A stretch of 63,028 bases of DNA, counting the filler, from Lenisia limosa (lineage: Eukaryota > Protista > Breviatea), in NCBI GenBank assembly GCA_001655205.1. It is 9 parts of 9 records of this genome, joined end to end, with 100 filler letters (N's around TTAATTAATTAA, not from the genome) between each part and the next. Parts side by side here need not be neighbours in the genome. Positions count along the whole stretch, not along the records: positions 27,566 to 49,248 come from LPNZ01007066.1; 8 more parts are not named here. One strand, 5' to 3'. Shown piece by piece: positions 1-63,028 of the stretch; position 1 is the first letter of the stretch; every line of letters starts with the position of its first letter. The notes below the pieces were generated by a model that had not been told where the DNA came from, ran no database searches, and saw only the letters and a list, made by a program, of their open reading frames with translations. The translations under genes were made by a program, and so were the position numbers.

Positions 1-147
1 CAATTGATGGTATCTGGCCGAAGCCGTCCACACCACGCTAACATAAATGACTAGATCTTATTGGATTATACACATAATACCCAGATAATCAGAATGAGAC
101 CTAACATCATATAATAATATAATAAATTGGATATAGAGGATTCCGGG

Positions 148-248
148 TAGGGCTTCACTTCGGTTAAAAAAAAAGACTAAATTTCTCGATAAATCCTCGA
201 AAACTATCGATATTTTACTGGTCTTTTTCGAACCGAAGTGAAGCCCTA
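148..248. mobile_element. hAT-like MITE (family M1)
   Basis: TIR TAGGGCTTCACTTCGGTT..AACCGAAGTGAAGCCCTA; TSD attccggg/gttccggg. Confidence 0.9.
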
Positions 249-329
249 GTTCCGGGTTAGCCGTTTCGGTGCTTCGGGAGAGTATTCAATATTTTCCAAA
301 AGTTGTAGCGAAAAACTAGCTTACAATAT

Positions 330-745
330 CTAAAAAATATCACGAGATAATATGGGATCATTCCATACGAAGTTTGGTGGGCTATTTGGTGTAGCCCCGC
401 GCGAAAGTGGCGCAGTGGCCTCGCGTGAGAGCGCCACTAATGCGTGGGCCTTGCGAATGGCAGCGTCCAATACGTCAGCATCGTCATCACTGATCTGCAG
501 AATCACGTTTCTACTGTAAACCTCATGTATTGAAGAACTTGATCCATATAATATCATATACTATACAGTAGTTATGAACATTGCTGGGGAGAAGAAAAAA
601 CTCATGGATTTTGAATTTGGAACAATGTAAGCGGAAATATATATGTATCAAGAGAGCAGATGAAATACAAAGCTCACATTTGTTACAGAGTTGAAGGTGT
701 CATCTTCTTGAACTTCTGAATGAGTTGAGCGTCTAATATCGTGAC
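330..745 (-). CDS. Putative exons of an uncharacterised spliced gene (fragment)
   Basis: GC-richer open stretch (RNVILQISDDDADVLDAAIRKAHALVALSREATAPLSRG) and a C-run+AG acceptor near 745; no recognisable domain. Confidence 0.3.
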
Positions 746-1129
746 TTCTTGGGGGGGGGGGGGGNNNNNNNNNNNNNNNNNNNNNNNNNNNNNNNNNNNN
801 NNNNNNNNNNNNNNNNNNNNNNNNNNNNNNNNNNNNNNNNNNNNNTAGCAAGAAGAGCAAATAATAAACCAAAATACTACGTACGACATGATGAAGAGTT
901 CAGTTTAATGTTTGAAAGGAGGAATGAGTGGAACTTCGTGCAATTAATTTCTTGAAGAAATTATTGGACAAAATTTGAATAAAAGTGTCTGAAATTGAGT
1001 TTACATTACCGCACTTCAAATTTTGCAATTATTTTTCACATAATTGTACAATTGTACGGGGCTCAAGGAATAAGCAATAAATTGTGAAGTCAAATTTTGA
1101 ACACCATTCTGATACTTTTGCTGCAGTCC

Positions 1130-1840
1130 ACAACCATGAAAAATGCTGCATCATTCAGGACGGCAAGGACTTTACCCTATCGTGTCACAGGAAATGATTT
1201 CGGTTCGGTGCTCTGCCGAGGTGTCTCCCTCCACACCTTGAAAATGGAGACACGAGAGTGGAATCCACACTTCCTTGCCTCAGGTACAGTAGTTCATATT
1301 AGAAACTATCACTCTCTGTTGTGTGAATATCGAGGACCTCCTCGGTGAATATGCCAGACTGGATTCGAGTTTTCGAGCTAACGTAGATTTGAAACCCAGA
1401 AGAGCTAATTGTGTAATATTGTACATTAATATCCGTGAATTTGTACCATACCATCTCCCATTATATTATTTACTCATCTTTTATGTAGGAATTCTGTATT
1501 GTTGCTATGTTATACGCGTCTCGAGTATCAAAAGACGAATTTGCTGCGGGAGTCAACAGGGCATCATCCACCTCTATTCATGTCGCATTTCGACGTTTTT
1601 AGGCAATTATTGGCATCGTAGCCATCAAATTATATTAACATTCTAGCAACTTCTCCAAGATGCCAATGGCCACTACTTGGCGGACATCTCAAAAAGGTCT
1701 AAATTCAAGGTTTTTCTGAGTTGTTTTCGGATGGCATTTATATGCGATGACGGAAGATGACTATAACAGTGGCCCTGAAGTTTTCACTTTTTATGATTTC
1801 ATGGAGCAGCGAAAGCAAGAGAGGAAGAGAAGATCAGTAA
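1130..1840 (+). CDS. Possible multi-exon uncharacterised gene or pseudogene
   Basis: Several GC-richer blocks bounded by AG/GT (e.g. 1190-1281, 1650-1711); no consistent frame or homology recognised. Confidence 0.2.
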
Positions 1841-1914
1841 AAAAAACATCCATATAAAAAAGAAAAAAAAAGACAAAATCAAGGCAAACCTCCCCAAAAC
1901 TCCATTTCCCTAAC

Positions 1915-4900
1915 CTACATGGGAGAATTGATATTGCCTCTAAACGCTAGTTCTTCTTCTAATTCAGAAACCTGAAATCATCAACACCCGAGACCCTAAG
2001 TTTCAACACAATCAACAGCAAATACAAGACCAAACAAACTTGAACCCCCCTCCCTCCACCCTCAGTTTGAGTTTTTGGTTCTCCGTCCGATCCACAAGGC
2101 AACGCTCCACAGCCGCTTTCAGGCGCACTGCCACAGCTGCAATTACAAATTAAAATGATATGGGGAGATTTTGGAAAGGAAACCCCGTTTTTGTGTGAAT
2201 AGGAGCATTGTTAGTTCAGACTATACCTATTACATATTATATCATGTTGCAAAAAGTAACACAATGCATCTTCATTCATCAATTCTTGATAAATTTACCT
2301 ACATCCAATAACTGGGATACGTCTTGACCGATTTGCTATATGACTATTTCCACAAGGAAAATCGGTCAAGACTTAACCCGGTCACTGAATATTATATTAT
2401 TTATGATATCATGTTGCAAAAAAAAAAATCAAACAATGTGCCTTCATTCATCAATTCTTGACAAATTTACCACAAATAAAAAGCCAAACATCACCCCCCC
2501 CCCGGGGTACCCTGAAGTCGCTTTTCGCTTTCGGTTCTCTCCTCAAGCTGCTTTTGAAGCTCGTCTATACGCACCTGCATTTCCGCAATTGTAGCGTCGC
2601 GTGAACTGCGAGTTAAATGACTTGGGAATTGAGAAAATGGGTAAATGCAGGACAATATAGAAAAACAAGGATTCGTGAACTTGCCCCCCCCCCCTNNNNN
2701 NNNNNNNNNNNNNNNNNNNNNNNNNNNNNNNNNNNNNNNNNNNNNNNNNGACTTCAGACTCCGGGCCATTTTTTGGTTGGGCGTAGAGTAGGCAAAAGGA
2801 TCGGGATGTGCCGGCGGCGGGGATGGTTCTGAATCATTACTTGGGCCTCACTTCAGTTATAACCAAGTCCAGGTTCAATTTTAAATTATATCTGACAACA
2901 ACCAATAACCTATACCCGGCATATAACATATCAGCCCGGTTGAACTGAAGCACTACGTTGAGTTTTCGCCGTAATTTTCACGAAATTATATATGCTGATA
3001 AGCTGCTATCAATGAGACATAATAAAAAAATAGAGTTGTATCTGGCCATAGTTTTTCTTCATTCACTATGTCAAAGTCAGAAATAAAATACCCCGGAACC
3101 CCGGGGAACCTGGTGTTCGATAGACGTTCTGCGGCTTTGGAGGCACAAATTCCGGTGGCCTAAGTAGTGAAATCGAGGTATAAAATGTGGGGTCTATTTA
3201 AAGACATGTATCATATCGAGAAGTCTGTCTTTTTGGAACCAAAAGTGCAGCTCTGTTTGGGGTAACCAATTGACAACAACACCCACTTGAAAGAGGGGGC
3301 AATGGAGTGCTGTAAGTTGTCCACTTTGTTCTCCAACTCAGCTAGCGAACATTCTACAGGGTGGTCAGATATGCGCCCAACCCGGCAATATCGAAAATTA
3401 ATCGAGAAAAGTCTTTTTTGGACCAAATAAAGAAAAAGAACAACAAAGAAGAACAATAAGTAAGAAGAGAACCGCAAAGAAGAAGCCTCCCCCCCCCCCC
3501 CANNNNNNNNNNNNNNNNNNNNNNNNNNNNNNNNNNNNNNNNNNNNNNNNNNNNNNNNNNNNNNNNNNATGGGACTCTGCCAACAAAAGCGACGTTCGGA
3601 GTGCCTGGTCTTCTCTTCGGTTTGTAATAGCTAAGGCCTGTAGGGGTAAGGCCTTCTCTTCGGTTTGTTGTTGTTGATGTAATCCCTCATCAACCCCCCA
3701 CCTCAATTGCAACCCCACATCACACACCTCTTCCTCCTCAATTGCAGCGCGATAGTTAGACGGGCGACATGCGTTGATGGTGGATTCAAGGACACTTGCT
3801 GAGTGACTGGCGTTGGAAATGGCTGTGACAACTTGGCCCTGGGGGGGGGGGGGGGGNNNNNNNNNNNNNNNNNNNNNNNNNNNNNNNNNNAACAAAACAA
3901 AACAAAAATCAATTTTGTTGGCGGGCAAACATGAGGGCTGAAAACAAAAAAACAAACAAAGCTCAGGCCAGTGCAGCACCGCATCACGGGGTAAAATTGA
4001 AAATTGGGAGTTTTGGATTTTATTTCACATAGTAAAACAAAAGGTTATGTCACGCTCATCGTTTGTCCATCTTCTCAACGCAAGACACAAACAATTTCCC
4101 CCTTACACACCTGCAAAAACGCCACAACGTCCGAAAAGCACGCTTTCCATACTGCTGAAGCAACCTAAACAATGAAAGAGAATAATGGAGAATGGGAAAT
4201 ATAGAGGTCAAGCAGAAGCAGTGAAAACCACATCACATTAAAAGAGCTCAAGTATTGTAAAATATTAATGAAAGCAGTGAATCGGTCATATCATGTACCA
4301 CTTGGGCTTCGCTTCGATTCAAAAAAGACTGAATCTCTCAAAAAATCCTCCAAAACTATCGCCGAAGTGAAGCCCTATATACCACCCCGTTGGGTCACCT
4401 TTTTATTGCCGATTCTGCTGTCAACAAGTTCCATCACATAGCGTCGAACTGACTTCTCTAGTTTTTGAGAACAAATAAAACCTAGGGACACGAACGAATA
4501 CATAATGTGTATGAGAAATAAAACAAGGTTGTCGAGGGATACTATCAACATAATTACGATATTACCTAGGGAGGAGATCTGGGATAGTATATTTAATATG
4601 TCGCTACGTATTATGTTGTATTATCAGGAGGTGACTNNNNNNNNNNNNNNNNNNNNNNNNNNNNNNNNNNNNNNNNNNNNNNNNNNNNNNNNNNNNNNNN
4701 NNNNNNNNNNNNNNNNNNNNNNNNNNNNNNNNNNNNNNNNNAAAATATATGTCTCCTCAACCTGGAGGAAGGTGGTGGTGTTTGTGATGAGAAAACTTTC
4801 AATTTCCACCCCCCCACCGTCCACAGAAGGGCTTGCCACCAGCGAAAGCCAAAGGTCAAGGGAAGGTAAAGCGGGTTTGTCCCTTGTTATGACGGTGGAA

Positions 4901-7260
4901 AGAAGATCGGAATGTAGCAAGTAGATGAGGGATGCCTAGGGGAGAGCGGTAAAGGGACAATTGTTGTTAGGGCTTCACTTCGGTTCGAAAAAAGACTGAT
5001 TTTTTCGATAAATCCTCGAAAACTATCGATACTGTACCGTTCTCTTTAGAACCGAAGTGAAGCATAAATTGTGGTTTAGCAAAACACAATGATCTAAAGA
5101 TTTGAGCTCCGGAACCACACCCCCACCCTCTCCAGACTGGTTCTCATTCTCACAGCCGTCACAGCCAGACCAAGAACCACTGCCTCCTCCCTCCGAAGGG
5201 ACTCGCCCCGTCGGCGCTCAACGTCCGTCACCGGCTGCAGGAGTGAAAAATTGGAAAATGTAAGAAAAAAAAAGAAGCCAAAATCAACTCTGTTGACTTA
5301 AGACTACGAATTGAGGCGATAGATGAGACTATGGATTGAGTGGGGCGGGGAGGGAGTAAAGACGAGTTTATATAGAGATGAGAAATAAAACAAAGTTGTA
5401 TACGGCCAAAGCCGCCAACAGCTGAGGAGTATAGGGTGGTTTTGAANNNNNNNNNNNNNNNNNNNNNNNNNNNNNNNNNNNNNNNNNNNNNNNNNNNNNN
5501 NNNNNNNNNNNNNNNNNNNNNNNNNNNNNNNNNNNNNNNNNNNNNNNNNNNNNNNNNNNNNNNNNNNNNNNNNNNNNNNNNNNNNNNNNNNNNNNNTATA
5601 CAAGGCTTTCAATAGTGGATTATTTAGAAAGTGGCTTGAAGATGTGATAGTGGCAAAAAGATGTTCACAAAAAAAAACACCTAGACCAAAGTATTGTGGC
5701 CTTAACAACACAAATAACACAAAAGGATTTGAAAAGCATAACATTCTGTTGAGAACGTTGTGATGGGGTAATCTGGGATATTACCCATCACAACGTTCTC
5801 AATTTTGACCAAATATTCCTATTAAACTCCATGATTGTACACCCATCTCCAAATTCCTTACCTTTAATGGGGCCAAATCGTCCACCGACGCAAGCTGAAG
5901 TGTGAAATGTGTAATAGCTCTATGTAAATATTATATGAACTCCATTCATCCCTCCAACCCATATTACTCCCTTCATTAGGGGGGTCGTTATATTCATGTA
6001 TTATATACATCTATGATATATACGCTCAAGGTCCAAAATTATGTCGTTAATTATTTACGGTCGCCAAATCAGCTATTCCCCTTCAAAACAGTAATATATA
6101 TTTCTGAGATATACACACTTTATTTGTTTATTAAGGGAAACAAAGAAAAAAATATATATTTTGTTTTGCAAGTCAGCAAACTTTATCGAGAAAATTTAAT
6201 TTTTTTAGCGCCACGCTCGCGCAATTTTTTACATTTTTCATATGTCCTTTTTTACAAGTTAAATTGTTTGAAGTTGACCGTAACATGAAAANNNNNNNNN
6301 NNNNNNNNNNNNNNNNNNNNNNNNNNNNNNNNNNNNNNNNNNNNNNNNNNNNNNNNNNNNNNNNNNNNNNNNNNNNNNNNNNNNNNNNNNNNNNNNNNNN
6401 NNNNNNNNNNNNNNNNNNNNNNNNNNNNNNNNNNNNNNNNNNNNNNNNNNNNNNNNNNNNNNNNNNNNNNNNNNNNNNNNNNNNTTCGATTTATACACAT
6501 GTATTAAACGTATATAAAAGGGTAGGGGTCAGAGCTCTTTGTATATCATATAGTATATATACATATATGAGGGGGTTTTGGGGATAGGGTCGAAAAGGTG
6601 TTATACATCACATGTAGCTATAGTATATGAAATATATTCTTATATATATTTGACGCCACCTCATTATCACCCCTCATAGCTNNNNNNNNNNNNNNNNNNN
6701 NNNNNNNNNNNNNNNNNNNNNNNNNNNNNNNNNNNNNNNNNNNNNNNNNNNNNNNNNNNNNNNNNNNNNNNNNNNNNNNNNNNNNNNNNNNNNNNNNNNC
6801 TCCAAGCCTTCAATATTTGAAATCTTGTTTGACGACAGGTACAGAATGCGGATTTTCGCGAGCATCGGAAGGTGTCCCAGCTGAAAGTGTCAGGTTCCGG
6901 AGTAGTAGAGCTGTATTTTCAATGGAAAATATGGAAGTTTGCCCTCAGGGAATATCGATAATTGCTTATTATATTGGAGATGAAAGCTAAGTTTGATTCT
7001 TGAGCATTGGTTCTTGTGGGTTTGTTCTGTGGTGCTAAAATGTCATAATATGCATATAGTATAGCAATGAGAAATAAAAAATAAGATTGTATCTGGCCGA
7101 AGCCGTCGACACCATCATGCTTATCAGAGATATTGGATTATAGTATAATAATCCACCCAATCATTTGCCTAACAACTCTGTGCACACAGCTTTCTCCGTG
7201 CCTCCAGCATACTCAAGAATATTTAGTGTGTTTACAGATAAAGTATCTATTTATTGGCAC
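1915..7260 (-). CDS. Multi-exon gene(s): SDS22-like leucine-rich repeat exon followed by coiled-coil exons
   Basis: Exon 6880->6800 reads LGHLPMLAKIRILYLSSNKISNIEGLE (LxxLxLxxNxIxxIEGL). Downstream minus-strand exons are coiled-coil-like (IAEMQVRIDELQKQLEERTESEKRLQ; LAELENKVDNLQ; VSELEEELAF). Whether they form one gene is inferred. Confidence 0.45.
2306..2387. mobile_element. ~80-bp MITE family M2 (CAGTGACYGGG TIR, Tc1/mariner-like)
   Basis: ACTGGGATACGTCTTGACCGATT..AATCGGTCAAGACTTAACCCGGTCACTG; homologous to 14628 and 52545. Confidence 0.7.
4302..4377. mobile_element. MITE M1, internally deleted
   Basis: Both TIRs; TSD tgtaccac/tataccac. Confidence 0.8.
4968..5067. mobile_element. MITE M1
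   Basis: TIRs and core; TSD attgttgt/attgtggt. Confidence 0.85.
5749..5802. other. Near-perfect 23-bp hairpin
   Basis: TTGAGAACGTTGTGATGGGGTAAT-ctgggat-ATTACCCATCACAACGTTCTCAA. Confidence 0.9.
6018..6150 (+). repeat. Dispersed repeat family C, copy 1
   Basis: Near-identical to the reverse complement of 54383-54500 on another scaffold (GCTCAAGGTCCAAAATTATGTCGTTAATTATTTACGGTCGC..GGGAAACAAAGAAAAAAA). Confidence 0.85.
7035..7212 (-). repeat. Intron composed largely of repeat family B
   Basis: GTATG..AGAAAGCTGTGTGCACAGAGTTG..ATGATTGGGTG..TATAATCCAATATCTC..GGTGTCGACGGCTTCGGCCAGATACAA..ATTTCTCAT..TTTTAG; homologous blocks at 1-100, 3010-3050, 4508-4540, 5378-5425, 30130-30175, 50798-50930, 53885-53965, 55036-55130, 56935-56965, 60826-60900. 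Confidence 0.75.
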
Positions 7261-7320
7261 ATTACTTCTTAAAGGCAGTCAATAGCATCTGATGCTGTAT
7301 CTTGATATATGGTCTTTTAC

Positions 7321-7419
7321 AAGGGATTCATTTCGGTTCGAAAAAGACTGAATGTATCGATAAATCCTCGAAAACTATTTATATTTTCCCGAGTTTTTTC
7401 GAACCGAAATGAAGCCCTA
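7321..7419. mobile_element. MITE M1
   Basis: TSD tcttttac/tctattac. Confidence 0.85.
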
Positions 7420-7513
7420 TCTATTACACCCTAGTCTTGCCTCTTTATTTTGTTTTGATAATAAGGATTCTATTTTTTTATTATTATTCAATTTAATCCT
7501 CAAAAATAGCATC

Positions 7514-7601
7514 ATACCCCCCTACCTCAGAAATGTTCTTGGCCATACCCCTACCTCAGAAATGTTCTTGGCCATACCCCTACCTCAGAAATGTTCTTGG
7601 C
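7514..7601. repeat. 29-bp tandem repeat x3
   Basis: ATACCCCTACCTCAGAAATGTTCTTGGCC three times. Confidence 0.95.
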
Positions 7602-8049
7602 AACAGCAGCAAGCTTTCCCGTCTGTTTTTCATAGCAGCGGGGGTCTCTACTCAAGTAGGTTTCAAGCTAAGTAGTGAGGATGGCTGGGTGAGACTTTGC
7701 TGTTGACAGAAAAAAAGGTAGTGTTAGATAATCCGAGTTTCGCTTCGGTTACAATAAAGATAAATCCTCGATTCAATTTTTTTGGATCCGAAAGAAAAGC
7801 TCTAAATAAATCTAAGAAAATAACGATACCCACCCCCCATGGTATCCCTAAGTATTTATTTGTTTCCCAGATTTCAAATGTATATATACTCACTGTGATA
7901 GTCTTGTTCTATTTTTCTTGCCAGCCGCTGTATATGATATGATATTATTTCTCTTGTTCAAAAAACCCCCCGTAATATCCCTATGCATTGATCTGTTTCC
8001 CAAGACAAATGTAGATATATTATTTCTTTTTTTCAACCCCCCCCCCCCC

Positions 8050-9065
8050 NNNNNNNNNNNNNNNNNNNNNNNNNNNNNNNNNNNNNNNNNNNNNNNNNNN
8101 NNNNNNNNNNNNNNNNNNNNNNNNNNNNNNNNNNNNNNTGGGGAGTAAAGTTGAAAAATTTATGTACAAAAAGCCCAAATCAACTCTGTGGATATTGACT
8201 GGGGGGTGGGGGTGACAGAGAAGATGGATTAAGAGGTTTGAAATCTTTTGTAGAACTTGTGGATGAAACCACCGGGTGTGGATGAAAAAAAGCAAATCTG
8301 TTCGCTCATGTAAGACACATACAGACAATGGGAAAACATAGTAAAATAGGGGGGGAACCAAAATACTATAAAAACTCGAAACCCCTTATCGCATGTCTCC
8401 TCGTGGAACGAGGGAAAGGCATTAACGCAGTTTTATGGTACAGATTAGTACTTAGTGTCATACCCGACAAGTGTTTGCTCTTATTCATGATCACCCTTCC
8501 CCATGTCTTTCGTAACACATTTCATGCAACAATATCGTGGATGAAAAAGGCATTCAACAGCGAAAAGAAACAAAACAGTTGCAAAAATCAGTTAACATTA
8601 TTAACAGTCGACACTTGCCTTCTTATCACCAAACCCGTACTAACTTTGTTTCTGACATGTTGATCCGCATAGCCACTGGGGCAAGCACCAGAAGGGTAGC
8701 CAATCATTTAAACGTGGTTGTTGTCACATCGCAAAATCGCAGAATCAACAAAGTACCCGATCTTTTTAAAAGCAATTTAGGTTCGTTGCTGGTTAATCAG
8801 TCATGCAACACAAAAAGGAGGACCGTCAAGAAAATGAGAGATTTGTACCTTTCGTGTCCACCCAGAGGTATACTCTCATGGCATTCCATTTGGAATGTCC
8901 TTTCACTTTCCAAAATGACGACAATTGAGCACCCTGTTGAATATCTGACAACTGGTCGATAAGAATACCTTGAATCTTTGCGTAGTTAATATATCCGGAA
9001 CCTCGTGAGTCACCTCTTGCAGCCTTTGCTTCCCTACTTGCCTGTAATATCACCTATAGAATAAA
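8050..9065 (+). CDS. Possible uncharacterised spliced gene
   Basis: Canonical ttttgtag|...|gtaag exon at ~8255-8310 (NLWMKPPGVDEKKQICSL) and further GC-richer blocks; frame not resolved. Confidence 0.25.
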
Positions 9066-9106
9066 TAAGACGATTTCCGACAGTTTTTTCCGGTATTTGA
9101 AGCGAA

Positions 9107-12100
9107 ATGGGCTTCGTCAGCCGCCTTCTCGCTAACCACTGCTTCTGTGCCCTTTTCCTTTTTTGCTTTTTTGGCCTGTATTTCAATATCAACCACTGGC
9201 TGTTCCTAACATCGCTTCCTGATTCCCCTTTGCCTCTTGTGTCTGCTCCAGCCGCCGACAACAGCTGCGATGATCTTGTTGTCATGATACAGGTGGGAAG
9301 GCCTTTTGTGTTGTGTGTCTTATCAACTGCTTTCGGAAACATATTTCAAAAGATGACCTTCTTTGTGTTTTTATTTCTCTTTTTTGATGGTGCAATTTAT
9401 CCATGCGCCCATTTTTAACCTCAGTTGGGGTTATATCTGGTTTTCTTTGCCGTTTACTTGCCATATTGGGATAAGGGGTCTTATCATATATATATTATTA
9501 TTTTTTGCATTTTAAAGTACTTTCATGCGCATAAATCAAGCAATTTGGGATTGGAGAAATTTTGATGTTTGCTACTTTAAAAAATAATGAAAAAACAATT
9601 CCATACTGGATTAAGGTTTTGAATTGGGATAACCATTTTCAGATTACTGACATTCATCTGAGCACGGTTACTGAGAGTGACAGTCGCAAGAACCTGAAAA
9701 ACTTCGCGGACGACTTTGTTCCAGTTATTGGTAGGGGAACGGGTATACGGTGTGGAATCAATAAAATAAGGGCACATTTACTCTGAGCTTTTTTGTGGTG
9801 AATTAATCATTATACCCTTTTCCAATATCTCTCATGAGCTATCCCCCCCCCNNNNNNNNNNNNNNNNNNNNNNNNNNNNNNNNNNNNNNNNNNNNNNNNN
9901 NNNNNNNNNNNNNNNNNNNNNNNNNNNNNNNNNNNNNNNNNNNNNNNNNNNNNNNTTGTTATCAAACCTTGTGTGTGCCAACAGAGTTGATTTCATAAAT
10001 ATTCCAAGTTTACTCCCCACCTTTAGCTCCGGAAGTGGTAATTGTTTCGGGTGACATAACAGACGGCAAGGCCACCAAATACCCTGACTTCAAAATGTGG
10101 GTTGCTTTATAAATGTGATGATGTAGATGGCACTGGCCAGGGAGTAACACCCCTTAAATTTTCTAGTCCTGGTAGAATGATAGACACTAGAGAGGCAATT
10201 GTTTGACATTGTAGGGGGCAGGTTGAAGCCGACTGGCAGCTGTACTACGACACAATGAAGGGCATCAACGCCACCATCATTGACCTAATGGGTGGGGAGG
10301 GCTTTTATTTGAGTTCTCTGTTTTACCTGCTTGTGGTTAGTAAATTGGCATGAATAAAATCATTATAAATATAATTCAATAACTCTAATAAGCGTGATGA
10401 GTATCCACATATTGCCAGTGATATGCTAGCAGTTGAAGTTACGCTTCAGGCAACCACGATCAATTCAATGTCATCAAAGGCGAAAAGGAGGCTGAATACT
10501 ACGAGAAGTATGGTTTTGCACCGTGGCGGACTTCAACTAATTCCCCTCCAAAAGGTATGGTGCATTTGGCTATATGGTGGTCGTTAATTGAAATAATTTT
10601 CAAAATTTGACTTGGAACATATTGTAACGAGAGCCCTTTTTAGACACTTTAATTTCTAATTTTGTCAATTAATTTCCCCAAAAATTAATTGCACAGAGCC
10701 CACTAAGATTTACCGTCCGAATTGAAGCCCAACTCACATTCACAGACATCCCACCAAGGTCTGTTGATCTGAGCGAAGAAGACTTCAATACGGCTCTTCT
10801 CTCCGCGTCTCGGTTCAGACAGTCCGTATACTCCAAAAATGGTTGGGGGTAGGTTGTGATACAGTATTGGGGGGGGGGGGNNNNNNNNNNNNNNNNNNNN
10901 NNNNNNNNNNNNNNNNNNNNNNNNNNNNNNNNNNNNNNNNNNNNNNNNNNNNNNNNNNNNNNNNNNNNNNNNNNNNNNNNNNNNNNNNNNNNNNNNNNNA
11001 TAAATCCGAGAAAGGATCAAAGAGAGCTTGAACGCTTTACAAGCATTTTAGCCAATAACGTGGGTCTACTGTGCCGTTTTTTTTAGATCCATACAGTCCC
11101 TTTGTCAACCGCGGATCTCTATGATCCTAGTTTCAATAGAGACCTTACTGCAAAAAACAATCCAATACTTATGAACCGCCAGGTCGCTACGACTTTATTC
11201 TTGACAACCCGCTGCATGAAGTCGGCTTCACCAATGTCGCCAACTTCTGTGAGTAGAGCCAAGAAATACATTAAATTAAATCAAGGGATAATACTACAAT
11301 CTTTGTGTCTTTTTATTTGGGTTTATCTTCTTGCCCATTTTTATGTTTGCCCCAACATATCATATGACTACATATACGTCCAAAGCTGACTCTGTAGATA
11401 CAGCGCATCAGCGGTACCTTGTTAATCGCCTGAGTTTCCTGATGCAAGAGTAGGCTTTTACATTTCTCCAAACTACATAGTTATATGATATTTCTTTATT
11501 ATATTATATGTATGTACACAATATATACTTGTGTACTATATCATATATAATATCGTATCAACGAATCATCACAGCACATTGTATGTAAATAGAAGGGAAT
11601 AATGGTTCAGCTTTATTTCATTAATAGTACAATGACCTACGTAAATGGATTCGTTTCTCACCATATCATTTTATTACGTATTTCCACCTGTCTTTTTTCA
11701 ACAGTTACCCTTATTCACCCGCACAGTTCCTACCAGAACGCTAACANNNNNNNNNNNNNNNNNNNNNNNNNNNNNNNNNNNNNNNNNNNNNNNNNNNNNN
11801 NNNNNNNNNNNNNNNNNNNNNNNNNNNNNNNNNNNNNNNNNNNNNNNNNNNNNNNNNNNNNNNNNNNNNNNNNNNNNACGATGACGATACAGCAGGAGAC
11901 AACATCCGATGGCAAGGAATACTTCGAGCTTTGTAGGAGGGGGTGCGACGGTCACTCAAAAACTTCCAACATATTGGGAGAGAGGGGATGTTTGGAGGAA
12001 AGGGTTTTTTAAAAGTTTCAGAGGGTGGGGGGGGGGNNNNNNNNNNNNNNNNNNNNNNNNNNNNNNNNNNNNNNNNNNGGTAGCTGATCAGAGCTTTTCT

Positions 12101-15100
12101 TGGTAAGTTTAAGTCAATACGCTACCTCTCCCATTATGGCATGTGTTGTTTTGAGGCTTCACTTCGGTTCGAAAAAGTCCAGTCAAATTAGTTTTCGAGG
12201 ATTCATCTAGAAATTCAGTCTTTTTGAACCAAAGTGAAGCCGTAGTTATTTTTTTACCAAGTTTGTCACACAACGGTCAATCTTAAACGTCTAATGATGC
12301 CAGGCGAAGAGTTCCCATTTACGGCCCATTTGAGCGGTCATCTGCACAACGGCATGGCGGGTATCCAGCCTCAGGTGGCGGGGGGATACGGTAGTTCGAT
12401 ACAGCTAGTAGTATCTTGGTGTAAAGGTACTTCGCCTCAGCTTTGTTTTAGAGTAAAACAATCCATTAAATTCAGCAAGAAAATATATCATACATATTTA
12501 TACGTAGTACATCTACATATATATTAGATATATCTCGAGTAACATCGGAATACATAGTAAAGACTCATCTTTCAGGGGCATATGCAGCTGACCACTTCGG
12601 ACTTTTCCCGCAAACAAACCGTCCGCATCATTGCTCTTGGTAGGCATCCAATGTGGCTTTTCAAATGAAAATGAGCTTTCAAAGATAAAGCTATGTGCTT
12701 GATCCCTTCCACTTCCTCCNNNNNNNNNNNNNNNNNNNNNNNNNNNNNNNNNNNNNNNNNNNNNNNNNNNNNNNNNNNNNNNNNNNNNNNNNNNNNNNNN
12801 NNNNNNNNNNNNNNNNNNNNNNCCATCATTCTTGCAACATTCCCCTACGATGCTGAGGCTGCCCTTGGTGCTGACCACCATGTTGCTCGTGATGAAGTTA
12901 GTGGATGGGGAGTAATGCAAAATTTTATATAAAAGCCCAAATTCAACTTGGGGGGGGGTAAATTGGAAAAAATTTGAGGAAAACGAAGGAAATTTCGATG
13001 AAGACTATTGACGTAAAGATACTAAACACGAACCAATAATGTGGGAGTTGGGGGGGTATTGCTCAGATGAGGGGGATTGCGTTTTTAGCCAGATCTAAAT
13101 ATATCATATACGCTTTTGATATGGTCCTTTTTCTGTAAGCACCAATTGACTATTACCAGACCACCACCTTCCGCGTCTTGGTTTGGACCGACAGCGACGA
13201 CGTCACCGTTTTCGTGTCCGTTAACAACAACATCGAAATCCAGTTGTACAGAGCGGAGGGTTTGTGGGGTGAAAATTCTGCTTTTTATATCTTGAAGCTT
13301 CTGTTTCTTTATGTGCTATTATTCCCCATGGAACTGCCGGATCAATAATCATAGCTAAGTACTGAAGCTGGCAGAGTTGATTATTGAGTTACTTCATACA
13401 TCTTCCATTGTTATGTTGATTATGGGCTTTTTTTGTTTAATAAATTTTCCAATTTTACTCCCCCGCCGGTTGGAAGCTTCCGTATTCACTGCACAGCTGG
13501 CAAGCCGCTTTTCACCGCCACCATACCCGATATTGTGGACACTAAAGCGGCCGGAATACAGAATATGCAAATTCGTGCTGTTGATACTGATGGTGGGGGG
13601 GGGGGGCAGNNNNNNNNNNNNNNNNNNNNNNNNNNNNNNNNNNNNNNNNNNNNNNNNNNNNNNNNNNNNNNNNNNNNNNNNNNNNNNNNNNNNNNNNNNN
13701 NNNNNTACTTTTGAAACAAATCTCATAAGAGCTGAAACAGATCTTATTCCTACAGGCAGAGAAACTACCAAGAACATCATCGTTTCTTTTGATGGGTCAT
13801 ACGAAACCCCTTCGTCTGGTGGGCAGGGTGTGGGTGAATAATTGCCAAACCATTTGAAAGTGGAAGCTGTTCTTAGGTTGTGATTTTGTAGTAATATAAT
13901 ATATAATACGCAGTGATACTGGAGCCATGTGATGATATTTGTAATACTTGAACTTGAACCCACGGTACATTTCATTGTTTAGTGACACGAGCTCTGTACC
14001 TTGCTCCGACTGCGATGTGTAGGTGGAGCTTATCTCTTTGAAAGCAATCCGCTAAACGAAATGAAACTTTAGGGTGGAATAGGGCTTCACTTCGGTTCTG
14101 ATGTTTTCGATAAATCCTCGAAAACTATCGATATTTTGCCGAACCGAAGTGAAGCCTCAAGGTGGAATGATTTTTGCTCTGTTGACCAAATAAGCCTGCT
14201 TTGACTCAAGCTAAACTTTGATTTCGAAAAGGTTGACTTTATTCATATCGTTGGATGGCTTCAGCCAATGGCTTCACTTCGATTCGAAAACAGACGAATT
14301 TCTCGATAAATCTTCGAAAACTATCGATATTTTAGTGTTCTTTTTCGAACCGAAGTGAAACCTTATAGCCTGATATTAATATACTGATGCAATCGTCTCC
14401 CAATAACCTCCCGTAGTCATGTACGTCACATGCCTTGTTGTGATTCTGTTCTATCTCCTGACGGCGACAACGCTTTTGAAGGACTATATGGTCAGCACAG
14501 GAAAATGGGAGGCTTTCGAACTCAGGATTGCCAAGGACTTCCTAGGTTGGCTTGTTGGCTGGAGATAATACAGTTTATAAAATCTATGGAAAAGAAATGA
14601 ATAATGTATGCATGTATGTAATATGTACACTGACTGGGATAGTCTTGACTTATTTTTCTTGGGAATCACATAGCAAATAGGTCAAGGCTTACCCCGGTTA
14701 CTGTATGATATCTTCAATGGATAAACTAAATAAATGCTATATTATACAACCGGGCTCTACGCATACTCTCCAGTTGCTGTCATTTCATACGTTTTCCAGT
14801 TAAGTTCAACGTTTCTTGCTCATGGTTGTTATTGCTCTCTCTCTCTCGTTTTTTTTTCTCTCTCTCTCTTTCTCTCTCTCTCTCACTCACTCTCTCTCTC
14901 TCTCTCTCTCNNNNNNNNNNNNNNNNNNNNNNNNNNNNNNNNNNNNNNNNNNNNNNNNNNNNNNNNNNNNNNNNNNNNNNNNNNNNNNNNNNNNNNNNNN
15001 NNCCTCCCAGCCATTTGCAAACCAAAAAGGGCCGCCCATCTTGCTGCCCTCTTTGAGGGCCCTGTCAAAGCCTATGTTGAGAAAACCCTCGAGGCCAGGC

Positions 15101-16050
15101 GACAGAGGGTGGGAGAGGGTGGGAGAGGGTGGTAGTACTTATACCAGAGCATATTATTTTTGGTGGAAAAGAGAACATTGGAGACCTAAGGTATCTTACA
15201 TGTTGTTGTGTGTATCAGAAATGGATATCTTTCACGTTGTGTGTATCAGAAATAGAAAAGTCAAAATGCAGCAGATCAATATATACAGAATTAATTTAAC
15301 AGATGTTGGTACCGATTGATGAGACTGACCTGCCTAAAAAGGAAGTTTCTGATGGGTAGGCCTTAATAGACGTGATTTTGGTAATATGTGTGATCTTAAT
15401 GTAAGACATACATGATGTTAAATCGGAACCAACTTTTTCACTCACCTCACAGTGCACTTAAAGCCTTGCTCTTGGCCCTATCGAGACAATTCCGCCTCGC
15501 AACGTGGCAATACAGCAAGGTTGAGGGGGGGGGGGNNNNNNNNNNNNNNNNNNNNNNNNNNNNNNNNNNNNNNNNNNNNNNNNNNNNNNNNNNNNNNNNN
15601 NNNNNNNNNNNNNNNNNNNNNNNNNNNNNNNNNNNNNNNNNNNNNNNNNNNNNNNNNNNNNNNNNNNNNNNNNNNNNNNNNNNNNNNNNNNNNNNNNNNN
15701 NNNNNNNNNNNNNNNNNNNNNNNATTTATTGTGTTACATATTTTACACTCCTGGGATGGATGAATAAGTTTGTACTGGCTTGATGTTATTCATATGTTGA
15801 TAACTCGGTGTACAACTAATGGTAGCGTGTGTCATAGGTTATACTGTGTGGAACTTTTGTCATCTTATTTACGGTTGAAATGTATTTTATCGCAACTTAC
15901 GATCACTAGATCGAAAAAACACCGCGAATCATCCTCATTTTCATTCTGTACCTTTGCACAGTGCTTCCCATGTTATGGGGCCCTATCTTTGCTCATGGCC
16001 ACTTTGGTGCTTTGTTCCCTTTCGCTAGGTTGGTTCTTTGGATGGTGCTA
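9107..16050 (+). CDS. TMEM62: TMEM62-like calcineurin-like metallophosphoesterase, 3' end cut by scaffold end
   Basis: Spliced exons 9107-9292, 9643-9730, 10027-10096, 10215-10291, 10450.. give an N-terminal TM segment then QITDIHLS, VIVSGDITD, IIDLMGNHDQFN, AHLSGHLH, HMQLTTSDFSRKQTVRIIAL, TFRVLVW, LWGPIFAHGHFG. Motif order matches the TMEM62 family as I recall it. Confidence 0.85.
12153..12244. mobile_element. MITE M1 (core in opposite orientation)
   Basis: TIRs; TSD gttgtttt/gttatttt. Confidence 0.8.
14080..14159. mobile_element. MITE M1, shortened
   Basis: TSD gggtggaa/aggtggaa. Confidence 0.85.
14267..14365. mobile_element. MITE M1
   Basis: Full core and degenerate TIRs; TSD not clear. 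Confidence 0.8.
14628..14703. mobile_element. MITE M2
   Basis: TA-CACTGACTGGGATAGTCTTGAC..GTCAAGGCTTACCCCGGTTACTG-TA. Confidence 0.75.
14836..14910. repeat. (CT)n microsatellite
   Basis: Direct reading; runs into an N gap. Confidence 0.95.
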
Positions 16051-16077
16051 GTTCAAATTGAAGGAATTCCAAAGAGA

Positions 16078-16177
16078 NNNNNNNNNNNNNNNNNNNNNNN
16101 NNNNNNNNNNNNNNNNNNNNNTTAATTAATTAANNNNNNNNNNNNNNNNNNNNNNNNNNNNNNNNNNNNNNNNNNNN
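16078..16177. other. Artificial scaffold spacer N44-TTAATTAATTAA-N44 (also 20422-20521, 27466-27565, 49249-49348, 52357-52456, 54234-54333, 57898-57997, 59180-59279)
   Basis: Identical 100-nt structure eight times; the 12-mer places stop codons in all six frames. Confidence 0.97.
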
Positions 16178-17949
16178 GCATCAGCATCTTCATCCTAAAA
16201 CCGTAATACTCTGGTTGTTTTTGTAACAGTGGGTAGGAAGAGTTGAAGAAGGAACAGAAGAAGAAGGAGAAGACCATAGTGAGGGGGAGCAACACATGCG
16301 TCCTTCACTGCGAGTTCGTATTTCGGTCTAGATGCCTGAAATCCTAAGATCTATTGAACCACTAATTATTGCTCAATATATATCAGATCAGAGTGCTGCC
16401 ATCACCGAAAAGTCGCGTCCATTTCAATTCATGGAGTCTGACAAAGAAGAGTTACATTTCAATTCATCCGAAAATGATAGTTTTCAAAATAAGTTGTCCA
16501 CTTGATCGTTTTTGAGGTATACAAAGCAACCCACGGAAATTAGGGTATTTTTATCAAGCAAACGAAAAAAAAAAAAAACNNNNNNNNNNNNNNNNNNNNN
16601 NNNNNNNNNNNNNNNNNNNNNNNNNNNNNNNNNNNNNNNNNNNNNNNNNNNNNNNNNNNNNNNNNNNNNNNNNNNGATCTCCAATATAGAAAAAAAAAAA
16701 TAACTTCAGCATCACTGCATTGCGTAATGTAAATCAAGGCAGAAAATAAGTACAATGTCAATAATTACACAAATACACAGCCAGAGACAGTATTTGGCAA
16801 TATCAAAACTGGACCTCCCTGAGTGAAAAGTGAGTGAAAGAAGAACACAAATACAAGCAATTTCTCCAAGGATTTAATCTTGTTACAGTATTATGTATTC
16901 AAAGAGCCACTAACCTTCTCGGAAGAAGCAAAGTACGTCGAGTCTGGAAGAGATGAAGCTGAAATAGCAGAAAGCGGGTGCGCCTTTGTGTTAAATGTGT
17001 TAGAAACTAGGCCAGGGCTGCTATAAACAGGACTGTCGACTTCTTGGGGACAATCTATAAAGAAACATTAATGCCTCAGCCTAAAGGTGTTGTGCTTTCA
17101 GGTATACGAGATTTTATATCAAACACTTGTGGCAAATGCCCAACAAACATTGCGAATGCCAAGTCTGGCCTGGGTCAACTGCTATCTTCCCAACCATGTC
17201 GTTAAATTTGGTTCCATAAACTAATATACTCTTTTAAAGAGCCTTGAAGCAAAACACCGCAAGGAAAACTGCGGGAAAGAAAAGTGAAGTGTCAAAACGC
17301 TAAAACTCCCAAAACAGCTGCACACAGAAAAGTGTAATGCTTAGTGGTTAATAATTGTACAAACGGTCTTTGAATAAATCTCTTCAAAAAGCAGCTTGTC
17401 TCGGATGAAAAACGGAGAGTTGTTCGTGGTCGGAAGATACGGATAAATTCCTGTTGATCCTCCACTGCGCTGTGGTAGTTTTTATATCCTCTCTGAACAG
17501 GCTGAGCTTTCTTATATAAATATAGGAATTAATTTTAAAGGGGAACACGTTTGAATTTCGTTTACTACAGGAAATCAAAGTAATTGTCCCGCTTTTGCCT
17601 CAGCATTTTTCAACTTGAGAATGCTTGCAATTTCTGCGATTTCTCTTCTACACTTATTGTTTTTGTTCTCAATTTGTTCTCGTCTTTTGAGGTAAACGGG
17701 CAAAGGAGAAAAGGAGAAGATAGTTTGGGAGTTAGGGATATTCTTATTTGGGAGGCCAACATCACATCCAATATGATTAGAATACTTGCTAATCACCTCA
17801 GCACACAAAAGAGCAAAAAGGTATCGCCGATGTGTTATCATTCCATCCGTCATTCCATCCTTCAAGAAGCCTTCCAAAAAGGAAAGATAAGAGAAGACCC
17901 CCTCTCATACCTCCAATCAAAATAAACGTCTGAATCTCCATTAACACTT

Positions 17950-20100
17950 TACATACCCTACATTCTGGAGATTGGTCCGGACTCTAAGCCACTATCCGGG
18001 AAGTCTTTGCTGTTGTTTTCGTCCCACTGCTTCACAGGGCGCTGGAGGGGAGTAAAATGAAGGAAATTTTGATGAAGAATATTGACGTGAAGGTATTAAT
18101 CACGAAGAAACCACAAAAAACCCATTCTANNNNNNNNNNNNNNNNNNNNNNNNNNNNNNNNNNNNNNNNNNNNNNNNNNNNNNNNNNNNNNNNNNNNNNN
18201 NNNNNNNNNTTGCCAAAACGGTTATTTCCACCAAACTGCCGGGGTGCTCCGGGGCGGCCGTCTCTGTTACCAAATTCACGGTTGTTGTCACGATTGTTCT
18301 GGAATCGGCCCGTGCCACGAGCCTCATTGTCGTCACGGTTTACACGGCCCGCGTTTTGGCTTCCGAAGGAGCCACGTCTGTCAGTGCGGGTGTTGTCGAA
18401 GTTCCTGTTGTTGTTGAAGGGTCTTGAGTTATCGAAGGATCTTGAGTTGGGGTTGAAGGGACGGTCCTCGTTGCTCTTGTTGTGGAAGGCTCTCTGGCGG
18501 TCAATACCGAGAGACTCGTCATTGTTCTCCTGAGAAGTCAGATTTTTGAATTTCTTCATTTTGTGAAAAACGCGATAAATATCGATATTTTCGAGTATCA
18601 ATCGACAATTCCGTTTTGAGAACTAGAAGTGATGGTGATCGAAAAAAATCGAGAGAAAACCAATTTTATTTCATATTTTCTTGTTCCCATATCCCCTCCC
18701 CCAATACCTCGAACATATCATGGCCCCAGGAATCCGCATCAGCCTTGGACTTTTCCTCTCTACGATAGCTGCGCTCCTAAAAGGAAATGAGTGTCGGTTA
18801 AACTAGGGCTTCCCTGTGGTCCAAAAAAGCCAGGTAAAAGATAGGTAGTTATCGAGGATTTAATTAGGTCTTGTCTTTGGTTTCAATACACACTTTTTTT
18901 TGGACCGTAAGCAGGCAAGTCTTGTTAAAACAGAGCAGACAAATTAAATGGCAAAGATGAATAAAGTTACCCTCGCAACCCCGCAACTGAAGTTATAATG
19001 GAAATACAAACAAGATCCCCTTCCTCCCATATCAGCACTAGGGCTTCACTTCGTTAGAAAAAAGACGGAACTTCTCGATAAATCCTCGAAAACTATCGAT
19101 ATTTTACCGGACTTTTTCGAACCGCAGTGAAGCCGTAATCAGCAACCCCCCTCACCTCTTGGCGATCGTCCGAGTCACGTGCCAGAGGGTGGGTGAAGGT
19201 ACGGCGTTCGGGGAACCCTGGTGTGTCAAGTGATGAGGGGGGGGGGGNNNNNNNNNNNNNNNNNNNNNNNNNNNNNNNNNNNNNNNNNNNNNNNNNNNNA
19301 AAACTTCAATAACAAACACGAGCAACCAACGCTAAGTAAAACACAGGATTGCAATCGCAATAATAATAATAAAAAAACTGGGAAGAAAAGAAACGGATGC
19401 AAAAGCAGGAGCTTTACTTGTCCAAAAAAATAATAATATTGATTCGATCAGTGCTCCTACAAGACCCGCCAAACCTGACACTCTCTCATCCAAACGATCG
19501 TTCCTGTCGCCTCTTCTAAACGTGTCAACAGAGAGGGGATCAAAGGCAACATTCCTGTTATTTGCTTCATGTGACTGTTGCAAACTTGCCAAAACAATCA
19601 GACCTCCCTTCAGAAAAAACCCGGTCAAGACTAGTGCTTCACTTCGGGTAGACAAAAGACCGAATTTATCGATAAAACCTCGAAAACTATCGATATTTTC
19701 CCGGGTTTTTTCGAACCGAAGCGAAGCCTTTGTCAAGACTATCAACTGCCCCCAACCTGGAGGGTCTACTATCACGACGCTCATCACCACGTCTGTCATC
19801 ACGCCTGACAGTTCGATGCGCATCTCTCTCGCTTCTAGGGGGATTAAAAATGGAAAAATTATGAAACAAAAAAAAAACTCAAAATCAAATGTTAATTCCT
19901 TCTTCCAATAAGTAAAAGAAAGTGCCACTTCAAAAGTACCCACTGGTGATGATTCTGTTCACATTTTACAAAATGTACTCCAAGACTATGAGAGATTTCT
20001 TCCCCCGAAGCCATCACCCTCCCACCTTTCCTTTCTGTCACTTCTTTCATGCCCGCTTCCGCTGCGGACATCGGTACGCTCAGTTCCGAGACGGCTGNNN
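17950..20100 (-). CDS. Low-complexity R/D/G/N-rich putative RNA-binding protein with WxHD motif (ALY/REF- or Btz-like), partial
   Basis: Exons read SERDAHRTVRRDDRRGDERRDSRPSR, ...KADADSWGHDMFE, then an N/R/G-rich exon 18540->18210; clean GT/AG boundaries. Confidence 0.5.
19039..19137. mobile_element. MITE M1
   Basis: TSD atcagcac/atcagcaa. Confidence 0.9.
19632..19731. mobile_element. MITE M1
   Basis: Perfect TSD GTCAAGAC (19624-19631, 19732-19739). Confidence 0.9.
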
Positions 20101-20521
20101 NNNNNNNNNNNNNNNNNNNNNNNNNNNNNNNNNNNNNNNNNNNNNNNNNNNNNNNNNNNNNNNNNNNNNNNNNNNNNNNNNNNNNNNNNNNNNNNNNNNN
20201 NNNNNNNNNNNNNNNNNNAAAACAAGCAAATAGATACAAATCGGTGAGAGGAGGAGGGGATTAAAATTGAAAAGATTATGAAACAACAAAAAAAGCCCAA
20301 AATCAAATCTGTTGGCTGACCACACACAAGAGTTGATAGCAACAAAACAAACAAAACACAGGTCAGTCGCTTCTGCAGCACCGTATGCCCAAGTAAAATT
20401 GGAAAATAAGGGGAGGGAGGGNNNNNNNNNNNNNNNNNNNNNNNNNNNNNNNNNNNNNNNNNNNNTTAATTAATTAANNNNNNNNNNNNNNNNNNNNNNN
20501 NNNNNNNNNNNNNNNNNNNNN

Positions 20522-22447
20522 TATCACGAAGAGCGTAGAAACGAGCAAGTGCCGACGGGCTGTCAGCGAAACAGATGTGGGCGTCACAGAGGGTCACGAG
20601 ATGCTGGATTGCTTCGGGGCCTGAGGAAAAATATTATTTTCAGTTCATTCAAGGAGCAACTGTTAAGAAGAGCTTATGAAACACCAAAAGAATAAAAAAA
20701 TCTAATATGTTGGGCGTAACATTTGAAAAACTGGGGGTCTAAAAATAATGCCATAAAAATATCATATTAAGTAGTGTGATCTCTGTAGCGTAATCTAAAA
20801 CAATTAAGTAGGTTTGAAAATTAATGGTCCTTATGATATACTATGGACTATTAAAATATCAATATTCAACTTTACCCCNNNNNNNNNNNNNNNNNNNNNN
20901 NNNNNNNNNNNNNNNNNNNNNNNNNNNNNNNNNNNNNNNNNNNNNNNNNNNNNNNNNNNNNNNNNNNNNNNNNNNNNNNNNNNNNNNNNNNNNNNNNNNN
21001 NNNNNNNNNNNNNCTCCAAATTTGGCAACAAACCACTCCACACTGTTGAAGCCTGTGGAGTGTTCGTTAAAACGGCACCATTACAGCACTATGAATAGAA
21101 ACTAAGGATACAGCATAAATAGGGCTTCCTAGATACCAAAAAAGACTGTTTTCACGACAAATCTTAGATGAACATCGATAAAACCCACCCTCCGCCCCCC
21201 CGTACCAAGAATGGCGACACCAGCATGGCGGGGCAGTCCGAGTTTGACAAAAGCGCGGCCGGCTTGCATAATCTGAAAACGTGAGCAATGAGGTGCGATT
21301 GTTAGAGGCAAGGTATCACTAGTCTGTGCCCCTAGATGATATATTACTCAATTTAATTTATATATATTTTTTGAAATGAGCAAGGGCTAGCTGAAAATGA
21401 GAGAAATTGGATTATCTCAGAAGCAAAAATGTCTTGATATTACGAGAAGTGGGTGAACAATTAAAGGAGCATATTACAATATCATTGACATAGATGTTAT
21501 ATTATGGGTCAAGAAATAGTAACACATTGCACATCAACTTAGGGTTCCCATATGGGACTCCCATGTAACTAATGGGAATCCAAACTTAGAATTCCCCAAA
21601 TCCAATGCGTCATAGCAAGAAACAGTACATATATGATATACAAGGCTGAAGTATAAACATTTAACAAAAAGAATATTGAAGAAAAAAAAAACAAACAAAA
21701 AAAACCTTATGTCCAAATATTTTGATGAAAGCCTGTTGAAACTAGTATCATAAAGCTCAACTAAAACACTGTGGAACAAGTCAATAGATACTTTGAAAAA
21801 AAAATGATAGGTCCTCATTGTTTTCCCTCATAGTTCGGCAATTGTGACTTTCCCGAAACTACTCATTGCTCCAAAAAAACAACTAGGTAAGCGAAGCTCA
21901 AGAGATCTCACCGCAACCAAAACAACTCAAATGGCATTCACGCCCAACCTGTTGATGGTATTGTCTCCACGTGAGTTCGTCCCACTTTCCCTCCTTGTTC
22001 TTGGTGTAGAGAGCACCCTGAATTGAATAACCGAAGGAAGGTGCGTAGGAAGACAACGAAGGGAAAAACTAGTGTGACTCAGCGCATTACGGCGGATTAA
22101 TTCCGGATCTAATTGAATACAACATATTACAAGTCGAATTATACGTTACGCCACTTAATTCCTGGAAACAAACGTGTGCAAATGACCTCACTATGTGCCG
22201 ATGGCCTAATACCCGGACTAACCTTGTCACCACGGATTTCAATAGCCTCATCGAAGCTCTCCATCACAGTAAGAGGCTTCCATTCAGGAGGGGAATCTTC
22301 GCCAACCTAATATAAATGAAACTTGGCTCAAATACTATCATTACTCATGTAATAAACCCGCTTTGTAGCACTCACAATGGGCGGAAATTCCTGCGATGCT
22401 TCAGTGATCCACACATCGGTCCTAGTAGGGAGTCCTTCTTGCGCCAT
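20522..22447 (-). CDS. ACSBG: Long-chain acyl-CoA synthetase, bubblegum (ACSBG) type, N-terminal part
   Basis: ATG at 22447. Exons PEWKPLTVMESFDEAIEIRGDK / GALYTKNKEGKWDELTWRQYHQQ / IMQAGRAFVKLGLPRHAGVAILG / FNSVEWFVAKFG / PEAIQHLVTLCDAHICFAD match the ACSBG N-terminal region. Confidence 0.85.
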
Positions 22448-22701
22448 CCTATGTAACTTTTCTAGTTTACACCACTAAGAACAAATTTACTGACTTCTAA
22501 AAGGCCCAAAAAGTTAAAAAATTTATTATAAAATAGCCATATAATTATGGGGAATATATCATCCATTTAATAGTGGTTAGAGCGAATATGTCCTATCATG
22601 CACCTCTTTTGTCTTATCAAACCCTCTACTATTACCACATCAACTTTTGAACTTAGAAAAAGAGAAAAACAAAAAGCCAGAAGTTCCCTTTGGTAACTCA
22701 A

Positions 22702-25677
22702 ATGGGTATTGCTACATTAAACGACTATCGCGACAACAACTCTGATGATGGAGAAGAAGGAGGAAAGCCCCAAGAATGGTTTACAGGTGGCACATCAAGG
22801 TGGGGGAGAGGGTGGACCATTGCCAACCACCATCATTATCTAACATATCATCAGCACCTCCCTCCCGCTGACCCGTTCTTATCACCACATCTCACAGACC
22901 CCTCCTTACTTGCTCCCTTTGCAATACTGAATAGTTTTAGCTCATTTTGTTCTTCACTTATTGCCAATCTATATGACTCTTTAGTGGAACTAATGTGAGG
23001 GACCCGAATAAAATGGTAGACGACCTCCTTTCTGCTGCTCGAAAGTTTGAGGAGTTTTTTTAGAGTTTGTTTTTGTACGTGTTTTGTTGTTTCACTGAAA
23101 CGACCAAATATCAAGATTAATCCCCTCCATTTTAAGCCTAATTGGGCAATATTGCTATTTTTCAAAGAAGTAATACTCTGTGAGGTGGAAGAATGCACAC
23201 TAATTAAATAGGAATACAATCAAGGTGCTACCATGTTGAACGGTGCTCAACCAGTTCAGATTATATTTTGTTGCATCTCTCACTGCATGTAGTAGCCCCA
23301 ATCCAGGACTTCCACCTCAGGACGAAGCCCCTGCTGATACATGGGGAAGTGGTGGGGGGGGGGGGNNNNNNNNNNNNNNNNNNNNNNNNNNNNNNNNNNN
23401 NNNNNNNNNNNNNNNNNNNNNNNNNNNNNNNNNNNNNNNNNNNNNNNNNNNNNNNNNNNNNNNNNNNNNNNNNNNNNNNNNNNNNNNNNNNNNNNNNNNN
23501 NNNNNNNNNNNNNNNNNNNNNNAGCAGCCCTCAGCAGACACAGAAAAAGAAAAACGTGGGGAGGGGGGTTGTCGTTGGTCATGAACTTAAACTTGAACTG
23601 TAATGGAATATCTAACGGGGAAATAATAATTGTATTCCCATGAAACTGGGTTTCTGACACCGGCAAGGAATGATAATCCATTCTAAATCTAAGTGAACTC
23701 ACCCGTTCAGTAGAACAAACATTTATTTAAATATAAGTGGACGAGGGCTTCTCTTCTATTCGAAAAATAACTGAATTTCTCGATAAATCCTCGAAAATTC
23801 TCGATATTTTACCGGTATTTTTCGAACCGAAGTGAAGCCCTAACATGGACATAGATAATTTCTTTGACCAGATACAATCTGTCGTATTTCTCATCTACAT
23901 ATGAAATTATGTTTACTCTGTGGTTTTTCACCATACTTAGATTACTGTTACGTTTTGGAAGAACGGGTTTTCCGTTGATGATGGTGGGGGAAATCATAGA
24001 GATAGGTTATTAATAATTTTTTGTGTTTCAGTAAAAAGAGTTTATTATGGACTTTTTTTTTCATAAATTGTCCATTTTTATTCAGGACAGGCCCTCTGAG
24101 GCTCATGGATGACCCTCAAAACCAGCAATTCATTCAGGATGTAACCAATGGGTGGGTGGCGGGAGCATTTTGGAATATGAAATTATTATATAATTAATAA
24201 TATGTGAAAATGACTACAGACGTCTTCAAAAATATAACACGTTATTTTTTACTATGCTAAATTTGACGGTTGTAGTGATGTTCCATTAGAACTTCATAGC
24301 ATGATGCAAGGAGCGAATGGTCCCCTCCACGTGGCACTCGAGGTCAAACAAGACGAAGTGTACAAGGCCCCTCCAGTGAAGGTGAGACGTACAGTGTTCC
24401 TAACGTTCAAGACTTTTGGCGGCTCAGCCAATACCCTCGGGTCCTCGCCTGTTGTCGAATCCCGGCACGTTGGCGGCACTGTAGCCCCCATCATAGTGGG
24501 GGGCTGGGCTTCCGTACGGTCCGAAAAAGACCGATACAATTGCGATAGTTTTCTAGGATTTATCTAGAATTGTCTTTTTTTGGGACTGTAGGGAAGCCCT
24601 CGTGGTGATGTTTTTGTTTTGTTTGAACACCAGCAGGTGAAAGGTTCTCTGTAGCAAAATATGCAAACGTATGTATATTTATTGAAAATTCAGAAAATGC
24701 CGTTGTGAGTTTTTTTAACGCAGTTCATCACTGCTTCAGCTTGATCCCTCCTTGAAATCCGGGGCAATTCAAGTTAGACTTCCAGACGGAAAACGGTTTT
24801 CGGGAAGGGGGGGTCTTATGTCAATTTGCATCTTCCATATTGTAGTTTATAAAATGTGATTTGGTGATTTATGATGATCGTTTGTTATTTTCAACCCTTG
24901 CGTATTTGGGGTCATCGGCACATGTCAAGCTGTCCCCTAACCTGCCCTACCAAGCAAAACAATCCTTATAATACATGTACAAATATCACATGTATATGTA
25001 TGTATAATATGTACTTAGACATATGAAATGACACGGTTTGAGATATAATATGATACGTTATAATGTGAAAATCGTATCATGTAAACTGTCATTTTTAATC
25101 CCCCAGGATATCCATCGAGGATTGCCTGAGTTATACTGCGTTATACTCACCCCCCCCCCCTAGGATAGTTATCAAGGCCAATGNNNNNNNNNNNNNNNNN
25201 NNNNNNNNNNNNNNNNNNNNNNNNNNNNNNNNNNNNNNNNNNNCACTTGCGATTCAGTTTGAGCGCCCCGATATTCAGAGTGTCACGCTTCAAACTGCCG
25301 CGCCCCCCAGGTTTGAATATATTTATATTTAGTTGGCTATTCTCACTCATTACAATTAGTTGAATCAAATTCACATTTTTAAATCAAAACAACAATGTGA
25401 CTTTCACTTCAAATGTTGTCTGTTAAAATCATTAAATTAATTGCACGTAGGTTAACATTTTACACAAATTACCAATATTATTTTTTTTCACTAGAGATTC
25501 ACCTTCGGTTCCAAAAGCCGTGTGGAATATTGATATTTACTGATGAATTATCGGCAATTCAGTTTTGTTGGAACCAAAATGAAAACTCTATCTTTCACCC
25601 TATCCAGACGTACCCTTGACAACGCGCAAACAGTGAAAGAAGCGGGCATTCTTGGTGCTGCCGTGATGATGAGATAG
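22702..25677 (+). CDS. NSFL1C: p47/Shp1/UBXN2 family p97 cofactor (SEP, SHP box, UBX; no UBA domain seen)
   Basis: MGIATLNDY..QEWFTGG; SEP ITVTFWKNGFSVDDGPLRLMDDPQNQQFIQDV; SHP TFGGSANTLG; UBX AIQVRLPDGKR ... TVKEAGILGAAVMMR* (TAG 25675-25677). Confidence 0.9.
23743..23842. mobile_element. MITE M1
   Basis: TSD aagtggac/acatggac. Confidence 0.85.
24504..24601. mobile_element. MITE M1, CCTAC-type TIR
   Basis: GGGCTTCCGTACGGTCC..GGACTGTAGGGAAGCCC; flanks gtgggggg/gtggtgat. Confidence 0.8.
25492..25590. mobile_element. MITE M1, diverged
   Basis: TAGAGATTCACCTTCGGTTCC..GGAACCAAAATGAAAACTCTA; TSD tttttcac/tctttcac. Confidence 0.75.
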
Positions 25678-25999
25678 CGTAATTTGAGAGCCACTAATGC
25701 AACACTTTTCTTTTCGTTTGACATTCAATTTGCTTCCTGGAGACGGATGGTGTATGATGTAACGGAAGTGCCAATCCTTAATCATGATGGAAATTGTCTA
25801 ATATTATTTAATATCGCAGCTTCGGTCATAAGTACCTTGTCGTACAATTGTTGTATATCAATTGGATAACAATGTGGTTTGTAAGTACATGTAACTAATG
25901 CAACTAATATTATATAATCAGTATGTTCCTATATCAGCTCCTTGCCTCTTCCTTTGTTATATAGTTGAATATTACTAGACAATTAGAACTCTATATTTA

Positions 26000-27200
26000 T
26001 TTGAGGTGGTGAAGGAGGACAGCTGCTCAAGATACTCAAAAACTGTCAAGATTTCGTTTGTAAAAAAAGCCAACAGGTCTGTTTTGCTTGATTCCCTCCT
26101 TAAAAGCATACTTTCTGAGTGGCGATGTTAAATTAGAGATTTATAGACCGACATATGCAGTATTTGATTGTTCAATGCCAAGTTTCACAGATAATCACAA
26201 CATGATTCATCTCACCCAGTATGCCAATCGTCGCATGTTTTACCTTGCTCCCTTCCCAACTGTCACTACTACTCCATCATTATGTAGCTTAATTTTATGA
26301 GATATTATTCATTCTCCAGCTTTGATTCAGCGCAACAATGGCGGGTCCCCGCAATAGGAAAATCNNNNNNNNNNNNNNNNNNNNNNNNNNNNNNNNNNNN
26401 NNNNNNNNNNNNNNNNNNNNNNNNNNNNNNNNNNNNNNTTTGAAACATCTTAAAATTGTATTTTTTTCGGTTGTGGTGAGGAGTAGCGACATTTGAACAT
26501 GAATGAAAAAATAGTCTGTTCAGTCTGTTTTTTCCGTTTTAATGTATTTTCATTCCTGTATTCCATGAATTATTGACCCTTAAGGAGCTGCATCGACCCA
26601 TAATCGCCCAGCTTATTCAACAGTAAGCTAATATCTTTTTAATTGCTCAACCGGGGTTATTTCAGTTCATTTTCTTTAATTTTACGCTGTTCAAGTCAGC
26701 TGACCAATTTCAAATCCCGAATTTACGTTACATTTTTCAACTTGCCTTTGGTGAACAATATTTTCGAGCAAAAGTTAACAGTAAATTTAAGGATAGATGG
26801 CAAAATGACGAAATTATACTTCTGTTTATGATTTAGTCACTTTTATTTGTGCCGTGAATTGTGGGGTGTCTGGAGAACTGCATGATGGTGAGCGATGTAT
26901 TCCGATTTAGTGTACATTCATTTCGGCGCATCAACTTGAGATATAACCTTGTATTATCTGGGAATCAACAAATTACTCAAATTTCCTTAAAATTCAATGG
27001 GATTCCCATTTCAAATATGGGAATTCAATCGTGTTTACAAGAATCCCGAGTTGTAATTTTGTGGCACTAAAGTAAATTGCCATAATTTGACATTGTCTGA
27101 AAGGCTTCATTTGTCAATTGCGCCAGTATTGATGGTATTGAGGGTTTGTATACCTGCAATCTTTCACTCAACACCATTGGGTTTCTATGATACTTATTTA
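26000..27200 (+). CDS. Possible uncharacterised spliced gene
   Basis: Short AG..GT-bounded blocks (e.g. ELHRPIIAQLIQQ at ~26586); no homology recognised. Confidence 0.2.
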
Positions 27201-27861
27201 CATGTTGAGTTTCTAAAAGTATGATAACACGTCTAATCTGTGGTAACTTACTTAGGCGTTAACTACCTGTACAACAACAGAGAAGTTGCTATTTGGAACC
27301 CCTCAGCGATTATGCCAATTTACGTACTTAATAACATGTTAATTGAGTATCTGTTCTGAGCATGGTGTTATGGTTTTACGGTATGTGGTAATATACTTTT
27401 TGAGGCTCTCAAACAAATCTGCTATTGCTTGCACCCCCTTCCACTTCTATGATTGAGCCACTCGCNNNNNNNNNNNNNNNNNNNNNNNNNNNNNNNNNNN
27501 NNNNNNNNNTTAATTAATTAANNNNNNNNNNNNNNNNNNNNNNNNNNNNNNNNNNNNNNNNNNNNTCTAAACATTGTGAAGGGAAGTTCTATTTGGAACA
27601 ACAGTTTGTTGATTTTTTTTTTTTTTCCCCAGTATTGAACATCAACTTTAGCTCAAAATATATGTCAAAATACTAAAAAGCAAAATTTTTGCAAACAATC
27701 ATTTCCGTAAGGTAAAAAAAAGTCTGTAAAATGGGGGAACAAAAAGCAATACACCACACTAATACAACAAAATTTCAAATATCTACCGACAAGAAAACAA
27801 CAACTCAATATATTCAGTTTTTCGCCACTTTCTTCTTGTATTCAACCCAGATCCATATAGC

Positions 27862-27931
27862 TAGGGCTTCCCTACAGTCCCAAAAAAAGACTGATTTTTA
27901 CCGGTCTTTTTCGGACCGTAGGGAAGCCCCA
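27862..27931. mobile_element. MITE M1, CCTAC-type, 70-bp deletion derivative
   Basis: TSD catatagc/cataaagc. Confidence 0.85.
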
Positions 27932-28265
27932 CATAAAGCCAAAACAGAAAAGAAGCGACTTTGAATATGAGCCAGAACATTGCAAAATGGAATGCTACGG
28001 ACCAAAAAGAATGAGAGAAGCATATAAAAAGAATTAGTATCAGTATGATGGGACAAAGGGAAAAGTTGAACAAGTAGAAACATGCTCAANNNNNNNNNNN
28101 NNNNNNNNNNNNNNNNNNNNNNNNNNNNNNNNNNNNNNNNNNNNNNNNNNNNNNNNNNNNNNNNNNNNNNNNNNNNNNNNNNNNNNNNNNNNNNNNNNNN
28201 NNNNNNNNNNNNNNNNNNNNNGTATTGAGGAGTGATACCAAAACCGATTGACACAGCACACCCAC

Positions 28266-28643
28266 CTTTGCTCTCTTCTTGGAAGCAGCAGTTTGTCTCT
28301 TGGGGCGCTTGCGCTCCTCAGGAACCTCTTCCTCAGCCTCTTCAACCATGGTGGTCTCCTTGGCAATTTCCTCTTTCTTCTCATCTTCTTCCTTCTTCGC
28401 TAAGGCCTCCTTGGCAAGCCTCTCCATCATACTCTTGTTGCGCTTGACAATGTTCTCAACAACTGAAGGTGTAAATTGTAATAGAACCATGAAATTGCGA
28501 TTTATATTCACAATTAAATCAAATAAGGAGTAGGAGGGTACGAGAGGGGCTTTCTATCGACAAATCTCACCGAAGTCATTTGACTTATCTTGCTTCACCC
28601 GACGAAGGAATTTCTGATGATGACTACGTGCTCCTTTTGCCAT
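28266..28643 (-). CDS. LLPH/LAPS18 (yeast YBL028C-like) small basic nucleolar protein, partial
   Basis: Exons 28643->28571 and 28462->28266 splice in frame: MAKGARSHHQKFLRRVKQDKSNDFVVENIVKRNKSMMERLAKEALAKKEEDEKK...; the MAKxxRS start and charge pattern resemble the family. Confidence 0.55.
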
Positions 28644-28833
28644 TTTTACCGATTAAAAGGACTGAGATTTCCAAAAACGAGGTTTTTGAAGGATTGTATA
28701 AATACCACAATTTTGCCTTTATACCTGAAATTATTTTTCAGAGAATCCTCTATTTTTGATTAAAAGAAGGTGTGGGATTGTTTGTTGGTGATATCTTGAG
28801 TTTTTTTATTTCGAGAAACTTATATCCGTCTAG

Positions 28834-31800
28834 ATGCTTCGTCTTGCTTCTAGTTTGAGGACTGTCGGCGTTAATGGTGCCCGTACCTACGCTAAGGGTA
28901 TGAATTAATAAAGTATTTCCACCTCTCCTGACTACACTGATATTATTGTTCGTATCTCATCTTTAGACCTTCGTTTTGGAACTGAAGGCCGTGCTGCCAT
29001 TCTTGCTGGTGTTGACAAACTCGCTGACGCTGTCCAGGTCACCCTTGGTCCCAAGGTAGGGAAACTTTGACGTTTTAAGCGTTTCTTTGAGACTTTTTGG
29101 GTTATTTGTTTTCAATAAAATAATTTCAAATGACAGATAAAGATTCACGGAATGATGTGACTGATCATCATCTTTTAGGGACGCAACGTTATCATCGAGC
29201 AGTCCTACGGCTCCCCCAAGATCACTAAGGATGGTGTTACTGTTGCTAAGTCCATCGAGGTTAGTCTAATGTCCGAATTCTCTTTCCTCACATACCTGTT
29301 CTGTCGTCATATGATATCTTTAGTTTGAGGACAAGTATGAGAACCTTGGAGCCCAGCTTGTTCGCCAAGTTGCTTCCAATGCCAACGAGGCTGCTGGTGA
29401 CGGTACCACCACCGCCACTGTCCTTGCCCGCGCTATCTATTCCGAGGGTTTGCGGGGAGGCGGATAGTTAATGTAGAGTGAAAGGCATATGGCTGGTTCT
29501 GTAACTGTACGCTTCCTTATCAGTATGCTTTTTAAACGTGATGATGAAGAGAACCAGGTTAAACCTTTAAACTCTTTTTCGGGATATTGCATCATCTAAT
29601 ATCGGATACATCTTTGCTATGTTAGCTTACATTCCAGGCTGCAAATCTGTCGCTGCTGGTGTGAACCCCATGGATCTCCGCCGCGGTATGTTGAGTACCT
29701 TTTTCATTTCCATTAGCTCCATTTCGCCAAGCTTTGACATCCCAGGTATCAACACTGCCGTTGACGCTATGGTCAAGGAGCTCAAGAACATCACCAAGCC
29801 CATTGTTTCCTCTGAGGAAATTGCCCAGGTTGGCGCGGTGGAGCTTGTCCTTTTCTTTTTTTATATTTACACCCATGCCAGAACAGCAATATTATTCTTC
29901 TTTCTTAACCCCCAAGGTTGCCACCATTTCAGCCAACGGAGACCACGACATTGGAAGCCTCATCAGCACCGCCATGGACCGTGTCGGCAAGGAGGGTGTC
30001 ATCACTGTCCAGGACGGCAAGACCGTTGACGACGAGCTTGAGGTCATTGAAGGTATCAAAGTATGCAGGTGTACTTTTTATTCATGCCCTTATTCTAATA
30101 TTCCTCTTTTTGTATATTTTGAATTCAATGGAGTGAACGGCTTCGGCCTAAAACTATCTCTTGTTTCTCCTTTCTATATTCTTCTAATTGGGTTTTAGTT
30201 CGACCGTGGCTTCATCTCCCCCTACTTCATCACCGACTCTAAGTCCCAGAAGATCGTGGGGAGGGGGAGATGGAATGGGGTATAGCATGAGTAAAGCATG
30301 ATTTTTGGTTTCCTCTATCCGCGCTGTTTTTATTATAATTATTATTTTATGGACACTCACATAAGCTATTATATTAAAAGTGGTAAAACTTATCTGGTGA
30401 GCTTTGGTTTATTCCTCCAGATCATGGAAGACCCCTCCATCATGATGGTTGAGAAGAAGGTTTCCAACATGCAGTCTATCGTGAACGTTCTTGAGGTTTG
30501 TCCTTCTTTCGTATCTTCATATCAAATTTAATAACAGAGCTATGTCTCTTAACGGGCACTCTTTTTCCAGGCTCACCCCATTTAGAAGGTCATGCAACAA
30601 CGCAAGCCCCTCCTCATCGTTGCTGAGGACGTTGATGGTGAAGCCCTCGCCACTCTCATCCTTAACAAGCTCCGCGGTACCCTCCAGGTCGGTATTGAAT
30701 CAAGTCCTGGTTTGTTGTTGATATTTTCATCTTATCTCTGAGAAATCGATTTACCAACACTCCTCTCGCACTTCAACACTCATCATCCCAATTCCTCACC
30801 CAACCCCCCCCCCCCCAGGTTGNNNNNNNNNNNNNNNNNNNNNNNNNNNNNNNNNNNNNNNNNNNNNNNNNNNNNNNNNNNNNNNNNNNNNNNNNNNNNN
30901 NNNNNNNNNNNNNNNNNNNNNNNNNNNNNNNNNNNNNNNNNNNNNNNNNNNNNNNNNNNNNNNNNNNNNNNNNNNNNNNNNNNNNNNNNNNNNNNNNGAA
31001 GCAACTGTCTTTGGGTGATTCCTCTTCTTGGACTGTGTATTGGTGCGTTTTAACCTTACGCCCCCAGGTTGCCTCCGAGGACGCTGGTCTTCCCCTCGAA
31101 GAGATGGACACCCTCCACCTCGGTACCTGCAAGAAGGTCATCATCACCAAGGACGACACTCTCTTCCTTGAGGGTGCCGGTACGCGGGAAGGGTAGTCAC
31201 ATTTGACGCGTTCCTAGCGGGTGTAGTATTCCTTCTAAGACACAGGATATGTATGATATAATTTTATACCTTTGTTTGAAGGCTACTCTGTCTCATACTA
31301 TCCACGATGAGCTCTAGAAACTTGCTTTCACCTCTTCTAATATCTCAGGATCTCCTGAGGATATCGCTGAGCGTAAGGAACAGCTTCGTGACGCTATTGC
31401 TCTCAGGTTCGCTCCTGTATTTTTTTAATGCCCTCGAGGGTTATCTCTTTATTTTGTCCTCTCATCATCAATGCATAAATTCACATTTTACCCTCCTCAG
31501 CACTTCGGAATACGAGAAGGAGAAGCTCCAGGAGCGTCTCGCCCGCATCTCCGGCGGTGTCGCTGTCATCAAGGTGCGTATTAAGGGAACAATATTTGAT
31601 GTTAATAATAAAGTACCTATTATGGATATTTTGGACAAGATTTAGTAGTGAAGTCAGATTGACTCTTGCAGGTTGGAGGAGCCTCCGAGGTTGAGGTCAA
31701 CGAGAAGAAGGACCGTGTTGACGATGCTCTTTGCGCCACTCGTGCTGCCGTTGAGGAAGGTATGCCCTCCCCCTCCCCGTCCCCGTCCCACCCTTCTTTC

Positions 31801-32693
31801 CTTTATCATCATCAGCTCCTTTTTTTTTTCTCATTGAACACCACCTTGTGATGAATCCGTTAATGGCGTTGCAGGTATTGTTCCCGGTGGTGGAGTTGCC
31901 CTCCTGAGATCCTCCGCTGTTCTCGATGATATCAAATCCGAGGTCTTCGACCGCAACATCGGTAAGCCGTAAAAAAAAATGCGGATCAGAATCAGAGGTG
32001 AAATGATTTCGCCTTTTTAGATTTTCGATCATGGCAATACTGAGAGGAGTGAAAATGTGTTCTATTTTTTTTTTTTTTTTTTTNNNNNNNNNNNNNNNNN
32101 NNNNNNNNNNNNNNNNNNNNNNNNNNNNNNNNNNNNNNNNNNNNNNNNNNNNNNNNNNNNNNNNNNNNNNNNNNNNNNNNNNNNNNNNNNNNNNNCCAAG
32201 ACCATTGCCGCCAACGCCGGCTTCGAGGGCCCCGTTGTCGTCGGCAAGCTCATTGAGTCCGACGACGCTGAGATCGGCTTCAACGCTCAAACTGGCGTGT
32301 ACGTCAACATGGTCAAGGAGGGTATCATTGATCCCACCAAGGTGAGCGGAACACCAGTTTTTTTTTCTCGTTTAACCATGATACGCTGTGCTTGTTTGCT
32401 TTATTGAATGCGATGATGACCCCTCAGGTTGTGAGAACTGCTCTTGTTGATGCTGCTTCCGTGGCTTCTCTCATGGCCACCACTGAGGCCACCATTGTTG
32501 AGGCTCCCCGCAAGGGCGGTGACCGTGAGGGGGAACTTGCAATATTGTTTTGGGCTGTATGCCCACAAATATTTATTCGCATATTGACAATCTTACGGAT
32601 CCAGTTGACCTTGGCGCCATGGCCGGAGGAATGGGCGGCATGGGCGGTATGGGTGGCATGGGTGGCATGGGTGGCATGCCTGGTATGATGTAG
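28834..32693 (+). CDS. HSP60: Mitochondrial chaperonin 60 (Cpn60/HSP60), >=19 exons
   Basis: Presequence [19 protein letters not shown]|AKD; [62 protein letters not shown]-terminal GGM repeats ending TAG 32691-32693. Visible junctions are in frame. Confidence 0.98.
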
Positions 32694-33401
32694 ATTATTT
32701 GACTGCATGTTTTCGTTTTTCTTCCTGTACGTTTGACCACTAATATATGTTTCTTTTTCCCTTCTAAAAGGTGCTGGTTCCCTTAATCGATGAATACCTT
32801 AGAACGTGGTCATAAAAATGGGTAAAAATAGTGGTGTGTATTCGAGATATCATATCATATATAGTGCATGCACATAGTTAACAAAAACCATAGAGAACAA
32901 GTTATTGTATCAATTATATCGAAGGGACACCGTTACTTTTTAATTGTTTCTTTTAGTAATAAAAAGGCAGCCTTCAGCTTGTCCAAGGCGCTTAGACCCG
33001 CGCAAGCGCAGTTCCAAACAGTCAACGAGCAAGGAATCGGGGAAATGGTAAACCGAAGTTAGCCAAATCCGCACGGACACTCCCTGCAGATCTCGTTCTC
33101 ACGCCAAGGACTCAACTCTTCCTCAGACTTGATTGGAGTACCAAAATTAAAAATGATGGTAGATGGAATAACTACTATAGAATATGATCCTAGTAAGTAT
33201 AGTCCGTTAATGACATGATGGAATGACTCCCTTTAAAAATTATAATTTGTGCCCAGTAAAAAATATGGATATACTTATTTGTTTTTTATACATATTTATA
33301 AATGATCTTTGATCTAAAATACCTTGGTCCGGTACCGGCGGTTACAGTTCAGTTCATTTCATTTAAATAAAATCTTCAAAAGTAATTCAATCACTGCAAA
33401 A

Positions 33402-34842
33402 ATGAAGCTCCTTTTCCTTCTTGCATTGATTGCTTTCGCTTTCGCCAACGATGAGATCATCAAGGCCGTCAACCAGGACAACCTCGGTTGGACTGCTGGC
33501 AAAAACCAGTATTTTGAGGTTTGATTGGAATATTTTCTTTGTACTAAACAAATTATTCATAGAAACCTTCTTTTGAATGGATTCCCACATTTTTTTTTCG
33601 AAAGAGATTTTCCGTGTTCATCTTACCCACGTAGGGTATGACCACCGAAGAAATTAAGGCTTCTCTTGGTACTTTCAAGATCGATAACCTTGAGAAATTC
33701 CTTGGCGACAAGGCTGTTAAGACTGAGGTTTGAATGGCTTTCTTGAAGGGGCATTCAGTTTAACACCTCCTAGACTGTTGAGGGACTCCCCAAGTCTTTC
33801 GACCCTCGCTCTGACGCTTGCATCCACCCCGTCCGCAACCAAGCTCAGTATGTATTATAATAACAATGTCCAAAGCTAACCCTCACAGCTGCGGTTCATG
33901 CTGGGCTTTTGCCACCTCTGAGGTTATGTCTGATCGTTTCTGCCTCGCCTCCAAGGGCAAGGTTGACGTCATTCTCTCTCCCCAGGTGTGTAACAATAGC
34001 AATTATACAATTAAAAACAATCACTTTCAGTTATTCATTCAACTTATTGTTTTTTATCTGATCACCTTCAGGCTCTTGTCTCTTGCGACAAGGGTGTTAA
34101 CCAAGGCTGCAACGGCGGTATCCCCCACCTTGCTTTCGACTACGTTGAGCTCCGCGGACTCCCCACTGAGGGCTGCTTCCCCTACGTTTCCGGTGACGGC
34201 CACGAGCCTTCTTGCTCTCACTCGTAAGCCAACTCCCTCGTGTCATTATCACACTCCTTACATTTCAATATGTTTGCTCTTGGAAGGCTATCCTTACCAG
34301 CATAGTTGCGCTGCCCACAACGAGACCCTCCACTACTACCGCGCCAAGGCCTTCAGTGTCCACACCTTCAACAACGAGAAGGCTCTCATGACCGCCCTCA
34401 TGAACGACGGACCCGTTGTCGGTGCCTTCACCGTCTACGAGGACTTCATCGTAAGCCCACTGCCGCTCTTTGGCTGCTTCTTTCGGCAATTTGAATTCAC
34501 TGCTTTAGAGCTACAAGAATGGTATCTACACCCACACCTACGGAAGCCAGCTCGGTGGTCATGCCGTCGAAATGGTATGTAACTTTGCTCTGCTTCCCCC
34601 TTTGTTGTCGTACTCATCCATTCAGGTCGGATGGAGTGAAGAGAACGGCTCTCCCTACTGGATTGTCAAGAACTCCTGGACTAAGACCTGGGGTGAGGAA
34701 GGTTACTTCCGCATTGCCCGTGGTACTTCTGGCACTGGCATTGACACCGGGTGAGAAGGGTTACTTGCTGTCTGTTGTCATATCTGATAATTTTGATTAT
34801 TATTCACCCCTTAGCGCCTGCGCTGCCACCCCCCACCTCTAA
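33402..34842 (+). CDS. Cathepsin B-like cysteine protease (papain C1A), complete, 9 exons
   Basis: Exons 33402-33518, 33635-33727, 33774-33847, 33889-33985, 34072-34223, 34306-34450, 34509-34574, 34626-34750, 34815-34842 splice in frame. Signal peptide, QAHCGSCWAF, GCNGG, GGHAV, KNSW. Confidence 0.97.
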
Positions 34843-35299
34843 GCTCGCGAGACGTGTAGTTTCACGAATAGGGTTTAAATACATGGGCCTTTGAATAATC
34901 CATTGAATCAGATAATAATTCATAATAAATAAACATAAAGCCAGATAAAAACAAAAGAACCATTTACAATAAACTTAAAACATTAGAAGACACGAGGGAC
35001 CTGGGAAGTGAAAGTAAATCCAAAGTAAAACAATAAATCAAATAATGCAACAAACCTTGCAAGGCTTCTTTCTGCAATACAAAGCTTGTCAATGCCGATT
35101 GTTGGAGTGATGTTACGACAGCGTGTGAGAGGAAGACTCTATTTCGTTAGACATATTATTTTGGTGGTAATATATGTAAATGAGGTTTATACAACAACCA
35201 TTTTTGAAAACAAAATCGACACTTTCTTTTGATTCCAGAGGGAAATCAAATCGATACGAGTGGTTTTTTTACTTTATTATTAATAGCAAAAAAAGCGTT

Positions 35300-37203
35300 C
35301 TCTTCCAATGGCAGAAGACCACTAAATGCTGGATGGAAATGATTTTCCAGCTGATCTTGACCCTCGTGTTTTGGAAAAACGGAAGGACTAAGGCGAATTA
35401 CCTACCCCCACCCCCCCAGGTTCTAACGCCACTATTTGCGATAGTCTTTCTCAACTGCTCTCCCGAAGCCACTCTGAAGTTTCCGTTTGTGAGTTATACA
35501 TTTTTAGGGGAGACAACACAAAGAGGAGCACATCGTCGGAGGTGTTGTTATTCGTTTGTCAGCCTGATGTGTTCGTTATTTGATATCTTAGCACTCGACA
35601 GCTTCTTGTTAACTAACCCTTGTGTGACACGTCAGTCTTTGTCGTGTCAACGATGTTGTTGATGAATGTGAACTCCGCCAGTTTTTGGACTCTGACGTTG
35701 GCGACGGTGACACTGAAGGATGAAACCTAAGGTTGTAGTTGGAAAGGAAGCATCACCGTTACTTCTGTCACTCGATAATATGAGGTATGTATTACATTAT
35801 CCCATTCATCATGCAGAGAGAACAGGATGACAATGCGACAGACTGTATTTGCTGCCCCTCCTGTTTTTGCTTTCTTAAACAGTGCAGGCTTTGCAGATTA
35901 TGATAGAGATTAACTTGAATCCCTGCTTGACAATAATTCTTTCACGAGATATTCATCACTGACCAAGGTGTCATTTTCTATGACTCAAATCTTTAAATAC
36001 GTGAGACTGTTGTAGGTGTCAAGGCGCTGTTGATGTCAAATCTCCATAAAGAGGCCGCGAATTTAGACGACAGTTTACCGATGTAACCCAGTGTGCCGGA
36101 GGCTTAACACCAGAGTGGGCTTCTGGGTTAACTGGTTTTAATTTCAGAACTATATTAGTGTTGGGCAATTGTTATTGATATTTGTCAAAAGTCAAAAAAT
36201 ATTTAATATTCTTCGTACATTTTTGGAAAAATATAACATTCCCGTCAAAATTATTGGGTACAAATTCCATGAAGCCCACATCCAACAAACGAGATTAAGA
36301 AATTGGAGAAAAGAAAAAGTAGAATCAAGAAAAAGTCGTCATTGGTGAGAAGGGAAATTGATGTAAATTTGTAAGATAGTGAAAAAGTTCTATGGTTTCA
36401 GCATTTCATCCCAGTGCCATACAAGGAGAGACGCAAAAGCCGCACGTATTCTTGCTGAAAGTCCAGGAAGAATCTCCCCATTGATATAATGGGTATACTC
36501 CTAAAACAGATTAAAGAAACTCAGCAAGAGAGGCAATAACACCCTCCTACTTCATTTGCTCTGAAGAATGTACCTCTTGAAGCTTGTCTAAGGATCTTTG
36601 CGCAGAGCAGAAGACCCGGACGGTGTGATGATGCTATCATCATAAGAGAAAAAAAATGTCCCAAATAAAATACCCAGAGAGTAACAGCAAAAAAGAGTAT
36701 CTCCGCCGCAAACATGAAGATGCCAAAAAGGGACAGATGCTCTTGTCAACAAGAAGTTCCAGCAAAAATCGGATTGGGAAGTCAGCGGGCTCTTCAGCAG
36801 GGCTAAGAAGAGTAAGAATAACAAAAAAGAGGGAAAATTTATCGGTCAAGAAGAACGCAGAAATTGAGCTATTTCTAATCATAGGGTACCCATCAGAATT
36901 ACTGGATTATTAAAAACACCTTTATTTTCACCGAAAAAAGCTCAAATGTCCAGAGGAAACACCATTTACTCCAATAAGTACAAGAAATTCATCAGAACTG
37001 CAATAACCAACTCCCCCAAGCAGCCCTCTGACCATTCCGAACTGAGTGACACCCCGGATGCAACGTGCTGGAGTCCAGGGGACATGGCTCGCGCTGTGTC
37101 CGGCGATTTGGCAGAGATGGACGAGAACCCGAAGGAGGCAGACTGGGACTATTCGGTTAAATGTCACAAAAACAAGGGAAAGAGGAGAATCACAGAATTT
37201 TAA
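35300..37203 (+). CDS. Uncharacterised spliced gene or pseudogene
   Basis: Multiple AG/GT-bounded blocks (LCRVNDVVDECELRQFLDSDVG; terminal ORF 36946-37203), but some frames contain stops. Confidence 0.3.
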
Positions 37204-37339
37204 CGGTTGTAAATAAACGGCTGAATTGGATTGACTGAGGCCTAATGAAGAAAATATTTTAGATCGCTAAATTGCATTTCTATGATAATTGATAATATTC
37301 TGAAGGACGTCAGTCGTTTTAAGGATCAAAGGCTCACTC

Positions 37340-39560
37340 CACTTACCGATTTGGCAGATGATTGAGGGGAGAGAGATGTGGACGGTTTGTTGACGATGGG
37401 AGCCGGGGCTGAAGTCTTTTTCTTGGGCGTCTGGGGGTCAAACTGTTCATATGCCGGTAAAGACTAAGAGAAAATTGTAAAGGTGATATCAGACAATTCC
37501 AAGTCAAACCCAACCCAAAGCAAACTGTTCGGCGTTGTCGAAAACAACCAACCGTAGTTTCTGGTTTGGGAGGGGCATCCTGGGCCATTTGGCGAAGAGT
37601 CTCAACTATCGAAACGGCAATGGACAAGAAAGACCTGTGCAATGAGGGAGTGACGGAAAACGAATTTCTACTACTGCTTACATACCCCCCCTGCCCTTAC
37701 GGAGAAGGATCGGCGCAAAGGGACTCGACCACGTCAACGACTGAGGAAACAAACTTTAATGTTCCCACAAACTGGAGTGGGATATCGGAAAGGGAAACAT
37801 GGGGCAGCTGGTCCTAAAGAGTGATAAATAACAATTCGCCAAGCAATGCTATTCATTTCATATTATATTTTAATATTGCTGTCAATGGCATTTTCCAGCG
37901 TCACAAACCTCAGTTGCCAAGTCCCCGAGCTCCAAGAGTCGAATCAAGTCCGATATGAGAGACAGCCATGCCTCAGACTCACACTATTGTGTCAACAGTG
38001 TGAAGCCCGTTCAAAGTTTTCTCATGTGTATGGTTGATATCATATTAATAAAGCGAGAGACCCAAACAGAATGCCATCGTACCTGAATTATATTCTGCAG
38101 TAGCCGGCCAAGAGGCTTAGATGCCGAGCCGCGAGAGATTAGCTCTAAAGTTCAGTAAAATGTGACTGAAAAAGAGAAAGTAGAATTATTAGCAGTACAA
38201 ACACTCAAAAGAAAAAAGAAGAAGAGGAAAGAGATAAAAAAAATAGTTTGTAGTACTGCCAACCTTTATCACTCTTCAGCCCAACAGATGCCAAAAGTGC
38301 GGCAGATCCAGCTCCATAATAAAGCATAACCTAAGGGTGGTAAATAAGACAGTAGCACCTGAGTGATAAATAATAAATAAATTCCTATCAGAGTAGGAAA
38401 AATGAAAGATTAAACATCATACTGTTGTGTACCAAGGTAACATGTTTGAAAACAGGCAACAACCGTACCAGAGTTGATGTGAGGTTTCGGGACTCGTCAA
38501 GGGAATCGGCTTGGAGGAGGGCGTGTATCAAGGGCTCATTGATATCCTCCATATGGAGTGCCTGAGGAAGGCGTAAACACTACCATGTTGCTTTTATTCT
38601 TCTTGTTCTTCTTGTTATTGTATACTCTTCTTTCTATGTGATATTGGTAAGATTCAACGACACGTAACTGAGTGTGAAGACGAGATGCACTTTTGAAGCT
38701 AAATCGTGTTTGGTAATATATTTTTTGAATTGATTCTTTACACCAGAACGCTATCCTTAGGTAAACACACCTTAATAATGGACATTGGAAGGAAATTTGA
38801 GCAGATGGTTTGGATGGCCTCCGCACACGACTCATTTTCGTGCATCTGGAAGGGGAGGCTGTCTCCTGAAAGTCAATGTGGGGCTTGCCAAAAGTAAAGA
38901 TGTCCTAGATTTTCTTCCCTTCCACCCTCCCCCAGAAAAGAAATAATAAGAGAAAAAGTGAAAAGTAGAAAGCAAAAAAAAGGAGTTGTAATGATCACCT
39001 TACTCAGAAAGCTGCTGTAAATAGCACAGCTACCCCACCTTGCGAAAGATGTTTGATAATCTCGATGGTGAACTCGTGAAGAGCCAGGCTCTCTGAACGG
39101 CAATATCGTACAAGCAGCCCGGGTCCCGGCGGCGCTTCTTGCAGGTATTTCAAGGAAAGGAAGGGGTCAGCAGTGGGGTGGCGTGCCTGGGACAGTTATC
39201 CAAGAGGGGGGCTTGATGTTGTGGTACCCGTTTTCCAACCGTTGGCATTGAGGGGGCTGGTGAAGGTGATGCAGTTTTGGTAGTTAGTTCTACCAACGCC
39301 GTGCAAATATCCGGAAAATGAGAGTGTGTCAGGCTATTGATCTGAAGGGTCAATAATGATGGTAGAATAATACCTGGGCTGGGGAGTAAAAATTTAAGAA
39401 ACAAAAAAAAACCCAAATTAACTCTGTTGGCTTAACACTTGAGAAACACACGAGCGGAAAACACAGCCTGTCGCTAACCTGTGCAGGGGAGAGGAATGTG
39501 CCCGAGACTTGACAGATGCAGCCGTAGCCTGTCCAGCCCCGTGTTGTCGTATCCATCGTC
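37340..39560 (-). CDS. Uncharacterised multi-exon gene
   Basis: Exons such as DGYDNTGLDRLRLHLSSLGHIPLPCT (39560->39479) and EAPPGPGLLVRYCRSESLALHEFTIEIIKHLSQ with GT/AG ends. Confidence 0.35.
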
Positions 39561-40079
39561 TGCAATGTCAACAAAGGGTTTATGTTTAGAACGTATGTAT
39601 ACATCTTGGTCAAGAAAAAAAGAAGCTCAAGCTTGAGAGGCAGCATATCATCCATCTGATATATATCACATGACATGTATGATACAATATACAATAGATA
39701 AGTTTCCCTTCAGTCAGTAAAAGACCAGTAGAATTCTGATAGTTAACGAGGAGTTATCGAGAAATTCAGTCTTTTTTGGGACCGAAAAAAAGCCCTAATT
39801 ATACATGTACTACATAATATAGATTATCTTCGCATCATAGCATGCAGCCCTGAGTCCTACTTTGAGGGGCAAAACTGACGCTGGCATTGGAGGGAGGTTG
39901 GTGGCCCCTGCCTGACCCGCTTCGGATACAACTACAAGAACGTTTCCTAGGGTACCGTCATTCTAGATTTTCAAGTCTCTTGAATTGATATTTTGAAGAA
40001 TTAGAGTTAAAATGATATGATAGCAACCCAAAGCTTTCTCAAGCACTATTATCAGCAATAATATGCATCCCACATTTCA

Positions 40080-40930
40080 TTAATTACCTGAGCATGCCCA
40101 CCAGAATGCGATAGTTGACATAGTTACTGTTGTATCGACCCCCACTTACCCAATTCTTCGAGAATTTGTAGAATGATAGAAGGTGGATTAACTGGAGAGT
40201 GATCAGCACATTATAACGGGAAATACGAATATGGGTTAGAACCCGAAGCGAATAGACCCATTAAAATCCTCCTTTCATACCCTTTAAGAAGCCATATAAA
40301 ACGGGGTTTGACAAGATCGTCATTGTCATAAAACTGACAGGCAGCCATGCCAGCGATGAAAACCTACACGAAACATAAAATAGGATTAAAAAGTAGACAA
40401 TATCAGCATAAAACTACAACATTTACTATTCATAAAAATACATAAGCTTTTTAAAACAAACGACGATGGGCTGGGTCTGATTATACTAGTAGTATATTAT
40501 ACTACATTCATATTTGAACATTGTAAAGAATAAATAATATATAAAAAAAAATATATATACACTTTAGCGTACCTTGTTGATGGGTACCGACATATTGAAG
40601 CACCCTGAATCGCAGACACCAGTGCACCAAAAGCGCTACGCTGTGAAAAATGTACCCAGAAGAAATAATAATTCAATAATAGTATGATATGATATGATTT
40701 GTACCAATAAGCAATATAAAGTGGAGAAAAAAAAACAACAAAAAAAAAGCACTCTTGTAGGGTGATTAAATTATCAAATTTTGGAAGTAAGGGGGTAGTT
40801 TTTTGAATTACTGTAAAAAAAAAGAAAGCTGTAAAAGGTTTAAAAGGGAGAGTTTGTTATTTGCCCTTTTGAGTGCTTTTCCTCTAGTACGAAGGACCCA
40901 GCCAGGACTCATCCACGCTCGCGTCTCAAG
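40080..40930 (-). CDS. Possible uncharacterised spliced gene
   Basis: GC-richer blocks with ag|..|gt boundaries (40645->40572 etc.); no domain recognised. Confidence 0.2.
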
Positions 40931-41967
40931 AAGAATAGTATAAAGTTACCTGACATTCAGGATAATAGCATAGAGTGGAGTCTTAGACAATATGTTGGAG
41001 TCATCGAAGGGAAGGTGTTACGCGTTTGTACCCAAGAAATAGAAGAGTCAGTGCAAGCTCTTTCGATATTTCTACGATATCAGCTTTATTCAGCTTTCCC
41101 ATAGGTACAACAGTTGCTTTCCATCCATTCATCCTGTTTTCAAATTGGCAAGGCTGTTGAAAAAGCGCCAAATCCCCCCCCCCCCNNNNNNNNNNNNNNN
41201 NNNNNNNNNNNNNNNNNNNNNNNNNNNNNNNNNNNNTTTTCGATGGATTATGTAGGCCTTAGTTTGGCTAAGGTATCTTTTGAGGGTCGAAGCACTCAGT
41301 ATGCCCCATTTTTGGTATTCACATTAAAAACAAATACACTCTGTGTTGTTATATTTCTGAAGATTTTGCCAATGGAGGGACTGGTGAGCGTTGAGGAGAT
41401 GTTTGGCTGTGAGTCACAACAAAAGGCGACGTTCCGGCCGCTCTTTCGGAGACCAGAACTCTAATTTGAATTGTTACAATGTTTTGGATATCAATTTCGT
41501 CGGAAGGCAATGGTATTTCAAGGAAATTGAAGAATTTTATTATTAGTATAAAAAACATAAACAATTACTAATACTTTATCCAACGAGAAAAGAGGGTGAA
41601 ATTTCACGTTTTCTGGGTTAAAAGAGGTATATGCCACCCAGGAATGCTGGGAATCGTACCAAGAATATTTGCGAGAAAAAAACAACAATTAAAAGCGGGG
41701 TTAAAGTTAAATGGCCTTTTTTGGATTTTTCTTAATATTATCAATTCTAACAATTTTTCCAGAGATACCCATTTTCACTCTTCTAAAAGACTAAAAGACC
41801 GCTGAGAAAGGAAAAAAGGGGGATGTGTGCGAAAAGCTTTATATAAGTTATAAGTGTTGTTTGGAAACGGGTTAGGCGATTGACAACTCTTAAATGAAGA
41901 GAACAGAGAGACAAGTAAAAAGAAGGGTGATCACAAAAGAAGAAAGAGAATTCCTTTTTGTAAAAAA

Positions 41968-42005
41968 ATGACCACTCCGGGGTTCGAACCCTCGACCTCG
42001 AGCCC
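41968..42005 (-). pseudogene. 3' half of a tRNA (T-arm, acceptor 3' strand, oligo-T terminator); Arg-like, 5' half absent
   Basis: Minus strand GAGGTCGAGGGTTCGAACCCCGGAGTGGTCA-TTTTTTT; no matching 5' strand or D-arm upstream. Confidence 0.55.
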
Positions 42006-42039
42006 AAAAACAGTCTGGAAACGATCTTAAGAGTAAAAA

Positions 42040-42215
42040 AAGACAGAAAAAAAAGGAAGAAGGGAAAGGAAGCAAAAAAGACAAAAAAAGGAAGAAGGGA
42101 AAGGAAGCAAAAAGGAAGAAGGGAAAGGAAGCAAAAAGGAAGAAGGGAAAGGAAGCAAAAAAGACAAAAAAAAGAAGCAAAAAGACAAAGAGGCAAAAAG
42201 ACAAAGAGGCAAAAA
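42040..42215. repeat. Purine-rich short tandem repeats between tRNA-Gly and the tRNA fragment
   Basis: AAAAAGGAAGAAGGGAAAGGAAGC (24 bp) about 4 times and AAAAAGACAAAGAGGC (16 bp) twice. Confidence 0.85.
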
Positions 42216-42286
42216 TGCATCGCCCGGGAATCGAACCCGGGTCGCGACGATGGCAACGTCGAATTCTACCACTGAACCAGCGATGC
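42216..42286 (-). tRNA. tRNA-Gly(GCC)
   Basis: GCATCGC TG GTTC AGTGGTA GAAT T CGACG TTGCCAT CGTCG CGAC CCGGG TTCGATT CCCGG GCGATGC A; full cloverleaf, followed by T5. Confidence 0.97.
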
Positions 42287-42339
42287 TACAAAAACAAGTA
42301 AGTAATTTTCATTTCCGATAATAGTTTGTTTCAGAAATT

Positions 42340-44090
42340 CTTCCACCTCGCATTTGCTCCTCCCTATTGTCCACTCCGCCGCCGCTCTCCTATGTATCTT
42401 TTTTATCTTTGTTTTACTGAATGTTTTTACGGTAAATACATTTTTTGTCCTTTCAAAAGCTTTTCAGTTGATCATGAATGCGCTCTTATTCCCATCTCAG
42501 GAGACCAAGAAGAGAGCCATTTCGGCTTGCCGCGACACCTGTTGACCTTTCTCGCCTGCCACCACCAGAGCCTGGCAGCAGGAATCTGCCCTTGCCTCAA
42601 GGAGGACATGAGATCCCTCCTCGACTCCANNNNNNNNNNCTCTTTCATTCTCGATGCAAGTTTTTTCGGAAATATCGAAAAAGCTGCCGCTATCCACCCG
42701 GACACCATCTCCCCACACTGCCCTCCACACCAGGAATCTCTCCGCCACCTGCTCTCCGTTTGCCAACATCCAACAATGGTCAACTTAAGGCGGGAACAGA
42801 GACCAAGAAGAGAGCCATTTCGGCTTGCCGCGACACCTGTTGGCCTTTCTCGCCTGCCNNNNNNNNNNNNNNNNNNNNNNNNNNNNNNNNNNNNNNNNNN
42901 NNNNNNNNNNNNNNNNGCCAAATGCCATCCTCGACCACTCACTCCGGGTCTGGCAAACCCGCTGTGACCTCTTGGAGGAGGGGGCTGGCCCTCCCAGCAG
43001 ACCAGTTGCGGTCCCTAAAAGCCCCCACATATCCGTCGTTCCGGGAGTACCTGACGTACCTCACCTCCCACCACCACCTTTGTCTTCCAACCTCACCCAT
43101 AACCACCCTATCAACTTGACCTTTTCTTTCCCTCATACCTCCTTCGATTTACAACAATGTGATAGGTGAAACCCATAAAACGGTTTGCACTCCAAGTGCC
43201 CAAATCACCCGCCGCGTCACCACAGAAGCAATCACCATCCCGCCGCCTCGCTCTAGTCTGTTTACCCGCTGCCCAGACCGCCCACCGCTCCGCTCCAAAA
43301 GAGATCACCCTCCCTCCAGTCCGTCCCTGTCCACTCCGCCGCCACTGAGAGTGGAGATAGNNNNNNNNNNACAGACCTTGATCCCTGGGCCCTCGCCAAC
43401 ACCTGTCCTACCATTGTCGTACTCCCTATCACCTTCATTTTCACCTTTGCCACCCCCATCACCTCCAATTCCTAAACCTCTACCGCGCAGCCTCCGACCC
43501 CGGACACCCACGGACATCGACTTTGACATCGCCAGCGGGGTCATCACGGGCAACCTCACCACCCGCCCGATCATGACCTTCCATGGCCCCACATGTCCGT
43601 CGTTCCGGGCGTACCTGACGTACCTCACCTCTCACCACCTCACTAACCTCACCTTTGTTCCAGCCTCACCCATAACCACCCTACCAACTTTACCCCTTCT
43701 TTCCCTCACCTCCACCTATTCGATTTACAACAATTGAATATCATCCGCCGCCGCTCTCCTATGTATCGTTTTTATCTTTGTTTTACTGAATGTTTTTTTG
43801 ATAAATATATTTTTTGTCCTTTCAAAAAAAACGCGTATTTAACGAGTATAGCCCCTTCATCGCAACTAGATCCCTTCTTGACTCGAAGCCCTCAGCAAAC
43901 TGCCATTTCTCCTCCTTTATACCCACTGCAGATGTGGTAAGCCCGTTGACCTGCTTGAGGAAGGTGCCATCAGTGTCAGACCACCATCAGTACCACCACC
44001 ACCCGACCATGAACTTCAAAGGCCCTACATGTCCATCGTACCTCACCTCCCACCATCTTAACAACTACACCTTCCTCTTCCGTCCGTAAA
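42340..44090 (+). mobile_element. Stack of decayed, 5'-truncated non-LTR (L1-clade-like) retrotransposon 3' ends
   Basis: C-rich island with internal duplications. Translation shows (S>C)PHCPPHQESLRHLLSVC (zf-RVT-like CCHC, 42710-42763) and RVWQTRCDLL (WxxRN/C, ~42945-42975). A shared ~85-nt 3' UTR ending in an A-run occurs at 42376-42457 and 43745-43831. Confidence 0.65.
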
Positions 44091-44403
44091 AATGTAAAAA
44101 GGCTGTAACAAAGTATCCATTTTTGTGGAGTTCTGTTTCTGTTGTATTTTATAGTAGTAACTGCCAGATCTATATGATTCTAGTTTCATTAGAGACTTGG
44201 GTGCAAAAACAACTTTTAAATACTATGTTTTTAATAGCTTTAATTTATCTTAATTGCAAAAAAAGTAAATAAAAACAAGGTGGCCGAAGCAGTCAACCCT
44301 ATTTTTGAAAAAGAATACCAATCGTGTGCAGAATAAACAATATAAAAAAAAAATCAGAGAAATTCTCCAAAAAAGGAAATAATCCTGATTAAACAAAAGC
44401 AGT

Positions 44404-47400
44404 TCACCTGCTCTTTACAACAGAAAAGTTCAAAACGCTCACCTCGACACCAAATGAGATTCGTTTGGAAGAGTCTGGAGGGCATCCTGAATTGGTCTGG
44501 GGTGCACAACAATTTCTACAGCGTAATCTCCGAATCCAATCTAAAAATGTAGCAGATGAACACTCGTTAAAGCCCCACTCCCTCACTTTCAATAAATCGT
44601 CGTTCATGTTGCAGGGTGGCTTCTCTGAATGCCACTCGGATGTTTGGAACATTCGTTTGCCTGGTACCTGTATCGTCACAACATAATGGCAAAGGAAATC
44701 ACTTACAATTTCCTTCTTCGCCCTTCTTAAGATACTGTGCCCCGAGCCAGTGAGATTTTGTCACGTGGTCAAAGCCTGACTGCAGGACACTGTTTCGAGC
44801 TGATGGGGTAAGTGCACGGAAATACAAGACATTATGCAAACATCAAATAACATATAAGAGGACAATTGACAACTTCATGTTCACCAACCAATTTCGCAAA
44901 TGTCAGTACTGGAGAGTCGCCAAAGCTGAGAAGCAAAGGAGTACTCCTGAAGCGTAAAGGTCCAAAATATACCGAGTAATCTTGTTATCAAGAGCAAGCG
45001 CGGCATCCAGAAGAACAACATACTTCCATGAGGGGTTCTTTTGTGAGATGGAACTGAAGAGGATCGTCGGTGGACAACGAAATGTTTAGTCCGCGTCCAA
45101 AGAATTGCTAAACAGTAAGTCTGGGGAGTTACAAGTGGGTTGGCATATCCGTGTTTTTTTCGATATCCTAGACTTTACCGTATCTTGTTTTCAAAAAGAT
45201 AATCCACAATTGGCACAAGTCGAGCATACTGGGAAGGGGCTTTTGTTGAAGGCTACAAAGAGTTTGTTGTTGGAGAGGGGTGACATGGCAATTCCAATCT
45301 GCTCTACATAGTATCTAAACAATGAAATAATGCGCAAAGATAAAACAGAATCATCAAATTACTCACAGGTATTGCAGAACTGGCGATCTGTGGAGGTTCA
45401 GTCCGTGGTTGATTCCACCTGAGGTCAACTATGGGGGGGGGGGGGTAATATAAGAATGTACATTGTCGATTTTCTTAGTGAGAGCTTACGAACGCAGCAC
45501 CCAAATGGTCCACAGCACCAGCCTCTCCAGAATGGGGACGGAGAATGAATGGCGCTATTGCGTCAGTGCAAATTCTCGATTTTAAACATGATAAAACAGT
45601 ACTTCACGAAGCTTACACAGTTGGGCCTTCTCCCTCATGAAGTTCAAGGTGTAGAGGTTCATGCACATGTCTAAAGTGTAACGAGGGACGAATATCAATG
45701 AAACACTCACAACAGAGGTAGTAGGAGTATGGCGGGTTCTTTCTCATCGCCCATTCCTCAGGGATAGGGAACTTTTGGAATATTTTCGGTTCTGCTTGGC
45801 TTTCATCATCCACTGAGTCAAAGGCCACAACCTGGGGGTGCACGGTGAAAACGTGGGATTATTGATATCCCGGACCCTTGACTTCAGAAGCAAACCCCTA
45901 TCATGCCAAACTAACATGAAGCAAGAATCGATAGAGGTTCGGGTCCACTTGGGGGTTTGCAGTCACTTCGAAGAGAGGCTCAAATATGTCTAGAAAAGTG
46001 AACACGGAATCAAGACTTTGACTGATAAACCTGAAAAAGAAAAGGTCCTATTCTAATTGATGAGACAGAAGCCAAGTCCCCCACTTACTGGCAAGCATTT
46101 CCTCAAAGTTCTTAATAATCCCTGATCTGAAGAGTTCAAAAAGAAGAAGAGCAACAAACCTCTTGTAGATGTGGTACAGCCTCGGGACCTGAATGACCCA
46201 TCGAACCTATGCAATGAGCAAAGAAATGACATTTTATACAATGAGGAAAGAAATGCCATTTTATGCCACTTGCAGCCACGCATACATTTTCACTGTACAA
46301 GTTGTTGTCAGCAAACCACTTTGCCAACTTTGTCCACTCATCACGTGACCTGAAATGTAACAAGAGCGTCCAATGATTGTGGTTCCCCCCCCCCCCTTNN
46401 NNNNNNNNNNNNNNNNNNNNNNNNNNNNNNNNNNNNNNNNNNNNNNNNNNNNNNNNNNNNNNNNNNNNNNNGTGTTGTGATAAAATGGAGTTTTTTTGGT
46501 ACCGAAGTGAAACCCACCGTCCATAGATGCTGATTCGATACTCCGCCATTTGGTACTTATTGGCAGCATGATCAGCAAGCACTTCCTTGGTGATTTCTGC
46601 AAGGTACTTCCCTAAGTGGTAAATCCGTCTCTGCCTTCGTGATGTTACCTTGAATGAAATTGTCCGTTTTGAGGAAGATTTCTCTGAGAAGACTCACGCC
46701 AATGGGGTTGTATCTGAATAGTGAACTGTCAGCCTCAGTAAAGATTTTTTAAAAATCCAATAGGACACAGGAGCTCAAATATTTTGGGGTATTCATAGAT
46801 CAGTTTATTTCTACCTGGAATTGAAGACATCGAATCGTTGGAATGTTGATTTGTCCGCCTGTGTTCGTCAAAGTAAGGGCTTTTGGGATGAGGAAAATTG
46901 CCAAAAGGAAAATCTATTGTGATTCGAAATCATCCAAAACCCCCTCTCACGTGCATGCCAAGATGGTCGACACTCAAATCAAAGGGGTTGATTTCAAGGT
47001 TTTTAAAGACCTGGGGGATGAATATCAAACGTAAAACAAAATATCTGTGATCCCATATCATATTGATTATAGTCAGGAACCAAAAACTCACAAAAACTCA
47101 CCTCATCAAGGGTTATTTCACGGTTTTCGTGTTTCTAGACAGTCAGTTTGAAACATAAGATCAGCCCTACCGTTCCATTTTCTTTGTCCTCCCCGATCTC
47201 AAACGCCACCACGTCATCTCCATTATTCTTCGCTTTTCTCTTCATAAATCTGGGAATCAAGAATGAAGCAATGATATAATACAACACAGTTGAAGGCCTA
47301 TTGCATTTCATACCTGAGAAGGTGCTTTTGGTTCATACAGGCTGAATGGTGGACATGAGTGTCGACTTTACGAACGTTGTAGAAGTCTCGGTGAGGAACA

Positions 47401-48863
47401 ACCTACACATTAACAACGCTCATGAAGCTTTTTCTCTTCAACTCAAATTTGACCAAATGATATCAACAATTCAATTTTATTGTAATATTTTGAATATGCC
47501 AGGATGGGGAGAAATAACAGCCCAAACCTTCAACTGGTTGGCTTCTGATTTGCTGTTCATCAAAACGTGCTGGTTATACTTTGAGTCGAGGAGACGAAGG
47601 CGATGGTAGGCAAAAGATCGACAGGTCCCGTTATCGCTGCAGTGTCAAAGGAGAGCAAAAAGAAGCCAAGTAAAACGGAGATGCAGCTCACTTGATTTTC
47701 ATGAGGTCATTAAGGTCTCTGTAGAACTCATTGAGAGAAGGCCGAGTGAGGTACTTCTTTCCTTGGCGATGTAAAATGGAACAACTTAAACATACACAAA
47801 AAAGAAGCAACAGCTGTACATCAAATGTTAAAGAAGGCCCAAGAACACTTACCATTCATATCGAAAGGAATGAAGACTCCGTTTACCATATGGTAGTGAA
47901 ACTAAAAAGAGTGAGCTTTTAAAACAATCATCAACCTACACACCTTGATTCTCTTCATATCTTCAGGAGCCACGTCCATGGGCATTGGGAGGGGTTCAAG
48001 TTCTCCATCTACATCACACTTGGACCCTTGATGGTCAAGAAAGGTGTTGTGTTAAGTTATTGTCACACTATTCGCACATCCCTAGACCTTTGCTGGATTC
48101 AGGCTCGGTAGGGACGTAGAGATACTTCTGCCGGAATTTCACTGCAATTTGGAAGAGCTCAGCAACGTTCACACACTCCATATCCTGGATAAAATCTGAC
48201 AAGTGAGGAAAGATCAGATAGTCACCACTACCAACCAGGTTCTTCAATGTGAATCCTGGAGTGAGTCGTTGAGCTAACTTGCAACTGCTCTTGGAATTTC
48301 TTTTCTTTCTCAAACTGGAGGATAATTTATTATTATCATAAATTTCAAAGATATGAGCAGACCTCACTCCCCTCACGGTTCCCATTTTTTGGAGAGCGCC
48401 CGAGCATTCTCTGTTCTTGCTGTTGATGCCCCACTGAACGGTCATGTCCAGCTCGTCTACAGGGTCAGCACAGTTGAGGAGAAGCAAAACCACAAACCAA
48501 GATGCGATGCGAGGTCCATTTCATCCTCGTCGTCGTATTCATCCTAGAGTAATGATAAATGGAACTCAAATCCACTCAACACAATCCATCGCAATCCAAT
48601 TCAACTACCAAGAAAGGAAGACGGAGCTTACAGATTCACCTAAATGGTCAATGAAGTACAATAATGAAATCTGTAGAGATTGAACTATTCCGCCACCCAC
48701 CATTGATTGCATCATCGCACATGGAGTTGCCATATTCTAAACTTGTCACAGAAGATTCAAGTACTGAAAAACAAAACACTGTAAACAAGACAAAAAAATT
48801 CAGAAAAGACGAGTTCCAACCTGAGGCAGCGCTTATTCCCCCAATGTGGTTCAATGAGTTCAT
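44404..48863 (-). CDS. AMPD: AMP deaminase (start and stop approximate)
   Basis: Exons [94 protein letters not shown] match conserved AMPD blocks. Confidence 0.95.
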
Positions 48864-49348
48864 GGTACTGAAGTTGTGAATGAGATGTTGGAAAACCCAA
48901 GGGTTTCTTGGCAAAAAAAAAGAACCCTCTCACCCAAGGCTGAAAACCCCCCAATAAAATGGCCAATTAGCCTGTGATAGCTTTAGGAGTGTATCAGCGA
49001 AGCTCTTTAAACAATTTCTTAAATGCAGAAAGGCGCTCCTTCTTTCCCTGAGTCTTCAAGTTGGATTTGAACTCAATGAAAGCTGATTTAGTATAATGCT
49101 ATATTCACTTATAATTAAAGAATCCTTTTTTGCGCTTTTTCAGCTTTTCAGCACAACCACTGTCCGGTCTCCCTCTCTCTTCTCCCTCCATTCCTCCCCT
49201 CCCTCTCATCACCCCTCTCTCCCTATTCACACACGATTCACACACACANNNNNNNNNNNNNNNNNNNNNNNNNNNNNNNNNNNNNNNNNNNNTTAATTAA
49301 TTAANNNNNNNNNNNNNNNNNNNNNNNNNNNNNNNNNNNNNNNNNNNN

Positions 49349-51510
49349 ACAGCATCTGTGCCAAAGTAATTGAGGTCCTGGACGCCTTTACCGCATATCT
49401 CCAACGAGTGGTTTTCCTCTGGAGGGGAGGGGGAGTTATTAGAAGCTATGAAATGATATGATATGTTACGCTATGTTATTTGTATTAGGTTTATAGTGTT
49501 ATATATTACTGTGTTTTATTATACACAGTATATAATATAGGTGACCCCCCAAAACCGCGAGCACTACCGAAACCGCGAGCACTTTTTTAAAATACTGATT
49601 TTTATTAGTTTTGCCTTTTAAAAAACTCAAAATTTAACCCTGTAAAAGAGTAAAGGGCATTGAACTGAACTGATTTTTTTAAGAGACTATTCTAGAATTT
49701 TCTAAAAATTTAAATTTGCTTATTTTTGCATTTCAAAACTTGTTTCAGGAAAAAACCCTATTATTGAAGTTTTTGAGGGATTTGTAGGACCGTTTTTGTG
49801 GGATTTTCAAAAAGTATGTTGTGATATGTGTAAGGTTGTTTTCCTCTGGATGGGAGAGGGGGGTCAGCTGTGTAAGTGTGTAAGCATAGGTACATGTATG
49901 TCCACTATCACACTTATTAGAGATAGTGAAGTATAGCACAATATCAACAGCCAAAATATTCAACGTAGTCAAAAGTAAGTCAATTCAGTGCGTTTGGGCT
50001 TCCCTGCGGTCCGAAAAAGAGCGATATATCGATATTTATTGAGGATTTATCGAGAGATTCGGTCCTTTTAGAGACCGTATGGAAGCCCTAGTTATGACGG
50101 AATCTGCTAACTAGGGCTTCACTTCGGTTCGATAAAAGATTGAATTTCCAATAAATCTTCGAAAACTATCGATATTTTACCAGTCTTTTTCGAACCGAAG
50201 TGAAGCCCTACTGCCAACCCACAAGCCCTCCAACCAGAATAGACAGCGTAGGTCTGCGAAGTGATGGGTGTGAAGAACGTGACATCCGAGTGCATTGGAG
50301 TAGGGACAGTTACTTCGGCATCGTAGATGACGTCGTAGCTCTCGGGGTTACTGCTAGAAACACAGGTCGAAACAGCAGTACCGCCCTCTGAGGGGGGGGG
50401 GGTCAACTTTGTATACCTATCATATGATGAATCCATGAGCCAAAAAAGGCGGAGTACAAATGGGAAATTTAGGAAACACAAAAAACAAAAATTAACTAGG
50501 TTTAAATTCAGCTTTTTTTCGGGATCGTAGGGAAGCCCTAAATATAACATTTGAAAGATAGGAAGGAGAGAACCTGTGACCCCTTTTACCATGTACAAAG
50601 AAAGTGGCGCCTTCCAAGGAGTGGATGTCCGTAATCCCAGACTGAAAATGGTAAATACAGGGGGGAAATAATGGTGGAGGTGCAAGTGNNNNNNNNNNNN
50701 NNNNNNNNNNNNNNNNNNNNNNNNNNNNNNNNNNNNNNNNNNNNNNNNNNNNNNNNNNNNNNNNNNNNNNNNNNNNNNNNNNNNNNNNNNNNNNNATAAA
50801 AAATAAGGTTGTACTTGGCCAGAGCCGTCCACACCATCACACTTCTAAGAGATATTGGATTATAGTATATTAATATTAATTCACCCAATCATTTGCTTTA
50901 CAAACTCTGTGCACACAGCTTTCTGTATAATAATAATATTATATACTTTTCTGTGTTTCAGCAACCCCCCCACTCAAAAACCAGACTGAAAAGTCCACCA
51001 TAACACAAATAGGGCTTCACTTCGGTTAGAAAAAAGACTGAATTTCTCGATAAATCCTCGAAAACTATCGATATTTACCGGTCTTTTTCGAGCAGAAGTG
51101 AGGCCCTAAACATAAAACATCAATATCGCCGGCAAACCAGTGCAAAGTAGTCCAGGGTGTGCATGAAGGTGCCGGACAGTTTAGAAGTGTGGCAGTTGGT
51201 CCGAGCTGAAGTCTGTACTGCCAATGCCAGCCCATAGTCTGAGAGTAAGGACAGGGATAATGATGGGATGTGTTGCTGTAATTCGGGGATAATGTGAGGG
51301 TTGATGATAGTTAAATATCGATATTTATCGAGGATTTATCGAGATTTTCACTCTTTTTTGGGACCGACGAAAGCCCTAGGTTTGAGTGTAGATATCAGGT
51401 TGTGATAATTATAACTCCGCTTTGTAGCTGCTTTTATTGAGCCATAATGCATGATAACTTTGTATCACCCCCCCCCCCTCCCATACCCAGCACCAGGAAG
51501 TACTCAAAAA
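49349..51510 (-). CDS. Uncharacterised multi-exon gene fragment (S/T/Y-rich, possibly extracellular)
   Basis: Exons 50387->50240 (EGGTAVSTCVSSSNPESYDVIYDAEVTVPTP..) and 51240->51130 with C-run-AG acceptors and GT donors. Confidence 0.4.
49994..50090. mobile_element. MITE M1, CCTAC-type
   Basis: Both TIRs and inverted core; TSD not clear. Confidence 0.8.
50112..50210. mobile_element. MITE M1
   Basis: TSD ctgctaac/ctgccaac. Confidence 0.9.
51010..51108. mobile_element. MITE M1
   Basis: TSD aacacaaa/aacataaa. Confidence 0.9.
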
Positions 51511-51608
51511 TTTCGTAGTGATTTACACTCAATCTAAACAGTCAAACAGTGTATGATATTACAATATATCAAACATCATATGATATAATAGTAGTATATG
51601 TACATATA

Positions 51609-52215
51609 TAGTCAAAGCTCGGGACACAGTCAAAGCTCGGGACATATCAAAGCTCGGGACATAGACAAAGCTCCGGATATAGTCAAAATTCCGGGACATT
51701 TTGAATTTTCTCTATAAAATCCCTATAAACCTTATTTCCCCACTTTTTTTCGAAAGTAATTTCAATCTAAATCACAGGATGGAATGCCAATGTAACAAAT
51801 TATTGGCACCAATGATATCCGTTTATGGTACTTAAATTGCCAAAAACTGCCCAAACCGTAAAGAAAGGCTATTCAAGGAACAAATGGTAACTATCCGGGA
51901 AAGTTTGAAATTATTGAAAGCACTATTTCGAGTGTTTTTCTCTCAAAAATCACCCTTGCATAGCCAAAACACAGCGTAATTCGTAAACAATTACTCAAAG
52001 TTGCAAATTTTCTTAGCACTAAAAGAGGGATAGGTTTAGAAAAAAAATCCCGTAAAAAGGCAAGGGTAACATCCAGAGGGCATTTGCTCTAAAATATCTG
52101 TCGGACCAGTTTTCCAGAAAACACTCCTATTGGCAAATGCAAGAGGTCAACTTCAAGCTGTCCGGGAGTTTTGATGTGTCCAGTGAATTTTAAATGATGT
52201 CCGGAGCTTTGAGGA
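51609..52215. mobile_element. ~600-bp non-autonomous DNA transposon with repeated subterminal motif
   Basis: Five tandem TCAAAGCTC(G/C)GGACA-like units at 51609-51700; inverted copies (TGTCCGGGAGTTTTGA, TGTCCGGAGCTTTGA) at 52160-52212. Confidence 0.65.
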
Positions 52216-52544
52216 CCCAAATATGCTGCATTATATATGCTCCCGCGCCAAAACAACGTCATTATTGGGATATCCCGTCATTATTGAATAAACGGTGTCA
52301 TAACACCACAAGAATTCATTATTTTACTATTCTAACCAGTAGAAAGTAAAAATTAGNNNNNNNNNNNNNNNNNNNNNNNNNNNNNNNNNNNNNNNNNNNN
52401 TTAATTAATTAANNNNNNNNNNNNNNNNNNNNNNNNNNNNNNNNNNNNNNNNNNNNAGTATTTAAATTTCAAGTGACAAGTATTATTTGGAGTAATACGG
52501 CTGATGAGGTACCTGAGTAATGTACGTTCGACAACTTACATGTT

Positions 52545-52622
52545 CAGTGACTGGGATAAGTCTCGACCGATTTGCTCTTTGATATCCCAAGGAAAACAGG
52601 TCTAGGCTTATCCCGGTCACTG
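52545..52622. mobile_element. MITE M2
   Basis: CAGTGACTGGGATAAGTC..GGCTTATCCCGGTCACTG-TA. Confidence 0.8.
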
Positions 52623-52747
52623 TATGTATACCGTATGCTTTCCACAGGCATGATATGATACAGTATATCAGAATTGGAGTAATACATGTTCTACAACTTA
52701 CAGTATGTATAGTATACCAAGCATGATAGTAAATAACAGACACAACA

Positions 52748-53335
52748 TACCTGTAGTAACAGAGCAGAAGAAGTGCCTTGGCGCTGCACGCCGCCTCGAG
52801 GAGCTCCACCCGGCCCGGGTTTGTAGGTTGGGTCAAACACATCCACCGCGTGGGCATAGAGGGAAACTGTTGTTGGAGGGCTGGAGGAAGGGTGGTGATG
52901 AAACAAAAAAAAAAAGGNNNNNNNNNNNNNNNNNNNNNNNNNNNNNNNNNNNNNNNNNNNNNNNNNNNNNNNNNNNNNNNNNNNNNNNNNNNNNNNNNNN
53001 NNNNNNNNNNNNNNNNNNNNNNNNNNNNNNNNNNNNNNNNNNNNNNNNNNNNNNNNNNNNNNNNNNNNNNNNNNNNNNNNNNNNNNNNNNNNNNNNNNNN
53101 NNNNNNNNNNNNNNNNNNNNNNNNNNNNNNNNNNNNNNNNNNNNNNNNNNNNNNNNNNNNNNNNNNNNNNNNNNNNNNNNNNNNNNNTACCATGAGGCAG
53201 GTTGAGTGGGGAAGAGAGAAGCAGCGGCGGCGAGAGCCAGGTCGTGGGTGGATGAACAAGAGGATACAGATTCTCGAAGGTTCTCAATGAGGCCTTGTGC
53301 GGGGGCACTGGAGAATGTGGGAGCTGTTGGGCTAG
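52748..53335 (+). CDS. Exons of an uncharacterised gene (fragment)
   Basis: tgtag|TAACAGAGCAG..GTTTGTAG|gttggg and a second GC-rich exon ending ctag|gtaagcaggggg. Confidence 0.3.
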
Positions 53336-53649
53336 GTAAGCAGGGGGGGGGGGNNNNNNNNNNNNNNNNNNNNNNNNNNNNNNNNNNNNNNNNNNNNNNN
53401 NNNNNNNNNNNNNNNNNNNNNNNNNNNNNNNNNNNNNNNNNNNNNNNNNNNNNNNNNNNNNNNNNNNNNNNNNNNNNNNNNNNNNNNNNNNNNNNNNNNN
53501 NNNNNNNNNNNNNNNNNNNNNNNNNNNNNNCAAGTGGGCTTATCAAAGATAGTAGGCTCTAAAGTGGGCTTATCAAAGGGCGTTATTGGTTTCTTGCTCC
53601 GTTATAACATAATATACTAGTACAATATTACATATAAAAAGAATACCCC

Positions 53650-54080
53650 CACTGGAATCGAAGCTGGGTGTGGCAGCAATCAGAGGCGAGTCAACCAAAT
53701 GTTGCGCCAGCGTCGTTGAAATTGGAGTCACGTAGCTTTCGGGGTTGGGTATGGCGATGCTAGGTTGTTATTTACCCTGCCCGCTTATTATTTTTTTTAC
53801 AAACAAACCCAAAAATAATATATAACTTTTAGAACAAGAGGGATGAAACAGGGATAAGTCCCGATTGACTAAATACAAAGCTCATTACCCTTGTCCGACA
53901 GCGTCCACACCATCACGCTAATAAGAGATCTTGGATCATATTATAATACTAATTCACCCATATATTTCTTACTCTATTAACACGTTACACTGTTCGATCT
54001 CAATCAACCTTGTACCTATGCCAGTCAATACCAAGGCCTTGGTAGAACTGCTGGCGGTCGGAAGCGTGTCTTGCAATTGC
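53650..54080 (-). CDS. Exons of an uncharacterised gene (fragment)
   Basis: tacag|AIARHASDRQQFYQGLGIDWH|gtacaag and a further exon ending |gtgggg. Confidence 0.3.
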
Positions 54081-54119
54081 CTGTATTGTAAGAGGGGTAT
54101 TGAGAACCGAGAGTTATAT

Positions 54120-54190
54120 CAAGTGAGGGATAACTCTTGACCGATTTCCTATCTGGTTTCCCAAGGAAAAACTATCAAGACCAGGTTACC
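54120..54190. mobile_element. MITE M2, degenerate
   Basis: Shares TCTTGACCGATTT..CCCAAGGAAAA core. Confidence 0.55.
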
Positions 54191-54382
54191 GTATATTGAC
54201 CCTCAAATTTTAATATTGTAACTCCCCATTTTCNNNNNNNNNNNNNNNNNNNNNNNNNNNNNNNNNNNNNNNNNNNNTTAATTAATTAANNNNNNNNNNN
54301 NNNNNNNNNNNNNNNNNNNNNNNNNNNNNNNNNCCCAGGCCATTCGCTTTTGCAGCACTCAAAAAAAAATTGAAAGTTATTT

Positions 54383-54500
54383 TTTTTTTCTTTGTTTCCC
54401 TTCATAAACAAATAAAGTGTATATATATACTGTTTTGAAGGGGAATAGCTTATTTAGCGACCGTAAATAATTAACGACATAATTTTGGACCTTGAGCATA
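54383..54500 (-). repeat. Dispersed repeat family C, copy 2
   Basis: Reverse complement of 6018-6150. Confidence 0.85.
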
Positions 54501-54539
54501 TAATATATTAGCTATGTAGTACGTAATATCCATTATCGT

Positions 54540-56154
54540 ACCTTTTCCTTGGTTTTAGGTCCCGGTCTTCCTCAGATTCGCTTTCACTGCAAAATTAAAG
54601 AAATCATAGAGGGGAAGAGTGCAAAAATCAAAGAGGTAAATATGGAAAATATATGAAACGGATTATAAATGGGGCCCCGACCTGTATTTTTTTGTTTTCC
54701 TGCGGCCGCGCCGCCTCTCGCTATAGTCAGAATCCTCTTCCGAGTCCGAATGCCTCTTCTTATGCCGACGGCGCGATGCTCTGGGAGGGGGGGGGGNNNN
54801 NNNNNNNNNNNNNNNNNNNNNNNNNNNNNNNNNNNNNNNNNNNNNNNNNNNNNNNNNNNNNNNNNNNNNNNNNNNNNNNNNNNNNNNNNNNNNNNNNNNN
54901 NNAACACACGAGGGTTGAAAACAACAAAACAAACAGAGCCCAGGACAATCGCTTCTGCAGCACCGCATCCCGTGATGGAAAAGGGGGGGGGGTAAAATTG
55001 GAAAATTTATGAAAAGAAAATGGAATCTTTACCGGGCAACTCTGTGCATACAGCTTTCTGTGTGCCTCCCCAGATATTGGATTATAGCTTAATAGTATTC
55101 ACCCAATAATTTGCCTTACAACTCTACACATACAAAGGCTTAGAAGTGTCACAACCGACCACGATGAATCAATATTTCCAGACTTTTATATTTTATCCTG
55201 GTCCGAAAAGGCGACAATTATCGTGAAATTCAGTCTTTTTTTGCCCCCTAGTCATACCTGTTTCTGTGGCTATCTTCTTCGGAGTCCTCACTGTCGTCTG
55301 GAGTGTAATTTCGTGTAACTCTTTATTTAGACTGTCATTTTGTAGAAAGTATGATCACACCTTCATTTGACTAGATCATTATATTCATTCCTTTATTTAA
55401 TGTGACCATACCATTATATTATCAGAATATATGTTGGGCTCCCCTACGGTCTGAAAAAGACCTTCATATTTATCGTGAATTTGGGGAATTTCAGTCTTTT
55501 GCGGAGCGAAATGAAGCCCTAATGATATGGTTCTGAGAGTGATCCGCCCTGTCACTTTATTCATTTCATCATGAGGTGAATTCAAACAACCACATATTCC
55601 CAACTGACGGTATAAACAATAAAACAAGCAATAAAGCGGTTGAATGAATTTCAACAAGAATCAAGGCAACTATCCCAACCGTATTTACTCCGAGATCTTG
55701 AGCTTCGTCGTTTGCTGGATCGTCTCTCGCGTTCTGACTCTTCCGAGCTTTCTTCATCATCTCGATCACGGCGATGGGACCGGCTTTTAGAGTCTCGACG
55801 GTTTCTTTCTCGAGAGATCGAGCTACGACGACCTACAAAGGGGGAATCAGGGAATGCAAGACGTAGTCGCCCGCAAAAGAAGCTGATTAGGCTCTCCTAA
55901 ACAAACCTCTTCTGCCTGCAGAGGGAGATGGGGGTGGGCGAGCAGAGGAGTGTGTAACTGATTCTATTAAAGAACGAGTTAGATCAAACTACCCAGTAAA
56001 AAAGCCAACCTTCTCTTCCGTGTGATGATTTGCGTCGGTGAGACGACGACTTCCTGGAATTTTGCGGAGTATCATCATACAAGTCTAACTCGTCTTTATC
56101 CATCCCGCCATCATCCTCGTAGTCGTGCCTGGAGCTACGACTACGCTGCGACAT
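54540..56154 (-). CDS. RS/acidic-rich N-terminus of a putative splicing-related protein (partial)
   Basis: ATG 56154 MSQRSRSSRHDYEDD..; exons GRRSSISRERNRRDSKSRSHRRDRDDEESS.., DDSEDSEEDSHRNR, ASRRRHKKRHSDSEEDSDY.. with GT/AG ends. Confidence 0.55.
55434..55521. mobile_element. MITE M1, hybrid TIRs
   Basis: Left GGGCTCCCCTACGGTC, right GCGAAATGAAGCCCTA; flanks aatatatg/atgatatg. Confidence 0.75.
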
Positions 56155-56646
56155 TCTATTTATAGTTTACAGCGGATATAACAATTGACAATGAAAAGGG
56201 GATTCACTAAACTAAGCCTAGTTCTGTTGTGTTATATAGAGTTCTTTAGCGTTCTGCTTATTTTGATGCCATTTTCAGGCATTTTTCCTAAGACAACTTG
56301 CATTACTAACATTATGGGGCTAATGTAAGTTTCAGGGTTTTTTTTTTACACTTTTACCCTCCCCTTGACACCAACAAACTCACAACCTAGCCCTAATCTT
56401 ATGATTATAAAATTCTGTAATATATCCAGATATATCTAATATTATAATATTGTAATATACAGGTAAACGGTTATATTTTTTATTAATTCAGCGTAATGTC
56501 AGAATGTCAGAGTCTGAAAAATGTTGTAATGTCACTTTCACAATACAGTCAAACAAATAAATAATCAAAGAGCAACCTCACACCAACGTAATTACTACGT
56601 CTTTTTTGGTGCCAAGAATCATAGCATCTTATCACCTCAATGCTTC

Positions 56647-57730
56647 TCATCTGTCAGATCTCATACCGTAACCACGATCACTCCTCATTCCACGCCCTCG
56701 TTCATCACCCCTTCGACACTCCCTATCATCATCCCTACGGAACTCCCTATCATCCCGTCGGTAGTCCCTGCTGTTCCTCGCACCCCCATTATTTCCTCTA
56801 TCATTGCGACGATAAGAAGGGGGTTCGTCTCGGTTGTAGCGACTCACATCGTTGTAACGGTTACTATACCTAAAATCACGGTTATTGTATCACACAGTGA
56901 TGAAATATTGAAAATAAAAATCACCAAATCATTTTTATTAATTCACCCAATCATTTACCCCAATATTAAAACAAACAATATTCAACTATAATATACCTGG
57001 GGGGTGGTGGAGACGGAGCCATTCGCCTCAAGGTGTTCTTATACTCGTCATTTCCCATCACGTTGATCAATCCTTCCTTCTTCAACATCTGCGCCGTTTT
57101 GAGCTTCTCATTAGCCTCGCGCGCCTCACGCTCGGCGCGTAATCGCTCCACAAACCCGGCACGATCTTCGCTGGCCTTCTTTTCAACAGCCATTTTGATT
57201 GCTGTGTCTAATTTCGAGCCTTTTTGAAGCTTTCGCTCCTCTTTCCGCTTCTTCCTTTCCGCCTTTTGCCGTTTCCGTTCCGACTTGGTGGTGATGTCGT
57301 CTTCGTCAGACTCGGGGTAGCTGATAGGCCTGAATTGAGTGAGTCAAGAGCCTCCAGAAACGGTATTTTAAAAATATATTTATAGTTAGTGTATCATGTG
57401 ATATATTCTTAAATCTGGAGTAGACGGTAAAAATAATCAACAAGGACAAAGAAGGTGGATTATTTGTGTATGCAATCGTATATGAAGCACCAATCAATCA
57501 CCTCTTACCCCCCAGACTTTCTCCATTTTGTCCCTTTATTCAACCCCCCCCCCCCNNNNNNNNNNNNNNNNNNNNNNNNNNNNNNNNNNNNNNNNNNNNN
57601 NNNNNNNNNNNNNNNNNNNNNNNNNNNNNNNNNNNNNNNNNNNNNNNNNNNNNNNNNNNNNNNNNNNNNNNNNNNNNNNGAGTTCCTCCGACGACATTGG
57701 ACGCTCGGGAAGGGGGACACTTTTTTTGGG
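56647..57730 (-). CDS. C-terminal exons of a charged coiled-coil, RD/RG-tailed protein
   Basis: Long exon 57330->57000 (KSERKRQKAERKKRKEERK..AEREAREANEKLK) and last exon ending MRSDR* at 56647. Confidence 0.55.
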
Positions 57731-58006
57731 CTATGGAGGGAGTAAAATGAAGGAAATTTAGATGAAGTATATTGGTGCAAAGTACGACTCACGAGTGAAA
57801 TGGGAAATTTATGGAACAAAAAAAAAGCCCAAAATCAACTTGAATGATACATGAGGGTTGAAAACAACAAATCAAACCAAAAAAGCCCAGGCCAGTCNNN
57901 NNNNNNNNNNNNNNNNNNNNNNNNNNNNNNNNNNNNNNNNNTTAATTAATTAANNNNNNNNNNNNNNNNNNNNNNNNNNNNNNNNNNNNNNNNNNNNCCC
58001 CCTTAG

Positions 58007-58879
<873 letters not shown>

Positions 58880-59279
58880 GTTGGGGGGTTGTTGTTGTTA
58901 ATAACATACACAGAGGTACTCCGTGATTAATTTTAACACGTGTGAACTACAATTTTCCATGCAGTGATATGATTCATTTCCAATAGTATGATAATTGACC
59001 AACAAGTCTCAATGATGCTCTGTCTGATACCCTCGGGATGAACCTCATGCTATCTTCGTTTATCATTTTGACTTTAAAATCTGTCATATGATCATATCAC
59101 AACTGGATATGGATGAACATTCTACTGCACAATGTAACCACCCCAGATTCTGCACTTCTGTGAGGCTGAAGATGGCAAGNNNNNNNNNNNNNNNNNNNNN
59201 NNNNNNNNNNNNNNNNNNNNNNNTTAATTAATTAANNNNNNNNNNNNNNNNNNNNNNNNNNNNNNNNNNNNNNNNNNNN

Positions 59280-62020
59280 CACGTCCACAAGGTGCTGGAA
59301 TCTCCATTACCCTCTCACGTCCACAAGGTGCTGGAATCTGGGGTCATTGACATTGACTTCTCCACAAGGCTTATCAGCTTCGTCTTCCTACATTCAGTGA
59401 ATTCTCAATAAACGGCATCGCCAACATCCGAGAGGAAATGATTGATCATTATCAACCGTTATCTTCACTAATCACTTCAAAGATTGCAATCAACCGTTAT
59501 CTTCACTAATCACTTCAAAGATTGCAGTTCAACTATCTATTTTCAATTCTCAAATATAAATTGAACACGATAACACTACTCTGATAGAAATGCACCACCA
59601 CTATCATTACAATACACCACCACTATCATTATAATTGACCCCGCACCGGATTTCTGCTGTCCTCAATGCGGTAAACCATATGCGGTCCATTGACATCGAC
59701 ATATTCAACCTGGGGGTGGGTGAGTAAAATTGGAAAATTTATAAAACAAAAAAAAAGCCCAAATTAACTCTGTTGGCTGACAGACAACACCAGGGTTGAT
59801 AAAAACAATAACAAAAAAAAACAAAGCCCAGAAATTGGATAATTTATAAAAAAAAAACTAAAAAAAATGCAAGACCCGCCACGTTCTCGGGAAGTTTGAA
59901 CATTTCAAGGTGGCGTGAGGCGGGTTCAATCATAAACGCCTCTCCGTGACCCTGAAAACTGTCAAATACGAATCTGATTAAATAGTTTTGGAGTTGATTT
60001 CAGAATTGAAGTTGGTAATATATACAGTGGCCGATATTCCCGATTATTCCGATAAATTCAATAAACAAAATTTAGATGAAAATATAAACAGGTACCTCAC
60101 ACCAACATGCAAAAAAGATCGGATAATCGGGCAATAATAATCCGCCAACCTGGACATAGCCGGATAGTCCCTCACACAAGGCCAATGCGACAGTTGGCCG
60201 CTCATCAGCCTAAAGTTACATTTATACTCAAAACGGGAAGTCGTAAAATTGGTTTATCTTAGATTAAGATCTGATTATATCAGGTACAATTATGAACCTA
60301 AATAGAAAATCTGGCAATCTCAGAAGTTTTAAACTCTGTAAAAAGCACCCATACAAAGTCGTTAATTTATGTAATCTCAGCAAACGCTGGGTAACATAAG
60401 CATCATGTCCGAACCCAAATACCCAAATATAATCACAATACCCAATAATATCAAACTACCTGGGGGTCGTTGACAACCCGGCCCTGGTAGTAGCAGTGAA
60501 TTGGAGGAGGCAGCGTGATTTCCTCAATTAACTCTCCGTCCGGGGAGTAAACCTGGGGAGGGTAAGGATTCCTTAGCTATTAGCATGTAATGTGTACCGG
60601 TTTTGCAAAAAAAAAAAATACCCAAATCATCTTACTCTCACCTCCCCCCCCCCCCCCNNNNNNNNNNNNNNNNNNNNNNNNNNNNNNNNNNNNNNNNNNN
60701 NNNNNNNNNNNNNNNNNNNNNNNNNNNNNNNNNNNNNNNNNNNNNNNNNNNNNNNNNNNNNNNNNNNNNNNNNNNNNNNNNNNNNNNNNNNNNNNNNNNN
60801 NNNNNNNNNNNNNNNNNNNNNNNNNATCTGGCCGAATCCACACCACCACGTTTATAAGAGATATTGGACTATAGTATAACATTAATTCACCCAATCATGA
60901 ATGACACGTTATATGTACATATGATTACGGGTTCCTTACGGTCCCAAAAAAGACTGATTTACTCGATAAATCCTCCATAAAATATCGATATTTGACCAGT
61001 CTTTTTGGATCGTAGGGAAGCCCTACATATGATACATTAAAACACAACAATAATTTTAGAGAGAACTGGAAAGTATCCATCTGCTCACAATCTCTCTCCC
61101 ATTATTATCTCACACATACCTTGCGACAAGTCCCCCCAAGCCCACCTTGGAAAAAGCCTTGATCACTAGACCGGCAATTGAGTCCGGGAATTCATCTTCC
61201 GAGCGTCTCAGGGTCGGCTGAACAGGGTTATTGGGGGATGGGGTGAAAGAAGAAATTCTCTCAAAAATGATGATGAAAAAGGTATAACAATCAACAAAAC
61301 AAACCCTATTATCAACCCAGCAAATAACCCCCCCCCCCACAAGAGAAGGTCTTGTAATTTCGTAATACTCCAGCCCTTTGGCCATATCACTTTCACCCGT
61401 TTTGTCCCGAGGGAGAGAGGCATCAGGGAGGTCTGGGTTGTTAACAGAGATGTTTGAATGATGATAATGGGATTGATAGTGAGTGTTTGAGTGATGTCAA
61501 AATTTGCATTAAAGATGGTTATAATGAGTTAGAGGGAATGTTATTTCGATTGTTACATGAGCAATCCCAAATATCTGACGTCTTAATGATAGTGGAATAG
61601 TCTGAGAAAGACGAAATTACATAAAAAAGACTGGCAATTTGCTCTTGATTTTCTAGAATTATATAATTTATCAAGGGATGGTATCTTGCCACCTACATTT
61701 ACTCCTAAAAACAGAGTATTATATTTCAGTAAACTCAAAAATAAAAAAAAGTTGAATCATTAGACCCCTCCTTCTCATCAACAATGGGACATATGGTGTC
61801 AGCAGCAGTATTTGAGATGTTATTATGAAATGGGCACAAATTATAAACAAGCAGGAATCCTTAAAAACAGAGGAGAAAGCACCACCAAAGGCTTAAGAAG
61901 GGTTCTCAAAATACCTTGTTTGGTGAGGCCCTCAAAGGGCTCAATATTGATGGCATAAGCTGAGATGAGAAGGAGGAAAAGAGCCAACAGCGTTAGCAAT
62001 GGGGGGGAGTGGGGGCGCAT
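59280..62020 (-). CDS. ADAM/ADAMTS-like (M12B reprolysin) metalloprotease: signal peptide and prodomain, truncated by scaffold end
   Basis: ATG 62020 with signal peptide; YYEITRP; IKAFSK; HCYYQGRVVNDPQ|ADERPTVALALCEGLSGYVQ|GHGEAFMIEP; GPHMVYR; cysteine-switch-like KPCGEV. Junctions in frame. Confidence 0.8.
59710..59882 (-). repeat. Intron composed largely of repeat family A
   Basis: ..TCAGCCAACAGAGTTAATTTGGGCTTTT..ATAAATTTTCCAATTTTACTCACCCACCCCCAG; homologous blocks at 3891-4010, 5241-5305, 8139-8195, 9956-10026, 12908-12985, 13405-13465, 18045-18130, 19839-19895, 20245-20410, 39379-39478, 54340-54360, 54903-55020, 57733-57897, 58380-58425. Confidence 0.8.
60926..61025. mobile_element. MITE M1, CCTAC-type
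   Basis: Perfect TSD CATATGAT. Confidence 0.9.
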
Positions 62021-63028
62021 GATTGAATGATAAAAAAATGGGGTTAAGTTCACTATTTGATGCTAGATAAATTCACTAAACACAAACTGTACTATATTAT
62101 ACCTCCACTTTCAAAAAAAAGTACTTTGTTGAGGGAGAAAAGATAGTTATAAGCCTCCAACCTACCAAATCAGGCAAGTTGCCTTATCGAAGGAATCGAG
62201 CCTTCCAGATGAGGAAGGTTCAAGCCGGTCCTGTGGCGATTTGGTCTGAGATAGGCCTTATCTAAACTGCTCTTAAAGGCAGCTCACACTGCTAATCATC
62301 GTTCTTTGTCATGATGATAGGCTACAAGGATATGGTAGTTGCAAAGAGGATGATCATAGAACCTACCTTCCTGTAGGCAGGAGGCTTGACGTTATTGTCT
62401 CTAAAGTAGCTATTCATTTCGATTAAGATGATAGAAGAGCCTTGGCTTGGCATAGAGCAAGCTGATCTCGTTTCCTCTAATTGCATAGTGGTCTTCTCGT
62501 GTCTTCTAGCGTATCTTTCGGCTTATTTTAAGAAGAATAAGTGATTAACAGGAGCTAATGACATAAACTTCAATACGTTGGTAATTTAGTGATTTTTTCG
62601 GATTTTGGACTATTCCAGTAACGAAAACTGTGTTTTCAATCATTTGCTCCAATTCGCTTCATGCTCTTCATCCAGTTGGGTAACCACCATCAGCTTATTA
62701 TGTTATTATTAAGCTCTTCCACAACCCTAGTAAGTAATCGAGAAAGTTATATTACCACGACCAGAATGATGCCGATATAAATAACCCCAAAGATCCATGG
62801 TACAAACGTAATCTCCATTACATACTGACCAACACGTCAGATAAACACAACCACCACAATAAAACAATAAGTATACAAAACAAAAAACAAACGATAGTTC
62901 AGATCTTCTGAAAAGCAAGCGTTCCCCAAAAAGAGTCAAAACAGCGATAAAAAGACTCATAATTCGGCTTGAAGGGCTGAGGCTGTTTTCTCCAACAGCT
63001 GACAGGTCACGTCAAATGGCTGCTCATC

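Follow-up and report, generated by a model that had tools for sequence, protein, structure and literature searches.

Several introns of unrelated genes in Lenisia limosa carry the same sequence towards their 3' ends, which raises the question of whether this sequence makes introns, as introners do, or came to lie in introns that existed before it. The DNA analysed (the window) is a stretch of 63,028 nucleotides consisting of nine Lenisia limosa scaffolds joined by spacer. A preliminary description had counted about 15 occurrences on six or more scaffolds and took them for a decaying introner family.

Detection and authenticity of Family A

With a profile built from the copies and run over the window, the repeat, termed Family A, was found in 16 copies on eight of the nine scaffolds, which upholds the earlier count. 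Each copy was re-found when left out of the profile (16/16, E<=0.004), whereby the three weakest copies gave E values of 0.002-0.004 and the other 13 were strong. The reversed window yielded no profile match at E<=2, and the best E value in five block shuffles of the window was 0.18. Identity to the longest copy (20251-20407) amounts to 75-90% over 40-114 nt, and the alignment combines ragged 5' ends with a common 3' end, i.e., the variable 5' truncation described before and a feature by which retroposons are recognized. A separate module of ~60 nt, A2, overlaps in sequence with A in its last ~25 nt only; the occurrences at 18045 and 57733, formerly listed as copies of A, belong to this different module and are A-like in that terminal part. 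The exact 25-nt core motif of A had no match in metagenome contigs and a 20-nt A motif had none in viral contigs. The features identified are as follows.

3891-4015, minus strand: long A copy (tail-like head, GC-rich module, core), found by profile with a leave-one-out E of 1.5e-13; its 3' end enters a gap, beyond which a C-run precedes the AG (3839-3840) of predicted intron 3839-4110; exon join in frame, with an RNA contig piece stopping at 3837
5237-5306, minus strand: A core and tail at predicted acceptor 5235 (profile, leave-one-out)
8139-8192, minus strand: A core and tail; 5' flank with branch-like motif and C-run, 3' side inside a gap
9852-10022, plus strand: A copy, presumably full length, with C-runs on both sides, lying 3'-terminally in intron 9731-10026 (exon join in frame) of a TMEM62-like gene; visible part 9956-10022 found by profile, 5' half inside a gap and its content deduced from P0122
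12902-13035, minus strand: antisense to plus-strand intron 12897-13159, at whose donor end an A2 module, a tail and a truncated A are stacked; A profile match 12902-12975, leave-one-out E 0.0033
13415-13469, plus strand: A tail, preceded by a weak partial copy (13367-13412, E 0.1), inside RNA-confirmed intron 13260-13496
18044-18108, minus strand: A2 module at predicted acceptor 18042
19838-19891, minus strand: A tail at predicted acceptor 19835 (profile, leave-one-out)
20251-20407, minus strand: the longest of the visible A copies, with C-rich sequence on either side, away from an acceptor
24022-24088, plus strand: A core and tail, lying 3'-terminally in intron 23984-24090 of a p47-like gene
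39374-39478, minus strand: predicted intron of 105 nt, A-like over its entire length, donor and acceptor ends included, with CAGGT as a direct repeat on either side; profile match 39375-39478
50448-50503, minus strand: A tail ~60 nt upstream of predicted acceptor 50388
54334-54377, minus strand: 5' module of A, located where a scaffold ends, leave-one-out E 0.0037
54903-55015, minus strand: A tail and C-run (54984-55015), directly followed by a second A 5' half which enters a gap ahead of a C-run and AG
57797-57897, minus strand: A copy, directly followed by A2 (57734-57795), which ends at predicted acceptor 57731
58381-58425, plus strand: weak A tail, lying 3'-terminally in DDX46 intron 58338-58425; E 0.0019, 86% identity over 43 nt, profile span 58373-58424
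59711-59852, minus strand: tail-like head and A body, forming most of predicted intron 59710-59882 of an ADAM-like gene

When 26 exons were searched singly against Pfam, Cpn60 was the sole family identified at E<0.001, so that the names TMEM62, p47, ADAM, AMP deaminase and acyl-CoA synthetase are tentative ones, given from the translations.

It is very improbable that the family is an artefact of ordinary T-rich and C-rich 3' splice sites which converged on like sequence. This idea draws on the resemblance of the A tail to the host's normal branch-plus-C-run end and on the E values of the three weakest copies. However, no HSP60 or cathepsin intron was matched at E<=2, complex GC-rich modules are common to the copies, and in a DNA run the depth over A was hundreds of times that of unique contigs. 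Moreover, DUST masking left Family A intact, whereas a loss of similarity under low-complexity masking had been named beforehand as what would speak against the repeat. The artefact reading is refuted for the 13 strong copies, while the DDX46 copy could possibly still be such a case.

Orientation and position within introns

Fifteen of the 16 copies lie in the sense of the host gene. The copy at 8139 was also considered as antisense, which was dropped as the plus-strand gene begins only at 9107. Adjoining a predicted acceptor are nine of 14 visible sense tails; the remaining five (13415, 20251, 50448, 54984 and 57797) lie elsewhere, the stack at 12902-13035 is antisense, and three further copies (3891, 8139 and 54903) end in assembly gaps. 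Hence the earlier statement that the repeat usually ends at or just before an acceptor in host sense is right for orientation and holds in part for position. Its placement exclusively within introns is less certain, as the copy at 54334 lies beyond the last placeable exon. All nine A-tailed acceptors are predicted, six of them by in-frame exon joins and none (0/9) by RNA, whereby acceptors 5235, 18042 and 57731 were called from the motif and the downstream open frame alone; RNA cover comprised 19 contigs on 1-16077, and introns which they do not cover are uninformative. In the only A-bearing intron joined by RNA (13260-13496), the acceptor lies outside A, 30 nt downstream, and has a branch-like motif of its own.

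The bases separating the tail from the AG differ in all nine cases, which places the AG outside the repeat. In contrast, the tail holds the sole branch-like motif near the AG in 9/9 A-tailed predicted acceptors and its 3' end lies in a C-run; of the splice signals which the end of A was said to supply (branch point, C-run and AG), a branch-like motif and a C-run are present in it, whereas the AG is shared in 0/9. Control introns, 24 in number and drawn from three genes, invariably possess a TNA(C/T) motif with its A 7-11 nt from the intron end (24/24), while at the A-tailed acceptors nothing is closer than the tail's own motif at 10-16 nt (9/9; p=3e-5). The A-free acceptor 50388 likewise has a branch motif at 16 nt. 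Judged from these motifs, copies which sit at an acceptor likely provide the branch point with their tail, in place of the host's own.

A copies at acceptors outnumber those at donors by 9:1 (p=0.009), and none of the 37 copies of repeat families B, C and D is found in the last 20 nt before a predicted exon. Family A is a real dispersed repeat with a strong sense bias and acceptor enrichment. Whether selection alone could have brought about this siting was considered under the assumption of another non-autonomous class, Helitron-like or derived from tandem repeats, which inserts without a target. Modular chimeras of A, A2 and C, the lack of a poly-A tail and of a clear duplication are in line with this, as is the base composition of introns, whose sense strand is rich in T (0.38, versus 0.25 for A), so that A-rich antisense copies may be purged. 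Yet intron interiors accept many copies of B, C and D, and selection alone should therefore leave A mostly internal, whereas nine of 14 tails are terminal; untargeted insertion is regarded as quite improbable.

Intron 5' ends and the age of intron positions

A family of introners would be expected to resemble one another up to the donor, and at least four introns that are A-like from end to end would be needed for an introner family, as against one candidate in the window. Among 11 A-bearing introns, the 5' 40-mers scored 11.7 in pairwise comparison versus 11.3 in the 24 controls, whereas the 3' 60-mers scored 32.5 versus 13.2, and no intron pair in the window is similar as far as the donor end. 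Only 39374-39478 is A-like at the donor (5' 31 nt against shuffles, p=0.014), which makes it the best remaining introner candidate; CAG/GT at both ends of an intron is at the same time the ordinary splice-junction consensus. The 5' parts of the DDX46 intron (p=0.36) and of intron 59710-59882 (p=0.90) were tried as A-derived sequence and rejected, being no better than shuffles.

The preliminary description expected A-bearing intron positions, DDX46 among them, to be absent from orthologues, and counted old positions shared with distant orthologues as speaking against it. For DDX46 the absence was contradicted, in one test with one of the three weakest copies. In 16 of 120 DDX46 homologues, similarity ends directly behind GFEPQ, and P0104 diverges from its spliced Umbelopsis cluster-mate P0131 exactly after GFEPQ; as judged by sequence, the position of this one intron, which bears a weak copy, is common to fungi, namely Umbelopsis and, by read-through, Funneliformis. 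Out of 336 metagenome DDX46 loci, the 80 that ranked best by E-value are all intronless at the tested place, a count which is uninformative on intron age, as such a ranking favours uninterrupted genes. A homologue search with the TMEM62 exon returned one protein, an unspliced read-through of Lenisia limosa's own DNA; a search with a cathepsin exon likewise gave a single protein, identical to the query, and no named relatives. None of the 15 joints listed from the DNA run (1231 further joints exist) skips a whole A-bearing intron.

As a consequence of the similarity stopping short of the donors, the unshared AG and the old DDX46 position, the proposal that Family A is an introner family is not supported. 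It could be upheld by assuming decay, meaning that A made introns by insertion into exons and that their 5' parts subsequently diverged or grew. Introns 39374-39478, with CAGGT on both flanks, and 59710-59882 do consist mostly of A, as described before (profile matches of 104 and 142 nt), and the sense and acceptor bias, the 80 intronless loci and, given the weakness of the DDX46 copy, a possible parallel intron gain fit this view. However, 3' parts which are 75-90% alike next to unrelated 5' ends would require the decay to be one-sided. The internal sense tails, the antisense stack and a TMEM62-like copy that begins ~120 nt inside its intron also speak against it, and decayed introners are considered decidedly unlikely.

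Structure of the element

Family A is a dispersed repeat of ~150 nt with variable 5' ends and the common 3' end TTTTACTCCCC within a C-run. A tail-like segment lies ahead of the body in the copies at 3891, 20251, 54903 and 59711, and more weakly at 54334; together with tandem joints in the DNA run these heads form a partial-tandem (pseudo-LTR) layout. In the DNA run, A and A2 are joined in other orders at other loci, with one joint repeating the last 36 nt, and 95 contigs branch off from the 13415 copy in its C-run and continue in C-rich sequence of low agreement (0.43) without a fixed AG. At least seven C within the 10 nt 5' of the copy were counted for 3/16 copies versus 0.7% of genic positions (p=2e-4, with 5' boundaries set by eye); two of these three adjoin a gap or scaffold end, places with an excess of C-runs, and 13/16 have no 5' C-run. 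The TMEM62-like copy is preceded by a branch-like motif and a C-run, and P0122 crosses the gap in its intron, whereby its 25 residues from the gap match the 5' half of A with a score of 42.4, reached by 0/200 shuffles (in the comparison with two other long copies, by 1/200 and 24/200).

No clean target-site duplication was found at the A copies in the window. In folding, the longest copy did not surpass its shuffles, of which 121/200 did as well, and it lacks an end-to-end stem (z=0.39), hence terminal inverted repeats are absent, the ends being direct repeats. Rfam at gathering thresholds gave no match on A and only a tRNA and U3 in the window; three matches to the hammerhead core motif, a chance level, all fall outside A. 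Neither Rfam nor ARAGORN detected a tRNA-like head on any copy, a search which decayed heads could escape.

A model for insertion and its alternatives

Somewhat favoured is the model that Family A is a non-autonomous, retroposon-like element which inserts into C-runs of pre-existing introns and is tolerated at acceptors, where its tail replaces the displaced branch point. Here, A would be copied via RNA by a reverse transcriptase encoded elsewhere, with priming where the terminal Cs of the element pair with a genomic C/G run. As branch point and AG are often separated by a C-run in this genome, landing in such a run would move the old branch point away; with the tail, a branch-like motif would again lie ahead of the host's AG, at a distance of 10-16 nt, and such insertions would be tolerated because of this restoration. 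Insertions in opposite orientation beside donor G-runs would mostly be lost. Sense-strand C-runs (56) and G-runs (60) are, however, about equal in number, so that pure C-run targeting predicts equally many antisense copies at donors, as opposed to the 9:1 seen. The strand bias is thus left unexplained by the C-run retroposon model.

Coupling to splicing or transcription would account for the 15/16 sense copies and the 9:1 ratio, unlike C-run targeting at the DNA level: A RNA or cDNA would reach acceptors via the transcript and there replace the resident intron's 3' end, with partial reverse splicing and RNA-templated repair as examples of such a route. Such a takeover predicts common sequence through the AG, which is absent, and is at odds with the internal and antisense copies. 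Moreover, Family C is found in sense as well (10/10 matches at E<=0.01, four of them weak) yet none is at an acceptor, hence the sense bias is not peculiar to acceptors. The takeover is judged to be a long shot.

A more far-reaching version, considered unlikely though worth stating, assumes A to be a mobile branch-point cassette which is steered by splicing or transcription to the acceptors of ancient introns, would have remodelled hundreds to thousands of their 3' ends genome-wide and occasionally yields a new intron (39374-39478), i.e., a repeat turning introner. If the branch-point takeover of the favoured model holds, a mobile sequence can replace a core splice signal at old intron positions, which would offer a route for a lineage's 3' splice-site consensus to change and a plausible halfway stage to true introners. 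Common intron 3' ends alone would then be no evidence of intron gain. Should A instead be merely a C-run-loving repeat under selection, it would amount to a usual kind of repeat family, so far undescribed, in an assembly that is still incomplete. Among the papers listed by the literature searches, none dealt with a repeat taking over the acceptor ends of existing introns.

Comparison with known systems

According to the respective reports, introners extend over the whole intron, up to both boundaries, and give rise to new intron positions (PMC9860276; PMC12130899; PMC11282704; bioRxiv 10.1101/2020.10.14.339549), and the surveys defining them discard one-end-only repeats as secondary insertions into pre-existing introns (PMC9860276; PMC12130899), hence an acceptor-landing, branch-swapping element would be filtered out. 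Like introners, A is a short non-coding repeat in introns of unrelated genes which is oriented with the gene and brings part of a splice signal; inverted repeats, dispensable in some introner families, are likewise missing from A. Unlike introners, A mostly covers just the 3' part of the intron, lacks the AG and resides in at least one old position.

For Penelope-like elements, frequent 5' truncation, partial tandems with a truncated copy ahead of a fuller one, an insertion bias towards simple repeats and complex junctions are described (PMC8557442). A is alike in its frequent 5' truncation, its partial tandems and its complex junctions, and its putative preference for C-runs would correspond to the insertion bias. 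In contrast to these elements, A measures ~150 nt and possesses neither a coding frame nor a hammerhead core, and its apparent target is a C-run instead of (TA)n; it is at most a candidate member of this group.

Antisense Alu elements resemble A in being intronic repeats with orientation-dependent 3' splice signals, which the T-rich strand provides in one orientation; their orientation split is reported as 55:45, and new alternative exons are made inside introns (PMC2330237). A differs from Alu by a ratio of 15:1, by its position at a constitutive-looking host acceptor and by likely swapping the branch point, with no added exon. With MITEs, represented in the window by family B, A has in common that it is short, very abundant, intron-resident and non-coding; family B possesses terminal inverted repeats, mixed orientation and an intron-internal position, whereas A is without a terminal stem, oriented and terminal.

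Family A as a dispersed repeat

A profile search of the window identified 16 copies of family A, the roughly 150-nt repeat under study, on eight of the nine scaffolds, and each was recovered in a leave-one-out search (E from 2e-22 to 0.004, the weakest being the copies at 54334, 12902 and in DDX46), while the reversed window gave no match and five shuffles a best E of 0.18. The family is still recovered after DUST masking, so that the similarity described in the preliminary description does not vanish with low-complexity sequence and the repeat is real, except that the copies which had been listed at 18045 and 57733 belong to A2, a sister module sharing an identical last ~25 nt. Taken as a sign only, as depth over A does not equal copy number, a DNA-run depth of 26,506 within A (position 5277) and of 10,657 and 15,861 in two A-holding bins, compared with 17-36 for long unique contigs, indicates a very abundant family. 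The fullest copies consist, in order, of a tail-like head, a GC-rich module, a T-rich linker, a core and a tail ending TTTTACTCCCC, and the aligned copies share a 3' end while differing in how far they reach on the 5' side. Direct A/A2 stacks were found at 12902-13035 and 57734-57897, at 54903-55015 A is stacked directly on the tail of another A, and further stacking orders together with a 36-nt tail duplication occur at other loci of the DNA run. Searches of A gave no terminal stem, no Rfam match and no hammerhead core motif.

Host genes and other repeat families

Genes in the window are intron-dense, and exon models were established by coordinates for HSP60, a papain-family protease and DDX46, all named by search; the names TMEM62-like and p47-like are tentative. 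Since the protease model is identical to the stored protein P0121 at all 298 residues, its eight introns are supported. From these three genes 24 A-free introns served as controls, and host strands were taken from a simple gene finder trained on the three models, from RNA contig ends and from in-frame joins. The first AG past the pyrimidine stretch is skipped in HSP60 intron 30496-30585 and in p47-like intron 23984-24090, where the reading frame requires a second AG 15 nt and 5 nt downstream, respectively. The nine short scaffolds, which N-padded spacers link in the window, hold many assembly gaps next to C or G runs; window-wide, G-runs often follow donors and C-runs often precede acceptors, whereby intron ends look reverse-complement symmetric, and most gaps begin at these donor G-runs or acceptor C-runs.

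Further features of the window
32969-33206, minus strand: U3 snoRNA gene, between HSP60 and protease
42216-42286, minus strand: tRNA-Gly(GCC) gene
About 24 loci, e.g. 148-247, 4968-5063, 19039-19136, 51010-51107, mixed strands: family B, ~100 nt, inside introns
5-71, 7060-7195, 50797-50924, 53875-53967, 55031-55133, 60826-60898, gene sense: family C, ~130 nt
2304-2389, 14626-14705, 52543-52624, 54124-54188: family D, ~80-nt hairpin-like repeat, inside introns

Beside the tRNA gene, C-rich blocks are locally duplicated (42375-44050) and reading frames are broken. Family B, which reaches the highest depth of all repeats in the DNA run, is MITE-like in having terminal inverted repeats and what appear to be TA flanks, and lies about 10 times with and 14 times against the gene once double matches are removed. 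Family C has no inverted ends, and all 10 matches (6 of them strong) place its T-rich strand in gene sense, away from acceptors; it has a 9-nt core in common with A, C/A chimeras occur at 8139 and 54984-55133, and the predicted fold of a whole copy does not surpass that of shuffles.

Position, branch point and AG

Fifteen of the 16 A copies are oriented like their host gene (p=5e-4); for the copies at 8139 and 54334 the host strand was read from the surrounding gene map. The repeat had been described as usually ending at the acceptor AG in host sense, which holds for nine of the 14 sense tails that are visible (12 of A and 2 of A2; three further copies ending in gaps excluded), these adjoining a predicted acceptor, and not for the other five; at an assumed per-copy chance of 7%, 12% or 20% this corresponds to p=6e-8, 6e-6 or 4e-4. 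No predicted exon lies in the 20 nt that follow any of the 37 family B, C and D copies, a contrast based on predicted exons only, the A acceptors having additionally been checked by hand. In the antisense stack at 12902-13035 a G-run lies a few bases past the donor.

All 24 control introns carry a TNA(C/T) motif whose A lies 7-11 nt from the intron end, and at the nine A-tailed acceptors it is the A tail that holds the motif closest to the end, at 10-16 nt. At the level of motif, the earlier proposal of a branch point provided by the tail is hence well supported. The AG, which had likewise been attributed to the repeat, does not belong to A, because the bases between tail and AG differ in each of the nine acceptors and 95 DNA-run contigs continue from the C-run of the 13415 copy into C-rich sequence of poor agreement.

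Introner test

According to PMC9860276, similarity between introners must start near both intron boundaries, so that secondary insertions are excluded, and PMC12130899 applies the same exclusion. Within the 5' 40 nt, 11 A-bearing introns resemble one another no more than controls do, with a mean local score of 11.7 (maximum 22) versus 11.3 (maximum 23), whereas their 3' 60-mers do so, at 32.5 versus 13.2, four of the introns having boundaries one base off and one an uncertain donor. An RNA contig joins across just one A-bearing intron, 13260-13496, and the acceptor used there lies 30 nt beyond A and has a separate branch-like motif at 9 nt.

The expectation of new introns was checked at DDX46 (copy 58381-58425, plus strand), where the position is shared with fungal homologues. 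Among 120 homologues, 99 continue through the junction and 16 lose similarity directly after GFEPQ, stopping within 4-34 residues, the first residue past the break being V in 13 and A in 3, as GT and GC donors would give; four break later and one is without the GFEPQ motif. The stored record P0104 matches the spliced Umbelopsis sp. record P0131 up to the GFEPQ codon and diverges beyond. Protein-level evidence from this one test, on a weak A copy, points to an old phase-0 intron. Read-through residues of P0005 (Funneliformis mosseae) and two similar records, P0002 and P0003, suggest a GC donor there. The best 80 of 336 metagenome DDX46 loci are all without the intron, the E-value ranking favouring such loci.

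The introner reading is partly supported at best, strand and acceptor bias and the branch motif speaking for it, the lack of two-boundary similarity, the acceptor outside A in 13260-13496, the antisense stack at 12902-13035 and, in the one test, the lack of a novel position against it. Since intron 39374-39478 (minus strand, 105 nt) is A-like from the donor (p=0.014) and flanked by CAGGT on both sides, A may have made single new introns such as this one.

Proposed insertion into C-runs

The stored protein P0122, apparently from the same DNA in another assembly, is an unspliced read-through spanning gap 9852-9955, and its 25 gap residues fit the A 5' half (in comparisons with three long copies, 0, 1 and 24 of 200 shuffles score as well). 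The TMEM62-like copy (9852-10022, plus strand), which would start ~120 nt into intron 9731-10026, is for this reason likely full length. It lies between two C-runs, the first of them preceded by a branch-like motif. The copy at 8139 likewise follows a branch-like motif and a C-run, and the longest visible copy (20251-20407, minus strand) is C-rich on both flanks. A C-run on the 5' flank was counted for 3 of 16 copies versus a background of 0.7%, with gaps forming at C-runs and boundaries set by eye. The simplest picture would be that an old acceptor (motif, C-run, AG) was split by the inserted A, whose own end would restore motif and Cs ahead of the host AG.

C-runs and G-runs of at least 5 nt are about equally common on the sense strand (56 and 60), so that donors should gather antisense copies as often as acceptors gather sense copies; the observed acceptor-sense to donor-antisense split of 9:1 (p=0.009) runs against this expectation of C-run targeting. 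As family C shares the sense bias without the terminal position and introns are T-rich, sequence that is A-rich in sense may plausibly be filtered out in general.

Comparison with known systems

Our literature searches listed no paper on a repeat that replaces the acceptor ends of introns already present. Nearest in kind are introners, Penelope-like retroposons and antisense Alus. From introners A differs in lacking two-boundary similarity and, in one test, a novel position. An RNA-copied element is favoured, because PMC8557442 reports frequent 5' truncation, partial tandems and a preference for simple-repeat targets in Penelope-like retroelements; the anatomy of A fits these, but no partner enzyme was found, so that A would behave like one of them without being classed as one. 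Antisense Alus, according to PMC2330237, likewise lend 3' splice signals.

Follow-up and report, generated by a model that had tools for sequence, protein, structure and literature searches.

Integration beside tRNA genes is the textbook case of how a transposon can persist where genes are densely packed and yet not kill its host. Among non-LTR retrotransposons, it has been documented only in the social amoebae, in the elements TRE5, TRE3, NLTR-A and NLTR-B. TRE5 elements insert 44–54 bp upstream of the tRNA coding sequence and in the opposite orientation, and NLTR-B of Polysphondylium (Heterostelium) pallidum, which is unrelated to the TREs and carries RNase H downstream of its reverse transcriptase (RT), inserts 39–64 bp upstream of tRNA genes. 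Among the degenerate RNase H-bearing LINEs of Physarum, Winckler and colleagues saw no tRNA targeting; from a different host, these LINEs show that such elements need not be targeted. Zorro3 of Candida albicans, an L1-type LINE, integrates into poly(A) tracts.

The locus analyzed here lies in a 21.7-kb piece (positions 27566–49248) of the window, by which we mean the whole stretch of 63,028 nt that was analyzed. The piece is a gap-rich draft, gene-dense and intron-rich, with about 41% GC. Its sole tRNA, on which ARAGORN and Rfam agree, is a tRNA-Gly(GCC) on the minus strand at 42216–42286 (Rfam RF00005, 61 bits), apparently intact and with a T5 terminator directly at its 3' side (A5 at 42211–42215 on the plus strand). 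An AT-rich spacer of 48 nt (42287–42334) leads from the tRNA 5' end to a C-rich island on the plus strand (42335–44090), which adjoins the only tRNA of the piece and is itself the one stretch there that resembles a repeat or TE; the GC skew is −0.25 to −0.48 over 42566–44065 and about 0 in the flanks. An earlier note had placed the tRNA 5' end at 42286 on the minus strand and the start of the island near 42340, roughly 50–55 bp upstream and reading away from the tRNA. Both tRNA searches, the GC skew and the onset of homology at 42340–42342 agree with that picture, and the first copy in the island begins 48–55 bp from the tRNA 5' end in divergent orientation at this one locus. It is very probable, in our judgment, that the island is a stack of LINE tails, in which at least five decayed and 5'-truncated 3' ends of one retroelement family follow one another head to tail in the same orientation. 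Whether position-specific integration at the tRNA gene lies behind this stack is, as an overall explanation, a question on which we are evenly divided.

The neighbors of the island are housekeeping genes (HSP60, U3, cathepsin B-like and AMP deaminase). The mitochondrial-type HSP60/chaperonin gene (29571–32685, plus strand) has many short exons, introns of about 55–80 nt and several assembly gaps; so many short exons would speak against a dictyostelid as the host. Between it and the gene for a cathepsin B-like protease of the papain family (33815–34839, plus strand; Pfam PF00112) lies a full-length U3 snoRNA gene (32969–33206, minus strand; Rfam RF00012, 54 bits), which no element fragment adjoins. 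The best homolog of the cathepsin B-like gene is a transcript of Lenisia limosa (Breviatea) with 46% identity, the next reaching about 30%; this match is the one hint at the taxonomy of the host. Physarum polycephalum, whose assembly is likewise full of gaps, homopolymer trouble and introns, was considered as the host and rejected: the tRNA-Gly(GCC) of the piece is missing from the tRNA table of that genome, and the Gly-GCC sequence given in the table differs in its anticodon arm. Exons of the AMP deaminase gene occupy 44884–46693 on the minus strand (Pfam PF19326), so that the island is flanked by the tRNA on one side and by the 3' end of AMP deaminase on the other. Host-gene exons were searched one by one rather than as assembled spliced models, and according to Pfam the 30 other ORF segments of the piece hold host genes only and no TE domain. 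Directly downstream of the tRNA, abutting its terminator, is a purine-rich minisatellite (42028–42215) composed of a 24-nt unit, AAAAAGGAAGAAGGGAAAGGAAGC, in 3.2 copies at 100% identity and a 16-nt unit in 2.8 copies; no relation between it and the island was found.

The island is built from repeats that have no occurrence elsewhere in the 21.7-kb piece. A 3'UTR with an A-run occurs at 42375–42458 and again at 43744–43827 (94% identity over 84 nt, E = 5e-32), and a tail block at 43023–43158 recurs at 43587–43734 (82%, E = 5e-38) and, in degenerate form and with an 18-nt deletion, at 43994–44073. The block WQTRCDLLEEGA is found at 42917–43004 and 43895–43983, with an alignment score of 43 against a shuffle maximum of 33, and a further 60-nt pair, absent from the earlier list, joins 42501–42560 to 42799–42858 at 98%. 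Alignment thus upholds the twofold 3'UTR with its A-run and the tail block near 43024, near 43587 and in a degenerate third copy, as previously proposed. Two other proposals stand in part. The WQTRCDLLEEGA block does occur twice, but the frame in which it had been read is probably not the coding one, judging from the open frame of the relative described below, in which the block reads SGSGKP..RRGLA..DQL. Likewise, the CCHC-like motif noted at 42710 is homologous to a full C-x2-C, H-x4-C arrangement in that relative, but the copy in the window lacks the second Cys, which a 7-residue deletion has taken out.

The relative was obtained by an exhaustive HMMER protein search among 1.84 billion representatives, with the frame that contains the CCHC-like stretch as the query. 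The search returned one protein only, P0001, which has 399 residues and comes from a 15.8-kb ENA contig. P0001 is a single open frame that runs from an AT-rich leader through VKAH..NNRADILAKKA and about 110 other residues to an intact CCHC knuckle (C-x2-C-x10-ESLRH-x4-C), followed by the blocks ETKKRAISA, DPSSTP, SGSGKP..DQL and FVFQPHP in that order. VKAH..NNRADILAKKA is a motif with which RNase H domains usually end. The blocks are colinear with the island, with matches of up to E = 6e-32. By tblastn, residues 202–248 of P0001 match 42686–42805, the CCHC-like stretch (74% identity); residues 253–320 match 42468–42629 (57%, E = 3.5e-18); residues 264–385 match 42799–43077; and residues 376–399 match 43025–43099. 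Relative to P0001, the copies in the window carry frameshifts, stops and deletions.

Profile searches gave less. Pfam yielded no significant match in six island ORFs or in P0001, and in particular none to APE, RT or zf-RVT, the same outcome as in the earlier note, to which no RT or endonuclease had been visible; hmmscan of P0001 and the window ORFs at E values up to 10 found neither RNase H (PF00075) nor zf-RVT (PF13966). RT and endonuclease (APE/REL) were found neither in the island nor in P0001, nor in any other ORF of the piece; every copy seen begins downstream of where an RT would lie and does not reach the endonuclease part of an element, so that this blank is no evidence against either domain. 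A PDB sequence search with P0001 produced nothing significant, the only match being a chance one to NDT80. The look-alikes of P0001 in the ESM Atlas are mostly RNase_H and zf-RVT clusters with scores of 0.91–0.92, which is a lead and not proof. Neither P0001 nor the downstream portion of the window ORF in its true frame retrieved a relative by word search, an exact 22-mer of the 3'UTR had no occurrence in the JGI metagenomes, and locus searches based on P0001 found nothing in metagenome or viral collections. With these word searches empty and a single relative found among 1.84 billion representatives, the family seems to be decayed and low in copy number.

We infer the LINE identity from motifs and from this one relative. 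The reading of the conserved part as RNase H plus zf-RVT is a lead drawn from the motifs, the colinearity, the A-tailed and 5'-truncated anatomy and the language-model look-alikes, and on this reading the final part of ORF2 in this family would be an RNase H-like domain followed by a CCHC knuckle and a C-rich tail. The copies themselves share a 3' end with A4 or A8 (42375–42458 and 43744–43831) and are variably truncated at the 5' end, which is the combination by which LINEs are recognized; on the P0001 map, their 5' ends fall in the last codons (copy 1), at about residue 253 (copy 2a) and at about residue 315 (copy 4). Two other element classes were considered and rejected. A tRNA-derived SINE does not fit the tRNA, which lies on the opposite strand, has a full-tRNA score and has its own terminator. 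An LTR element does not fit the island, which has no LTR pair, whose fragments close with A-runs and whose CCHC is spaced unlike an integrase HHCC finger.

At least five fragments can be distinguished on the P0001 map, all on the plus strand, which bears out and extends the earlier count of at least three to four in the same orientation. Copy 1, nearest to the tRNA (42335–42458), comprises the last codons of the ORF, the 3'UTR and A4. Its segment 42342–42398 aligns to 43711–43767, clear homology begins at 42340–42342, and the unmatched AAATT at 42335–42339 may represent extra nucleotides of its 5' junction. Copy 2a (42468–42629) covers residues of about 253–320 of P0001 with two in-frame stops and runs into an assembly gap at 42630, its 3' part being absent from the assembly. 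Copy 2b (42640–43360) extends from the CCHC region to a long 3'UTR and has lost both ends in gaps; in order, it contains the degenerate CCHC stretch (42686–42805), an 18-codon deletion, the 60-nt block, a gap (42859–42916), SGSGKP..DQL, the tail and the long 3'UTR. A C-rich segment follows at 43371–43545 on the plus strand, whose alignments to the copies and to P0001 are no better than those of shuffles; it is a part of copy 3 that has diverged or else a piece of something different. Copy 3 (about 43546–43831) consists of the tail block, a stop codon, a short 3'UTR variant and A8. Copy 4, the farthest from the tRNA (about 43868–44090), runs from about residue 315 of P0001 to the conserved stop and is colinear with copies 2a and 2b; it is the most decayed, with the 18-nt deletion, without the canonical 3'UTR and with an A-rich run at its end. 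Between the end of the ORF and the canonical 3'UTR, copy 2b has about 180 nt (43157–43335) that are absent from copy 3, and the long-form junction is also present in copy 1, where 42358–42386 matches 43320–43346. The aligned copies therefore point to a family with long and short 3'UTR variants.

The position of these fragments is best explained, as a single explanation, by targeting of the tRNA or of the Pol III complex on it, a reading that for this one locus we hold at or a little under even confidence. Most likely, the stack would have been produced by position-specific integration of one non-LTR family of the poly(A) type, leaving dead-on-arrival 3' fragments. The ribonucleoprotein of the element would recognize the Pol III pre-initiation complex (TFIIIB/TFIIIC) on the tRNA gene, and a nick about 48 bp upstream of the tRNA would prime reverse transcription, so that a new copy would always read away from the tRNA. 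Each new insertion would fall between the tRNA and the earlier copy, and older copies would shift outward. Two observations bear on this reconstructed order of insertions and on the role it gives to the Pol III complex. The first is the hexamer TTTCAG, which ends the spacer at 42329–42334 and occurs again at 42462–42467, past the A-run of copy 1 and just before copy 2a begins. The pair is a candidate target-site duplication of copy 1, though weak evidence at 6 nt in length and with five unmatched nucleotides after its 5' member. If it is one, a distance of exactly 48 bp is left between copy 2a and the tRNA once copy 1 and one TTTCAG are removed; copy 1 would then have struck the same spot later, and two successive insertions would have occurred at equal distance. 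The second is the decay of the copies, the distal one being the most decayed, which fits the prediction of proximal insertion and outward displacement.

The closest competitor keeps the same LINE family and removes Pol III targeting from it: the element would insert, like Zorro3, at the A-runs or sequences of its earlier copies, and the proximity of the tRNA would be coincidental. Zorro3 provides the precedent of poly(A) tracts as integration sites, and every distal copy in the island starts 9–36 nt past the A-run of the proximal one. P0001 also hints at a second stack. Its first 25 residues are compatible with a translated 3'UTR and A-run, the score being reached by 2/300 and 14/300 shuffles, and the P0001 locus is therefore probably a stack as well, one in whose 105-nt upstream flank no tRNA is seen; such a stack would equally fit an element that targets itself or poly(A). 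Furthermore, the present locus is a sample of one, picked in the earlier note for its tRNA, and the adjacency may be due to chance. Insertion into A-runs nevertheless accounts less well than targeting for the hexamer, the T-rich flank and the age order. Copy 2a originally abutted the T-rich spacer and not an A-run; a spacer-derived TTTCAG at the junction of copies 1 and 2a is expected under tRNA targeting and not under insertion into tails; and the distal place of the most decayed copy is an order that insertion into tails would not produce. In addition, the odds of a chance edge at 48–55 bp in the right orientation are roughly 1 in 1000, given the intergenic space of the piece. On balance, we think this alternative unlikely.

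Less likely still, and in our view improbable, is that the stack is largely a product of assembly, in which dispersed repeat contigs were scaffolded across three gaps and the true locus holds one or two fragments. The gaps themselves lend this some weight, since colinearity is broken at the two of 10 N. At 42630–42639, the left side ends at residue 320 of P0001 and the right side restarts near residue 187, so that one copy must end and another begin within the gap. At 43361–43370, the left side stops inside the long 3'UTR variant and the right side is the unmatched C-rich segment; just before this gap is a palindrome (43330–43355, with arms TCCACTC at 43330–43336 and GAGTGGA at 43349–43355). 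Small palindromes are common at chimeric contig ends, and this one may mark such an end. The third gap (42859–42916, 58 N) is colinear, copies 2a and 4 predicting about 77–84 missing nt. The internal contigs are just 219–444 bp long, and many gaps of the piece adjoin homopolymer runs. With junctions hidden in two of the three gaps, copy number and order partly depend on scaffolding. Against a mere assembly product, the tRNA, the spacer, copy 1 and the start of copy 2a form one uninterrupted sequence, and copies 3 and 4 form another that continues through unique flank into the AMP deaminase gene. Two stacked pairs, with at least four fragments between them, are therefore independent of scaffolding. 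A 54-nt indel moreover separates copies 2a and 2b, which are therefore not one copy assembled twice. Elsewhere in the piece, gaps at 30805–30822, 32031–32083, 41114–41236 and 46300–46400 are flanked by homopolymers (C12, A-runs and G-runs); this suggests that the reads or the assembly failed at homopolymers, and gap sizes are therefore unreliable across the piece.

That the island is no retroelement at all, and instead C-rich low-complexity or minisatellite-like intergenic DNA or the decayed exons of a duplicated host gene, would agree with the absence of Pfam, PDB and RT matches, with translations rich in Pro, Ser and Thr, and with the unmatched segment at 43371–43545, but is very improbable given units that exceed 100 nt, are complex and non-tandem and share an AT-rich 3'UTR with an A-run at its end, and given that the colinear P0001, on another contig, shows VKAH..N..AD.LAK and C-x2-C..H-x4-C, as the ends of LINE ORF2 typically do.

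Returning to targeting as the preferred reading, we propose tentatively, and with somewhat less than even confidence, that a LINE lineage bearing RNase H in a non-dictyostelid, intron-rich eukaryote independently came to integrate as TRE5 does, about 48 bp upstream of tRNA genes. If true, this would be the first non-LTR retrotransposon outside Dictyostelia to target the Pol III complex, going by reviews of the field, and one more lineage that has converged on this 'safe' site. It would support the view that the upstream edge of the TFIIIB footprint is a generic and repeatedly found docking site for target-primed reverse transcription, and it would provide a second system for finding out which protein of the element reads the Pol III complex. 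Should the adjacency be coincidental, what remains is an ordinary group of dead LINE tails.

The comparison with described elements can be made on target choice, architecture and geometry. The target choice of Zorro3 would likewise set copies beside the A-runs of earlier ones; Zorro3, however, has poly(A) on both flanks and no tRNA association, whereas the proximal flank of the island is the T-rich spacer of the tRNA. In architecture, the RNase H-bearing LINE clades (I, Tad1, LOA and R1-like) have a CCHC of the zf-RVT type at the C-terminus of ORF2, as P0001 does; this likeness comes from motifs and from the ESM Atlas look-alikes, and a clade assignment needs an RT. We know of no tRNA association in these clades. 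NLTR-B, likened here by its description, has an RNase H domain and lies upstream of tRNA genes, as the island element does of its one tRNA, whereas the island element has its RNase H-like end followed by a CCHC knuckle and resides in a different host. In geometry, the nearest match is TRE5-A (DRE) of Dictyostelium discoideum, an L1-clade element with the same distance range and the same opposite orientation to the tRNA. TRE5-A is often 5'-truncated with an oligo(A) tail, and the copies in the island are likewise 5'-truncated and A-tailed. Repeated insertions of TRE5-A at one tRNA give head-to-tail arrays. There are nevertheless distinct differences between the two. The first is architectural, as compared through its description: ORF2 of TRE5-A is APE–RT–ZF without RNase H, whereas the island element has an RNase H-like motif, and no sequence similarity to TRE5-A was found, the exhaustive search with the CCHC region giving P0001 only. 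The second lies in the host, which here is intron-rich with about 41% GC, unlike the dictyostelids. The third is the standing of the targeting, which has been proven experimentally for TRE5 and here is deduced from one locus. The earlier suggestion of a TRE5-A-like LINE is accordingly retained for its geometry and for a stack of the poly(A) type. Kinship with TRE5-A through the L1 clade is unlikely because the element carries the RNase H-like motif, and, of the two origins that had been offered for it, 'independent' fits better than 'related'.
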